This document shows, piece by piece, positions 1 to 64,000 of a stretch of 64,000 nt of DNA (position 1 is its first letter; every line of letters starts with the position of its first letter). The stretch spans positions 37,944,001 to 38,008,000 of the forward strand of contig NC_043007.1 of NCBI RefSeq assembly GCF_006345805.1. The letters are read 5' to 3'. The notes under the pieces were generated by a model. That model saw only the letters and a program-made list of their open reading frames with translations, made no database searches and was not told the DNA's origin. The position numbers and the translations under genes were made by a program. Source of the stretch: Octopus sinensis (taxonomy: Eukaryota).

Positions 1-315
1 CAAGTCCCTCATCTCAAGAAGAAAACAACCTTCATTAACTCCTTCCATGCCCATGCCATAGAACTCACCTCTACCACCTCCACCAGCTCTCTCAACTTCT
101 TGGTCATCTCAATTTCTGTTGAACACCAATCTCTCTCCACTGGTGTCTTTTACAAACTCACTGATTCCCATTTCTACATAGATTTCACTTCATAGCACCC
201 CATTCATACTGAACTGGCTACCCCTACTCACAATTCCTCTGCATCTACTGCCAATATAGTCAAGTCAGAGTTTAAAGACCAGTCATACCATAAAGTCCAT
301 TTCTTTCTACAATGA
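1..315 (+). mobile_element. Decayed Penelope-like retroelement, RT C-terminal/thumb fragment
   Basis: Translation from 31: FINSFH..IELT..SLNFLVISI..STGVFYKLTDSHFYIDFTS*HP then a frameshift to PYSQFL. This matches the PLE motif order FLD..YxKPTDSHxYL..SxHP..IPYSQFLR. Contains a stop and a frameshift. Confidence 0.85.
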
Positions 316-499
316 TTTTATATATATATATATAGTGTATGGTAAGGTCAAGAAAAAAGAAATAGTTCATCTAGTGAGAGATAAATATTTTTTAATAAAC
401 ACAATATATATTTATGTGCTCATATTCTCAGCACATGAAACTAATAGTTGCACATAAAAATATATATTGTATTTAATAAAATTTTATATATATATATAG

Positions 500-985
500 T
501 GGAGGCGCAATGGCCCAGTGGTTAGGGCAGCAGACTTGCGGTCGTAGGATCACGATTTCGGGCATTGTGAGTGTCTATTGAGCAAAAACACCTAAAGCTC
601 CACGAGGCTCTGGCAGGGAGTGGTGGTGAACCCTGCTGTACTCTTTCACCACAACTTTCTCTCACTCTTTCTTCCTGTTTCTGTTGTGCCTGTATTTCAA
701 AGGGCCAGCCTTGTCACACTCTGTGTCATGCTGAATCTCCTCGAGAATTACATTAAGGGAGTCTGTGGAGTGCTCAGCCACTTGCATGTTAATAAATGAG
801 TTGTGACGTCACTGGTGCCAAGCTGTATTGGCCTTTGCCTTTCCCTTGGATAACATCGGTGGCATGGAGAGGGGAGGCTGGTATGCATGGGTGACTGCTG
901 GTCTTCCATAAACAACCTTGTCCAGACTTGTGCCTCAGAGGGTAACTTTCTAGGTGCAATTCCATGGTCATTCATGACTGAAGGA
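500..985 (+). mobile_element. tRNA-derived SINE family A fused to the 3' part of SINE family D
   Basis: Head GGAGGCGCAATGGCCCAGTGGTTAGG (A-box-like) matches 53877-54255. From ~796 the sequence matches the 13325-13647 and 14800-15040 family. Confidence 0.8.
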
Positions 986-1454
986 GGTCACATATATATA
1001 TAAATTATCTTTTAGTCAGGAAAGAAGGCAGTTCCCATGACCTTTCTCAGAGCCTGCAAGCCTGATAAAAGGTATGGAGGAAGGTATCCTCAAAATAGGG
1101 ATCGTCTCTGAATGCTAGCAACAGAGTGGATGCTGCCAAGAACACCTAAAGTGCCAGGTGGTGGTATTAAACTAGGTAACATGTTGTGTAACACCCAAAT
1201 AAGCCATGGTGGGATTTGAACTCAGAATGCAGAGAACCAGAACATGTGTCACAATGCATCCAATAAGACACTGTTACAGTTCCACCAATCCATAGCCTTA
1301 GATTGGTACTTATGTTTCTCATCGATTCTGAAAGGGTGAAAGGCAAAGTTGACCCCGGTAGGATTTGAACTCAGAGCAGCAAGAATCAGAACAAATGCAG
1401 CAAGATATTTTGTCTAACATTCCAATGAATCTGACAGCTATCATGCTATCACCA

Positions 1455-1690
1455 CTGACCATACTGCCTGCTGTTTATTCAATTCATCACCAAACCAATC
1501 TTCCCTTACCCTCCACTGTCAACCCTGCTGCTCAACCCCTCCAGCATAACATTGCACAACACTTCCGTCTTCTCCAAAATGACCCTGCTAGCTCTCACTT
1601 CTCTCCAGAACACACACTCCTCTCAACAATAATTCTGGGTGATCTTCTAGTCCAGTTACTTCATTTCTCACCATATGGTCTGGAACCTAG
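1455..1690 (+). mobile_element. Continuation of the Penelope-like ORF (RT-to-GIY-YIG linker), separated from 1-315 by SINE insertions
   Basis: ORF 1365..1811 segment PLQHNIAQHFRLLQNDPASSHF..LGDLLV resembles the PLE linker IIxRHFxxLQxDP..LRDxLV. Confidence 0.7.
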
Positions 1691-1764
1691 CCTATCCACA
1701 CACACATATATATATACATCTCATCTCTCTCTCTATATATATATATATATATACACACACAAAA

Positions 1765-2300
1765 AATTAAATACAAAATGGGACAAGAACGCAAAACATT
1801 CAGACAACTAAGTGATACAAAAGGGGGCAACAAAACATCCAGATAGACAATACAAAAAAAAACACGGAAGGGTCATTCGAAGGCTTTTATCTTCAGTCAA
1901 GAACTGGATCATCCTCACAATTTCAGCTGATTAATCTTGAGATTGCTCCAATCTGGCCAGCCCCAAGGAAAAACTAAGCTAAGAGCATTAGATTCCTTGG
2001 AAAAAAGCAACGAATGTATACAAAACAAGGACGGAAAAACAGACGATATTACACAAATACAAATATAAAATACAATAAAAAAAATAATAATAATAATAAT
2101 AATAATAACAGGACATAACAACAGGCGTCTTTTGACTGGGGACGAATTGAACTTTATAGAAAAACAAAGACAAAGAGAGGTGTGGGAACAACAAACAAGT
2201 GTATTAGTTTGACGCTTGGGAAAAATGGAAAAGCCTTTTATGTTTCGAGCCTACACTCCTCAACAGAAAGGAATAAGAGGAAATAAACAGAGAATGAAAA
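1765..2300 (-). mobile_element. Microsatellite-flanked non-autonomous element(s), probably Penelope-related terminal repeats
   Basis: 1765-1930 recurs at 19190-19347, also next to (TA)n. Ends with the hammerhead-like fold at 2234-2271. Confidence 0.5.
2234..2271 (-). ncRNA. Degenerate minimal type I hammerhead-like motif
   Basis: Minus strand CCTTT-CTGTTGA-G-GAGT/GTAG/GCTC-GAAA-CA-TA-AAAGG. Stems I and II pair. The core has U in place of A6 and stem III is broken. Confidence 0.5.
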
Positions 2301-2440
2301 AACATATTGAGCTACACACAGACACACAAATATATGCACACATATACATATGTGTGTATACACACACACACACACACAAATATGGTCAATGGTGATAGCA
2401 TGATAGCTATTATCAGATTTGTTAGAATGTCAGACTAATA

Positions 2441-3852
2441 GAAGGTGAAGTCAAAAGTTATCCGCACTTTTGCCATAACATATCTTTATTATAGTCACAC
2501 TGCCTTTTGTACATGTGCTTATAGTTGGTACTATTGTGGTCACATGATTGAAGTTTGAACCTGATCGCACCATTTTTCTTTCTGGCTTTACAGTGTAAAC
2601 ATGGCTGCTCTGCTAGCAATGTGCACCAAAGAAGAACAAAGAGCAGTGATCCAATTTCTCTGGTAGTAAGGTGTGTCAGGTGCTGAAAATTATTCACAAT
2701 GAGCCGTTTCCATAAAGTCTGTGCAAGACGGGTGCCAAGAGGACTTACTGCAGAGCACAAGTGCAAAGGTCTTGAATTTTGTCAATGTTTACTCGATCAC
2801 TACAACAATGAGGGTGAGGAATTTTCAAGCAGAACAGTCACAGGAGATGAAATGTGTGTTCATCATTATAGGCACAGGAGTGGCTGTGTGGTAAGTAGCT
2901 TGCTTACCAACCACATGGTTCCGGGTTCAGTCCCACTGCGTGGCACCTTGGGCAAGTGTCTTCTACTATAGCCTCGAGCCGACCAAAGCCTTGTGAGTGG
3001 ATCTGGTAGACAGAAACTGAAAGAAGCCCGTCGTATATATGTATATGTATATATATGTGTGTCTGTCCCCCAACATCGCCTGACAATCGATGCTGGTGTG
3101 TTTATGTCACCGTAACTTAGCAGTTCAGCAAAAGAGACCGATAGAATAAGTACTAGGCTTACAAAGAATAAGTCCTGGGGTTGATTTGCTCGACTAAAGG
3201 CGGTGCTCCAGCATGGCCGCAGTCAAATGACTGAAACAAGTAAAAGAGAGAAAAAAGAGACTAAAAGAGGCCGAATCCAAAAGACAAAATATGGAGTGAA
3301 AAAATCCTGGCTCGCCAGTGACAAATTCAGGACCCAGTCTTTCACAGGAAAGGTGATGCTAACCCTTTTGGGGGACTCAAAAGGGCTTATACTGGAAGAC
3401 TAACTGGAAAAGGAATGTATGATCAACAGTGCAAGATACAGTGCTTTGCTGGCCAACAAACAGAAGCCATTAATTTGTACCAAATGCCAAAGCCTGTTAT
3501 CAAAGAAAGTTTTGTTGTTGCATGACAATGCACACCCACTACACCCACACATGGCAGCCCAGTCTGTTGAAAGCATTAACCAATTGTGCTAAAAGCCTCC
3601 AATGTATTTCAGCACCTGGCACACTTTCCAACTAGAGAAATCAGATCACAGCTCTTTGTTCTTTAGTGCACATTGCTGGTGGAGTGGCCGTTCTTACACT
3701 ATAAAGTCAGAAAGAAAATTGGTGCAATCGGGCTCAAATTTCAATCACATAACGACAATAGTACCAAGTATAAGCACACATGCGCAAAAGGAGGTGTGAC
3801 AATAATAAAGATATGTCATGGCGAAAGTGTGAATAATTTTTGACTTCCTCTC
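2441..3852 (+). mobile_element. Decayed mariner (Tc1/mariner) DNA transposon interrupted by a SINE
   Basis: ~40-bp TIRs (gaagtcaaaagttatccgcactttt / aaagtgtgaataatttttgacttc). Transposase motifs KVCARRVPRGLT, VTGDEMCVHHY, GKVMLT and LLHDNAHP. Confidence 0.9.
2870..3250 (+). mobile_element. SINE family B (tRNA head, CORE-like ACCTTGGGCAAGT, internal (TA)n(TG)n) inserted in the mariner ORF
   Basis: High similarity to copies at ~4400-4750(-), 5755-6117(+), 19930-20318(-), 24309-24750(+) and others. Confidence 0.9.
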
Positions 3853-3928
3853 ATATATATATATTATATATATAATATAGTATATATATATATATATGTA
3901 TACACACACACACACACACACATATATA

Positions 3929-4284
3929 TCTCTTCTATAACGGCAGTTTGTCTGTTGCGTCTGTGTGTCTGTTTTCTCTACCCTCACCCTGACCACGGCT
4001 TTCAACCGATTCATGATGAAACTTGACACATAGCCCAATGTCATATTCAAAACACACAGCGAAAATTTTGAAAAGTTCCCCCAGTTCTGAAAAAATCGAT
4101 AAATCGACATGGGGTCGAGAATCAGAAACCCAAACCATAGAGCGTCTAGGGGACGCAACTCCACCTTTTTTAACTCTGAAAAAATTTACCATCATTTTTT
4201 TTCTATTTTTTGGCTATAACTCTCTAAAAATGCTTTATAGTTATTTCCCTTACAAACCTGAGCAACGCCGGGCGATACTGCTAG
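3929..4284 (+). mobile_element. Non-autonomous Helitron
   Basis: A|TC start, subterminal hairpin CCTGAGCAACGCCGGG and CTAG|T end. The same 3' end occurs at 55545 and 61977. Confidence 0.8.
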
Positions 4285-4320
4285 TATTTATATATATGTA
4301 GGTCCCGGGTTGAGTCGGGG

Positions 4321-4353
<33 letters not shown>

Positions 4354-4399
4354 ACACATATACAGATATATCATATATATATATCTCTTTTTCTCTTTT

Positions 4400-4747
4400 T
4401 TCTCTTTTACTTGTTTCAGTCATCTGACCGCAGCCATGCTGGAGCACCGCCTTTAATCGAGCAAATCGACCCCGGGACTTATTCTTTTGTAAGCCTAGTA
4501 CTTATTCTATCAGCCTCTTTTGCCAAACCGCTAAGTAACAGGGACATAAACACACACGCATATATATATATATATATACATATATATGATGGGCTTCTTT
4601 CAGTTTCCGTCTACCAAATCCACTCACAAGGCTTTGGTCGGCCTGAGGCTATAGTAGAAGACACTTGCCCAAAGTTCCACACGCAGTGGCACTGAACCCG
4701 GAACCATGTGGTTGGTAAACAAGCTACTTACCACACAGCCACTCCTG

Positions 4748-4750
<3 letters not shown>
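4400..4750 (-). mobile_element. SINE family B
   Basis: Reverse complement of 2870-3250. Confidence 0.85.
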
Positions 4751-4778
<28 letters not shown>

Positions 4779-5208
4779 ACATACATACATACATACATAC
4801 ACACACACACATTGCCATGTATGTGTAATCTAGTGCCTTCAGCTTGCACCAACTGCATTTTTACATTTCGTGACTTTTGGCCCAGCTTATACTTAAATAC
4901 AGTGTGTGTGTGTGTAAATATCAAAATTGTCATGGCTGGAGGTGTGTCCAACTAAGATTATTTATGGATAATGTTTACTTATTCTTCCTAACATAAATAA
5001 CCATAACATCAACACATATATACACATACAGAAAATTACACACACTCACTGACACAAATTCACCTTAGGTCATGTTATGTTAGTCAGAGAGGTGGGGTTT
5101 AGGCAGGCAAACAAGAAGTGTGAAATCTCAGGCATTACAAACAAAATTATGGTGGGAAACTGAAGACGCTGATGTGAAATAGATGAACTATTACAGTAAA
5201 TTGCAAAC

Positions 5209-5244
<36 letters not shown>

Positions 5245-5754
5245 TGTATATTTTAACTTGTACTGGTTTCAGTCATTGGACTGCAGCCATACTGAGGAAC
5301 TGCCTTAAAGGATTTATTGAACAAATCAACCCCAGTGCTTTTTTTTTATGGCTGATGCTTATTCTGATAGTCCCTTTTGCTAAACTGCTAAGTTTCAACG
5401 GACATAAACATACCAATATTAGTAGTCAGGTAGTCATGGGGGCACAAACGCACATGCATGCACACACACACACAACAATATTTTTTTTTCAGTTTGCATC
5501 TAGCAATTCCTTTCACAAAGCTTTGGTCAACTTGAGACTATAGCAGAATATACTCGCTTACGGTACCACATAATGGGACAACTCAAAATTATGTGGTTGG
5601 GAAGTAAAACTTCTTACAACACAACCACACTAGTACCTATATATCTTATTTAGCAGCAAAGTGTCGTCAGTGATTAGAGGGTCAAGGGTTTTGTGCACTG
5701 CACTTGCCAGACTAATTCATATGCAATTCTGGGCCTTTGATTTATTATTTAGGT

Positions 5755-5854
5755 AACCTTGGGCAGGTGTCTTCTACTATAGCCTCAGGCCAACCAAAGC
5801 CTTGTGAGTGGATTTGGTAGATGGAAACTGAAAGAAGCCCGTCGTATGTATGTG

Positions 5855-5910
<56 letters not shown>

Positions 5911-6117
5911 ATGTGTATATGTTTCTGTGTTTGTCCCCCTAACATCGCTTGACAACCAATGCTGGTGTGTTTATGTCCCCGTAACTTAGCAGTTCGGCAA
6001 AAGACACCAATAGAATAAGTACTAGGCTTATAAAGAATAAGTCCTGGGGTCGATGTGCTCGACTAAAGGCGGTGCTCCAGCATGGCCATAGCCAAATGAC
6101 TGAAAAGAGTAAAAGAG
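5755..6117 (+). mobile_element. SINE family B, 5'-truncated
   Basis: Matches family B from ACCTTGGGCA to the GACTGAAA tail. Confidence 0.85.
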
Positions 6118-6119
6118 TA

Positions 6120-6546
6120 TATGTGCAAAGGGTAGACCAGAGAAGACATGGGACGAAATGGAGAGGAAGGATCTTTGGACACTGGGCCTCACTGTGGAAA
6201 TGACAAGGGACCGGGAGATGTGGTGATTTGCTGTACTTGATAAGACATGTCAAGCTAAGTAAAATTTCTGTCTTCCACATATACAGGCCAGTCCTTTCAG
6301 GTGCTGGTGCCACATAAAAAGCACCCATGCCAGTGCTGCATAAATGTACCCATGCCAATGCTGCATTAATGCACATGTACTGGTGGTACATAAAAAGCAG
6401 CCAGCACAATGTTAAGTGGTTGGTGTTAGCCATAGAAATCCTGGCACAACAGACAATAGGAATCTGGACAGCTCCCAGCTGGCCAGCACCATGTCAAACT
6501 TTCCAACCCATGCCAGCATGGAAAGCAAACGTTAAATGATGATGAT
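6120..6546 (+). mobile_element. RTE-clade LINE 3' end with (ATG)n tail
   Basis: KGRPEKTWDEMERKDL..LGL..DREMW motif. The 3' UTR is shared with 24762-24948(-) and 34490-34724. Ends in GTTAAATGATGATGAT. Confidence 0.75.
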
Positions 6547-6823
6547 TTAACATTTGTTTTCTATGCTGGCAAGAATTGGGCAAGATGGACTGATGAAACA
6601 GAGGACTGCAATGAGCTCCAATGTCTGCTTTTGGCATAGTCTCTGCAGCTGGATGTCCTTCTTAATGCCAAACACTTAATAGAGTGCACAGGATTCATTT
6701 TTCATGACAATGACACAGCTGAGGTCACCAAGTAACACACAAGGCAAGGACCCTTATATGAGTGAGGATATAGAAATTGAGGTAAGCGAAATATGATAAT
6801 GGGGCAGGAATAAAGATGTCTTA

Positions 6824-7052
6824 TTAACTCTTTCGTTACTGTATTTATTTTGAGATGCTCTGTGTTTCTTTCAATTATTTTAAATATAACAAAGAATTTA
6901 GTTTAATAATTTGGTTATCATTAAGCTAGTGTTAGGAACATAAATCGTGACTAAGGTCTGTTGGAAGATTTTAATTAAAAACTTATGAAAATGAGACATT
7001 TGTACTACAGAGCCAGAGCCGGTTTCAGCCGGGTTGGTATCAAAAGGGTTAA
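6824..7052. mobile_element. TTAA-flanked piggyBac-like MITE
   Basis: TTAA-CTCTTT...AAAGGG-TTAA. Second copy at 23749-23970. Confidence 0.75.
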
Positions 7053-7545
7053 AGAGGAGATACATGGTTTTCCTAGCTAGAGAGAGAGTGATGGGAAGGC
7101 ATACCCTCAAGGTGCATGGTTAATATAAGAATGAAAATAGGGACAAAGGAACAGAGAGGGTGAGTAGATAATTCTAAGAGAGTGTGAAAAGAGTGTGACA
7201 AATGGTTAGAGAAGAGGACTGAGGTGGACATAGTGAACAAAGCACACAGGTAGAGGCATGGTCAAAGTGAATATCAATTTCCAAGGAAGCAAAGGAAATA
7301 GGAGCGGGTCTGGGAAGAGGTGATAAGGGACAGTAATGAGGAGATGATGATGATGATATATATACACACCACACACACATACATACATACTGTCAGTAAA
7401 TCATAAATCTGGAAGAGAAGCATACTCTAAGTTATAGAGCAGTAGAGTATTTTGAAAAAGATAGTTATGGCCAGTTCATAGGGTTAGCCAGGATTTCGCA
7501 TCCATAAAATGCTTAGCTTTACATATGTCTCATCAAAAATTAATG

Positions 7546-7763
7546 GCTGGCTGGCTGGCTGGCTGGCTGCTGGCTGGCGGGAGGGCGGGCTGCGGGCGGG
7601 CGGGCGGGCGGGCGGCGGGCGGGCGGCGGGGGGCGGGCAGACAGACAGACAGACAGGACAGACAGACAGACAGATATACAGATAGATAGATAGATAGATA
7701 TAGATAGATAGATAGATAGACGATAGAGTACAGATAGATAGATAGATAGATAGATAGATATAC

Positions 7764-7796
<33 letters not shown>

Positions 7797-7827
7797 TACA
7801 GATAGATATACAGATAGATAGATATAC

Positions 7828-7864
<37 letters not shown>

Positions 7865-7865
7865 C

Positions 7866-7910
<45 letters not shown>

Positions 7911-7937
7911 CAGATAGATAGATAGATAGATAGATAG

Positions 7938-7990
<53 letters not shown>

Positions 7991-8093
7991 TATAGATAGA
8001 TAGATAGATATACAGATAGATAGATAGATATACAGATAGATAGATAGATATACAGATAGATAGATAGATATACAGATAGATAGATAGATATAC

Positions 8094-8143
<50 letters not shown>

Positions 8144-8151
8144 ATAGATAC

Positions 8152-8208
<57 letters not shown>

Positions 8209-8348
8209 TAGATAGATAGATACAGATAGATAGATACAGATAGATACAGATAGATAGATACAGATAGATAGATACAGATAGATAGATACAGATAGATAGA
8301 TACAGAATGATAGATACAGAATGATAGATACAGATAGATAGATAGATA
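7546..8348. repeat. Compound tetranucleotide array (GGCT)n-(GGGC)n-(CAGA)n-(GATA)n
   Basis: Directly visible; about 690 bp of it is GATA/GATACA. Confidence 0.95.
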
Positions 8349-9300
8349 TGTTTATTGCCCACACAGGGCTGAACACAAAGGGGACAAAATACAAAGTAGA
8401 GCTTTTCTTTTTGGGAAGAGAAGAAGGAAAAAAAGAAGAAAAAAGAGGGGAGTAAAAATTTGATCAAAAGGGATCATTAAAAAAAATTTTTTTTTAAAGC
8501 CAATTAATAGGGATCGTGTATCACAGAAATGTCATAGTGTAAAAAGGGAAGATTAGGTTTATCTGTGGAAAGAAAAGCCTACGGAAAAGACCACAGTAAC
8601 CTCAGGCAATAATGTCATGCAAAAAAACACATTACGGTAAGTGACTCTTTTTTCCATTCTTTTTTTGGGTCCATAGGATTATGCTCAAGGTGTCTTTGTC
8701 ATTCACACACGCCATCCTTGCTACATTCACCCATCTTTTTTTGAAACATTCACTAGACAAAACTTCCCTCTCTACTCTCACCTTCCTCTTCAAGTGATAC
8801 TTGAAGAAGTTGAAAGATTCACCAGAGAGGAAAGTGTTTGTCTCTAGACCTTTCAGATGCATCCACCATACACATTCTTTCACCATAGCCACAAGTAGGA
8901 TGAAAATGACTCTTCCTTCCCATTCCAAGGAAGGAGGCGCGACAATATTCATGATAGACTCAGTTGATAAACTGACTCATCCCACACGCGATAGCAATCA
9001 TTCAACATAGGCCCACAGGTCAGAAATGGTTGGACACTGTATGAGTGTGTGCAGAATGGTTTCATCACTCTGACTGCATCTTGGGCAGGTCGGCCCCGTG
9101 TTTCTTGAGCTTATCCTGAACGGGTAGCGCTTCTCGATAGCACTGCCAAGTCAGGGATCACTGGAAGTTGTCCATAGGTCCCAGCCCGAAAGTCGTCTTG
9201 AACAGGCGGGTCAGGTAATTCCTCATTGACACCCCGGTTCACCCAGAGATCGTCGTCGTACCTCCCCTCCACTAATCCCCTATAGAATGCCTTGGTTATG
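8349..9300 (-). mobile_element. Tx1/L1-clade LINE, 5'-truncated 3' end
   Basis: Zinc knuckle CPRCSQSDETILHTLIQCP (~9033-9090), C-terminal FKKRW, and AATAAA (8351-8356) running directly into (TATC)n. Confidence 0.85.
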
Positions 9301-10550
9301 TTGATGTGTCTATGCTAAAGTCATCACAAGCTTGAGTCAGTGAATAAGTGAAAACAGTGCAATTTCAGTTGAAGATGAACCCATATTTGTTATTTTTCAA
9401 AAACATTTTCATTTTGGTACCAGTATTTCTGAATATCTGTAAGAACTTACTAAATAAGGAATTTTTATTCTTTTTAAAAAAAAGGTTGGGAGCCACCAGA
9501 AGGCTGCTTGAGAGACACATGTGTCTCTGAAAGACAGGGTTGAGAACTGCTGGTACAGAGGGAAAAGAGTGTAAAAGTTAGACAGAGAGAGAATTAATGA
9601 CACACATTTTTAAAAAGAAATTTTGCAGTGGTAGGTTTTTGATGAAGTAGATAGTGATTAAGTTGGTAAAATTTAGAAAACTAACATTTATTGCAAATAT
9701 ACAAATGAGATATTTGTTTTATTTAATTTTGAAAATTAGCATTCATTTCGCCATTTTGTACAAGCACAAGAAATTCAATAAAAATTGAAAAATTCTTCAA
9801 GGTGGTGCCCCAGCAAGGCTGTCGTCTAATGACTGAAACAAGTAAAATAAAAGATTATAATGATTGTATGTATGCCATATTTCCTGATATTACCCATGGT
9901 GGCAAAAGTGTACTTTCAAAGTATGGCGAGTAACATGCTAGAGTATATATATCGGTGTATGTATATATCTATATCTACCTATCTATCTATATCTCTATAT
10001 CTCTATTTATATCTCTATCTATCTATCTATCTCTATATATATGTATTTATCAAATGATGATGATAATAGATATTTGTGAGTACACACGTACACACACACA
10101 CATTCTTCATTTCCCTAACTGATCTCTTTCAGATGTTGCTGAAATTCCAATTGGCCTACTTCCTCTACTACTGGCACACCACAACACTACACATCAAAGG
10201 ATATCAACTCCAGCAACGCTACAACATGGCACAACTCTTATAACAATGATCACTACAATCAGCTCTCTCTCCCCCTTTTTATCATGTGACCTACAAGCAC
10301 CTAAGCATGTAAATTTAGTTTTATATTAATGCAAATATTAAGGTGATGAGCTGGTAGAATTGTTAGCACATTGAACAAAATACTTAGCGACGTTTCTTCC
10401 ACCTTTACGTTCTCAATTCAAATTTTGCCGATTTCCACTTGGCTTTTTCATCCTTTCATGGTTGATAAAATAACTACCCATTGAACACTGGGGTTGATGT
10501 AGTCGACAAGCCTCTGCCACCCAAATTTTAGGCCTTGTGCCTACAGTAAA

Positions 10551-10586
<36 letters not shown>

Positions 10587-11408
10587 TGTGTCATTGAGTA
10601 TGGATAGCTGCATACACGTTTTTTTTATATTTAAAAGTCAAGATAGAAGGAAGTGCCCATGACCCTTCATGGACCATCTGAGACTGGCAGGAGAGCTAAA
10701 TCCTGAACTAGGTAACTGATGCTCTGACATCAGTTGGAAAAGTCATCATGGTCCAAGACAGTTCTTATTTGGAGTTACTACCCTCCTTGGTTGGCTGAGG
10801 ACCACATCTCGCTCAAGTTTCATTTCTGATATGGTTTCTACTAAGTGGATGCTCTATCATCAACCACTTTACAGGACACAATGAGTGCCTTGTAACATAT
10901 ATGGTGCCAACTGTGGAGGGCTTGTTATGCCCCCAGCAAACCAAAGATTCCTCTCAATGCTACATTGTCTTCATCATGTGTGTGTGTGTGTGTGTGTGTG
11001 TGCATACATTCACACATATATTCATATATGTTGGTTTCTTCTTTCATACTTTAACTCCTAATCTCCTAGTATAACACTGCTTCCCTCTCTATTGGAGCCC
11101 CTCTCAGCCAAAGGGGATCTTAGTCTTGAAAGGTGCATGATGTCCTCAGTAATGCAAGGGTAAAAAAAAAAGCACCTAGTACATGCTGTAAATTAGTGGG
11201 CATGAGGAAAGGCATCCAGCCAAAGAAACCCTACCAAAGCAGACACTGAAGCACAACCCAGTCTTTGAAACCGTCGATCCTATGAAACAGTCCAACCCAG
11301 GTCACCGAACACTGACAATAATGATGATAAGGATGGTAATATGTGCATGACATTTTACACACACACACACAATACTTAAATATCTATCACCCATACACGC
11401 ACACATGT

Positions 11409-11449
<41 letters not shown>

Positions 11450-12542
11450 CATGTATGTATATATGGCAGTGGGACCCTGTTATGTCCCAATTACTGCTGT
11501 CATCTTTCGCAAACTAATAATTACCATGAAGTAGGTGCAACCAAAAACAGAAGATTTTGATCAAACAAGATCACGACCATTATCAACAACAACTAGAATA
11601 ATGAGTGAGGCTCTAAGTGGTCATTCATCCTGCTAGTGATAGCAGCCAAATCTCTATCAAACCACATCCTGCTTTCTTAGAAATAAAGCACATTACTTAT
11701 TGCAGTCCTAGATAAACAAAATGGGATTGTCATGGACGGAATGTTTTTAATCTTAATGCTGCATAATCTAAATAAAAGACAACAAGAATAGACTATTTGC
11801 AAATGAATAAAACTTGAGAATTCGGAAATGGAGAGAGTGACATAGTGGGGTGAAATGAGGTGGGGGGTATCAGACTGACATCATAGGGAGGAGGTCTACA
11901 GAGAAAACTCTACATACATGTAAATATATACATAAACACATGCAGTAAATACACAGTAGAATACACACACACACACACACATACTCAAATATTTATATAC
12001 ACATTCACAAAAACATACACATATGTACACATACAGAAACAAATGTAGTTACTTAAAGTATGGTTAACTATGTTTGTGTAAATTTGTCATGCTGTATGTA
12101 TGTGAGTGTGGTATGTGTTTGTGTCTGTGAAGTACTTGTATATATATATATATATATATATATGGGTGGCTGATTGCATGGTTGGGGAAATGGAAGTCTG
12201 TAGCAAAAAAGCAGTTTCCTAAAATAGGAAGAAAAAACATGTTGAGCAGTTTCTCCCATTAGTCTGTGTGAGATACAGTGTCCGTACATGGGCGTTTGTT
12301 TCCAACAAGATAAAAAAAAAAAAAAAGAATCTGTTGAGTAGGGTAAATTCCTTAAGTGCCTTCAAACAGAGAAAACAGTCTACAAAAGGAAAAAAAAATT
12401 AAGGAAGCCCAAAAGATTTTGGATGGTTGTTATATTGTTATTAATATTATTATTAAAGGAGTTGTAGCAAGTGATCAGTAGAGTATTTGCTAAGAGCAGT
12501 GATAACATACACATACAGCCACGCACACACACACACACACAC

Positions 12543-12583
<41 letters not shown>

Positions 12584-13324
12584 TTAGACATACATTTATA
12601 TACATATGCATACACACACACAGCTGTACATAAAATTATCTACACATATTTGCATACATTAGAAACTAAATATAAAATACAGTATTGTAGTGTGTGTGTG
12701 TGTGCGTGCGCGTGTGTGTGTGTACACACCCTCAGCTCCAGATGGAGTCATAGAGGGATGATCCTGACACAGCAGTGTTTTGGATATTATTAAACATGGC
12801 AGAGCCCATCCTTCTCCTGATCTGAATACAACTAATTTCTTACAGAAATGTAGGGAGACAGACACACAAACAAAGAAGAGTCAACCATAATACAGGACTA
12901 GTTCTTTATTCATCAACCCCAGAAGGATGAAAAAGCAAAGAGATTTTAGTGTCATATGAACTCAGAGTGCAGACTATCAGAATGAATGCTGCAATACAAT
13001 ACAATCTATCCAACACTAATGACTCTGCCAATCACCATTTGTGTATATTGCAATTGAATTCGGCACATGGAAACTAAAAGAAGCCCATTATATATGTATG
13101 TGTGTGTGTCTTTGCCTCCCACGACTGCTACACAACTGGTGTTGGTTTATGTCCCCATAACCTAGCAGTTCGGCAAAAAAACCCGATAGACTAAGTACTA
13201 GGCTTTGAAACAAAGTTCTGGGGTTGATTTATTCAACTAAAACTTCTTCAACGTGGTGTCCTTGCATGGCTACAGTCTAATGACTGAAACAATAAATATA
13301 TATATATATATATATATGTGGGGA

Positions 13325-13647
13325 CCCCTTCGGTCACGACAATGACCATGGGATTGAACCTAGAAAGTTACCCGCCCAAGCACAAGTCCGGGCAAGGTTG
13401 TTTATAGAAGACCAGCAGTCGCCCATGCATCCCAGCTTCCTCTCTCCACTCCTTCAGTGTTATCCAAGGGAAAGGCAAAGGCCGATACAGCTTGTTACCC
13501 GTGATATCGCAACTCATTTCTACAGCTGAGTGAACTGGAGCAACGTGAAATAAAGTGTCTTGCTCAAGAACACAACACACAACCTGGTCCAGGATTCGAA
13601 CTCACAACCTCACGATTGTAAGCTCAACACTCTAACCACTGAGCCAT
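13325..13647 (-). mobile_element. tRNA-derived SINE family D
   Basis: Head TGGCTCAGTGGTTAGAG..GGTTGTGAGTTCGAATCC (A and B boxes) and body CTTGAGCAAGACACTT. Partial copies at 14800-15040(+) and 34150-34381(-). Confidence 0.85.
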
Positions 13648-14092
13648 AATATATATATTATGTGGTAAGGTTTCAACAAGTAGAAAAGCACTCAATCAAC
13701 TAAGAGAGTAAAAATAATGTTATATATCTTCTGTCTTCTACTCATTTCACTCCTTGGACTGCAGCTACGCTGGGGCGCTGCCTTGAAGTGTTTAGTTGAA
13801 CAAATTGAACCTAGTACTTAATTTAATTAAGCCTGGTACTTCTTTTGGTCTCTTTGCCAAACTGCTAAGTGACAGGGACATAAACGAACCAACACCATCA
13901 CTTAGCAGTGGGAGGAGACAAACACAAACACACAATGGGCTTATTTCAGCTTCCACCTACCAAATCCACTCACGTGGCTTTAGTTGGCCAGGGGCTATAG
14001 CAGAAGACACTTGTCCAAGATACCACCCAGTGGGATTGAATCTGAGGACACATGGTTGGTAGGCAAGGTTCTCAACCATATAACCATGCTAA

Positions 14093-14123
<31 letters not shown>

Positions 14124-14464
14124 AACAATATTGCTCAAAAGATTTTGTAATTTTGTTGAAATATATAAGCTAAAAAAGTTTATGATGATGATGACGAAGA
14201 TGATGACGACAATAGCAACAACAGTAACAAGGATAATCCAAGTGGTTAAGTATATGCAGTAACAAATTAAATTCTGTCGTATTTTGGTATATATGTCTAT
14301 CTTCTGAGATCAAACCCTGCCAGGGTTTCTGACTTTGTCTTTAATAATTCCAGAATTAATAAAATATTCAGTATTGGGGACTCCCTCTGTTGGTGTGGTA
14401 CCACTTCAAGAACTACAAAGAATGACACCATCAACTTGTCTGTAGGTATACGCAAGACTCATTT

Positions 14465-14466
14465 AT

Positions 14467-14508
<42 letters not shown>

Positions 14509-14797
14509 ATATATATATGATATATATATATATATATATGTCATATATATATGATATATATATATATATATATATATATATGACATATATATATATGACA
14601 TATATATATATATGACATATATATATGTATGACATATATATATGACATATATATATATGACATATATATGACATATATATATATATGATATATATATATG
14701 ACATATATATATATGACATATATATATATATGACATATATATGACATATATATATGACATATATATATGACATATATATATATATATGGCATATATA
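14465..14797. repeat. (TA)n array punctuated by GAC/GAT, i.e. a (TA)nTGACA higher-order unit
   Basis: Directly visible. Confidence 0.9.
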
Positions 14798-15206
14798 AGC
14801 TTGACACTTTATTTCACATTGCTCCAGTTCACTCAGCTGTAGAAACGAGTTGCGACATCAATGGTGCCCATCTGTATCAGCCTTTGTCTTTCCCTTGGAT
14901 AACATCGGTGGCATGGAGAGGGGAGGCTGGTATGCATGGGAGACTGCTGGTCTTCCATAAACAACCTTGCCCGCACTTGTGCCTTGGAGGGTAAGTTTCT
15001 AGGTCCAATCCCATGGTCATTCAGGACCTAAGGAGGTCTTCAATATATATATATGATATATATATGGTTTGAAATCTATGCCCTTGGTAACTCTGGATAT
15101 CTAACACCTTGGGCTCCTGATACCGAGAAATTCTTCCCACACACCAACACTCATTACTTCTATAAACCTTAAGGATTTTATATATATATATATATATATA
15201 CACATA

Positions 15207-15270
<64 letters not shown>

Positions 15271-16025
15271 CAAGGACCTTGCCATATCTGAAAGATAGTG
15301 CATACAATACAACAAAACTCTACAGAGTTTGAACACAGATCTCCACATCATAAGTTAGCCCTAGGGTATGGAAAAATTTTCACAAAAACTGAAAACAAAA
15401 AAATACATAGAAAAATATGAGGAGAATAAGTTATTAGAAAATTATATTACATCATGCACACACACACACACACATATATATGATCATGATATATATAACC
15501 CGTTTTTCAAAATTTTAAATTTTTTAGTTACCATCCTCTCATGTTTTTCTATAGCTAAGCTGACATTTAGATGACACAAACACGTCATCATCTTTGGGGG
15601 AAGAGTGAGTAGGATGAGTGTTAACTTACCTAGTAAGAGTTAAAGTAGGCAGTAGTATCTGGTTAGCTCAGAAATAATGAGAGATAAATGGTATGGTGGT
15701 TTGTAGAGGGGAATCTGCCTTCTACCAGTAAAAAGAAATGAAAATTTATCCCCACTAGAGACAAAGGGTTTGAAACCTCTGCCCTTGGTAACTCTGGATA
15801 TCCAACACCATGGGCTCTTGATAATGAGAAACTCTTCCCACACACCAATACTCATTATTTCTATAAACCTTCTGGTGACAAGCTGGCAAAATTGTTAGCA
15901 TGCTGCAGAAAATGCTTAGTGGCATTTCATGTTTTTAAGTCCTGCATTCAAATTCTGCTGAGGTCAATTTCACCTTTCATCTTTTCATTATTTCATTCAA
16001 TGAAATAAATGCCAGTTGATCACTT

Positions 16026-16330
16026 TTGTTTGTTCCTTCTCGAGCCATGTCTGGCTCATAAGGGCCGGTTTCCCGGATTCCTTGGCATATAGGTTCCCCA
16101 CCTGGACGGGACGCCGGTCCGTCGCAGGTGAGCTGCAAGATGCAGGAGGAAAGAGTGAGAGAAAGTTGTGGCGAAAGAGTCAGCAGAAGTTTGCCATTAC
16201 CTTCTGTCGGAGCTGCATGGAACATAGGTGTTTCACTCATAAACACACATATCGCCCGGTCTGAGATTCGAACCCGCGATCTCTCAACCACGGGTCTGCT
16301 GCTCTAACCACTAGGCCATGTGCCTCCACT
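16026..16330 (-). mobile_element. tRNA-derived SINE, family A-related
   Basis: Head GGAGGCACATGGCCTAGTGGTTAGAGC..GGTTCGAATC. Second copy at 34822-35112. Confidence 0.85.
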
Positions 16331-16975
16331 TGTTGATCACTGGAGTGATGTAATTGACTAGCACCTGCTCCTTCTATATTTCAGGCCTTGTGCCTATCGT
16401 AGAAAGGATTATTTCTATAAACTTTGACTGACAAACCTCCCTTTCCCAAAGTGTATAAAATTTATTTTCCTCAGACTCAGCATAAAGTTAAATAAATGGT
16501 TTCAATTAGACATGCACATGAGAGGGTGCAATGGAGGAAAGAAAATGGCCCATCAAATTTAACCACATTATCAACATGCTTCCCAAGGGCATCCTAGTCT
16601 TCTTTTTAATATATTCCCTACTTTATTTTTTCATCCAAAATCCCATTTCAAAATATATTATCTAAACTCAAATTCCAACCTCAGCTGCAATACTTTTAAA
16701 CCTCCACTCCTTGTCCTGTGCTTGTCGGGTTCAAGCAAAAATACTGTTAATGCATCTGCATTTTTTTCTAATAATCCACTCCTTTTACAGGCAAAACTTT
16801 GCATAAGCAAAAAAAAATTATTATTACTGAGACAAAGCACAAAACAAAGCCATATCTACAGGCCCAAAATTTAACTCCACCTCATCCCCAATAATGAGAA
16901 GCATTAAAATTAAGGCATGCAACTACTTTTTCTTTTTTCATTCAAAAATGTTGATATTTAATTCATTTAACCCTT

Positions 16976-17175
16976 AAATTGGTGAGGCGAAGTACAAAGG
17001 AACCTTCTTCAAAATGGCCAGCAGAATAAATTGGTGAGGCGAAATTCAAAGGAACGTTCTTCAAAATGGCCAGCAGAATAAATTGGTGAGGCCAAATTCA
17101 AAGGAACCGTCTTCAAAATGGCCAGCAGAATAAATTGGTGAGGCAAAGTTCAAAGGAAGTTACTCTTAAATGGCA
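16976..17175. repeat. 52-bp minisatellite, ~3.8 copies
   Basis: GGTGAGG recurs at 16981, 17033, 17085 and 17137. Confidence 0.95.
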
Positions 17176-17245
17176 AGAAAGGGTTGCATGAATGTATAAG
17201 CCAAATGGATAGAAAACAAAAAGGACAATCAGTATTTCTTTAGAG

Positions 17246-17543
17246 CATAGGTTCTCAAAGTGGACGCAACTGCCCCTGGTGGGCATTGAGACAGTCCAGG
17301 TGAGCGCTGGTGCTGGAGTGGGTAGAGAAAAAGGTGTTGGGAGGAAGACAGTGGATTGGGGGATGCAATGAATTTATTATATTATTATAGTGTTGTATAC
17401 AAATTATATACTATATTAAATATCAAATGATTCATAATATATATAAATTAATAAAATATATTTATTTATACATAAAAATAGGAGTGAGGGCGCTGAGGGT
17501 ATTATGTGGCCATGGGGGGGGGCAAAAAGTTTGAGAACCTCTA
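17246..17543. mobile_element. hAT (Charlie-like) MITE
   Basis: TIR-like ends cataggttctcaaa ... tttgagaacctcta. Confidence 0.6.
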
Positions 17544-17546
17544 CTT

Positions 17547-19153
17547 TTCTTGTTCTGTACTATACCAGATGTAATGACTTGTCCTGTACTTTTCCAGGTT
17601 TATAATCTTAAGAATATTTCTCTTGCTCGCATTTTTCCATGTAGTCCATGTTTTTTCCAGGCTATGCTTTTATGTTAATTAATAATGTGTCAAATGTGTC
17701 GATTTAGAGTAATTGAAATATTGACATTTTTGAAGAGGACTGGTTCCTAGCTACATTTTGGCATTAAAAAATTGAGATTTGGTCCAATAGAAAAAAAGTT
17801 TACATCAAAATTTGTAGCAACATTACAGGAGAGTAAGTAACACCACCAATCAAGTTTAGATCTAAATAATTTTTTTTATTTTAAAAGTAAAATATATTTA
17901 TTTTAGCCTAAATGATAAAAGAACGTATGAGGAATTTCATAGTTTTTGTCCCATGCAACAAAAATGTGTATGAAAAAAGTTGTAAGGTAAAATATCATGA
18001 AAAAAAAATATAAGGCAAAAAATTGGATCTAAGTATAATATAAACAAACAATATTTTAATTAAGTTGAAATGATAGAGCTCAGTTCAAGGAGTTTCATGG
18101 TATCAATCTCATGCAATTAAGTTTTAAAAGAAAAAGTTGAGCGTTTGATTCTAAAATTTGAGGGTGATAATAAGGGGACTTTTAATATGTCACCAGCATC
18201 ATTGGGGTAAGGAAAAAATTATCAACAACACCGCTAATCAACACATTTGACACATTATTAATTAACATAAAAGCATAGCCTGGAAAAAACATGGACTACA
18301 TGGAAAAATGCGAGCAAGAGAAATATTCTTTAGATTATAAACCTGGAAAAGTACAGGACAAGTTATTACATCTGGTAAAGTACAGAACAAGAAAATTTTT
18401 ACTTAAAATATTGCAGTTAAGGATAAAATTTGAATATCAAAAATTATTTGATTTTAATTTACAAAGTAACATTATAATTAAAAATAGTACCATCATTTTG
18501 TTAAAATATTGACACACTAGAATACTTAAAAAATGAGAGCCAGAAGTACCAATATGGTTAAAGTTTTATGCAAAGTAGAATGGTATATATGGTAGGTAAA
18601 TTCATTATGTAAAATATAGGCATTGGGTCAAGACTAAAAATGTGAAGACTTGGCAATAACTTAGGCATTAACTCAAGCCATTTTTTACTGTGAATTTGTT
18701 GTTATATAGGTAGATTTTACTGTAATATATAGCTAATTTTTGTATTATTCTATTTATTGTACTAACTAATTATGTACTACTATTATTTTTTATAACCTAC
18801 TTTCAAATTTTTAATTATTAATTAATAATTTAAAAAATGAATCTTTTTAAAGTGCAAAAGATATTTGAACTGAGTTATTTTTTATTTGTAACAAGAAGTA
18901 ACAAGTAATAACAAATACAAGTAATAACTTATAATTAGATTTTTAGTTTTAATAAAAGATAATATTTTCTAGATCTAAATATTTTATTTTAAATTTTATC
19001 CTTAGCCGCAATATCTTAAGTAAAAAATTTCTTGTTCTGTACTTTAACAATGTAATAACTTGTCTTGAACTTTTCCGCGTGTAATAACTTGTCCTGTACT
19101 ATTCCAGGTTTATAATCTAAAGAATTTTATTTCTCTTGCTTGCATTTTTCCAC
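17547..19153. repeat. Three alternately oriented copies of a ~150-190 bp unit (foldback-like)
   Basis: 17547-17699 is the reverse complement of 18241-18394, and ~18295-18430 is the reverse complement of ~18992-19153. Confidence 0.85.
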
Positions 19154-19156
19154 GCA

Positions 19157-19194
<38 letters not shown>

Positions 19195-19406
19195 CAAAAA
19201 TGGGACAAGAACACAAAACATCCAGTTAGATGATACAAAAAAGGGGCAACAAAACATCCAGACAGACGATACAAAGAAAACAAGGACGGGTCATTTGGAG
19301 TTTTCTATCCTCAGTCGAGTTCCATATTATCTTTGCAATTTCGGCTGCACACACACACATACACATCCATATTTACATACATGCATGTACTACACATATA
19401 CATTAA

Positions 19407-19455
<49 letters not shown>

Positions 19456-20809
19456 CATACAATATATAGATTTCACACCTCTTTTTACACCTACGGGCAC
19501 TACACTAACACACACTACCCTATCCTCACGCTTGCTTTCAGACACAGATTCACTCTTATACTTTCATATACACAATTGCCTCTTCCTTCCTTCTTAACTA
19601 CTCTTTAATAGAACTTCATTTCTGCTTGGTTTCTAACCCTTCATCTTTTTACCTGTTTCAGTCATTAGACTGCATCTATGCTGGGGCACTGCCTTGAAGA
19701 ATTTTTAGTCAAATGAATCGATCCCAGTAATTATTTCTTTTTAAACCTGGTACTTATTCTATTGACTTCTTTTGTGAAACCGCAAAGTTACAGGGACGTA
19801 AACACACCAACACCAACTGTCAAGTGGTGGTGACACTCTATATATATATTATTTATATCTAAATTTTATTTTATTTATATTTTTAAATTACATATCTTTT
19901 ACTTTTTTTATATTTTTTCTTTTATATTTTTACTGGTTTCAGTTATTTGATTGTGGCCATGCTGGAGCACTGCCTTTAGTCGAACAAATCGACTCCATGA
20001 CTTATTCTTTGTAAGACTAGTACTTATTCTATTAGTCACTTTTTGCTGAATAGCTAAGTTATGGGAACGTAAACACACCAACATTGGTCATCAAGCAATG
20101 GTGGGGGGACAAATACAGACACAAATATATATATATATATATATAACCTATAAAACATACAACATGCTTCTTTCAGTTTCCGTCTACCAAATCCACTCAC
20201 AAGACTTTGGTCAGCCCGAGGCTATAGCAGTAGACATTTGCCCAAGGTGCTATGCAGAGGGACTGAACCCAGAACCATGTGGTTGGGAAGCAAGCTATTT
20301 ACCACACAGCCATGCCTATATATATATATATATATATATGTTAATAAAATAGAACATATGCATATATATAAACATATATGTACGTACCTACCTCTACATG
20401 TACATATACACGCATATATATATATATATAAAATATTTATACTTAAATCATATTTATATTTTTAAACCATGTCTGGCTTAGGAAAAATATTACCTTGTTT
20501 GGAAACATGTGAGGGTTAGTGACAGGTAAGGTGTCTGACTATAGAAAATCCACTTCAACAAATTTCATCTGACCCATGAAACCATGAAAAAGAGGCCATT
20601 ACATCATGAGGGTAATGACAATTTTCTAATGTTAAATATGTTCAACAGGTTATCATGGTTAAACTTATTCAAGCATAGAGTTACAAACCCTCTTTACTGG
20701 GTCAAGGACCACATCTCTGCTTATTTATTCCATATATAGAATATATACAATGTTTCATTTCATAATGTGTGTGTGTGTGTGTATATATGTTTATACACAC
20801 ACATATATA

Positions 20810-20894
<85 letters not shown>

Positions 20895-21210
20895 CATTAT
20901 GAAAAAGAAACATTTTACAAGATACATCCAAAGTTAAAATTTATTTTTGAAGCGATTTAGTATATGTATTCACAGGAACATAGTAATTCATCTACTAAAC
21001 ACACACACACACACACAAACAGAGTTTGTTTTCCTTCATTATTTACAGGTGAGTGAGTGTGGAATTTGTTTTCTTTTGTTGAGTAAAGTGTTACTATGAA
21101 GCTTAGCTACCAACTATCCTTTACACAATACCACCACTACCCCCCACCAAAAATTCCTATGCCACAAGTAGTTGTTTTCTTTTCCCCTTTAAATTTGACA
21201 CACATATACA

Positions 21211-21253
<43 letters not shown>

Positions 21254-21649
21254 TGTTTGCCTGACAGAGATGTATTATACAGACTCAAATAGTATTTAGA
21301 AATGAAGTTGTAGTCAGTTACATTAGATCTCCTTGTTATATCTTTATAAAAAAGATTTGTATATCAACACATATCTGCATGTAAATTTTTGTGTGAATGC
21401 ATGAATTCTTCCTCTTTGTATCTGAAATCTTCCTATTAAGAAGGAACTGCCTTTTAACATAAAAAAAAGCCCTATTACTGGAATTCAGAATAACAATAGC
21501 AACAAGACTTGTTTTTTTGTTTTTTTTATGAGGTGGGGGTACTAACAGGTTAATATTTACAGAGTATGAACTAGCAGGTCACACTTTCTTTGCATGGAAA
21601 CACTAGTTTTTTGAGATTGTTACTAAACATTTACTAACATATCCCAGTG

Positions 21650-22575
21650 CAGTGGCTCTCAACTGGGGTCCATATAAGATTTTGTTGTTAAAATTTATGT
21701 GCAATAAATTGCTTATACTTGTACACTTCACAAAATATTTTAACAACTTTTTTTTTAATAGAATGACTAATAATACTTCTTCAATTTTGTATCTGGTTTG
21801 CAAGATTCTTTATGTGAATTTGTGTGTTGAAACAAATTTTGTTTTGTCTAGGGACAATTGAACCAGTGTGTGTGTGTGTTAATTATATTGGCATAATGAC
21901 TGCCTGCCTGTGACGGTATTCACCCAGGGTGGGTTGAGCCGGCTTCTTCTCTGGTCCTGACGGCATCACAAACCATGGCGGCCCACGCCCGACAGTCATG
22001 TGCAAGGTCACTGGAGACAGCGAGCCATTCACAGTTCCATCTGCGCAGGCCGACCACCTGCGGACCTGAAAGTTCGGAGAGGTCCTCCTTTATCGTTGTT
22101 GCCCAGGTCTTCAGCTGCCCACCCGTGCATTTGCGCCAGCTGGGAAGTGGAGGTGGAAGGAGGACATCGCAAATCAGTTCACCCTCTGGATGCCGGGCCG
22201 CATGACCAAACCACCTTAAGCGCCGTTGTAGAAGCACCGAAGAGAGGGGCCGGAGATTCAGGCCATGATGAAGACTGGCTGTAGGAACCTGATCAATGCA
22301 TCAGCAGCGAAGAATGTGGCGGAGACAGTCATTGTCGAACACCTCCAGCCTTCACTGATCGACTACCCTCATAGGCCATGTTTCACAACCATAGAGTCAT
22401 TATGGTTGTGAAACATGGTTGTGAAACATAATGACTCTACCTAGACAGAAGAAAATAATACTTCATTATAAAAATATAAGAGGGCTTTTTTTAAAGATCA
22501 AATGGCTCTGAGGATCCACTCAAGTAAAATAAGAATCAAAGGGGTCCACAAATGAAAACTGATTGAGAACCACTG
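21650..22575. mobile_element. hAT-like MITE hosting an RTE insertion
   Basis: TIRs CAGTGGCTCTCAA / TTGAGAACCACTG. Confidence 0.7.
21898..22400 (-). mobile_element. RTE-clade LINE 3' fragment
   Basis: LYGCETW..RLEVFDNDCLR..RRLRWFGHAAR..GGQLKTW..KEDL motifs. Confidence 0.9.
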
Positions 22576-23376
22576 ACCTAATGCATCAATAAGATGAACT
22601 TATAATCTGAGTGGAGAAGCTGTAGGCTTCAAAGCAATTAAACGATGATGATAATGATTCGCTTTCTTAATGATTTTTGAAAGAAATGTTCAGAGGCACA
22701 GGTATTGCTGGGTGCTTAAGAAGCTCACTTTGCAACCAGATGGTTTTGGGTTCAGTTCCACTGTGCAGCATGTCAGGCAAGTGATTTCCACTATAGTCTT
22801 GGGCCGACCAACGCCTTGAGTGAATTTTGTAGAAGGGAAACAGTATTAAAATCCAGTGTGTGTGTGTGGTATGTATGTCTGTATTTGTCCACTCCTTTCA
22901 CACAGCTGGACAACCACTGTTGGTTTGTTTATTTCTGTGTTGCTTTACAGTTTTGCAAAAGAAATCGACAGAAAAAGTACCAGACTTTTAAGTACTATGT
23001 TTGATTTATTCAGCTAAAACCTTGAAGGTAGTACTCCAGCATGGCCACAGTACAATGACTGAAAAAGGGTAAAATTAAATGATAATCATAAGGGCAGCCG
23101 ATCACTAAAACTGAACATAATTCTTTTTTCAGTCCCAAACAACTATATGAAGCCTTTTATTATTAAAAAACTTTTAATGAGAATATTCTTTGAGTTGAAT
23201 TATATTCCCTTTAGGAAAGGCCTCTCAGCAAAGTCTTTCCTACACTTGACATTGTATACTGTCTTAGCAGCAACATCATGCCATATTAGAAATTGTCACT
23301 TTAATGACAATTTTGGGTAGCTACAGATTTTTTTCTTTTTCTTTTTTCTCTTTTCTTTTGATTGCCTCTTAGTGGT

Positions 23377-23605
23377 TTAACACTTTAGCCTTCACATTAT
23401 TCTATCTTAAGTAATGCTTATTTATTCACATTGTATTGAATTAATCCTGCATTATTTTGTAGGTCTGAGATTTTGGTGATGTGATTGTTTATTTTTAGAA
23501 TGACTTTATAGGGTTGATGTGAGAGGCTGAATCTGGCAAGTTTAAACATAAAACAGATACAAATATTTTGGTCCAATATAGCTGGTTTAGAGACTAAAGG
23601 GTTGA
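23377..23605. mobile_element. TTAA-flanked MITE, second family
   Basis: TTAA-CACTTTAG...CTAAAGGG-TTGA. Related copies at 27531-27745 and 37030-37260 (the latter inverted). Confidence 0.7.
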
Positions 23606-23748
23606 GAGATTTTCTATCTCTTTTGTTAATTAGAAATTGTGCAGCTTGTTCCTATTCTTGGATTGCAAAGCATAACCTCTGAAATAAGGGGCTATTTGGC
23701 TTCAGAAATTTTCTCTCATGTCAGCAGAATGATAAAAATGCACCTCAC

Positions 23749-23970
23749 TGAACCCTTTCGTTACCGAATTTATTTTGAGATGCTCTGTGTTTCTTTCAAT
23801 TACTTTAAATATAACAAAGAATTTAGTAAAATAACTTAGTTATCATTAAGCTAGTATTAGGAACATAAATTGTGACTAAGGTTTGGTGGAAGATCTTAAT
23901 TCAAAACTTATGAAAACAAGACATTTGTACTCAGAGGCAGTTTCAGCCGGGTTGGTAAGGAAAGGGTTAA
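23749..23970. mobile_element. TTAA-flanked piggyBac-like MITE
   Basis: Same family as 6824-7052; CCCTTT...AAAGGG-TTAA. Confidence 0.75.
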
Positions 23971-24308
23971 ACTGTAAAGCAGTTGATGATAGGAAAGTTA
24001 GCCAGCTGTATAAAAAAAATAAGCCATGTCAAAATTATGACATACAAGGAAAAAAAAAAGGTTTTCAGTTTTAATGCATGAGCCTCATGATAAAGGACCA
24101 TGTGTGATGAAACACTGAGACCCTTATAACTCATACTAGCATGATGAAACAGATGCAAGAAAATGATAATGATGACGATGCATGTGTGTGTGTGTGTATG
24201 TGTGTGTGTCATATAGTAAATGCTTCCTACATATATGCAGTATATACTGGTGTCACAAGCTATTGTTGCTTGTAAAATGTTATGTATGTGTGTATATATA
24301 CACACATA

Positions 24309-24473
24309 GACGCAGGAGTGGCTGTGTGGTAAGTAGCTTGCTAACCAACCACATGGTTCCGGGTTCAGTCCCACTGCATGGCATCTTGGGCAAGTGTCTT
24401 CTGCTATAACCCCAGGCCGACCAATGCCTTGTGAGTGGATTTGGTAGACGGAAACTGAAAGAAGCCTGTCGTA

Positions 24474-24540
<67 letters not shown>

Positions 24541-24750
24541 ATGTTTGTGTGTCTGTGTTTGTCCCCCTAGCATTGCTTGACAACCGATGCTGGTGTGTTT
24601 ACGTCCCCGTCACTTAGCGGTTCAGCAAAAAGAGACTGATAGAATAAGTACTGGGCTTACAAAGAATATGTCCCAGGGTCGATTTGCTCGACTAAAGGCG
24701 GTGCTCCAGCATGGCTGCAGTCAAATGACTGAAAAAAGTAAAAGATAAAA
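24309..24750 (+). mobile_element. SINE family B, full length and young
   Basis: Intact head, internal (TA)n(TG)n, and a 3' CAGTC-AAAT-GACTG stem-loop at 24718-24731. Confidence 0.9.
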
Positions 24751-24761
24751 GAAAGAAAATA

Positions 24762-24948
24762 TCATCATCATCGTTTAACGTCCACTTTCCATGCTAGCAT
24801 GGGTTGGACGATTTTGACTGAGGGCTGGCGAACCAGATGGCTGCACCAGGCTCCAATCTTGATTTGGCAGAGTTTCTACAGCTGGATGCCCTTCCTAATG
24901 CCAACCACTCAAAGAGTGTAGTGGGTGCTTTTTACGTGCCACCGGCAC
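24762..24948 (-). mobile_element. RTE 3'-UTR-derived short element with (ATG)n tail
   Basis: Shares GGTTGGCATTAGGAAGGGCATCCAG..CCAACCCATGC..GTTAAA with the RTE 3' ends at 6300-6546 and 34490-34724. Confidence 0.8.
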
Positions 24949-25091
24949 GGAGTATATATATATATACATATATATACATACACACACACACACATATATA
25001 TATATACATATATATATACATACATACACATATACATACATACATAAATATATATACATACATACTTATATATATCTTTAACTAGTTTCAG

Positions 25092-25130
<39 letters not shown>

Positions 25131-25621
25131 GTAAATTCTATTTGCATCTGTATGCATGCATATGCATTACTTTACTCTAAATGGATAAATTAATACATCA
25201 TAAACATATCACAACAACTATGTAAGGTATTTGACGATATTTAACTTATTTGTTTATAAACTGGGCTGGTCCAACAGCTGTCCGGTACACACATGCACAG
25301 ATACAGGATTAGTGACAGAAAAAAAAAGACTACATATGTGTAAGTGTGTATTATGTTCTAACTCATGTAAAGCATGTGTGTAATGAACACAAATATAGCT
25401 ATATGTGGGCGTGTGTATGTACATCAACTAAATGTTGTTCTGATAGCACGACAGACTGTGTGAAAAAAATGTACAAAAACTGACGAAATCTACAAGTGAT
25501 ACATCAGAGATTTATTCCATATCAATCACACTTTTGTTTTTTTTTTCTTTTTAGATCTCAAATTAGTGTTCAATTAGGAATAACATTTATCATCCTTTTA
25601 TACATATATATACACCTGTGC

Positions 25622-25655
<34 letters not shown>

Positions 25656-25701
25656 GTGCACACACACACACACATGTGCACACACACACACACACATATA
25701 T

Positions 25702-26522
25702 ATAGTGTAATAAATAAAATATATGCATACATACAAACATATATGTACGTACCGACATCTACATGTATATATACATGCATATATAAATATATATACGTAC
25801 AGGACACCACAAGAAGACGTAAAAATCAACAGAAACGAAAACGGAAAAGCCATTTTGTTACAAAAGAAGGACAGAGACGTGGAACAAGACGAAAACGAAA
25901 TGGGAAAAACAATTATGTACAGCAGAAAAACGAAGTACAGGACATGCTGCACAAGGAAAAATCCCCTTCATCAGCTGTCGCTAGCAGACATAGCGTGTTT
26001 CGAAGGCAAGACAGAACACGTCTGGTCATGCTAGGCCTTCCTACGAGAGAATTAAAATAAAATACCCTCATAGAGGGGTAAAACGAGCAATTGTGCAGTT
26101 CTTTGTTACGTCCCTTTTTGTGTTACATTTTTTTGCTCGTTTTACCCCTCTACGAGGTTATCTTATTTTAATTCTCTCATAGGAAGGCCTAGCATGACCA
26201 AACGTGTTCTGTCTTGCCTTCGAAACACGCTATGTCTGCTAGCGACAGCTGATGAAGGGGATTTTTCCTTGTGCAGCATGTCCTGTACTTCGTTTTTCTG
26301 CTGTACATAATTGTTTTTCCCGTTTTCGTTTTCGTCTTGTTCCACGTCTCTGTCCTTCTGTTGTAACAAAATGGCTTTTCCGTTTTCGTTTCTGTTGATT
26401 TTTACGTCTTCTTGTGGTGTCCTGTACGTATATATATTTATATATGCATGTATATATACATGTAGATGTCGGTACGTACATATATGTTTGTATGTATGCA
26501 TATATTTTATTTATTACACTAT
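25702..26522. repeat. Near-perfect ~390-bp inverted repeat with a ~42-nt spacer
   Basis: 25702-26090 versus 26133-26522. The mirror ORFs in the track (25723+ and 26501-) confirm near identity. Confidence 0.95.
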
Positions 26523-26611
26523 TGTCTGACAGCGCTTCGCGTCGGGTTCGTTTGAATTTTCGATTTTTCGAATTCTCATTTCGTTCCGTCTCTTTCTCCC
26601 AGCTTGTTTTA

Positions 26612-26667
<56 letters not shown>

Positions 26668-27904
26668 TCTCTACAGCTATTTGGGGGAAAGTTGGGGTAA
26701 GTCAATTACATTGACTCCAGTGCTCAACTAATACTTATTTTATTGATCCTGAGAGATTAAAGGTGAAGTCAACCTTGGTAGAATTTGAAAGCAGAACATA
26801 AAACCATGCATGAAAGAACGTATGTGTATATCATCATCAGCATAAAAACATGCATGTAAGAATGGATGTTTATATCATCATCAACATCATATATCTATTT
26901 ACCGTGCTGACATGGGTTGAATGGTTTGACAGGAGCTGGCAAGCTGGAGAGCTGCAGCAGGCTCCAATTGCCTGTTTTGGCAAGGTTTCAATGGTTGGAT
27001 GCCCTTCCTAATGCCAACCACTTTACTTAGATAATGAAACCTATGATCAAAAGTATTCCAGTCTTATTTTCAAGTACTACAGTATTGAAATGTTTCCTTT
27101 TTTTTTAAAGGTGGCTGGGTGGAATTTAAGCAAAATTTGGCTGGTACTTTTCTCAAGTAGAATTTGGCTTGTTGGTTCACAACCATCAAGAAGCTTCTCA
27201 TCTTTACATTGTTGTTATTGCTTAGCCCTTAGTCAACTCTGATCAAAGAGACCTATGATCAAAGACAGTCCAGTCAAAGCCATTCTGTCCTTTCCCAAGG
27301 CACAGTGCATGCACCTTTGACTGGGTGCTTTTAACATGGCACCAGCACAGGTGCCTTTTACGTGGAACCAGTACAGATGTCTTTTACAACAATCATCACA
27401 TGATATCGAGAGAAAGGGACACACACTATGGGCTTCTTTTAGTTTCCATCTGCCAAATGCACTCATAAGGCTTTGGCTGACCCATGGCTATAACAGAAGA
27501 CAATGACCTCAGATGCCATGCATATATGTATTAACCCTTTAGCATTCACATTAAGCATTCAAATGTAAAGTTTATATATTCACCTAGATTTGAATTAATC
27601 ATGCATTATCTTGTAGTTTTGAGATTCCAATGCTATGATTGTTTATTTTACAATGACATTCTTAGGTAGGCGTGAGAAGCCAGATCTGACCAGTTTCAAC
27701 ATAAAACAAGTAGAAAACTTTGGACCAGATATGCTCAAGTGTTAAACTATAAATGGATGGTAGGCTGGCTGGCTGGTGAATGAACCAATAGAAAATCAGA
27801 GGACAAATTATGTTTAACGCTTCATCAGAATTGGGATATACATGGGTTTACATGGAGTTCTAAGCATTGATTAACCATTATGTTATTTCATCCAAGATAC
27901 CAAT

Positions 27905-27936
<32 letters not shown>

Positions 27937-27940
<4 letters not shown>

Positions 27941-28356
27941 AAAGATAAATGCGATACAATAAAATTAATTATAATCGCCGGTGTACCAGTACACGCCATA
28001 TATTATACATATATCATTACATTCAAGGCGAAGAGTGTACTAGATACACAATAGCTGGATAAATTTAGTGAGATGAGAATTAAAAACTTTTACAAACTTA
28101 ACTTTTCTTATACTGCAGTTTCGCCAAATTCAGTAATAAAAATAGTATTTATTTACTCAGGCTGGCTCTTCAGTAAGATTCCTGTTAATGATGGAAAGAC
28201 CATACCAATAGATCCATGTGCGTCTATCGAAATGCTCTTTCTAAACTATTCAAAACACTGCGCAGACTCCGAACAAACCCGACAAAATAGGGGATTGTGG
28301 TATATCGTCTAACGGTCAGAAATTTATCGAGAGAATATGTAAACAAAGATAAACAA

Positions 28357-28360
<4 letters not shown>
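27937..28360 (-). mobile_element. Short hammerhead-bearing element inserted in (TA)n (Penelope-like terminal repeat or retrozyme-like)
   Basis: Flanked by (TA)n on both sides, AAACAAAGATA repeated at both ends, contains the HHR at 28106-28178. Confidence 0.65.
28106..28178 (-). ncRNA. Type I hammerhead ribozyme
   Basis: TCTTA-CTGAAGA-GCCA..TGGC-GAAA-CTGCAG-TA-TAAGA. Complete core, G10.1-C11.1 pair, palindromic stem III, GUA cleavage triplet. Confidence 0.85.
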
Positions 28361-28388
<28 letters not shown>

Positions 28389-28390
<2 letters not shown>

Positions 28391-28692
28391 TAGAAAAAAA
28401 ACACCTTTTATCAATTCAAAATGAACAATTAAATTACACCATCTAGAAAATTACATATAATAGAAATATTAAAAATAAAATAATAATATACCAATGATTA
28501 AATAAATGCAAAATAATAATAAAAACATATATTTGGTTTGTGATTGGCCAAGGGCTATATTATTATTTTGCATTTACTTAATCACTGGTATATTATTGTT
28601 ATTTTAATTTTAATATTTCTATTATATGTAATTTTCTAGATGGTGTAATTTAATTGTTCATTTTGAATTGATGAAAGGTGTTTTTTTCTAAT
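28389..28692. repeat. ~130-bp AT-rich inverted repeat between (TA)n tracts
   Basis: 28389-28520 versus 28559-28692. Confidence 0.9.
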
Positions 28693-28823
28693 TTTTATAT
28701 ATATATTATATTTTGTGAAATTTGATTTAGTATTTCTAAACTGAATTTTTCCCTGTAAGTTAGGAATAATATTCCCTCAAATAATTTTTATTTTTAATTT
28801 ATATATTTCTTCACTTTTTTGAT

Positions 28824-28827
<4 letters not shown>

Positions 28828-28883
<56 letters not shown>

Positions 28884-29368
28884 GGTAGGTAGAGTTATAC
28901 GTATGTGCATGTGTATATGTATATGTATGTGTATGTATGTACATATATGTGTGTGTGTGTGTATGTGTGTATATGTATGTATATATGTATATATGTGTGT
29001 ATGTGTAGGTGTGGGTATATATATGTGTGTGTGTGTGTATGTATATGTATATATATGTGTGTGTATATATGTATATGTATATATATGTGTGTGTATATAT
29101 GTATATATATATATATATGTGTGTATATATATGTGAATATGTGTGTGCATATGTGTATGTGTGTATATATATGTATGTATATATATATATATATATGTAT
29201 GTATATATATATATATGTGTGTAAGTGTGTGTATATATGTATATGTAAGTGTGTATGAGTATGTATGTATGTTTGCACACATGTATGTGTGTATATATAT
29301 ATATATATATAATATATATATATATGTGTATATATATATATGTGTATGTATGTGTGTATGTATATGTA

Positions 29369-29401
<33 letters not shown>

Positions 29402-29461
29402 ATATGTATATGTATGTATATGTATGTGTGTATGTATATGTGTATATATGTATATATATAT

Positions 29462-29497
<36 letters not shown>

Positions 29498-29511
29498 ATA
29501 TATATATATAT

Positions 29512-29551
<40 letters not shown>

Positions 29552-29586
29552 ATGTGTGTGTATGTAGATGTATGTGTGTATGTGTG

Positions 29587-29627
<41 letters not shown>

Positions 29628-29782
29628 TATATATGTGTATGTATATGTATGTATGTATATATGTGTGTGTATGTGTATGTGTATATGTACATATACGTGT
29701 ACGCTCGTGTGTTTAGGTATATGTAGGTACGTAGAGTTATGTATGTGTGTATGTATATGTACATATGTGTAAGTATGTGTAT

Positions 29783-29839
<57 letters not shown>

Positions 29840-30357
29840 AAGTTTATATGTATGTATCCGTCTGTATAATAGGTAACTGCACGTATATATACTTAATATT
29901 TATTATTTATTATTTATTATTTATTTTTTGAGTATGCATGTATGAATAACTGCACGTATATATATTTTATTACTTATTTTTTGAGTATGCATGTAAGTAT
30001 GAACATAAGGAGTGGCGTGTGTGTGTGTGTGTATGTGTAAGCATAGATATATGTATACTTTTACGCATGTGTGTACTTATGTGTATATATGGATGCGCGT
30101 GTGTGTGTGTGTGTATGGGTACGCATGTATATGTGTATGTGCGTGTATGTGTATATGTGTATGTATGTGTGTGTGTATATATGTATATGTATGTATGTAT
30201 ATGTATGTATGTGTATATATATATATATATATATGTAGGTCCCGGGTTGATTCGGGGTTAACCACAGTAAATAAGGTACTCAATACAAAGCAGAGTAAAA
30301 TTAATTTATTATATAGAAGGAGCTTCTACAGGACTAGAACTGTTTCATTCAAGAGAA

Positions 30358-30402
<45 letters not shown>

Positions 30403-31278
30403 ATGTGTATGTGTATGTATTTGTATGTGTATGCATGCGCGTATATGTATGTATATGTATACGTGTGGGTGTGTGTATGTGTGTATATATGTATGTATGT
30501 ATGGGTGTATGTATGTATGTATGCGGATATGTATATATATGTGTATATATATATATATATGTGTGTGTATGTGTATATATGTGTATATATATATATGTAT
30601 GTATGTATTTGTATGTAGGTGTATATGTATGTGTGTATATATATTTATTGGTGTATACGTACAGACTAGTCTTCTAAGATTGTAGACATGAATCTGTAGG
30701 TACGCGTATGTATGTGTATATACGTGTATGTATCTAGATGTATGTATGTATGAATATAACGCGTGCGTGCATGTGTATGAGTGTACGAATGAGTGAGTGT
30801 GCGTGCTAATGAGTGTGCGTGCGTGAGTGAGTGCTTGTGCTCAAGTAGAAAGATAAAAGGGACTAGCTGTCGTAGCCAAGATGCTTGTGACCAGCCGAAG
30901 ATAACAAAAGTAATAAATGAAGATAATAAAATTAAAATTAGGGAATGGGTTTGTATTTGTATGTATATATGTATGTATGTGTAGGTATGAATAGGTACAC
31001 ATATGTATGTATATATATATATATATGTATATATGTATATATACATATATGTGTATATGTATATATGAGTATATAGGGACTTGTGTGTTGTGTGTGCATG
31101 TGTGTATGTGGATTTGTGTGTGTATGTGTGTATGTGTATGTATGTATATATTTTTTTGTGTGTATGTGTATGTGTGGTCGTGTGTGTGTATATATACATG
31201 TGTGTGTGTATATGTATATGCATGTATGTGTGTATGTATATATATATATATATATATATGTAGATATATGTACGTATA

Positions 31279-31315
<37 letters not shown>

Positions 31316-31385
31316 GGGTGTGTGTGTATGTATGTGTGTATGTATATGTGTGTGTGTGTGTGCATATATGTATACATATGTGTAT
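28828..31385. repeat. ~2.5 kb degenerate (TA)n/(TG)n/(TATG)n microsatellite field with short unique islands
   Basis: Directly visible; source of many spurious ORFs. Confidence 0.95.
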
Positions 31386-31607
31386 AGGTATAAGTGAGAA
31401 TTTCCTTATTTACCTAAAACTCTATTCTTCTATATATATATTTTTTTTTTATTCTTTTATTTATTCTTCTATCTAATTTACCACTGACTCCTTGACCACT
31501 CCCCCAAGTATGATTTTTTTGCGCTATGCCTACCCCCAAAAAGTCCCCCACCACCACCCCTATAAACCTGCCTAAATGTATAAATGCCAATACAATTCTT
31601 GTTAACT

Positions 31608-31658
31608 AGCTTCCTGAAGATTTCTCTTGAATGAAACAGTTCTAGTCCTGTAGAAGCT
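31608..31658 (+). ncRNA. Type I hammerhead ribozyme
   Basis: AGCTTC-CTGAAGA-tTTC/TCTT/GAAt-GAAA-CAG/TTCTAGTC/CTG-TA-GAAGCT. 6-bp stem I, GUA triplet; the first pair of stem II is a U-U mismatch. Confidence 0.8.
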
Positions 31659-33659
31659 CCTTCTATATAATAAAATATATATATATATATATATAGTTAA
31701 TCCAAAAAAGTGAAGAAAAAACAACAATGCAAGGATGTGGTACATGCAAAGTTTTAGCAGATGCTCAGGGAAAGAAAGACGTACATTTCGAGCAAAGCAA
31801 GCAATGCACCCCGGCATAGCCCGGGTGCTATGACCTACAGCCAAATTGTATCTGTTCCTTATGGGCAGAATTGGCAAATGAGGAGTATGAAGGAAACAAT
31901 TTCTTTATAGACATGTATTTCAGTAATTTTCTGATGAACAAAACTGCAGTTTCCATCAGTCAGAAGTCTGTGATTGGCCTAGGGCTATAGTAGAAAACAC
32001 TTGCCCAAGGTACCATGCAGAAGGACTGAATTTGGAACCATGTGGTTGGGAAACAAACTTCTTAACCACACAGTCATTCTTGCACCTAATATATGTGTGT
32101 GTGTGTGTTTATGTATGTTTACATTTGTTGTTAAATTGAGTATTGTGTCCCACTATGTCCAAAGTTAGTAGTTCATCAAGCAGAGATGATAACTGCCAGA
32201 TTGAAATACATACTGAAGTCAGTATGAACAATTAAATTTTTGAAGGCAAGACCCATCATGGCAGCAGTCAAACGATTAAGCCCAGTAAAATAATGTTTAA
32301 AGACAATGGCTTCAAATTTAAGGAAATGGATTACTAAACACAAGATAATGAGTTCAAAACTTCATATTGAACTTCCACTCTATAAGATAACACTATAGGT
32401 ACTTCCAACAATTAACAATTGTAATTTGAAGTTAAGTGGTTAACAGTAAGAAAGATGTTCAGATTTCTTAAAAAAATTATTGTGTAAAATATTCTGAGAA
32501 AAAGTTTTTCACCACAACAAACACAAACACACACACACACACAGTGTCTCTGTGGTAACTTGAGCTACTACAAACAGCAGCCAAATCTCTCTTAAAACAC
32601 ACCCTTTCATCAAACGAAAGACATAGATTTACAGTATTTCAGGAAGAAAAAAAAGAAAACTGTGAAGGGTCAACTCTAGGCTAAACAAAACACTGGCAAA
32701 CATACTTCACATTAAAAGATTATCTACTAAATAATACTAATAAAGTTGACGGTATATCTTCGAAGTTTCATTCCCTGGAAAAACTCAATGTATTTGAAGA
32801 TTGTTCTGGCAGAGTTGCCACCTTTAGCTAAAGACTTCAAAATTGTGCAACTCAACCTCGTTTTTGAGGTTACTTTTGTAGTAAAAAGTGTTGTGCAAAC
32901 TCAACCAACTAAATGCAGCAACTAAATTTTCATTAAATGCCACCCAGCAACCTTAAAAAAAATGACTTGGAGTGGGGAGAACATCTTGAATACTATAGTA
33001 CTTGAAAATAACGCAAAGCGGTCATTGCTGGAATACCTTTGATGACAGATTTCACTGATCAAGGCTGACTTAGGGTAAAACAACAACAAACAAATTTGGT
33101 TTCCACATACACACACATCTGTATTTATGTTTCTGTGCATGATTTTACAGAGATAAGTACATATGTAGCATGTGTTTACAGAGATAAACACACACACACA
33201 TACACACACACAAATACACACATAGGGTGTGTGGGGAGTGCTATGGTTTTTTGCATGGTTATTAAAATATTTAGAAGGGTGGAGTCTAAACAGCCATGTG
33301 TTACACACATGGTTCTCAGTAAAAGCATTTTAATATATAATATTCAATATAAAGGATGCTATTAACAACTGGAAATACACACACACAATGAAGATGTGTG
33401 CACATGTGTGTAACAACATGACAATTACATTACAGCATTACAGTACATATATGTGTGTGTGTACTCAAGGAACCACCATGTGTGTATGTATATGTGTGTG
33501 TGTGTGTGTTTGTACATACATAAAAATGATGAGCTTAACAATGTTTGAGAATGTACTCAAAGAACTAGCACATGTGTGTGTGTGTGTGAGTGTGTGTGTG
33601 AGTGTGTGTGCGTAAAAATATAAAAGTTATAATATATATATATAGTATATTTATGTATC

Positions 33660-34140
33660 AAGTTAGCAGGTGGGGTGCTTGTTCTGAAAGCATAACTGCT
33701 AGAATAAGAATAGGTTGGAAGAAGTTCAGAGAGCAACTACCTCTGTTTGTAACAAAGGGCCTCTCCCTCATAGAGAAAAGTAGGTTGTATGATACCTGTG
33801 TATGAACAGCTATACTACATGGCAGTGAGACGTGGGCTGTGACTACTGAGGATATGTGAAGGCTTGAAAGAAATGAAGCCAGTATGTTCCACTGGATGGG
33901 TAATGGCAGTATGCATATATGACACGCAAGTGATCTGAGAGAAAAACTGGGTATAAGAGGCATCAGATGTAGTGTGCAAGAGAGAAGACTGTACTGGTAT
34001 GGCCATGTAGTACATATGAATGAAGATAGTTGCATCAAGAGGTGCCAATCTCTAATTGTAGAGGGAATGTATGGAAGGGGTAGACCTAGCAAGACACAAG
34101 ACAAAGTGGTAAGAAAGGATCTACAGATGTTGGGACTCAG
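33660..34140 (+). mobile_element. Decayed RTE-clade LINE fragment
   Basis: ARIRIGWKKFRE..LHGSETW..RRLYWYGHV..GRGRP..KDLQMLGL with stops. It resumes after the SINE at ~34381 and runs to an (ATG)n tail at ~34724. Confidence 0.9.
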
Positions 34141-35356
34141 GGGATAAAATCCTTCTTGAGCTATGCCAGGCTCATAAGGGCCGGTTTCCCGGTTTCAGTG
34201 GCATAGAAATTCCCCACCTGGATGGGACGCCGATCCGTCGCAGGATTACTAATTTTTGCCAGCTGAGTGGACTGGAAGCAATGTGAAATGAAGTGTTTTG
34301 CTCAAGAACACAACACATCACCTGGTCCAGGAATTGAAACCACAACCTTATGATCATGAGTTCAACACCCTAACCACTAAACCAGGGGATGTCAAGTGAC
34401 TGAGACTTTTGATAGTTTGCTGTGCCCTTGCATACAGAGTGTCCCCTGCATTCCCTCTCCAGCTGAGCATTCCTAACCTTATGGGCTCATGGGTGCTGGT
34501 GCCACGTAAAAAGCACTCGTAGCAGTCCACATAAATGCACCCATGCTGGTGCTACATAAAAGCACCCAGTACACCCTGTAAAGTGGTTGGCATTAGGAAG
34601 GGCATCCAGTCATAAAAATCAAGTCAAAAGTGGCATAGAGTCTGGGCAGTGCTTCAGCTGGCCAGCTCCTGTCAACCCATCCAACCCATGCCAACATGGA
34701 AAACAGACATTAAATGATGATGATGTACGCAAGAGATGTGTGTATGTGTAAGCCCAGGCAAAGCTGGTAATAGGCCCAGAACAGATGTGGACATAAGCTT
34801 TCTTAAGTATTTTAGTTGTTGTTTGTTCTTTCTTGAGCCATGCGTGGCTCATAAGGGCCAGTTTCCCAGGTGTATAGGTTCTCCACCTGGATGGGATACT
34901 GGTCTGTCACAGGTGAGCTGCAAGATGCAGGAGGAAAGAGTAAGAGAAAGTTGTGATGAAAGAGTCAGCAGAAGTTCACCATTACCTTCTGCTGGAGTCG
35001 CGTGGAGCTTAGGTGTTTCGCTCATAAACACACATCACCCGGTCTGAGATTCGAACCCACGATCCTTCAACTGCAAGTCCATTGCTCTAACCACTAGGCC
35101 ATGTGCCTCCACAAGTACTTTAGTAATTATGATTTATGAATTATGATGAGTTAAGGAGATATTTTAAGGGTACAGACATGTGATACTGTGCATATTATGG
35201 ACTTATGTAGAAATACACACACACACACACCCATGTATCTTTGGCCATGCTGGAGCACCATGTCTCATACAATTTTTCTTTCCCTGAAAAGAGAGACCTT
35301 AGATGCCAGTAGCAGTAAAAACTCTCTGAATTTTCTCCTTCCTATTCTCTCTTTCT

Positions 35357-35390
<34 letters not shown>

Positions 35391-36811
35391 GTAACTGTCA
35401 GATTAGGAAAGAACCTCTTAGTCTTGACAAACTTGCTAATGCTGGTGCTATGATAAATGTATTCAGTACATTCTGTAAAGTGATTGGTGTCAAAATAGGC
35501 ATTCAGCTGTAGAACATAAACCAAAATTAAACATTAGACATTGTCCCCTAGACCCATTTAGGAAAGCAGTAACTCCAAATAAAATCTGACTCAAACAGCG
35601 ATGAACTGTTCAACCTATGCCAGCATGGAAAGTGGACATGAAGTGATGGCAATGATTATGACATAAATACTATATACAGTTGATTCTTAAACATTTGTAA
35701 TTATGTATTTTTGTAAGAGTCTTCATGTGCCTTGCTTTCACCAGTGTAGACAATTTGAAACATTATGTTTTTTACTCTATGTATTGCTGTTTTGTTCAAA
35801 TCTGCACTTGCAGATACTAGAGTGTTACCCATCATATAGCAGGTAAGTATAGAAGTATATTTTTGTCACCGAGGGTAACATCAGGAGATATGATATACAT
35901 GCAATAATTATAATTTAACTTTTATCGAATTTCTTGGAATTTATACAGACTGATGAAATGAAGTTTCAAATGAAAAATATTTATTATCCTAAAATAAAAT
36001 TAAATAAAACAAATTCCTCATTTTTATATTTGCAATAAATATATGTAGTTACTTTTCTAAATTTTATCAAGGCACAAGCTTAGCTGTGTGGTAAGAAGCT
36101 TGCTTCCCAAATACATGGTCCTGGGTTTAGTCCCACTACATGGCACCTTAAGCAAGTGTCTTCTATTATAGAAAGCCTTGTGAGTAGATTTGGTAGACAG
36201 AAACTGAAAGAAGCCCATTGTATGTATGCATACATGTCTTTGATAGAATAAGTACTAGGCTTAAAAAAGTAAGTCCTGGGGTTGATTTGTCTGAATTAAA
36301 CCCTTCAAGGTGACACTCCAGCATGGCCGCAGTCAAATGACTGAAAGAGCAAAAGAATAATCACAATCTACTCCTTTGAAAACTAAACTCTGCAAAATTT
36401 CATAACAGAATCTGTATTTTTCAGAAATTTATATATTTGGCACCTCTTTTGTTAATTCTATCTGTTTCTCTCTTCTGATCTCTGTAAAATGTAAATTGTG
36501 AGTGGAAAAAAAAATCCAAACAGACAACCATTCTATCAGCTATTATTATATAAGGCACAAATGTGGCTATGCAAAAAGAAGTCTGCTCTCTGACCACATG
36601 GTCCCAGATTCAGTTCCACTGTGTGGCATGTTAGGCAACTGTCTTCTACTATAAACTGTAGACCAACCAAAGCCTTGTGAGTGGATTTGATAGACGGAAA
36701 CTGAAAGAAGCCCATTTTGTGTGTGTGAGTGTATGTGTGTGTGTGTGTGTGTGTGTATGTGTGTGTGTGTTTGTGTTGTGTGTGTGTTTGTGTGTGTGTG
36801 TGTGTGGGTGT

Positions 36812-36847
<36 letters not shown>

Positions 36848-37501
36848 CACCCAACACCACTTAATTGATGTTGATTTGCTTACATCTCCATAACTTAGTA
36901 GTTAGTCCAAAGGGACTAATATAGTAACTTTCATTCTTGTAATTTTATGATATGTCTATCTAGTTGACTGTCAACTTATCTAGCAATCTGATTGTATTTC
37001 AAATTTTATGTTCTCAATCTGTTATCTCTTTAACACTTTAGCATATAAACTGGCTATATCCAGCCCGAATATGTTATTTGTTTTATGTTCAAACCAGCCA
37101 AAACTGATCTCTTACACCTACCCTATAATGTCAATTCTAAAAGTGCAACAATCACATTATTGAATTCTTAAACCTACAAGATAATGCACAATAAATTCAA
37201 AACAATGTGAATAGCTAAGCTTTACATTTAGACAGAAAGATCCGAATACTAAAGGGTTAAATAGAAAATTGCACACAAACAGATTTTATATCATTTTACA
37301 TCTAGTTTTCCTGCTATGGATTGGACTGGATTGAAAGAGACATCAAGGTCCAAGGTAGGTCTTATTTGGGGTTACTGCATCTTGGTTAGGTCAGGGATTG
37401 CATTTCACTTTCAGCAAAGTTTCTACAACTGGAGTCCTTCCAATTATCAACCACTGTACAGACTTACACATCATCACCATCAATGATAACAACAGCAACA
37501 T

Positions 37502-37810
37502 CTAAAAATGACACACCTCTATGACTATCTCTTCAAAATGACATGCCTCTACAATGATCTCCTAAAAATGACACTCCTCTACAACAATCTCCTAAAAATG
37601 ACACACCTCGACAATAAGCTCCTAAAAATGACACACCTCTACAACAATCTCCTAAAAATGACACACCTCTACAACAATCTCCTAAAAATGACACACCTCT
37701 ACAACAATCTCCTTAAAATGACACCTCTACAACAATCTCCTAAAAATGACACACCTCTACAACAATCTCATAAAAATGACACACCTCTACAACAATCTCA
37801 TAAAAATGAT
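37502..37810. repeat. 30-bp minisatellite (CTAAAAATGACACACCTCTACAACAATCTC), ~10 copies
   Basis: Directly visible; one unit is 28 bp. Confidence 0.95.
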
Positions 37811-38111
37811 AATATAATCCTTCCTACTATAGGCACAGCCCTGAAATTTGTAGGGAGGAGACTGGTCAGTTTCACTGACCCTAGTATTTGACTGGTACAT
37901 AATTTATCAATCCCAAAAGGATGAAAGGCAAAGTCAACCTCAGTGGTTTTAGTTGATCAAAATCAACCCCATGACTTATTTTTTAAACCTAGTACTTATT
38001 CTACCAGTCTCTTCTGCTGAACTATTAAGTTACGGGAATGTAAACACACCAACACTGGTTGTCAAGCAGTGATGGGGGTAGGGGACAAACACAGACACAC
38101 ACACATATATA

Positions 38112-38174
<63 letters not shown>

Positions 38175-38305
38175 TATATATACATACATATATACATACA
38201 TATATAAAATTAATTAAGGGTAGAAATTGATATTAGTCAATTAAAACCAGTGGTCTAGCATATTAAAAAGAATCAGAAGATAAATATTTTAATCTTCGGA
38301 TTCTT

Positions 38306-38341
<36 letters not shown>

Positions 38342-38347
<6 letters not shown>

Positions 38348-38544
38348 GGCCCAAAAGTAGGTTTACACTTATTCTTTCGCACTCATGTATTAACAGTTTA
38401 GATCTTAATTATAAAAAAATATGAAACCATTATTCTATGCTAATATAGTTAATTGTAAGTTAGAAATTTAAATGTAATAAAATGTTTTAAAAGAAAGTTA
38501 AAGTGCTTATGTGATAACTGTAAACCTATTTTTGCACTACCCTG
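38342..38544. mobile_element. Tc1/mariner-type MITE in (TA)n
   Basis: TIRs agggtggcccaaaagtaggtttaca / tgtaaacctatttttgcactaccct. Confidence 0.7.
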
Positions 38545-40627
38545 TGTGTGTGTATATATATATAAATGGAGTTTAACGCAGGTATAATTCAAATTTATAC
38601 ATTATACAAAAAAATTTCACGTAAACCCAAAGTTTCTACCTTTAAAAACAAGGAGTTACAACCTCTTTACTTGTGTGATTTTTTGATACCCTGGTAACTA
38701 TTTATCTATTTACATATATATATATATATACATACATACATACACACAATGGGCTTCTTTCAGTTTCTATCTATCAAATTCACACACAGGGATTTGGTTG
38801 GGCCAAGACTATAATAGGAGACACTTGCCCAAGGTGCTATGTAGTGGGACTGAACCCGGAACCATGTGGTTGGGAAGCAAGCTTCTTACCACACAGCTAT
38901 ACCTGCACCTGTATATATCATCATGATCATTTAACATCCATTGTTCATGCTGGCATATGAATTGCTATGTATATAAACAATGCCAGAACAGATACTGGAG
39001 CACAATTCAGACCTTCGACCCATTGGATCCAGTCAAACTGTGCAGCCTATGCTGACATAGGACATGAATGTTAAATGATAATGATGATAACCCCACATTA
39101 CAGAAATGTTGGTTATGGAATTCAGCACTTAGAGGAACTTAAATTAGTATGACTACAAATTTCAGGTTACAACTCCTAGAGTAACTTAGGTGTAAATGCT
39201 GCCCTACAAGAAGGGCCAGAGATTCACATCTTCGTTAAATATTTCATTTTTAGAAACCAAGTAAAGAAAGAAATTTGCAAGACAGATGTAGTCCTCTAAC
39301 CCATCTAGGAGTGGGTAGTAACTCCAAATAAGAGCTGACCTGGATCATGAAGACCCATCATAATCCATACCAACAGGGGGAAGAAAACGTAAAATAATAA
39401 TGATGAAATATTTCATGTGTGTGTGTGTGTGTGTGCATGCCCATATAAGAGAGAGAGCAAGGTAACACTCATGAAAGATACTTTGTAAAAAAATGTAGTC
39501 AGCTGTCCTTTCTGGATACATTCCATTGAAAATAGTTTTGTTTCGTTTAACAATATTTCTTTTTTCAATTTCTCCTGTTTCTTTTGTGAATTTCTTTGTT
39601 ATTCTAGAGCTTGTTTACAAAATTTTCCCATATCCATTGTTATCAAGTATGTTTCAAGGACAATAAGGTGACCAGCTGTAGCTGAACTGACCTAAAAATA
39701 TCACTACAACAAACCCCGGCTCTCTCACTATCAGGGAGCGTCAACCTGTAAGAAACACCTAAATAATCCACAATGAATTCCCTACTCTCTCAAGGAATGA
39801 TATGCTGGATAATGTAGTACAGGGTACACTATTCCTAAAAATAAGACAATGTAAGGTTGAAATGTCTTTGATCATGGGTTTGTTCAGTCACAGCTGACCA
39901 AGGGCTGAACAACAACAAAGAAATTAGTAAACATAAAAAGAGTTGAAAATATATAACAAATAAAGAAAGCCATTCATTTCAGCCAAGTATTTCCATAATA
40001 TATTATTCTTTGTTATGTAGCTGTAGGAGAAATATGTAGGAAAGATTAAACAACTCTGTCAAGGATTTTGTTGACTCAAAGTAGGCTTTCTGGGGGAGTA
40101 GTGTGTGTGGGGGGAGGGTGGTTTTTTGTTTGTTTGTTTTTTTCACAGGATAACATGGTTTGTAAATAATAAGGTAAGCAATGAAGAATGCCTAGTTTTA
40201 AAGAATGATTTCTGAGGAAATGAAGAATCCATATTGTATCCACTCACAGGTAGAGTCAAGAATAAGGATGAGTTTCATTAAGATTTTAGTGTATAGACAG
40301 TTACCCAGTCCTCAAGCATTGTCTATTCATCAAATCCTAAAAGTGTTGAAAGCTAATTGTTTGGAAATTCTTGTATGCTGACGACTAGATAATTCTTTTA
40401 TTCATTAAAACCTTAAAAGTTTCAGTAACTAGTACAAGCCTGGTACATCAACTACGAAAGGATGGAAGGCAAAGTTGACTGTGCAGAGAGCGAAATCAGT
40501 AACTGAGCAAACCTATTCAAGTCTATAACAAACAACTCAGCCGGTTCACTGTCTGATATAGTAATATGAATCAGTCTACTCAGTTGAAAAGGAGAATACC
40601 AGCAAAGTATTAGTGCAGATTTCTTTC

Positions 40628-41239
40628 GGATCTTTACCTTTTGACCTACAGATTTTAAAAATAATTTTTTTAACTAAAGACTTTCAAACTTCGGACACTG
40701 GTAGAAGATGTCATATAAAATATCTTTCACTCTTAGCATTTTTGAGAAAAAACTAATATTTACGAAGTTATTTCACGTTAAAGTTCTCGTATTTCGGTAA
40801 TTTCAACCAATCAATGACGTGTATTCAGCTAAATAAAATTACTGCTGTTGTTTGTCAACAACAACTATCGGCGGTGTATATTTCGTTTGTCACTGTTATT
40901 TATGACAACCCTAACCCTAAAACCCTAACTTTAAAACCAGTACAAACGCACGAACGATGTCATAAATAACAGCGACAAACGAAAAATACACCACCGATAG
41001 TTGTTGCTGACAAAAAACGACAGTAATTATATTCAGCTGAATACACGTCATTGATTGGTTGAAATTACCGAAATACGAGAACTTTAACGTGAATAACTTC
41101 CTAAATATAAGCTTTTCTCAATATCGCTAAGAGTAAAAAGATGCTTTATATGATGACATTCTACCAGTGCCCGAAGTTTGAAAGTGTTTAGTTACAAAAA
41201 AATCATTTTTTAAATCTGTAGGTCAAAAGGTAAAGATCC
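40628..41239. mobile_element. Foldback MITE with ~280-bp TIRs and a CCCTAA-repeat centre
   Basis: GGATCTTTACC...GGTAAAGATCC ends, 8-bp TSD tttctttc/tttctttt. Second copy at 56120-56777. Confidence 0.9.
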
Positions 41240-41749
41240 TTTCTTTTTCTCCATCAAGGTTCTGCTGAGTCGTAAAAGGTGAGAAAACCAAGAAGACATG
41301 TGTTTGTTTGGAATTACATAGGTTCTCAAAATTATTAGTGAAAACATAGTACATGCTACTAATTCATACTCGTTTGCATTTATGACAAATAAGTTGTAAT
41401 CGAACAGCAAAATTCAAATACAATTGTCTAGGCCAAAATATATGTAGTTAGTCCTAAATGTTGTTGATACATTCTTGAAAAGTGAAATGATATAAAGCAA
41501 AACTAATTTTACAATATAAACAAGTTACGTTCGTACGGTATATATCCAGTCACAAAACATCAACAAACTTCTAAACAAAGTTTGAAAACGCTTCTAGAAA
41601 TAAACATCAACATATACGTGTGCTAAAAATATATTTAAGAATGATGAACTATAATTATCTACTTAAAGAAAATGCAGAAGTATAAAGATTCCATTTTAAA
41701 AGACAATTGGGAAATGAATTAAAAAAAATTGAATAACTAGTATCGTTAT

Positions 41750-41802
<53 letters not shown>

Positions 41803-43686
41803 CTGAATTGAAAACGTAAAAGTTAAAAAAGAGAAGTCAAATGAAAACAAACAAAAAGTTTGACAAGCGTACATTTTGCGAATATATATGTATATTATTT
41901 CCCATCGACGTTAAATGAAAACTGCCTATATATCATAAAAGAGGGATACTTAAACATTTTGAAACCAGTATAAAATTGTTCTCACCAAAAAATTACATTA
42001 AAAGAGTGTATTTAGTGTATTTTAAATGTATTTAAATCGCCTTTAAGGGCACCAAAACTTCAACAGGTTACATACGTTCTGTAAATAAGATCTTTATTTC
42101 TTTTTCTTAGAGCTTAAAACGCTAAATTTCAGGACAATCAGAACTGTTGATTAGAATGCGTTTATAATAATGAAGTATATATATTAAGTTTAAGAGAAAT
42201 TGACGATGCAGCAATAGCATAGCTTCGGGTGACGCTTTTAGGAGAGCGGCACTTTTGAATCTGCTGCATAAGCCTGTATAGAGAGAGGGCAGGAGCGGCA
42301 AATTCAAGGGCTGTCCCGGGCAGCACAGCTCTAGTTATGCCATTGCAATGGAGCTGGAGCGACAGACAGATTGGTACTGCCACCAGCCATCATGGCTAGT
42401 TTCTACATAGAAACTTTGACCCTCGACATAATTGACTATACGGGGAAAATTTTACAGCATTGTGTTTTTAACAGCTTCACGGATTCATAAAACAAGATGG
42501 TGTCTTAATTCATTCAAGCATTGTTGTTGTTGCAATGATAGAACACTTAAAAGAGAAAACAATGGAGTGACAGATGACTTCTTACAACGACCGCAGTCCG
42601 CAAGCAGGCCTGCTGATGGTGTCTTTGATGAATGCCACTAAATATTGGTTTTAGACAGTATATTCTCTCTGAAGCATATAAGTATTTTTAGCCTCATAAG
42701 TCATACTAATTATAAGTACAATTTGAATCTAATATATAATTTTGCCAGCCACAGGAAAAAAAAAATATGGTGATGACGCAGAGACAGAAAAGTCAAAAGG
42801 TTCCAAGACATTCAAAGGATAATCGTTGAGGTCATGTTACAAAGGGTGGGTACTAACACTAATTGTTCACTCAACTGATCACATTGTGGGCATATGTATG
42901 TACTTTTATATACGTGCTTTGAGATAGGCATCTATAAGTGTATTTATATTCGGATATTTACATTCCAAGTTCAAATCTTTCAATATTACATTTCAGCCTT
43001 TTTGGGTGTCTCGTAGTATCTGCTCCGGCTTTTTGCGTTTCGACAGTAATACTTATGGTACCCAAGTTATAATCGGCCCAAGTCGGCAGCCTTTCTCTTG
43101 GTTAAATATCAATGGTATGATGCGAAAGAGAGATATGGACAACTGCTAGTCTTCTTCAAAGTATCATACCCAGGCTTACACTCACGTAAATGTGCAGATG
43201 TTTGGTCAACCTTGACCATTGGAGGCCTGTTGCTATCTCGCTCATGTATGTGGTGGGGGACATTCACCCCACCCTGAACAATAACCTGCCAAGGACAATT
43301 ACCTCTGAGGACAAGATGATTTAAAACTTCTTAATATATTGGAGAGGGAGTAATTGACCAAGCGAGGGGGGGTAGTAATTGTCTTAGGAGGTAGTTGTCG
43401 TCTGGGGGAATTATCCTATGGGTGGGTGGGGAGTAATTGTCCTAGGGGATGTAATTATCCTGATATGGTGTGTGTAGAATATTGGGTTAAAAAAAAACTT
43501 TGTATGGAAAATATTCCATTGTGAGTTCGAGTTACTGGGATAACCTTCCTTTTTTCCATCCAAGAGTTTTTTAAAATATTCTTTCTACACGCTATTATTT
43601 ATATCTTTATCCACTCCAACGTAAAAAATATTTATTTCAATTTTCTCGAACATTTCTTATTCTTTTCATTCATTCATACATACATA

Positions 43687-44399
43687 TAGGGCCGGCTCAA
43701 GGTATCAGCAACTCGGGCAGTCGCTCGGGGCGCGAAATTTTTTTCCCACGAGAGTTCCGGACCCCAGCAATGAACTCATTTGCATACAGCCAATCAGAGC
43801 TCACCTTGGCCTTGTTGTCAAGTTAACACACTCTACCAAGTAAGCTCAAGACGAAGAACGGTGTTGTAAGTCGACCGATCGCCAAGTTATGCCTGATTTT
43901 AGAAGGGGACAAGTAATTAGATAGAGTTGCATCTATACCTATTATCGGATTTTGTTAGGGGCCCCATATGGTAAAGATGTGGATGGGGAAAATGTGGGTA
44001 GAGGATGATGTGCTAGCAACCCTCTCCCCTTACTGTTTTATAAAGTAAACAACAACACAAATAAATACGGAGAGGCAACCATGGTTGAAACAAGATCAAC
44101 AAACATTATTAAAAGAGAAAAGAAGCATGGTCATCCCTCACCCAAGTGACCTTATCTAATTGCCCATCATTTGTTATGCGTTCATAAATTAATTTGTTGA
44201 GCTCTGATTGGCTGTATGTAAATGAGTTCGTATCTAGGATCCGGAACTCTCGTGGGAAAAAAGTTTTGCGCCCGGGGTGCCATGTGCTAGGGGGCGCCAA
44301 GGAGGGTGTGACAAAAACAAAGAAATGTCCACGACTGTCATCTTGTACACGCCGAAGTTCAGCTTGCCCGGGGCACCAGCAACCCTAGGACCGACCCTG
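43687..44399. mobile_element. Non-autonomous hAT element with internal inverted repeats
   Basis: (T)AGGGCCGG...CCGACCCTG ends, 8-bp TSD CATACATA, internal inverted repeat ~43727-43802 / 44199-44273. Confidence 0.85.
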
Positions 44400-44593
44400 C
44401 ATACATATATACATACGAATGCAAATATAATCATTGGTGTGTTTGTATCCTTATGTATGTATGTATGTATGTATGTATGTATGTATACATGCATGTGAAT
44501 ATATATGGCGGTATAAGTGAGTGTATAGACGTTCGGATGTGCATGGTTATCTACAAATATTGGCATAAGTTTTAATATATATACATAGTGTTT

Positions 44594-44760
44594 CGTTACG
44601 TTCTGGGTTCAAATTCCGCCGAGGTCGACTTTGCCTTTCATCCTTTCGGGGTCGATAAATTAAGTACCAGTTACGCACTGGAGTCGATGTAATCGACTTA
44701 ATCCGTTTGTCTGTCCTTGTTTGTCTCCTCTGTGTTTAGCCCCTTGTGGGTAGTAAAGAA
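44594..44760 (+). mobile_element. SINE family C, 5'-truncated
   Basis: 19-bp TSD ATATATATACATAGTGTTT (44575-44593 and 44761-44779); matches 47234-47466. Confidence 0.9.
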
Positions 44761-44789
44761 ATATATATACATAGTGTTTTCAATTATAG

Positions 44790-45198
44790 GGAAGTGTCCT
44801 GAACTTTGGCATCGAGAGTTACGCAAATGCCAGAACTGGGCGCCACTGCGTGGTGCCTAGGACTCCAAACTTGCCATCAAGATGTAGGACAAGATTCTGT
44901 GATAGCCTGGGCTTCCGAGGCCCACAGCTCTTCAATATCCTCCCGAAGAACCTGAGAGACCTGCATGGGGTGGATGCAGATGTCTTTAAAATGAAGCTGG
45001 ATCTCTTCCTGTCAGGTGTCCCAGATGAACCAACTTCACGGCAGGAGGGGCAGATGAGGGCAGCTGCATCGAACTCTCTCATGCACCAAATGGCAGTTGC
45101 TAGAAAGCTTTCGTGAAGTGAAACCAAGTAGCAACACCAAATGGCGGTGCCCCAGCATGGCCACAGCTCATAAGCTGAAACTAGAATCAATCAATCAA
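44790..45198 (+). mobile_element. CR1/L2-group LINE, 5'-truncated 3' end with (AATC)n tail
   Basis: Open frame NFGIESYANARTGRHC..RGPQLFNILPKNLR..FKMKLDLFLSGVPDEP..SNSL. TSD TCAATTATAG at 44780-44789 and 45199-45208. Confidence 0.85.
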
Positions 45199-47176
45199 TC
45201 AATTATAGATGTCAGTATATGTATGAGCAGTCGTTTGTGTATACATATAGATGTAAGTACTTTATTTGTAGATAAAAAAAAGTAACTAAGAATGTGTGTA
45301 TGCGTGAGCGTAGATGTACTAATTTCAAATGGGATTTAAAATACACTAACAAAAGAAAAATGGTGACAGACCCTAAAAAAGATAATAAAAACATAAAGGT
45401 GATAAAAGCCCCAACCAAGAGAATGAAAATACTTGAAATACCAATTATTTACAATCGTTTAATATAATCCACGACGTACATAGCCCTTTCCTTAATCTGA
45501 ACCCACTCAACATAGCCCCAGGAGGGTGTAAGTAAAAATAGTCTTTTTTAGTTGATTGTTTGTTTGTAGTAAGGAAATACACACTCCTCGAGAACCAAGC
45601 GAAATATTTAGAGAAGATTAAGATGTAATTACGATAGGCGGCAACAACAAAATCATCAGCAACGAACTGGCGGGCAAGAGAATGTCTAGAGAAGGAAGGA
45701 TATGGGGGAAAGAAAGGGAAGATAAATTAGAAACTAGGGAAACAAGTGATGCTGTAAAACTGGTGTGGAAACCAATGTCGAGTCCCCTGATAATATACAA
45801 AAAAAAAATTATTACGGTATCATCAAGTGTCACAAAGCACAGAGAATGCGGACGGCTGTTCATTGATATAAGATAACCCACTGTTACGCATGCACATACA
45901 CACAGCTATCCCTACCACGGTTTTCCGTAATTTGTTTTTTACTTGTCTATTTTATTACTTTTTTTTTTAAACTGAAAAAGGTGTCTTGGATAATACCTAT
46001 TGGCATTGATGGCCAGTGTCGGCACCATAAAAAGAGACAGAGAGATAGAAACACAATAAAATTTATACAAGATAAATTTGTCACCTTCCTGCAAGACACA
46101 GATTAATCTTGATTTATGAATTGTTTTACAATAAGTAGCTAAATCTACCTCAACACACCTCAACATCTTTAAAACCTCCGTGGTCGCTTGACCACGGGCG
46201 TTTTAAAGATGTTGAGGTATGTTGAGGTTTCGCGCAGTCTTTTAAAAAAAGAGGGCATATTGAATATTGTGCTGGTCTCCCTGCACTTGGAGAAAGACAG
46301 GATGGTCACGGTTGAAATGCCTTTGACTGTATCGAACAAACCTGACTCGGAACTAACCAACAATTAAGAAGCTATTACGTAATTACTTGACCATTTCCTT
46401 GTAGTAGACCCCGAAATTTAAACAGTCACTCATAAAATCTTTATTATAGGCACGTAGCCTGGACAAAGAGTGGATATAACAAGGGCAGACACAACACCAC
46501 AGTGGGGACAATAAACATAAAACGAATGAGGATGAATATTATATAAAAAATGGAAAATGAAATGGCTGCATGGGCCCTTTAAACAGTAACTCATGTATTT
46601 GAAATGAACGCTCACAACGTTTTAAATCCCTAAATCTGAAACAGCTTGCCCCAACAAAATGAAGACGATTCCATTTCTAGCATGTCGCTCAACCTGCTAG
46701 GGATACTAGCCACATTTCCCTCAAATGAGAAAGAAGGGCGCATTAGATAATGCGTCCTTCAGTCCTAAATATACAATGCAGAGGTGGTCACGGTTCAACA
46801 ACGCACCATGTGGTCTAGATTATTGTGTGTGTGTGTGTATATTTAGTTACTTTCATTTGAGGAACTGAAAATTATGTCAGTAACTCCCATAAGACTATTA
46901 ATTACAGGGACCCAGCAGCACATCCAGGATGTGTGTAACAGCTGGAGGAAAGAGAGAGAAGGAGAGAGAGGGGGGTAACAAAAAGACAGGGAGAGAATTG
47001 CGTGAGCACTCGTCTGATACTTATTTAGAACTGAACAGATTGGAGCAACGAGAAACTATTAACGCAGGCGTAGCCCAGCAATTGAACTCATGAACCGAAC
47101 ACCCTTAACACAAGGCCACGAAACTCCGTATATTTATATTTTTATTTATAGCTGAGGTTACATCAGTGATATATAT

Positions 47177-47207
<31 letters not shown>

Positions 47208-47233
47208 TATAAAGGGCACAAGCAAGCAGTACC

Positions 47234-47466
47234 TATTTCTTTATTACCCACAAGGGGCTAAACACAGAGGGGACAAACAAGGACAGACATAGGTATTAAG
47301 TCGATTACATCGACCCCAGTGCGTAACTGTACTTATTTAATCGACCCCGAAAGGATGAAAGGCAAAGTCGACCTCGGCGGAATTTGAACTCAGAACGTAG
47401 CGGCAGACGAAATACCGCTAAGCATTTCGCCCGGCGTGCTAACAATTCTGCCAGCTCGCCGCCTTG
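47234..47466 (-). mobile_element. SINE family C, full length
   Basis: 13-bp TSD AGCAAGCAGTACC, tRNA-like head, central GCCTTTCATCCTTTCGGGGTCGAT..AAGTAC domain. Many other copies (e.g. ~10340-10550, 49610-49790, 53460-53673, 54455-54601, 60888-61000, 61105-61260). Confidence 0.9.
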
Positions 47467-47479
47467 AGCAAGCAGTACC

Positions 47480-47900
47480 GACATGCTGGACATAGCAGCA
47501 GCGCTGATTAACCATCAAGCAAAATACGCACGGGCTTAAGACATCAAGTGGAGGATGGAGCACCAGAGAAATGGTAAATGGCTTACGGCACAAAAGAAAT
47601 CACTTTTCACTTACTAAAATAATATTCAGGATGCCTTTATCTCTACTAAGTATAGCTACAGATGTGTTACCTAATATTAATTTTGAGGATCTGATGAAAG
47701 ACTTTGAAATTCAAAAAAGTAGGAAACTTTTCAAATATAAATAAACATTATTTTCCCGCTTACTGTTTTGTTTCGTTTAGAAAAATAAAAATTTATTTTA
47801 TGGTTTGTTATTGTTTATATTTTGAATTACATACTCTTTTATGGGGGCACCAAAATCTTTTAAGTGCTTAAGGTCTCAATAGGTCTTTAATCCGGCCCTG
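47480..47900 (+). mobile_element. hAT transposon right end with dimerization-domain remnant
   Basis: LSLLSIATDVLPNINFEDLMKDFEIQKSRKLF followed by the terminal TAATCCGGCCCTG. Confidence 0.8.
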
Positions 47901-48969
47901 CATAGCAGTCAAACTTCTTGCTAGTACCTTTAATTATTAATTGATAATTTATACCTTCAGAGGTTTTTTTACGCATGGTAAACCACTGATATTACTATAA
48001 ATAATATCCTATTATATATTTATGAATACATATATACATACACACATATGTATCCGATGATGCTTTCTAATGGAAACATAAAGAACTATAATACAAGGAG
48101 CCAACAAAAGACGTATCTCTGGCCATTCTAATTTTGCTGGAAACAGCAGCCAAATCTCCTTCAAATTGCAATCAGTTGTCATGAGAAGTGACACTCTGGG
48201 TAATCACAACAAAGACATACTTTTGTTTAAAAAAAACGGGTTGGTAGCGACTGGAATGCTTTTGATCATAGGCCTGATCCGTCAGTGCTGACCTGGCTAC
48301 AACAACAACCCCCAACAGAGTTTGACACCCCGGAAATGACATGCTTGTAATATGGTCCGATCAAAAATAGAATTGCACTACATACATCGTATACATATAC
48401 TCCTGCATGTAAGTGTTTGGCTGTTCTAGTGTTGCAACGTAGTAATTAGAAGCATTACAAGATACTACACAAAGAGTTGGCGGAGGGAACAAACTCGGCA
48501 AGCCTACATCTATCTTCTTGCATCATCACTACCACCACGACAAGCAATGCAACAGGTGTCATAGCCGACTTTGTTATTTGAAAATAACAATGATGGTAAA
48601 CAAGTTTTTGGTTAATTAAAATTGATTAATTTACTTCATTAAAGTTATCATCCAACTTTAAAAACAAAAAACGGTCGTAACCAATGAAAGTAGTTAAGCA
48701 GATTGGTTAGTAATTAATTTAAAAAAGACGAAAGTAGGAAAAAGTTTTTCGACAGCTGTCGGGAATTTCTTGTAATTAACAACACGCGTACGGAAGAACC
48801 CACAAACATCTCGATTAGGAGTAACTATGACAAGACAGCAACTATTATTATCACTATTATTATTTTTACCCATTAAAGCAAACTGAAGTGTACGCAGACA
48901 AACATACACTAACGTAAACAAAATGCAAATCACAAATTTTCGAATATTAAACTGTAAAGAACGCATATT

Positions 48970-49031
<62 letters not shown>

Positions 49032-51382
49032 GGGAATGTGTGACTATGATGTTCATGCTATTTCACTAAAAAATTCAGTTTTGTCAACGACTTCTAAGTG
49101 AAGGCAGCCAAGTGAAAACAATTCCAATAGATGAGAGGTATGTAGGTATGTGAGAGAAAGACAGGCGGAAGAAAATTATAATGCGGACTCTGGAGTGAAG
49201 GAAAATTCGGATTTATAGAATATTCACAAAGAATGAACAGTGAAGAAAGAAGAAAAAAATAAATAAACAACAGAAAATGGGTAACACTTCAACTTTTGCA
49301 AACTTTTCCATACTGAACATAACGTAAGTAAATGCTGATATAGAAAATTGATCGCGGCAGGATTTGAACACAGAATGAAAAGACGGGAGAAATACCGCAA
49401 AGCGAATTTTCGACGCTCTACCAATTCTGCCAGCTTCTGTGTGTGTTTGTGTGTATGTAAGCACACATTGTGGTTACTAAAATAGTTTAATCACAATTTC
49501 AAGTTTTACAAAGCAAGTGTAGTCTTTCTCCTTGATGTAAGAATCTGTAAATGTATTTACTAATGATTAAACATGTCTCAACCAAATGATTCCTTTTATT
49601 ATAAGCGCAACGCCTGAAATTTTAGGAGAGGGGGGCTAGTCGATTACACCAACTCCAGTGCTCAGCTGGTATTTTTTTCCATCGACCCCAACAGGAAAAA
49701 TTGTCCTCGGTGGAATTTGAACTCAGAACATAAAGACGGGCGAAACGCTGCTAAACATTTTGTCGGCCGTAATAAGTAACGATTCTACCGAATATTCAAC
49801 GAGGGAGCATTTACGGGTCGCACGCCTGGCTAAAAATGGCAGCCAAATCTTCCAACTCATATCCTACATTCTTTAAAAAAGTGTGGGAGACACAATTCCA
49901 GTAGAGATTTGGCAATTCAGTAACTCTCACTTTTTTTACTAAATATTTTTTTGTCATTCGTTAGTGTACTTCACTCTGGGCATTTGCTTGTGTTCCGTAT
50001 TAAAAAGAAATACTGATATAACTGAATTTGTTGTAAGTCTGTGTCGTTTTAACCACAGGTCAACCCTGACAGCCTTTATCGTTGTTTTGTAAATCACTAC
50101 ATACATAGTGTCTTCCTTCTTTTTTTTTTCTCTCTGAGATGAAATGCTAAAGTATTAAGTGAAATTTGGCTGATATTTCTAGCAGGTCAAGCAAACACGA
50201 CGACGCTCCCTCGTTGTGGTTATCTGTGGTGTTGTTTAGCATCGAGTCGGCTATGACTGAATAATAGATCTATGATTAAAGGTATTCCAACCATGATCAC
50301 TGCGATATTTTTTAAGTATTATGTACTTTGGACAACACTATCCTGCTTTTGTTGTTTGTTTGTTTTTTTAGAAGGGGAGGGCGTAATTTGAGCTTGTTGT
50401 GGCTGCTATTTCTAGTAGGCTAGCCTACTATATAGAGACTCCCTTTAGGTAAGCCATAACTTTTTGAAAACAGAGTTTGATAAGTATACATTAATTAATG
50501 ACTATATAATAAATATACTTTTTCAAAACAAAACTAATATCAGCTTATGTCTCTTAAGAAGATTTACAAAATTGTTAACGTTTGACTATCTCTTAAGTTT
50601 TTGGGGTTTTTTTCGACATAACCAAAATATCTCTGACACGCGATTAAAAGTATTAATTTAAAAAAAAAATATTTTTAATAGATTATATTTTCAACATGGG
50701 ACTTCGAGGGACAGCTACTTCAAATCTACGCCCTAAAATGTATCTGAACGCGTGAGTTTTAATCGATGATCTTAATGAGTTTTATTTATTATTTTAATAG
50801 ACATACTGGTTTCGTTTTGTAGCACTTGTTGTTTACTAACTCTAAACTTCACGAAAGTTAATATTGTTTATTTGAATGGCCTTTAAGTTACTGACGCCAA
50901 ACCTGCATGGTATTTACTTACACTTGATTTTAGTTATGATGAAAGAAAAAAAAAAAAGCTTATACATTATTCAAAGAAAAGGCGATTCATCTTGATAAAA
51001 GTTTTCGTCACAGGATAAACTTTATAGAAAAGAGGAAATATACATGTGGTCGATTAAATCGACCGCAACCAACTATGATTCCTGACATAGCGGTACACTA
51101 CACGTTTTGCGGGGAGGTACATTATCGATTAAATGAATTCCGACACTTCACTTGTGCTTCTTTCATCGAAACCGGAAGGATGAAAGGCAAAGTCGACCTC
51201 GACGACATTTGAACCCATATGTAAAAAAGCTGCCAAACTGAATAAAAACCGCAGGGTATATAGCTAATCCCATTGCTCTGTACATCCATATCAAGTAACA
51301 GCATTTCAAACACAACCACTACCGGCATAAAACATACAAAATATAAGTGGAAAAAGAAAACAGCGTTCACTGTATCACTCAC

Positions 51383-51502
51383 CTCTATCCAACGTTGTGT
51401 TTCGTGTAATGCCATCTCAGTAAAAAATTCCATTTCTTCCTCAGACCTGTACTTAAGATCCCAATGTGTATCTTCCCCCGGGTCACTTTGTTCATCCGCC
51501 AT
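51383..51502 (-). CDS. First coding exon (40 codons, phase 0) of a calponin-homology-domain protein, likely LMO7/LIMCH1-like
   Basis: Kozak-like AAAA-ATG-G. MADEQSDPGEDTHWDLKYRSEEEMEFFTEMALHETQRWIE ends exactly at GAG|GTGAGT. ALHETQRWIE resembles the first CH helix AFxEAQ(K/R)W(I/V)E, recalled from memory. No downstream exon was recognised in the window. Confidence 0.7.
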
Positions 51503-51899
51503 TTTTGGGGCCTTAATATGTGTATTTTATGATATTATATTATAATAAGTGTGTGGGTATGCGTGGTTATATATTTTTCTATACGAATGTGCGAATGATG
51601 ATGAGAGAGGGTTTTTTTTTTAACTGGAGGTCCCACCTCCAAGTTCATACAACTCGCGACAAAACTGAACTACAGAAGTTTTGTTTGTGCTTTTGGTTTC
51701 TGTTGAATATTTTTTCTTCGTTTTAGACGTGCTCTCTCCTTCCTGTCTTTCTTTTCTCTTTTCTTTTCTTGTTTCTTTGTTACGTTCTATTATTAATTCC
51801 GCTTATTTTTATTTGTTTCTCAGCCGTTCCATGATGTTGTATTGACATATTTTTTTTCACTTCTTCTTTCAGAAAGCGTTCGAATCGAAGTTGGATAGA

Positions 51900-51945
51900 C
51901 AGAAGGAAGCTCGCTGAGAGTGAGGGGCGGAGTTTTTTTAACGTA
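51900..51945 (-). promoter_or_regulatory. Possible core promoter of the CH-domain gene
   Basis: GC box GGGGCGGAG (51924-51932) next to an Inr-like TCACTCT on the minus strand, CpG retained, ~420 bp upstream of the ATG. Confidence 0.3.
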
Positions 51946-53270
51946 GAGATAGAAAGACAAATAGACAAAGTTAAAATAGAGAGAGTGGGAAAGAGAAAGA
52001 AACAGTGACAGATTGACAGAAAGAGATATAGAGAGTGAAAGAAACACAGGGTGACAGAAATAGATGTGAACAGAGAGGGAAAGAGACAGGGTGTAAGTGA
52101 AAGAGACAGTGGGGAATGACGGAAAGTGATATAAAGAGAAGAAAAGAGATACAAGGTGACAGAAATAGATATAAACAGAGAGAGGAAAAGATTGAGAGTG
52201 ACAGTAATATAGAGATAGGTAGTTAGGTAAGTAACATATGAAGGGGAGGTAGACCGGCTGACTGGCTGGCGTTTATGTGTTAATTTAACGTGTAAAAAAC
52301 CACGGACATGAAGGACTTATTGCCTATCTGTCTGACTGACTGTAAGTGGAGAGGAGGGTGAAGATAGAAAACAGATAGAAGAGAAGATAAAATAAAATAT
52401 AAAAAAGCCGAGTGAGGTGAAGGGCGGAAATGAGGCAGTTGGATAAAGAGAGAGAGAGAAGGCTAAAGATAAGAGGAGCAGAAAAAAAAAAGAAAGAAAA
52501 GAAGGACTAAGGAGAAAATTAGATAGAGAGAGAAAAAAAGAAAGAGTGGTAGGAAAAAGACGAAAGGATATGTGGCCGTAAAAGAAAAGAGAGAGAGCTA
52601 GTTGAAATAGAAAAAGCAAAAAAGATATAGACGGACGGGAAACAGGGAAAAGATAAAGAATGCGGAGAGAAAAAAAGTAGTGAGGGGCTGAAAAATAGAG
52701 ATGGAGGGATACTGGAGGAAAGAAAATGGTGTACGGAGTTAAGAAAAGAAATAAAAGATACAGAGGGAAAAGAAAAGGGATGAGGGAAAGAGAAAGAAAA
52801 GATAAAATACAAAATGCTAGAGTGGGAGTAAGACGAGAGAGAAGCAGTTAGAGAGAAAGAAAGAGGAAACGGAGAGAAAATGGAAAACTGAAATTAAGGG
52901 GAAAAATGTGAAGATAGAAAAGTGGGAGAATATGGTGGAGAATAGGCGAAGCGATATATGGTTAGAAAGAGAAATTGGCAGAATGGAAAATGAAGTAAGT
53001 AAAAGGAAAAGGAAAAACAAAAACACGGAAAGAAAAGAGACAGAAAGATAAAGGGAAATAAAATGGAGTAAAGGAGTGAACTAAAGAGACAGGAGGTTGG
53101 AGATGGATTTAAAAGGGAGTGAGTGGGGAAGGCAAGAGACGGAAGGATAGAGAAAGGGGAAAAAAATACAGAGTAAAGATAAAGAATGGTGAGAAGATGG
53201 ACGGAAGATTAGAGAAAAGAGAAGAGAACAGTAAGAAGGGTGAAAGGCTATGCGAAACAAAAAAAATGAT
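51945..53270. repeat. Long purine-rich (GA/AAG) low-complexity tract
   Basis: Strong purine strand bias. Similar tracts occur at 57050-57740 and 63700-64000. Confidence 0.85.
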
Positions 53271-53876
53271 AATAATAAATGATTGGGGAAATGGGGATAA
53301 ATTATGGTTTTTAACAGACACAAGGCAACAATTAATAGAGAAGAGGTTAGTTGATTAAATCGCCCTCGGTACGACCCCGGAAGACGGAAAGGCAAAGTTG
53401 ACCTTGATGGGAACTGAACCCGGAACGAAAAGGAACAAAAAAAATAAAGAGGAGAAATATTGGTTTCAAATTTTGCACAAGGTCAGCAGTTTCGGGGGAG
53501 AGGGTAAGTTGATTAAATCGATCCCAGTGCTCGACTGGTACTTACTCTATCGACCCCGGAAGGATGAAAGGCAAAGATGACCGCGGCGGAATTTGAACTG
53601 AGAAGGTAAAGACGGACGAAATGCCGCTAAGCATTTTGTCCGGCACGCTAACTATTCTGACGGTTCGCTGCCCTAACAAGGTTAAAAGTTACAAAAAATA
53701 ACCAAAAAAAAAAGAACGGGTGAAGGAAGACAGAAGGAGGGATGAGGATAGAAAAGAAGTAGAAAGAGAGAAATAGCGAAGAGAGGCGAAACAGAAAGGA
53801 GATAAGGAAACGAGATGTGGTGAGATAGAAAGAGACGACGAATATCAAGACTGAAAGTTTAAAAGATGATATGGAA

Positions 53877-54255
53877 GCACTCCGTCGGTTACGACGACGA
53901 GGGTTCCGGTTGATCCGAATCAACGGAACAGCCTACTCGTGAAATTAACGTGTAAGTGGCTGAGCACTCCACAGACACGTGTACCCTTAACGTAGTTCTC
54001 GGGGATATTCAGTGTGACACAGAGAGTGACAAGGCCGGTCCTTTGAAATACAGGTACAACAGAAACAGGAAGTAAGAGTGAGAGAAAGTTGTGGTGAAAG
54101 AGTACAGCAGGGATCACCACCATCCCCTGCCAGAGCCTCGTGGAGCTTTATGTGTTTTCGCTCAATAAACACTCACAACGCCCGGTCTGAGAATCGAAAC
54201 CGCGATCCTATGACCGCGAGTCCGCTGCCCTAACCACTGGGCCATTGCGCCTCCA
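53877..54255 (-). mobile_element. SINE family A, full length
   Basis: tRNA-like head with A/B boxes, CpGs intact, matches 500-795. Confidence 0.9.
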
Positions 54256-55167
54256 CGAACGATGATATAAGGAAGAGAAGGATATAGGTAGGGACGGAGG
54301 GAGAAAAAAAAGATGGAAATGAGAAAGAAATAAGATAGAGAGAAAGAAGATTGATGGGTGATAAAAAGGTGGTTAAATTCAGAGAACGGTAACAGATGAA
54401 GAGGACAGCAAGGATAAGATTGACTGATCTGTACGAAAGCCGAGAAAAATATTCTTTTCTACTCTATGCACAATGCCCGAAATTTTGGGGGAAGTGTGCC
54501 AGTCGATTAGATCGACCCTAGTTCGCAACTGGTACTTAATTTATCGACCCCGAAAGGATGAAAGGCAAAGTCGACCTCGGCGGAATTTGAACTCAGAACG
54601 TAAAGCAGAAAAAATATTGTAATAAAGAAGCTGACATGAGAGAGAGAGAGAGCGGGGAAGAGGAAGAGAAACAAAGATAAACTGCTTGATTGGGCCTTCA
54701 TTAGTTTTCTCTGTTTCCATTTTAAGGAAGATATTTTTTAAGGTCTGACAAAAAGCGAATGGAAGAGCAAGAGCACAAAGGAAAGATAAAGAAGAGTATG
54801 GAACAAACTTAGGGAATAAAAATATAGAGAAAAATGGTACGATATATTGCAAACGGAAAAGGAGTTCTGCCTGTCGTTTACGGGCTCATGAAACCGAAAC
54901 TTAATTCAGATATTCAGGGCGCTTTTGGCTGAGAGAAGAATACACCCTATGTTGCAGAGTTAACCACTAGGTGCTCCTGATGAAACCCCCGGTACTCATT
55001 TTTAGTTGAGTGGACTGGGACATTATGATATGGAGTGCCTTACACTAGGACACAAAGCACTGCCCAACCCAAGGATCGATATCACGACCTAACGTTCCTG
55101 AGCCGAACACTCTAACCACTTCGTGGTCATTCCAGAAGTTTTCAAACTGTCTTAAATCATTGTAATC

Positions 55168-55545
55168 AAGCTGAAGTTGTCTGTGTGTGGCAGGTTTCGA
55201 AGCCTTCAACTAACACTATCTCCTCCGAGACCCTGCGGCGCAAGTTGACCAAATTTGAGAGTATGATAGAAGAAGGCTTGCTCTTCATTCCGTAGAAGAT
55301 AAAATTCAAATCGGACCATGATAACACAAAAGATTATTTACATCAAAAAGGTGCTTTTTTTCTATGAAAATCCCTATTTGTTACGATTTTTTTACTGCTG
55401 TGTCGCCATTTTTCGGTGTATTTCAACCAGAAAAATGTTCACTTAAAGAGAATAACAAGCTACATAATGGAAAATTTTTACTTTTCAAAAATTCCAATTC
55501 TAAATGGGCGAAACAAACCCGAGCAACGCCGGGCAATACTGCTAG
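55168..55545 (+). mobile_element. Non-autonomous Helitron, 5' end clipped
   Basis: Close match to 61584-61977; hairpin plus CTAG|T end. Confidence 0.8.
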
Positions 55546-56119
55546 TTTTAATATATTATTACTATACATCTTATAAGCTGACCTGCCAACTTTTTTTTTT
55601 AATTCTAGATTGAAGGAGACGGCTATAATAAAACTTTGAATACGCCCTACTAAACACTATTTGTTACAGTTGACTAGTTTGTAGAATGCAGTCGGGTCGA
55701 CTGGAAGCTCGCTATACAATAAAGTTTCGTGTTAAACTGGGCAAAGCGCTACAGAAACTTGAACTGATGAGGGGCGTGGGAGGGAGAGCGTTACTGCACT
55801 TTGAACACATCTTACTTAATACTACTTGTCACAGCCTCCTTCATCTTCTCAGTGTCTTCAAAATGACTTCCTCTGGGGCTCTCCATCAGCTTTAGGAACA
55901 ACCAAAAGTCACAGAGAGCAAGGTCTGGACTGTCGGGAGGGTGAGGGACAGTTTTGATGTCCATCTCTGTCAAGTTGTTGGATTACTAGAATATCTGTCA
56001 CTGAGCACCCAGGGAACACACTTCGTACACATTTTACGCCTGTTCAGATCTTCGTGTATAATTCTGTGTACAGTTGCCAAATCAACTCCAAACTTATTGT
56101 ATTTATGGACACACAAGTC

Positions 56120-56777
56120 GGATCTTTACCGACAGATTTAAAAAATAATTTTTTGTAACTAATCACTTTGAAACTTCGGACACTAGTAGAATGTGTCATT
56201 TAAAATATCTTTTACTCTGAGCGTTTTTGAGAAAAGCTTATATTTACGAAGTTATTTCGCGTTAAAGTTGTCGTATTTCGGTAATTTCAACCAATCAATG
56301 ACGTGTATTCAGCTGAATAAAATTACTGCTGTTGTTTGTCAACAAGAACTTCCGGCGGTGTATATTTCATTTGTCACTGTTATTTATGACAACCCTAACC
56401 CTAAAACCCAAATCCTAAAACCCTAACCCTAAAACCCTAACCCTAAAACCCTAACCCTTAAACCTTAAAGCTAAAACCAGTACAAACGCACGAACGATGT
56501 CATAAATAACAGCGGTAAACGAAAACTACACCGCCGATAATTGTTGTTGACAAACAATGGTAGTAATTTTATTCAGCTGAATACACGTCATTGATTGGTT
56601 GAAATTACCGAAATACGACAACTTTAATGTGAAATAACTTCGTAAATACAAGATTTTCTCAAAAACGCTAAGAGTAAAAGATGTTTTATATGACACATTC
56701 TACCAGTATCCGAAGTTTGAAAGTGTTTAGTTACAAAAAATTATTTCTTAAATATGTCGGTCAAAAGGTAAAGATCC
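56120..56777. mobile_element. Foldback MITE with a CCCTAA-repeat centre, inserted in a mariner-like remnant
   Basis: Perfect 8-bp TSD CACAAGTC, long TIRs, central (AAAACCCTAACCCT)n. Confidence 0.9.
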
Positions 56778-57341
56778 CACAAGTCTTCATCTAGAAAATT
56801 GGGAGAACCACGACATTAAAAGTACCCAAGGGTTAGGTGGGGTGTTAGATTAAGTTTATCGACCAAAAATATTATCAGTCACTATTACGAGCTTCCACAC
56901 TGTTTCCATTTATCGAAATTTACTCATCGATCTTGGGTTGATTCGAAACTACGGCAGAAAACACTTGTCCAAGGTGTCACTCACTGTAGGGTTGAATTTG
57001 AAACTATGTAGTGGCGAAGCGAACTTCTTCACCACGGCACTCTTTGGAAGAAGAAATTGTAAAGAACAAGAGAAACATAAAAACAGAGATATAGAAAGTG
57101 GGGGTGGACAGAGAAAAGAATAAAAGAGATGGAAAGAGAAAAAGAAAGTGGAGAAGAGACAAATTAGAGAAATGAAGAGAAGAGAAAGACACACACACAC
57201 ACACACACACACAGATGATTCGAAAGAGAAGGAAAACAGAAATGTTGGAGAGATGGGGAGAAGAGGAAGAGGAAAAGAGAAAATAAAAAGAGATGAAAGA
57301 AAGAAAGAAAGGAAGGAAGGAAGGAAGGAAGGAAGGAAGAA

Positions 57342-57433
<92 letters not shown>

Positions 57434-58011
57434 AATTTAGAGAAAAAGAGGAAACATTAGAGAAGGAAGAATGAGGAGACGAAGCTTCAGGCCGGAAGTA
57501 GAAGAAGAAGAAGAGGTCGAAGACGGTAATGGAAGGGAATAAATACGAAAAGGGGGAGAAAGACGAAAAGAGAACGAGAACGAGGAAGAAATGAACGTAT
57601 AGGAAGAATACGCTTCAGAAGAAAGAGAAAGAGAGAATGAGATATGAAATAGAAGAAGGAAGAAAAGTAGGAGGGCAAGAAAAAAAAAAAAAACACTAAA
57701 AGTGTGTGAGGGTGAGAAAGTGAAAGGCTATAAATCAATAAAATGAAATAAAATAAATAGCCATGCGCCACTGGGGATATCTCAGTATGATCGCGTCTCT
57801 AGTTTGATTGCTTTTGTTACAGATGGTACACAATGTATTATGGAAGTTGAGGTATGTGTAAATGCAGCTGTGGTGGATTATATCGGTATGCGAGGGTATG
57901 AATGAAGAGTTGTTAACACTGGCCACCGAAACCTAAACAAACGCAACGGCCGTAAGTGTGTGTATGTGTGCGTATTTTCCTATATAACAGTTTCACGCCG
58001 AAGTGCATATA

Positions 58012-58047
<36 letters not shown>

Positions 58048-58053
<6 letters not shown>

Positions 58054-58218
58054 ATGATGATGGCCGTCCACTTGTGACCGAGGAAGACCATTGCCGACCT
58101 TCAGGAACATTGTGCGCTCTAGGACTAACTTATATTTTGCATTTGCGGCCCCGTTGGTGGCTAATGAGCCCTGCTCTTGACAAGCATACACGACTGCAAA
58201 CATTGCAGACCAAAACTA
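58048..58218 (-). mobile_element. RTE/BovB-like LINE extreme 3' end
   Basis: CNVCSRVCLSRAGLISHQR C-terminal motif and a (CAT)n tail. Confidence 0.75.
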
Positions 58219-58259
58219 TACGAGTTTTGAGAGAGCACGTATCCAGCATATATACATAC

Positions 58260-58307
<48 letters not shown>

Positions 58308-58555
58308 AAGGGTGAAATTAATTAATTTGGAATAATTATCAATTACACCAAGTAGATTTCGGCATATATATATATATATATATACATACATTGGCGTGAA
58401 GCTGTTATGAGATTTTGCGTCTTTGAAGAAGAAAACTCAGCTGCGAATATTCCGTGTATCGCGTCGTTGTCTAATTTCCCGTCCGATTAGTTTTCGTCTG
58501 CTCTGCTTTCGTCTAACTTTTCTCCTTGTATTCTTTCTGTTCAGCCCTTGATACA

Positions 58556-58600
<45 letters not shown>

Positions 58601-58680
58601 TTTTTTAATCAATGAAATTCCAACTTACTCTAATTTTCAGGTTTTATTATTTGCAATTTTTACTATTTTATGATATTGAA

Positions 58681-58722
58681 ATAAACTAGTACTTTCACGC
58701 ATTGCGTAATCATCAGGGTTAT
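58681..58722 (-). ncRNA. Minimal type I hammerhead ribozyme
   Basis: ATAACC-CTGATGA-tt-ACGC/AAT/GCGT-GAAA-GTAC-TA-GTTTAT. Palindromic stem III, CUA triplet, one mismatch in stem I. Confidence 0.75.
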
Positions 58723-59138
58723 GTAGTGACAGTCGTTTTCCTCCACCCACCCCCATTCGACCTATATATGTATATATAATTATCAAAGTTGGGAGATATG
58801 TCCAAGTAGATAAACACACACACACATACACACACACACACACACATACACATATACACACACACGCAAGGATAATATAACACGAGGATGGAGAGTAACA
58901 CAGGCTCCATTCTTGTATTAATCTTATGTAAAGAGTTCTGCATGTGTATCCGTCCCTGGAATATACCACACTGTAGGATATCACGTGGTAGCAAAATAAC
59001 GACATTAGAGCTCTTAAATGCACGTTACGAGGTTTTCACCTGAATTATACTAATGCACATGCATACACACATCCATACATAGATACATAGATATATACAT
59101 GATAGCTGCCCACTCGTGACATACAGTCATAATATATA

Positions 59139-59990
59139 TACGAGAAGGTACCCAAAAGAAACCGGAATTTTGCAATATTATTTTATTCACTTAGTTTTAC
59201 ATATGTTTACACTTTTATCGCATTCAAAGTATTCTTCATTTGAAGCAATGCATCGGTCCAGGCACGTTTTCCACTGTTCGAAGCAGTGCTGGAACTCTTG
59301 TGAAGTTATGTCTATTAAAGCCTCCGTCGTTTTTTTTTTTTCTCCACCTCTTCCACACCTGCAAATTTTGTAGCACCAGCTTTCGTCACAAGGTATGACG
59401 TTCGTAAAACGGTCCGGATCAACTTCCAGCTGTTCTTTCAGTTCACGACACGCATTCAGTCGTGGCTGCTTTTGACCTTCTGTGAACAAGCGAAGCACAA
59501 GTTTTGCTGCAACTCTTTTCATTCGCAATTCCTCGCTCAAAATTCGTTGGCAGGAGCTCCAGGAGACACCAGTGTCTGCAGACGAAAACTAAACGGACGG
59601 GAAATTAGACAACGACCGCGATACACGGAATATTCGCAGCTGAGTTTTCCTCTTCAAAGACGCAAAATCCCATAACAAGTTCGTCAATTGTTCGGTGACG
59701 GTCCTCCAAGATCAGTTCGGGAATTTTTATATTTTCATTCGTTCGGGAGGTCGACAGTCGTCCTGAACGAGGTTAGTCTTCAAATGACAAGTGACCATTC
59801 CAAAAGCGTGGAAACCACTCGTAAACTTGTGTTTTGTTCATGGTGGCGTTCTTGTAAGCCGTTTGAAGCACGACAGCTGTTTCGGTCGCCATTTTCTCCA
59901 ACAGAAAACAGAATTTCACAGAAGCACGCTGTTCCTTCGTTTCACTCATCGTTTGAAACCGATATTACATCAGACATTTGCATATCATCA
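59139..59990 (-). mobile_element. Internally deleted mariner transposon
   Basis: MKRVAAKLVLRLFT..IPCDESWCY joined to FQHCFEQWK..CIASNEEYFE; terminal TA-CGAG..CCAAAAGAAACCGGAA. Confidence 0.85.
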
Positions 59991-61285
59991 GCCATGTTCA
60001 CTGGAAACATAATCTCTTCATATTCTAATAGTGACAAGATTTATTTCTTTTTTGGAAATGTATTTAAAATATATTGTACTCAGCTTAGATATTACATTTT
60101 CATATAAAATCATGACCCCTCTAAACTCTAAATACCCAGCGAACCCATAGCGTCCTCTTGTGAGTTCACAAACCCTACAAGCTGGTGCTAAAGTCCAAAT
60201 TAAGAACTACTAAATTTTCATTAGCTTAGAAAATGTCTTTCCACAAAGCTCTTGCAACACAATAAAACTCTGTAGCACATATTTTTGTAATTCAAGAGAG
60301 GCCAGTGGTATATTTGATTTTCAGCCAACGCTTATCTTTTCAACCGTAAAATGCTATCAACTTACGCTCTCACAATTAGCTATTAATTTTATTTTTATTT
60401 CTTTTATCCTGGAAAATTAATTCCAAGTGCAAATCGTAAAAGAAAACTATGTCCAGCGTTTATGTCTTGTGCTGCTGCTGGGGCCTCTGTTATTGTTTAG
60501 GCAAGATCGTTTATCACTTGCCTCCAGAAAATGGATTTAGTTTCCATATCCGACAGATCTTTCCAATGAGGCTGACGCGTTTAATTTTTAGTTTGAACAT
60601 CTGCAGGTCGATGCTTTTATAGAAAACGTCGGCAGACAAACAATTTCAATGTACATTTGTGGAAGTAAAGACTAGGCAAAATGTTTGTTACCGGGCTTGG
60701 AAGAAGGGGAAATGGTGTCAATGATGATTTGACGTTTGAGCAGAGGTAGAACGCAGGAAGAAAGTAGAAGAGAACAGATAGTTTTGTCGTAGCGGTAGAA
60801 GGGAAAAAGAGGACTCACAGCGCGTTGGTGAAATGACTAGGGTTAGTTTGTCTATCAGATTACTCTCCATTTTGTTAACTCGCAGAAAGGCGGCGAACTG
60901 GCAGAATCGTTAGCACGCCGAACAAAATGCCTAGCAGCATTTTGTCTGTCTTAACGTTCTGAGTTCAAATTCCGCTGGGGCCGACTTTGTCTTTCATTAT
61001 TTCTTGCATTATCCTAAATAGGTCAACAATTCACCGATAGTGAGAGCAATCTTACATTAAAGTGATGAGGTGCATTTCATCTAACATTGCTTAATAATCC
61101 TTTTTTTACTACAGGCACAGGGCCTGAAATTTTGGAGGAGGGGGTCTAGTCGATTAAATTGACCCCAGTACTAACTGATACTTATTTCATCGACGCTGAA
61201 AGGATAAAAGTAAAGTTGACCCCGGTAATATTTGAACTCTGAACGCGAAGTCAGAAGAAATGCTGAGACGCAGTTTTGTAAATGC

Positions 61286-61515
61286 TTAACACTTTGAACC
61301 CGCAAGTACGCTTTAGCGGGTACGAATGCATTTGACTATATCCTTTGAGGATGCAAAAGCGTGCAGCCCCAGTAGGTTTGTGTTTACGGTTGAAAATAAC
61401 CAACAACGAGCCGGGAAAAAATCCATCTGACCGCCCGCATTTGTGTCTTGCATGGGTTTAGTTGGTCAAATGAAATCTCATCCGCTAAAGTATACTTGCA
61501 AGTTCAAAGGGTTAA
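61286..61515. mobile_element. TTAA-flanked piggyBac-like MITE with ~30-bp TIRs
   Basis: TTAA-CACTTTGAACCCGCAAGTACGCTTTAGCGG ... CCGCTAAAGTATACTTGCAAGTTCAAAGGG-TTAA. Confidence 0.85.
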
Positions 61516-61583
61516 GCTTAAAAGAGGTCTTTTTCCTAAACTACTGGTTGAATGTTGAGTGATAACACAAAAAGAAATATTAA

Positions 61584-61977
61584 TCTATATATATAAAGCT
61601 GGAGTTGTCTGTGTGTGTGGTAGGTTTGGTAGCCTTCAACAAACACTATCTCCTCCGAGACCCTGCCGCGTAAGTTGACCAAAATTGAGAGTATGATAGA
61701 AGAAGGCTTGCTTTTCATTCCGTAGAAGATAAAAATTCAAATCGGACCATGTTAATACCAAAAATTATTTACATCAAAAAGGGGCTTCTTTTTCTATGAA
61801 AATACTTATTTTTTACGATCTTTTTACTGCTGTGTCGCCATTTTTCGGTGTATTTCAACCAGAAAAATGTTCACTTAAAAAGAATAACAAGCTACATAAT
61901 GCAAAATTTTTACTTTTCAAAAATTCCAATTCTAAAGGGTCGAAACAAACCCGAGCAACGCCGGGCGATACTGCTAG
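61584..61977 (+). mobile_element. Non-autonomous Helitron, complete
   Basis: A|TCTATATATATAAAG start, CCCGAGCAACGCCGGG hairpin, CTAG|T end. Confidence 0.85.
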
Positions 61978-64000
61978 TTTCTGATATAGGTATATGACAC
62001 ACATTCAGAAGGATACAGAGTGAGGGGTGTAGTCGATAAATTGAAGACAACACATCACTAGTATCTATTTTGGAGGCCCCAGAATGATAAAGTAAAAAGT
62101 CAAGCCTCATCGGAATTTAAATTCAACATATAGATGTATATATATAGCAAAGCAGCAGCGATTAGAGATGGTGTCAGCAGTGAAAGTTTTCAAGAGGCGA
62201 GGCCACCAGCATGTAAAATAGATACCGATTTACGGAATGCACAATTCTAACTTATAAATTATAGATATAGTCATACACTTCTGATGGTGTGACTCTATCC
62301 TGAGGGTTGAGTCAAATTTATAGTGAAAATCAAGTTGATTAGGACTTCACACTTCATAATAGACAAATATATATTTCTCAGTGTATGTATGTTTATGTAC
62401 CGTGTGTACACATATGCATACTCACATACAGATAACGCCAAGTAACTTGTCCCTTATTTGTTTTGGTGGTTTTCCCCTGACACAGTACGAATATGAAAGG
62501 AGAAAGCAGTGGCTTTGCTGAGATAGGTGACATACAGGTAGTGGGGGTGAGCAAACTGTAAAATATTGGGAAGAATGGAAGACAGAATGAGCGAAGAGAT
62601 AGTGCAAGTAAGAGCTTTTTTAATCAATTTAGGTGTCAGAGTTGTCTCTCTTGATTTCCTTGACTATAATTATAATTAATGATAATGATCTTTCTCTTTT
62701 GATTACGAATGTCATTTCGATTGATTAAACATTTGTGAGGGGAGAAAGTCGCTACCTGAAATATCTTAGCAGACGATATTGAATGTAAATGGAAATATAA
62801 GCAAATGATATTGAACGTAGATAAAATTTAGCCAGGCTAGGAGTCTGTTATAAATGGCAGTAAGCAAAAAAAATGTGGGTAATAAACAAAGAAAATGTGG
62901 AATGTTGACATAATATTGGTTTCAATTTTTGGCACGAGGCCAACAATTTCGGAGAAGGGGTTAAGTCAATTACATCGATCCTAGTGCCCAACTTGTATTT
63001 ATTTTATTGACCTCGAAAGGATGTAAAGTACAGTCTACGGACGAAATGGTACTATGCAGTTGGGCCGGGGTGGTACCGATTCTGCCAGTTCGCTGCCTTC
63101 TTGGTAGACAATATTGAAAGTATATATAACGAATGTTGACAGACGTTGATAGAAGAAGCTTGCCCGACATTTATAGATGGTTCTATTACTCTCGGAGCTG
63201 TGGCAGTTCCACTTTGTATTTGCAAAATGAAAATATTTTTTTGCAGTATAATTAGCTCTTATCAGCCTAGCTTTCTGTTCAGTGAAATAACGAAGTACCC
63301 ATCAGTTTTACAGTTTTCCAACTGTTTGCAATATAGATGGGTGAATTGATGTATTGGTGACTGACAGCGCACAGCTGGTGATTAGATACAATCTGCAAGT
63401 CTTGTTACATCTGATAATGTGGTAAATATCCCGTCGACTCGTCCAGCTCCAATTCTCGCAGACGTCTCAACGAAACAAATTGCTTGAAGTCTGTAACAGA
63501 CTTCACTGGAAGGACTAAATTGTATTAGAGCGAAAATGTGGACAGACAACATAGCGATCTCGGGCGGGGGGTGACCAGACGATGGGGAAGGGAAATCGGG
63601 AAAGAAGTTAAGTAGGAAACAAAGGAAAAGAAGCTGACACTGTTTACTGGAGGAAACGTGTTTTCGTACTTGGTAACCCGTCTTCCTTATCTCTGACATA
63701 GATATATAAAGACTGAGAGATAGGGTGAATTGAATGATGAGAGGAGGGAGATAGATTGGCTTACAGTGGAAGGAAAAGAAAGAAAGTAACAAAGAAAGAA
63801 ACAAAGAAAGAAAGAGAAAGAAAGATAGAAAGAAAGAAAGAAAAAGACTTGGTGAAAGGGGTTGTGGTGGAAGTGGATAAGCCAAGGAAGGGCGAAAGTG
63901 AGAATGAAGATATTGGTAAGAGAGGAAGAAGTGGAAAAAAGTGAGAGATAGGGGGAGGAAGAGAGAGTGGGAGAGAGAGATAGATAGATAGATAGATAGA

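Follow-up and report, generated by a model that had tools for sequence, protein, structure and literature searches.

Hammerhead ribozyme motifs of probable Penelope-type origin in an Octopus sinensis genome window, and a young non-coding retrozyme family on (TA)n

In the passages considered here of two accounts of metazoan non-LTR retrozymes (PMC7229834; bioRxiv 10.64898/2026.07.22.740005), these elements are non-coding tandem units of 150–450 bp with low GC content and one type I hammerhead per unit; they coexist with Penelope-like elements (PLEs), and a circular template and a PLE partner are proposed for them. This circular-template model for retrozymes and PLEs is unproven, and the sole in vitro PLE study found cleavage to be dispensable. 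Retrozymes, PLE hammerheads, and (TA)n targeting have all been published.

The window, the whole 64,000-nt stretch of Octopus sinensis DNA analyzed here, had been predicted to contain four type I hammerheads, HH1 to HH4, and descriptor scans bore out all four, with their positions and strands (Table 1). With a probability of about 0.7, we ascribe them to four unrelated Penelope-type repeat families: HH1, HH3, and HH4 mark the 3' ends of truncated protein-coding PLEs, while HH2 lies in a young 404-nt non-coding retrozyme, likely circle-copied into (TA)n by a Penelope enzyme that it borrows, probably a Hydra-type one. The four families were not found in the literature searched; Lunse et al. 2017 and the bioRxiv supplements lie outside it and may list them.

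HH2 resembles the metazoan retrozymes in unit size, GC content, tandem layout, lack of coding capacity, type and number of hammerheads, and coexistence with PLEs, and differs from them, as far as those passages describe them, in its strict (TA)n target, its one fixed internal 3' end, its long helix II stem-loop, and its 8-nt palindrome. The passages of PMC7229834 contain no mention of octopus, microsatellites, or target sites, and those of both accounts no array-haplotype analysis. The HH3 element resembles PLEs of the Hydra clade (Craig et al. 2021, PMC8557442; includes Hydra-1_Obim) in its CxCx5C linker, GIY-YIG core without the cysteine pair, CxxC and CxH motifs, hammerhead, (TA)n flanks, inverted 5' copies, and optional tail. 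In contrast, its hammerhead differs from the one given for Hydra-1_oBim, and its 3' UTR alone, mostly microsatellite, spans ~3.4 kb, whereas elements of this clade are generally <3 kb. The HH1 and HH4 families share with Neptune clade PLEs that bear minimal pLTR hammerheads (PMC4209133; Craig et al. 2021) a C-terminal GIY-YIG with a cysteine pair, a CX2-5CxxC linker, an extra base between positions 9 and 10.1, a palindromic helix III, and great copy number; unlike hammerheads of that clade, members of the HH1 family carry U at core position 6, which is normally invariant.

Table 1. Features of the window and the evidence for each
Feature	Coordinates	Strand	Evidence
Decayed Neptune-type PLE RT piece (RT end and thumb start), one stop codon	10..225	+	tblastn
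Second decayed PLE ORF piece (thumb/linker)	1494..1670	+	tblastn, E 7.8e-7
HH1 stub: Neptune-type PLE family, 3' terminal repeat (pLTR)	2147..2311	-	genome copies, ORF-linked ends
HH1 minimal hammerhead	2234..2271	-	descriptor, relatives
(TA)n tract, HH2 3' junction (target site)	27909..27937	.	sequence
HH2 unit, complete (404 nt), from a young family of non-LTR retrozymes	27940..28343	-	
HH2 type I hammerhead	28106..28178	-	descriptor, folding
(TA)n tract, 5' side of HH2	28359..28387	.	sequence
5'-truncated Hydra-type PLE, microsatellite-rich 3' UTR and terminal repeat	28872..31672	+	collinear with L174, L175
HH3 element's 3' end in inverted orientation, including the 66-nt tail	30237..30357	-	sequence comparison
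HH3 type I hammerhead	31608..31658	+	descriptor, 29 relatives
HH4 stub: old Neptune-like PLE family, 3' terminal repeat	58605..58741	-	genome copies
HH4 hammerhead, palindromic helix III	58681..58722	-	descriptor, relatives

The HH2 unit and its arrays

The window copy of HH2 is a single unit, with a short repeat of its junction sequence on its 5' side (28344–28358). Its hammerhead (MFE -15.4 kcal/mol) consists of a 5-bp helix I, a 5-bp helix II with the long stem-loop, and the 8-nt palindromic helix III, whose predicted duplex of -13.1 kcal/mol would pair between two units; the predicted cut falls between 28111 and 28110, at unit position 233/234. Size and GC content (136 G+C in 396 columns counted, 34%) lie within the non-LTR retrozyme range (150–450 bp; GC <45–50%). 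The sole stop-to-stop frame, of 85 aa, is antisense, in agreement with the lack of ORFs in retrozymes, and the PLE ORF pieces near three HH2 loci were on the opposite strand or parted from the unit by (TA)n. Retrozymes are called typically highly self-paired in the passages cited, which give no shuffle yardstick, whereas the HH2 monomer was not unusually so: the linear form had z -0.84 versus shuffles, and the circular form was 57% paired and no stabler than 60 shuffles (z -0.34), which counts against a circle.

Genome-wide, the exact HH2 core gave 327 matches against 0 in the control. The units are arranged head-to-tail in arrays of up to 11 full 404-nt units plus a partial one, so that at least two consecutive units each contain a complete type I hammerhead, as in the operational rule for retrozymes given by Li et al. 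2026 (bioRxiv 10.64898/2026.07.22.740005). Among the 66 loci analyzed, which are part of the family, the 3' end was fixed: 63 ended at unit position 402–404, followed by (TA)n, and in 54 of these 63 the junction read TTTATATAT or TTTACATAT, resembling the unit's own next bases. The original prediction had drawn on the proximity of all four motifs to microsatellites, which is weak evidence alone because 40% of the window is no more than 200 nt away from one; the exact 3' junction of HH2 on (TA)n, against a 1.5% background, is strong evidence. A target-site duplication was looked for and was not discernible within (TA)n, and no empty-site contig or allele was seen in four runs, a negative that says little beside repeats. 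The 5' ends were spread uniformly across the unit (KS p 0.29) and were not enriched at the cut site (3/62 versus 1.7 expected, p 0.24), and the cut site was spanned by 213 pieces. Array length was roughly geometric in 42 loci from an unranked list, with a roughly constant survival of 68/108 per 404 nt.

Comparison of 176 units revealed 2.1 substitutions within arrays versus 8.7 between them, unit-specific differences including sequencing errors. At sites selected as array-wide variants, 1,865 of 1,878 site-locus pairs were uniform, the mosaic fraction being 0.7% versus 26% after shuffling. The 55 loci carried 27 haplotypes, and five single-locus variants (two in L139, one each in L140, L148, and L166) were each shared by the array's 5' partial unit and its last one. 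Two haplotypes covered 24 of the 55 loci, an observation that a few homogeneous source arrays could also explain and that to this extent speaks against a circle. Within the core and stems, an array-wide change was found at 1 of 37 positions, an A>G that keeps a G.U pair; the copies differ at free position 7 and at the cut-site base. A sister family, 74% identical, keeps the core and has a helix II that differs yet pairs, with no PLE ORF piece near 25 of its loci.

In three of four runs guessed to be RNA (three studies, one contig each), a contig of 425–434 nt closed on the 404-nt unit, which is weak evidence since the contig would look the same if assembled from a tandem transcript or from DNA; an expression look-up listed no dataset with the unit that is recorded as RNA. 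RNA editing was considered from an A>G bias and is not supported (10 A>G versus 5 T>C array-wide sites, p 0.07; 2 versus 2 among single-locus variants). One of the sites recurs on three or four haplotype backgrounds, which recombination explains as well, and it is improbable that the recurrent array-wide A>G changes are RNA edits written back to DNA.

Copying of HH2 and its candidate enzyme partner

The fixed 3' end, the random 5' ends, and the presence of one haplotype per array favor a circular monomer that a PLE enzyme reverse-transcribes by the rolling-circle route. A fuller version, which we hold tentatively and at somewhat under even odds, is that the arrays archive rolling-circle, target-primed reverse transcription in the genome: every insertion would be the clone of a single circular ribozyme RNA, and the copying would be done by a Hydra-type Penelope enzyme, still active and priming on (TA)n at a single internal site. 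In this scheme, hammerhead dimers, formed by neighboring units that pair through the palindromic helix III, would cut a tandem HH2 transcript, and ligation would turn the monomer into a circle. Reverse transcription would then be primed by a GIY-YIG nick in (TA)n at a single internal position, 171 nt downstream of the cut, at which the RNA shows TA-like microhomology, and the enzyme would continue round the circle with a ~63% chance of finishing each further turn. Against this scheme stands that, of 9 predicted Xenopus retrozyme dimers, just 1 cleaved in vitro, according to a passage of bioRxiv 2026.07.22.740005.

The same arrays might instead have been copied from an uncleaved linear multimer, with the PLE enzyme starting internally at any unit junction and copying several units, the source arrays being kept uniform by local unequal crossing-over and the hammerhead being a passenger from a pLTR. 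The fixed 3' end could be obtained in this way without a circle, because the Poseidon protein initiates internally on unprocessed RNA, hammerhead cleavage being dispensable in vitro (PMC11167929). An uncut template also fits the absence of a 5'-end pile-up at the cut site; local amplification of pLTR-derived units is discussed as a model in a passage of bioRxiv 2026.07.22.740005, and L123 contains paired variants four units apart, which suggests local duplication. We nevertheless consider this explanation unlikely, since the 27 haplotypes, nearly all array-wide, would require a repeated single-unit bottleneck, and none of the 16 mosaic sites within arrays recurs in another locus. Moreover, arrays of 4–9 full units in L125, L127, L129, and L136 begin from partials of 28–64 nt, poor seeds for unequal exchange, and the core is preserved between families only 74% alike. 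Still less probable are linear monomers on which the enzyme jumps end to end, mostly onto the same molecule, so that arrays arise with no covalent circle. Such template switching would fit the L128 array, which includes about one unit of a foreign haplotype, and L261, where a Hydra-type ORF is joined to a piece of host coding sequence, but stops are not enriched at the cut site, no junction scar was found among the array-wide variants, and free intermolecular jumps would mix haplotypes far above 0.7%.

For rolling-circle copying, the best partner candidate is a young, near-identical Hydra-type family with intact ORFs of 778 aa, which adjoins (TA)n and has a hammerhead of similar build. It lacks the linker cysteines and has C at hammerhead core position 4; DKT and RWL motifs are present in L262. 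It is a candidate only, because HH2 exhibited no sequence similarity to the PLE ends tested, neither to those of this family (30 loci) nor to Neptune-type loci (24 loci). In the Chlamys clade, from which canonical hammerheads are mostly missing, the 3' end of non-autonomous elements (MRC1, for instance) generally looks like that of the autonomous partner (Craig et al. 2021); HH2 differs on both counts, with a canonical hammerhead and no likeness to the partners tested. Neptune-type ends likewise abut (TA)n.

HH2 belongs to a known kind of element, and the genomic traces of its presumed movement are unusually clear. The family is very young, its arrays retain the haplotypes of single molecules, its start site and target are defined, and an intact candidate enzyme exists; it offers a clean test of the circle model, and if the rolling-circle reading is true, the intact partner ORFs in the same genome make tandem formation by retrozymes and PLEs directly testable.

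Coding elements behind HH1, HH3, and HH4

The element ending in HH3 encodes RT and GIY-YIG: five segments and the end of the window copy are collinear with the ORF-bearing L174 and L175 at 87–99% identity. L174 has the CxCx5C linker and the CxxC and CxH motifs, and the lack of a cysteine pair between VY and YIG indicates a GIY-YIG without the CCHH motif; the N-terminal DKT/RWK region is absent from the sequence recovered in L175 and L176. By these motifs and by visual likeness to the published alignment, the element is assigned to the Hydra clade. Its hammerhead has a 6-bp helix I, a helix II of U.U plus 3 bp, and a 4-bp helix III, with a predicted cut between 31652 and 31653; position 7 was the sole core position differing in more than one of 29 relatives. 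The inverted copy contains only the hammerhead's 3' half. Microsatellite seeding, part of the original prediction, held for this element, whose 3' UTR is ~70% dinucleotide-like repeat and supplies the 2.8-kb microsatellite field beside HH3. PLEs in this genome, as judged from the window, both target and carry microsatellites.

HH4 belongs to a family labeled Neptune clade from motifs. An RT thumb, a cysteine linker, and GIY-YIG precede the hammerhead end on its own strand; among 20 loci, decayed RT/GIY-YIG pieces were found in L292, L296, L297, L302, L303, L306, and L309, together with the HH4 end in L292, L297, and L303. The predicted cut lies between 58687 and 58686, and helix II is opened by a U.U pair, as in HH3. 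An ORF beside HH4 in L068/L178 was rejected as belonging to another family with its own end.

In 16 of 24 loci, a Neptune-type ORF is followed on its own strand by an HH1-like end. In L220 and L212 these ORFs (Pfam RVT_1 E 5.3e-7, GIY-YIG E 0.01) have a DKG motif, a CX2-5CxxC linker, GIY-YIG with a cysteine pair, and a hammerhead in the 3' pLTR; their ends are 72–81% like the window HH1, so they represent a sister subfamily. The HH1 repeat yielded 2,898 first-look candidates, with 84–91% identity among 39 other scored copies. HH1 has an extra base after position 9 and a 4-bp helix II, with a predicted cut between 2239 and 2238. U occupied position 6 in 99 of the first 100 of 12,974 matches, where the canonical core has A, and the family is accordingly classed, from its sequence, as a core variant and predicted ribozyme. 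A natural A6C variant has low activity (PMC3088659), and A6U in a hammerhead context was not found in the literature search, which did not extend to Lunse et al. 2017, where such variants may be listed. This genome holds two fixed core variants, U at 6 (~13,000 copies) and C at 4 (a young family), and standard descriptors would overlook the HH1 family with its >12,000 copies.

The predicted Penelope-like RT in 1–1690 was recovered as two pieces by tblastn with natural relatives, Pfam finding nothing in them. The first gave 49% identity (E 1.8e-10) with the natural L224 ORF as query; the second lies ~1.2 kb downstream with other sequence between, and its best genome relatives are 39–50% identical. 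Since this remnant is broken, interrupted, and antisense to HH1, it cannot be counted as HH1's ORF under the usual arrangement, nor as a functional donor.

HH1, HH3, and HH4 in the window are ordinary 5'-truncated PLE insertions. Their Penelope relationship had been correctly anticipated, through ends tied to RT or GIY-YIG coding sequence, and of the proposed non-autonomous cassettes only HH2, a retrozyme targeting (TA)n, stands. It is very improbable that the four islands are separate non-autonomous mini-element families served by one RT in trans, as first supposed: HH1, HH3, and HH4 copies are mostly short and ORF-less, but this is the outcome of 5' truncation, longer copies are collinear with RT and GIY-YIG coding sequence, no head-to-tail monomer arrays of the three occurred in the loci read, and the ORF linkage already contradicts the idea.

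Hammerhead matches against shuffled sequence

The predicted NUA triplet was present in every motif (AUA in HH1, GUA in HH2 and HH3, CUA in HH4), and each motif proved to have its own multi-copy repeat family. That all stems pair was upheld in part: HH2 alone passed the strict descriptor, whereas the HH4 window copy has a helix I mismatch (C, versus A in 27/29 relatives) and the HH1 helix III palindrome is decayed (CG to CA); these two copies are likely inactive. HH2 alone folded better than shuffles (z -2.74; the others 0.10, -0.97, and -1.28). With Rfam, the window gave 0 matches at gathering score, and the 150 of 217 matches listed at E<=10 included no hammerhead.

With two descriptors, both composed after the motifs had been seen, the window exceeded dinucleotide-shuffled controls. 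The lenient one gave 3 exact-core matches, whereas 60 local shuffles averaged 0.23 and never exceeded 1, and the second gave 2 versus 0.03, and 4 matches scoring >=5 versus 0.34, in 100 shuffles. Chance matches in AT-rich DNA, with which the Rfam result and the folding of three motifs would agree, are next to impossible given the low shuffle controls, the hundreds to thousands of copies, and variation concentrated at free position 7, and are refuted by the family data. The set scoring >=5 with the second descriptor missed HH4 and comprised HH1, HH2, HH3, and an unexplained match at 36386–36424.

Hammerhead motifs and PLE ends

Descriptor scans recovered all four predicted type I hammerhead motifs (HH1-HH4) at the positions listed in the table, and exact cores exceeded the shuffled control, three in the window versus a mean of 0.23 in 60 local dinucleotide shuffles. 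A stricter descriptor, which missed HH4, gave two exact cores versus 0.03 (100 local dinucleotide shuffles), both descriptors having been composed after the motifs had been seen. No hammerhead match was returned at the gathering score by an Rfam scan of the window. The U.U opening of helix II is described as a tolerated natural variant (PMC3088659). A fifth hammerhead-like match, with one core deviation (36386-36424, -), may be due to chance.

Hammerhead motifs of the window (window positions) and genomic loci (L-numbers) of two further repeat families
Feature	Location	Strand	Remarks
HH1 hammerhead	2234-2271	-	U at core position 6
HH2 hammerhead	28106-28178	-	canonical
HH3 hammerhead	31608-31658	+	helix II starts with U.U
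HH4 hammerhead	58681-58722	-	helix II starts with U.U; helix I mismatch
HH2 sister family copies	L181-L205		
Young Hydra-type family	L262:2201-4534 (+); L263:1527-3860 (-); L231-L260		intact ORFs, (TA)n flanks

The window (contig C11, 37944001-38008000) has a repeat landscape that appears octopus-like. Searches of the 2.7-Gb genome revealed that all four motifs are repeats, each of a different family, with first-look candidates numbering 2,898 for HH1, 771 for HH2, 1,759 for HH3 and 565 for HH4 (40 scored per motif). HH1 and HH4 mark the ends of Neptune-type Penelope-like elements (PLEs). In 16 of 24 loci, a Neptune-type ORF was followed on its own strand by an HH1-like end (72-81% identity), and 12 loci had a clean motif. 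A 30-nt HH1-family pattern had 12,974 genome matches; among the first 100, core position 6 was U in 99, and position 7, by our count, was T in 51, A in 22, C in 16 and G in 11. The variable position 7 next to a nearly constant U fixes the register and shows that the core variant is family-wide. Of 20 loci followed upstream of HH4, 7 held RT and GIY-YIG pieces in a decayed state. The decayed Penelope-like RT predicted at 1-1690 survives as a remnant matching Neptune-type ORFs (10-225 and 1494-1670), although it is broken and antisense to HH1.

HH3 marks the end of a Hydra-type PLE. Longer copies of its family bear an RT, a CxCx5C linker, a GIY-YIG domain lacking the internal cysteine pair and, on the 5' side, an inverted terminal repeat, the same layout as described for Hydra PLEs (PMC8557442). 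The 3' UTR is ~70% dinucleotide-like and is collinear, in two copies (L174 and L175), with window 28872-31672: the HH3 element carries the microsatellite field at this place as its cargo. Among family ends in 29 loci (L032-L060), 19 carried the tail and 12 stopped short. The flanks of the element (28806-28830 and 31696-31720) begin alike in inverted orientation. Adjoining HH3-family insertions, L176:216-2981 and L177:5350-7498 hold long ORF pieces with helicase-like motifs, which appear Helitron-like.

The HH2 retrozyme and its arrays

HH2 is a retrozyme. The several non-autonomous cassettes of the original prediction come down to this family and its sister, the others being ordinary PLE stubs with ORF linkage. 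The HH2 island between (TA)n tracts is a single 404-nt unit, and its exact 22-nt core pattern had 327 genome matches (control pattern, 0). We examined 66 loci, 42 from an unranked list (contigs C1-C4) and the remainder from score-ranked matches. The 3' end fell at unit position 402-404, followed by (TA)n, in 63 loci; the exceptions were one N-interrupted locus, one internal TA-like end and one inverted pair. This end lies 171 nt beyond the predicted cut in the 3' direction and so appears to be an internal start site. Junctions read TTTATATAT or TTTACATAT in 54 of the 63, and the unit's following bases resemble the target. The 5' ends were evenly distributed, with no surplus at the predicted cut.

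Insertions exceeded one unit in 33 of the 42 unranked loci, where survival per additional 404 nt was about constant (68/108). Units differed by 2.1 substitutions inside arrays versus 8.7 among arrays. At 42 diagnostic sites, selected as array-wide variants, 1,865 of 1,878 site-locus pairs were uniform, whereas shuffling gave 26% mosaic; 27 haplotypes occurred among 55 loci. Five variants, each confined to one locus, occurred both in the partial unit at the 5' end and in the final unit, suggesting an origin either before insertion, in a multiply copied template, or in a uniform source outside the sample. Within the ribozyme core and stems, array-wide changes were at the free position 7, the cut-site base and one helix III base (pairing kept). 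A>G occurred array-wide at position 194 (window 28150; UAA context, paired in the predicted circular fold) on three or four haplotype backgrounds, and at position 230 (window 28114) on two. These recurrences may reflect editing or recombination; a general A>G bias among HH2 variants was not significant.

The older sister family (~430-nt unit, 74% alike across 314 nt) retains the core, with a different yet pairing helix II. As in PLEs, some of its 5' pieces are inverted and the 3' end takes two alternative forms, and no ORF lay within 1.5 kb in 25 loci. One copy (L130) stands directly behind an HH2 array.

Expression, mechanism and a candidate partner

No holder of the HH2 sequence is on record as RNA. 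Three of four runs guessed to be RNA (three studies) yielded one 425-434-nt contig, with a depth of 6-11, that closes on the unit. This result is compatible with a circle, with a tandem transcript and with DNA, and carries little weight. In the mechanism that we favor, with a probability of about 0.65-0.7, hammerhead dimers would cleave tandem HH2 RNA, the products would be ligated, and rolling-circle target-primed reverse transcription would start at the internal site. In the main rival, multimers would be copied without being cleaved, and arrays would expand locally. A Poseidon element shown to initiate internally with no need of cleavage (PMC11167929) speaks for it, as do an apparent local duplication in L123, where paired variants are spaced four units apart, and a foreign unit in L128, where about one unit within units 3-4 bears L144-haplotype markers.

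A young Hydra-type PLE family stands at about even odds of being the partner of HH2. It had 150 scored matches (93-100% identity) and has intact 778-aa ORFs with DKT and RWL, and with neither CCHH nor linker cysteines. The hammerhead of this family is built like that of HH2: its helix II region is long, its palindrome spans 8 nt, and core position 4 is a C. The family adjoins (TA)n and shares the youth and target of HH2. No sequence match between the two was found. At L261:4520-4816 (-), a Hydra-type ORF is joined in frame to a host coding piece, a K319L-like PKD domain (Pfam PF22352, E 1.4e-6), which suggests capture of a host mRNA by template switching.

Published context and other repeats of the window

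Hammerheads in PLEs together with the idea of a circular template (PMC4209133), non-LTR retrozymes (PMC7229834) and Hydra PLEs with (TA)n targeting, including an octopus family (PMC8557442), have been described, and the field has been reviewed (PMC6765202). A PLE origin of non-LTR retrozymes has been reported from 35 genomes, comprising vertebrates, three insects and one anthozoan (bioRxiv 10.64898/2026.07.22.740005). A 2026 octopus repeat annotation counted recently active Penelope families, and no passage on ribozymes was found in its available text (PMC13282606). In the available texts of the literature searched, outside Lunse et al. 2017, Repbase and Dfam, we found no HH1-HH4 families, A6U hammerheads or array-haplotype evidence. 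Two things lift the finding above routine: the clean HH2 arrays, which bear on a proposed mechanism, and hammerhead core variants that are fixed.

Other islands occur twice in the window (1735-1929 and 19159-19347; 58403-58501 and 59578-59677), and 25584-26510 was listed among them; flanked by or near (TA)n, they are possibly ends of other elements. Short interstitial telomere-like AACCCT/AACCCTAA arrays were observed at 40907-40938 and 56391-56478.

Follow-up and report, generated by a model that had tools for sequence, protein, structure and literature searches.

A young solo copy of a TA-dispersed 404-bp hammerhead repeat in an octopus intron, probably a non-LTR retrozyme that a Penelope-type enzyme copies from circular RNA

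The hammerhead motif in the first intron of a LIMCH1/LMO7-like gene of Octopus sinensis belongs to a young solo copy of a 404-bp repeat that is dispersed at TA microsatellites, and we consider it likely, with a probability of roughly 0.8, that this repeat is a non-LTR retrozyme whose circular RNA is copied by a Penelope-type enzyme. Positions given without a locus name are those of the window, the whole stretch of 64,000 nucleotides that was analysed; the repeat and its sister elsewhere in the genome are called families A and B.

Reading the minus strand from 28178 to 28106 confirms a complete, canonical type I hammerhead that is more than a chance match. The CUGANGA, GAAA, and UH boxes follow one another in order, the G10.1-C11.1 pair is intact, and there are three helices, with stem I open-ended and a 2-bp stem III under a small palindromic loop, as in the type I motifs described in PMC4209133. 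The 5′ strand of stem I, UCUUA (28174-28178, placed by sequence reading and by the alignment of families A and B), precedes the catalytic box CUGAAGA (28167-28173), in which N7 differs between copies (A, U, C, or G). Stem II, GCCAG/UUGGC, occupies 28123-28166, where it has an internal loop and is extended by a long A/U hairpin; the GAAA box and the palindromic stem III, ACUGCAGU, fill 28112-28122; and the 3′ strands of stem I, UAAGA and GUUAA, are separated by an AAA bulge (28098-28110). Beyond the internal loop of stem I, which lies 5 bp from the core, an outer helix pairs UUAAC (28188-28184) with GUUAA (28102-28098) at pair probabilities of 0.65-0.85, in a register that is not the same in family B. 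An earlier note on this DNA had written the core as GCCA (28166-28163), 36 nt, UGGC (28126-28123), GAAA (28122-28119), CUGCAG, U28112, A28111, and UAAGA (28110-28106); these letters stand, every core nucleotide is canonical, and the cut it expected 3′ of A28111 agrees with the site that hammerhead numbering predicts at the GUA triplet (28110-28111). Its stem III is palindromic as claimed, but over 8 nt rather than the 6 nt of CUGCAG once A15.1 and U16.1 are counted in, and stem II can be extended to 5 bp, running on into the long hairpin, so that it ends in an internal loop and hairpin instead of a plain terminal loop. Nor is the motif a minimal hammerhead, the kind whose dimeric fold the note had invoked: with a stem III of 2 bp and a tetraloop it is canonical type I.

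A hammerhead descriptor matched the window twice, at 28106-28178 and, weakly and without a palindrome, at 37910, and matched none of 10 block-shuffled windows. An exact search of the genome with the 17-nt core gave 425 matches and with its reversed control 0, and across 14 of 14 aligned copies the boxes are invariant except at N7. Rfam gave no match at gathering scores and no hammerhead family at E<=10, and the long stem II insert is a likely cause. The isolated 85-mer is only modestly more stable than shuffled sequences (z -1.46).

What the earlier note had taken for a host island of ~420 bp is one unit of a mobile repeat rather than host DNA, as genome matches and arrays make clear. The full 404-bp non-coding unit runs on the minus strand from 28340 to 27937, where it stops at its fixed 3′ end, ...AUCUUUGUUU; it has 34% GC, and its longest ATG frames span 59 aa in sense and 79 aa in antisense. 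The head of the unit, ACAUAU (28340-28335), resembles the (AT)n target. An (AT)14.5 microsatellite, the insertion target and putative primer, adjoins the 3′ end (27909-27937), and a second one of equal length adjoins the 5′ end (28359-28387); the matching flanks would be compatible with a duplicated tract, and non-LTR retrozymes, by their definition, have target-site duplications of more than 4 bp when these are present. Between the unit and the second tract, at 28341-28360, lie 13 nt of the next unit and then a slip that repeats AAACAAAGAT (plus strand), so that the whole insertion amounts to a complete unit with 13 further nt and a slip of 10 nt. Short 5′ duplications of this kind also occur at L169, L186, L131, and L139. 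The sequence AAACAAAGATA is indeed present at both ends, as had been reported, because the insertion wraps round into the start of the next unit and then slips by 10 nt. As a target-site duplication it was considered and rejected, given the constant unit start at all loci checked. The copy is 0-1 substitutions away from the commonest units of the family, and by its sequence it is a single, very young insertion. It carries one hammerhead and is a solo monomer, lacking at this locus the two hammerheads of a non-LTR retrozyme, so it cannot release a circle. The predicted fold of a circular 404-nt monomer is no more stable than those of shuffled sequences (z -0.43).

The window contains other repeats. 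The right flank at 28400-28490 belongs to a very abundant repeat, with a summed contig depth of up to ~2800. At 25701-26521 there is a TA-flanked fold-back with arms 94% alike, in which CUGAUGA is followed by a hairpin and GAAA is missing in place; it appears to be a degenerate insertion with two arms, from a different family. Telomere-like interstitial (AACCCT)n tracts occur at 40907-40938 and 56391-56478.

In the genome as a whole, family A gave at least 172 unit matches (40 scored of 777 candidates), full units matching at 94-100% and many of them head to tail every ~404 bp; the longest array among the candidates scored has ~11 units. Tandem hammerheads are thus present elsewhere, for example at L013, L018, and L025 and in many further arrays. 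All 30 independent loci, which were retrieved by whole-unit or core searches without use of the junction pattern, start at unit position 1-2, and 27 of them pass a strict test for TA flanks, the other three having degenerate TA-rich ones. Exact junctions between (TA)n and the 3′ end number 162. Among the first 30 of these, none of which has an inverted second arm, 24 insertions are closed and measure 29-1118 nt, and the other 6 are longer than 1517 nt; most 5′ ends adjoin TA again. Ends of this kind, one fixed and one ragged, are the hallmark of target-primed reverse transcription. Head-to-tail arrays of homogeneous units would also be produced if an ordinary satellite had spread at the DNA level by unequal crossover or DNA circles and carried a hammerhead by chance, an explanation strongly disfavoured by a fixed end at all 30 loci combined with ragged ends on the other side, by the many sub-unit insertions of 29-192 nt, by the dispersal of copies over most large contigs, and by the inverted twin arms of family B.

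For reverse transcription of an RNA circle we suggest the following course. Unit arrays would be transcribed; neighbouring hammerheads would cut the transcript, likely best as a double hammerhead formed through the palindromic stem III; a host ligase would circularise the 404-nt monomer; and the GIY-YIG endonuclease of a Penelope element would nick (TA)n. RNA across the head-to-tail junction of two units reads UUUGUUU|ACAUAU, and the nicked 3′ end could anneal there, by 5 of 6 bases, to the ACAUAU of the unit head. A cDNA primed in this way on a circle would begin at AAACAAAG, and the reverse transcriptase would copy round the circle until it fell off, leaving from 0.07 to about 11 units; at the window locus it would have made one turn plus 13 nt. 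In 2 of the 30 loci the element's own base is kept at the junction (ATGT).

The position of the cut site bears on the template. It corresponds to unit position 174, and 17 of the 30 insertions extend past it while 13 end before it; none of the 24 closed 5′ ends falls on it, the nearest being 159 and 184, and the L008 array has an end 2 nt away. With read-through this frequent and no closed end at the cut site, a cut linear monomer, on which copying primed at the fixed site would end there, is ruled out as the usual template. Rolling copying of a circle would explain the read-through and the markers that units inside one array have in common, among them A90G, whose four occurrences in the genome are all four units of a single array. 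An uncut multimer would explain the read-through as well, and later local duplication the array-private marker. Two other markers are not private: the ACUGCGGU stem III has 14 matches at 6 loci and CUGAGGA has 5 matches at 2. The 6 loci of the ACUGCGGU sub-lineage (on C2, C3, C5, C6, C7, and C19 of G000) all lie on one strand, probably by chance.

Could the same element do without a circle? Its template might be an uncut multimeric transcript, or the reverse transcriptase might jump between linear monomers, with the hammerhead slow or dispensable. The read-through in 17 of 30 insertions fits this equally, a nearest-neighbour model gives the pairs of stem III in the monomer a probability below 0.01, and most of the Xenopus retrozyme dimers assayed in the portion of the account considered here (10.64898/2026.07.22.740005) failed to cut. 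We nevertheless think it unlikely. Families A and B have the same hammerhead core, although they differ by ~17% plus gaps elsewhere in the unit; the variants fixed in arrays fall at N7, in loops, or where they yield G-U pairs, so that cutting appears to be selected; and the array in which every unit carries A90G has no source array in the assembly. Contigs from four sequencing runs, which are not on record as RNA, cover the unit at a depth of about 4-42, and two of them (425 and 434 nt) wrap round it, as is expected from tandem DNA and a circle alike. The stretch is present in 19 run rows from 6 studies and three organisms, the four runs included, 14 of these rows being only guessed to be RNA.

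We suspect that cutting, where it occurs, is favoured by pairing between units. In the monomer stem III would form 2 bp capped by a UGCA tetraloop; in a dimer it would form 8 bp. Among the descriptor matches (14 in about 414 kb scanned, which included loci chosen for Penelope content), there are 7 distinct 8-nt stem III sequences, 6 of them perfect palindromes with six different tetraloops, even though palindromy was not required. In each of the six the two central loop bases, whose pairing a monomer does not require, are complementary, an outcome expected 1 time in 4096 at equal base frequencies if the six are independent. In constrained folding, with a model that leaves out Mg2+ and tertiary contacts, two natural tandems are more stable as a double hammerhead than as two monomer folds, by 13.2 and 12.9 kcal/mol; the gain is 9.0 kcal/mol in a tandem of the ACUGCGGU variant, an imperfect palindrome that is fully paired in the dimer with two G-U pairs. 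On this evidence the stem III palindrome looks selected for dimer cutting, a mode known for metazoan type I motifs according to the sections of PMC4209133 that treat them. The suggestion that the palindrome serves a dimer thus holds for this class of hammerhead, by 6 of 7 sequences and by the part of PMC4209133 drawn on here, but not at the window locus, where one hammerhead stands alone and a dimer cannot form in cis in the host pre-mRNA. In the experiments of PMC7229834 cited here, retrozyme clones with a single hammerhead cut at ~0.8/min (coral) and ~0.1/min (mussel), and an axolotl motif with 2 bp and a tetraloop reached 22% cleavage within an hour by itself and did better as a dimer. This argues against a strict need for dimers, and stem III may not be too short for a stable monomer, as the earlier note had held it to be. 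For Xenopus, the account at 10.64898/2026.07.22.740005 lists 8 of 9 predicted retrozyme dimers as not cutting in vitro. The alignment of 14 copies of families A and B pairs in 91.7% of cells against at most 50% for slid controls, and 4 of 20 pairs change on both sides between the families, two in stem II and two in its extension; since a tree of two families offers few such events and there is hardly any variation in stems I and III, the covariation supports stem II only. Further hammerhead families with different palindromic tetraloops were seen at L114:8128, L115:2350 and 8761, L117:543, and L119:8020 and 8415, most of them with long stem II extensions.

Family B has units of ~426 bp (for example L057:1304-1729), is 83% identical to family A over ungapped columns, and is represented by 76 exact matches to an 18-nt motif and by loci L131-L160. 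It retains the hammerhead core, with stem II changed on both sides relative to family A and G10.1 replaced by A in 7 of 10 aligned rows, which leaves A10.1 opposite C11.1. Family B uses the junction of family A and also a second site, UACUU|AUAUAU, about 85 nt apart from it. Twelve of 20 family B loci are two-armed fold-backs whose inverted arm comes mostly from the other priming site, as expected if both strands of a palindromic target prime; an inverted second arm is described for Penelope-like insertions in the material of PMC8557442 available to us. Family A has AUAUAU at the place of the second site, yet none of its 30 loci starts there, and target mimicry alone therefore does not choose the site. 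One TA tract, at L030:250-1080, contains a family A array placed back to back with a fold-back of family B.

A candidate for the enzyme is present in the same genome. The search for GIY-YIG domains gave 150 scored matches of 5029 candidates, several in frames of 760-880 aa, and in one young family an ORF of 781 aa is intact and encodes reverse transcriptase and GIY-YIG domains. Its protein contains the linker CGRPNCGIC (CX4CxxC) and two cysteines in the GIY-YIG core, and by the motifs set out for these clades in PMC8557442, the one basis of this assignment, it would be a Neptune-type rather than a Hydra element; the Hydra and Naiad clades are described, in the material at hand, as targeting (TA)n as well. 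The family was seen at L112:2136-6950 (G000:C1, from 207472001) and at L113-L116 and L120-L125. Its unit of 4805 bp has a 479-aa upstream ORF overlapping the 781-aa RT-GIY-YIG ORF and, near the 3′ end, a U3-A8 minimal hammerhead with an ACAUGU stem III. It is inserted in (TA)n, and in the matched copies the tail is followed 16 times by (AT)n and 7 times by the element's own head, ATATATACC. The shared TA target and target-like end design would make it a plausible partner of the 404-bp unit, although no sequence common to it and family A or B was detectable.

These common features could also be read as descent, the unit being the pseudo-LTR (pLTR) of an autonomous Penelope-like element and the window copy a 5′-truncated piece of it. 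Type I hammerheads do lie in Penelope terminal repeats in the cases drawn from PMC4209133, and Xenopus retrozymes are called similar to pLTRs in the part of 10.64898/2026.07.22.740005 that compares them. We hold this to be very unlikely, since arrays reach ~11 pure units with TA closing both ends, no ORF is continuous with any family A or B copy examined, and Penelope fragments lie near only 3 places (L111, L126, and L080/L135), at the two inspected of which microsatellite and unrelated DNA separate them from the copies. No arrangement of reverse transcriptase and GIY-YIG between pseudo-LTRs was found among those copies, and neither 45 GIY-YIG loci nor 125 locus records contained a Penelope copy whose terminal repeat is homologous to family A or B. 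The unit may still descend from an old pLTR.

The retrozyme reading itself follows from the sequence-level definition given in the sections of PMC7229834 and 10.64898/2026.07.22.740005 that we could use, by which family A would be a non-LTR retrozyme: a type I hammerhead in tandem repeats of 150-450 bp (here 404 bp), non-coding, with GC below 50%, in pure head-to-tail units without an LTR-internal-LTR structure. The nearest likenesses are with the metazoan non-LTR retrozymes of coral, mussel, and axolotl (Cervera and de la Pena 2020, PMC7229834), which by that paper's account are likewise non-coding type I hammerhead units of 150-450 bp with GC below 50%, have no LTR structure, show in invertebrates a stem III of two pairs and a tetraloop, and share their genomes with Penelope elements. 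Mussel units in the same source measure 350-390 bp against the 404 bp of the octopus unit. Set beside what is described there, the octopus family differs by its new sequence, strict (TA)n targeting, one fixed 3′ end, and long stem II extension, and in that its cleavage, its circles, and the expression as linear and circular monomer RNA that belongs to the definition of non-LTR retrozymes are predictions; where that text calls its circles "highly self-paired," the predicted octopus circle is not unusually so (z -0.43). The vertebrate retrozymes (Li, Clavereau, Pollet 2026, 10.64898/2026.07.22.740005) are alike, in the features that could be compared, in occurring as monomers, dimers, and multimers beside Penelope elements, and their solo monomers are read there as offspring unable to transpose, the window copy being likewise solo. 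They are presented in the same text as Penelope derivatives, whereas no pLTR homology was found for the octopus unit; and its Discussion leans towards local tandem amplification. The octopus arrays, to judge from the fixed 3′ end and the partial units at the 5′ end, were instead made during insertion.

The hammerheads of Penelope elements (Cervera and de la Pena 2014, PMC4209133, as far as the comparison extends) share with ours the type I topology, a palindromic 15.2-16.2 pair and loop 3, the dimer model, and a proposed circular template giving insertions longer than the unit. The minimal Penelope hammerhead (min-HHR), as defined in the consulted part of that paper, lies in a pLTR and has a short stem I with an ill-defined loop 1, a stem III that is small or absent, and an additional base at the 5′ end of stem II. 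The octopus motif does not have this make-up: its stem I is extended, its stem III is a real helix of 2 bp under a tetraloop, G10.1 follows A9 directly, and, unattached to an ORF, it matches the class called "canonical" there. Neptune-type elements with an endonuclease (Craig et al. 2021, PMC8557442) are alike, in the passages compared, in their bias for TA microsatellites and in partial tandems, and their inverted 5′-truncated arms resemble family B; an element with the CX2-5CxxC linker is present in the octopus genome. The 404-bp unit differs from them in encoding nothing and in having no detectable sequence in common with the element in this genome. Neither "octopus" nor "cephalopod" occurs in the main text of PMC7229834, and we found no octopus or cephalopod report of such an element among the mostly open-access main texts searched. 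Within this scope the 404-bp repeat is a previously undescribed octopus member of a known retrozyme class.

The insertion lies in a gene, and the host context deserves separate comment. The exon at 51383-51502 (minus strand, GT donor at 51382) is the first coding exon of the LIMCH1/LMO7-like gene and matches octopus LIM and calponin homology proteins at 100% over their first 40 residues. No further exons of the gene occur within the 64-kb window; tblastn placed 15 pieces, covering residues 40-929, in order and on the same strand within 200 kb to its left. Exon 2 lies 29 kb left of the window and follows a clean AG, starting at G000:C11:37915020, so that intron 1 measures 80,362 nt. The hammerhead is sense in this intron; the splice donor is 23,272 nt away and the acceptor 57 kb. 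The earlier note had placed it in the pre-mRNA on condition that the intron reach so far, and the same-strand exon 2 beyond the window bears this out. Two unrelated hammerheads lie in other introns of the gene, L046:8661 (minus, sense) and L041:1733 (plus, antisense), the former in a short TA-flanked insert ~300 nt downstream of a splice donor.

Its sense orientation and its distance from both splice sites of intron 1 (23 kb and 57 kb), together with the unrelated sense hammerhead at L046, would suit a host role, in which cotranscriptional cutting of intron 1 tunes expression of the LIMCH1/LMO7-like gene. We regard this as highly improbable. The copy is 0-1 substitutions from the commonest units and one of at least 162 insertions, the gene holds the antisense hammerhead at L041 too, and a single hammerhead provides no dimer in cis. 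Reporters tolerated intronic hammerhead cuts in the material summarised in PMC2995048, which cites Dye 2006 and Fong 2009 for splicing that survives such a cut and which mentions, in the same connection, a failure of splicing only with the fast HDV ribozyme in the intron. About 44% of Xenopus retrozyme copies are reported to lie in introns, on the figures given in 10.64898/2026.07.22.740005. We think that the window copy would cut intron 1 at most once, probably slowly, and would likely affect splicing little, and the simplest reading is that a retrozyme insertion here is incidental and probably near-neutral for the host gene.

The circular template and the Penelope partner are stated as hypotheses in the Discussion of PMC7229834 and in the relevant portions of PMC4209133 and 10.64898/2026.07.22.740005, and a family in which fixed 3′ ends, read-through, a private marker, twin-primed arms, and a matching Penelope junction come together gives them a concrete, testable donor, target, and enzyme. 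More tentatively, and with somewhat less than even confidence, we speculate that the Penelope-type reverse transcriptase is primed in the manner of telomerase, the nicked (TA)n pairing inside the circle at a short target-like sequence before copying rolls on, and that the retrozyme parasitises the enzyme while sharing with its partner the target mimic only, which the autonomous element has at its own head. Search listings yielded no literature on internal target-like priming. If the proposal is right, a 404-nt circle and the intact 781-aa protein would be a minimal kit for Penelope retrotransposition in vitro. The window locus by itself is ordinary, one of at least 162 recent insertions; its interest is that the family is young enough for the mechanism to be read from the ends of its insertions, which would then be a genomic record of Penelope-type copying of hammerhead-made circles.
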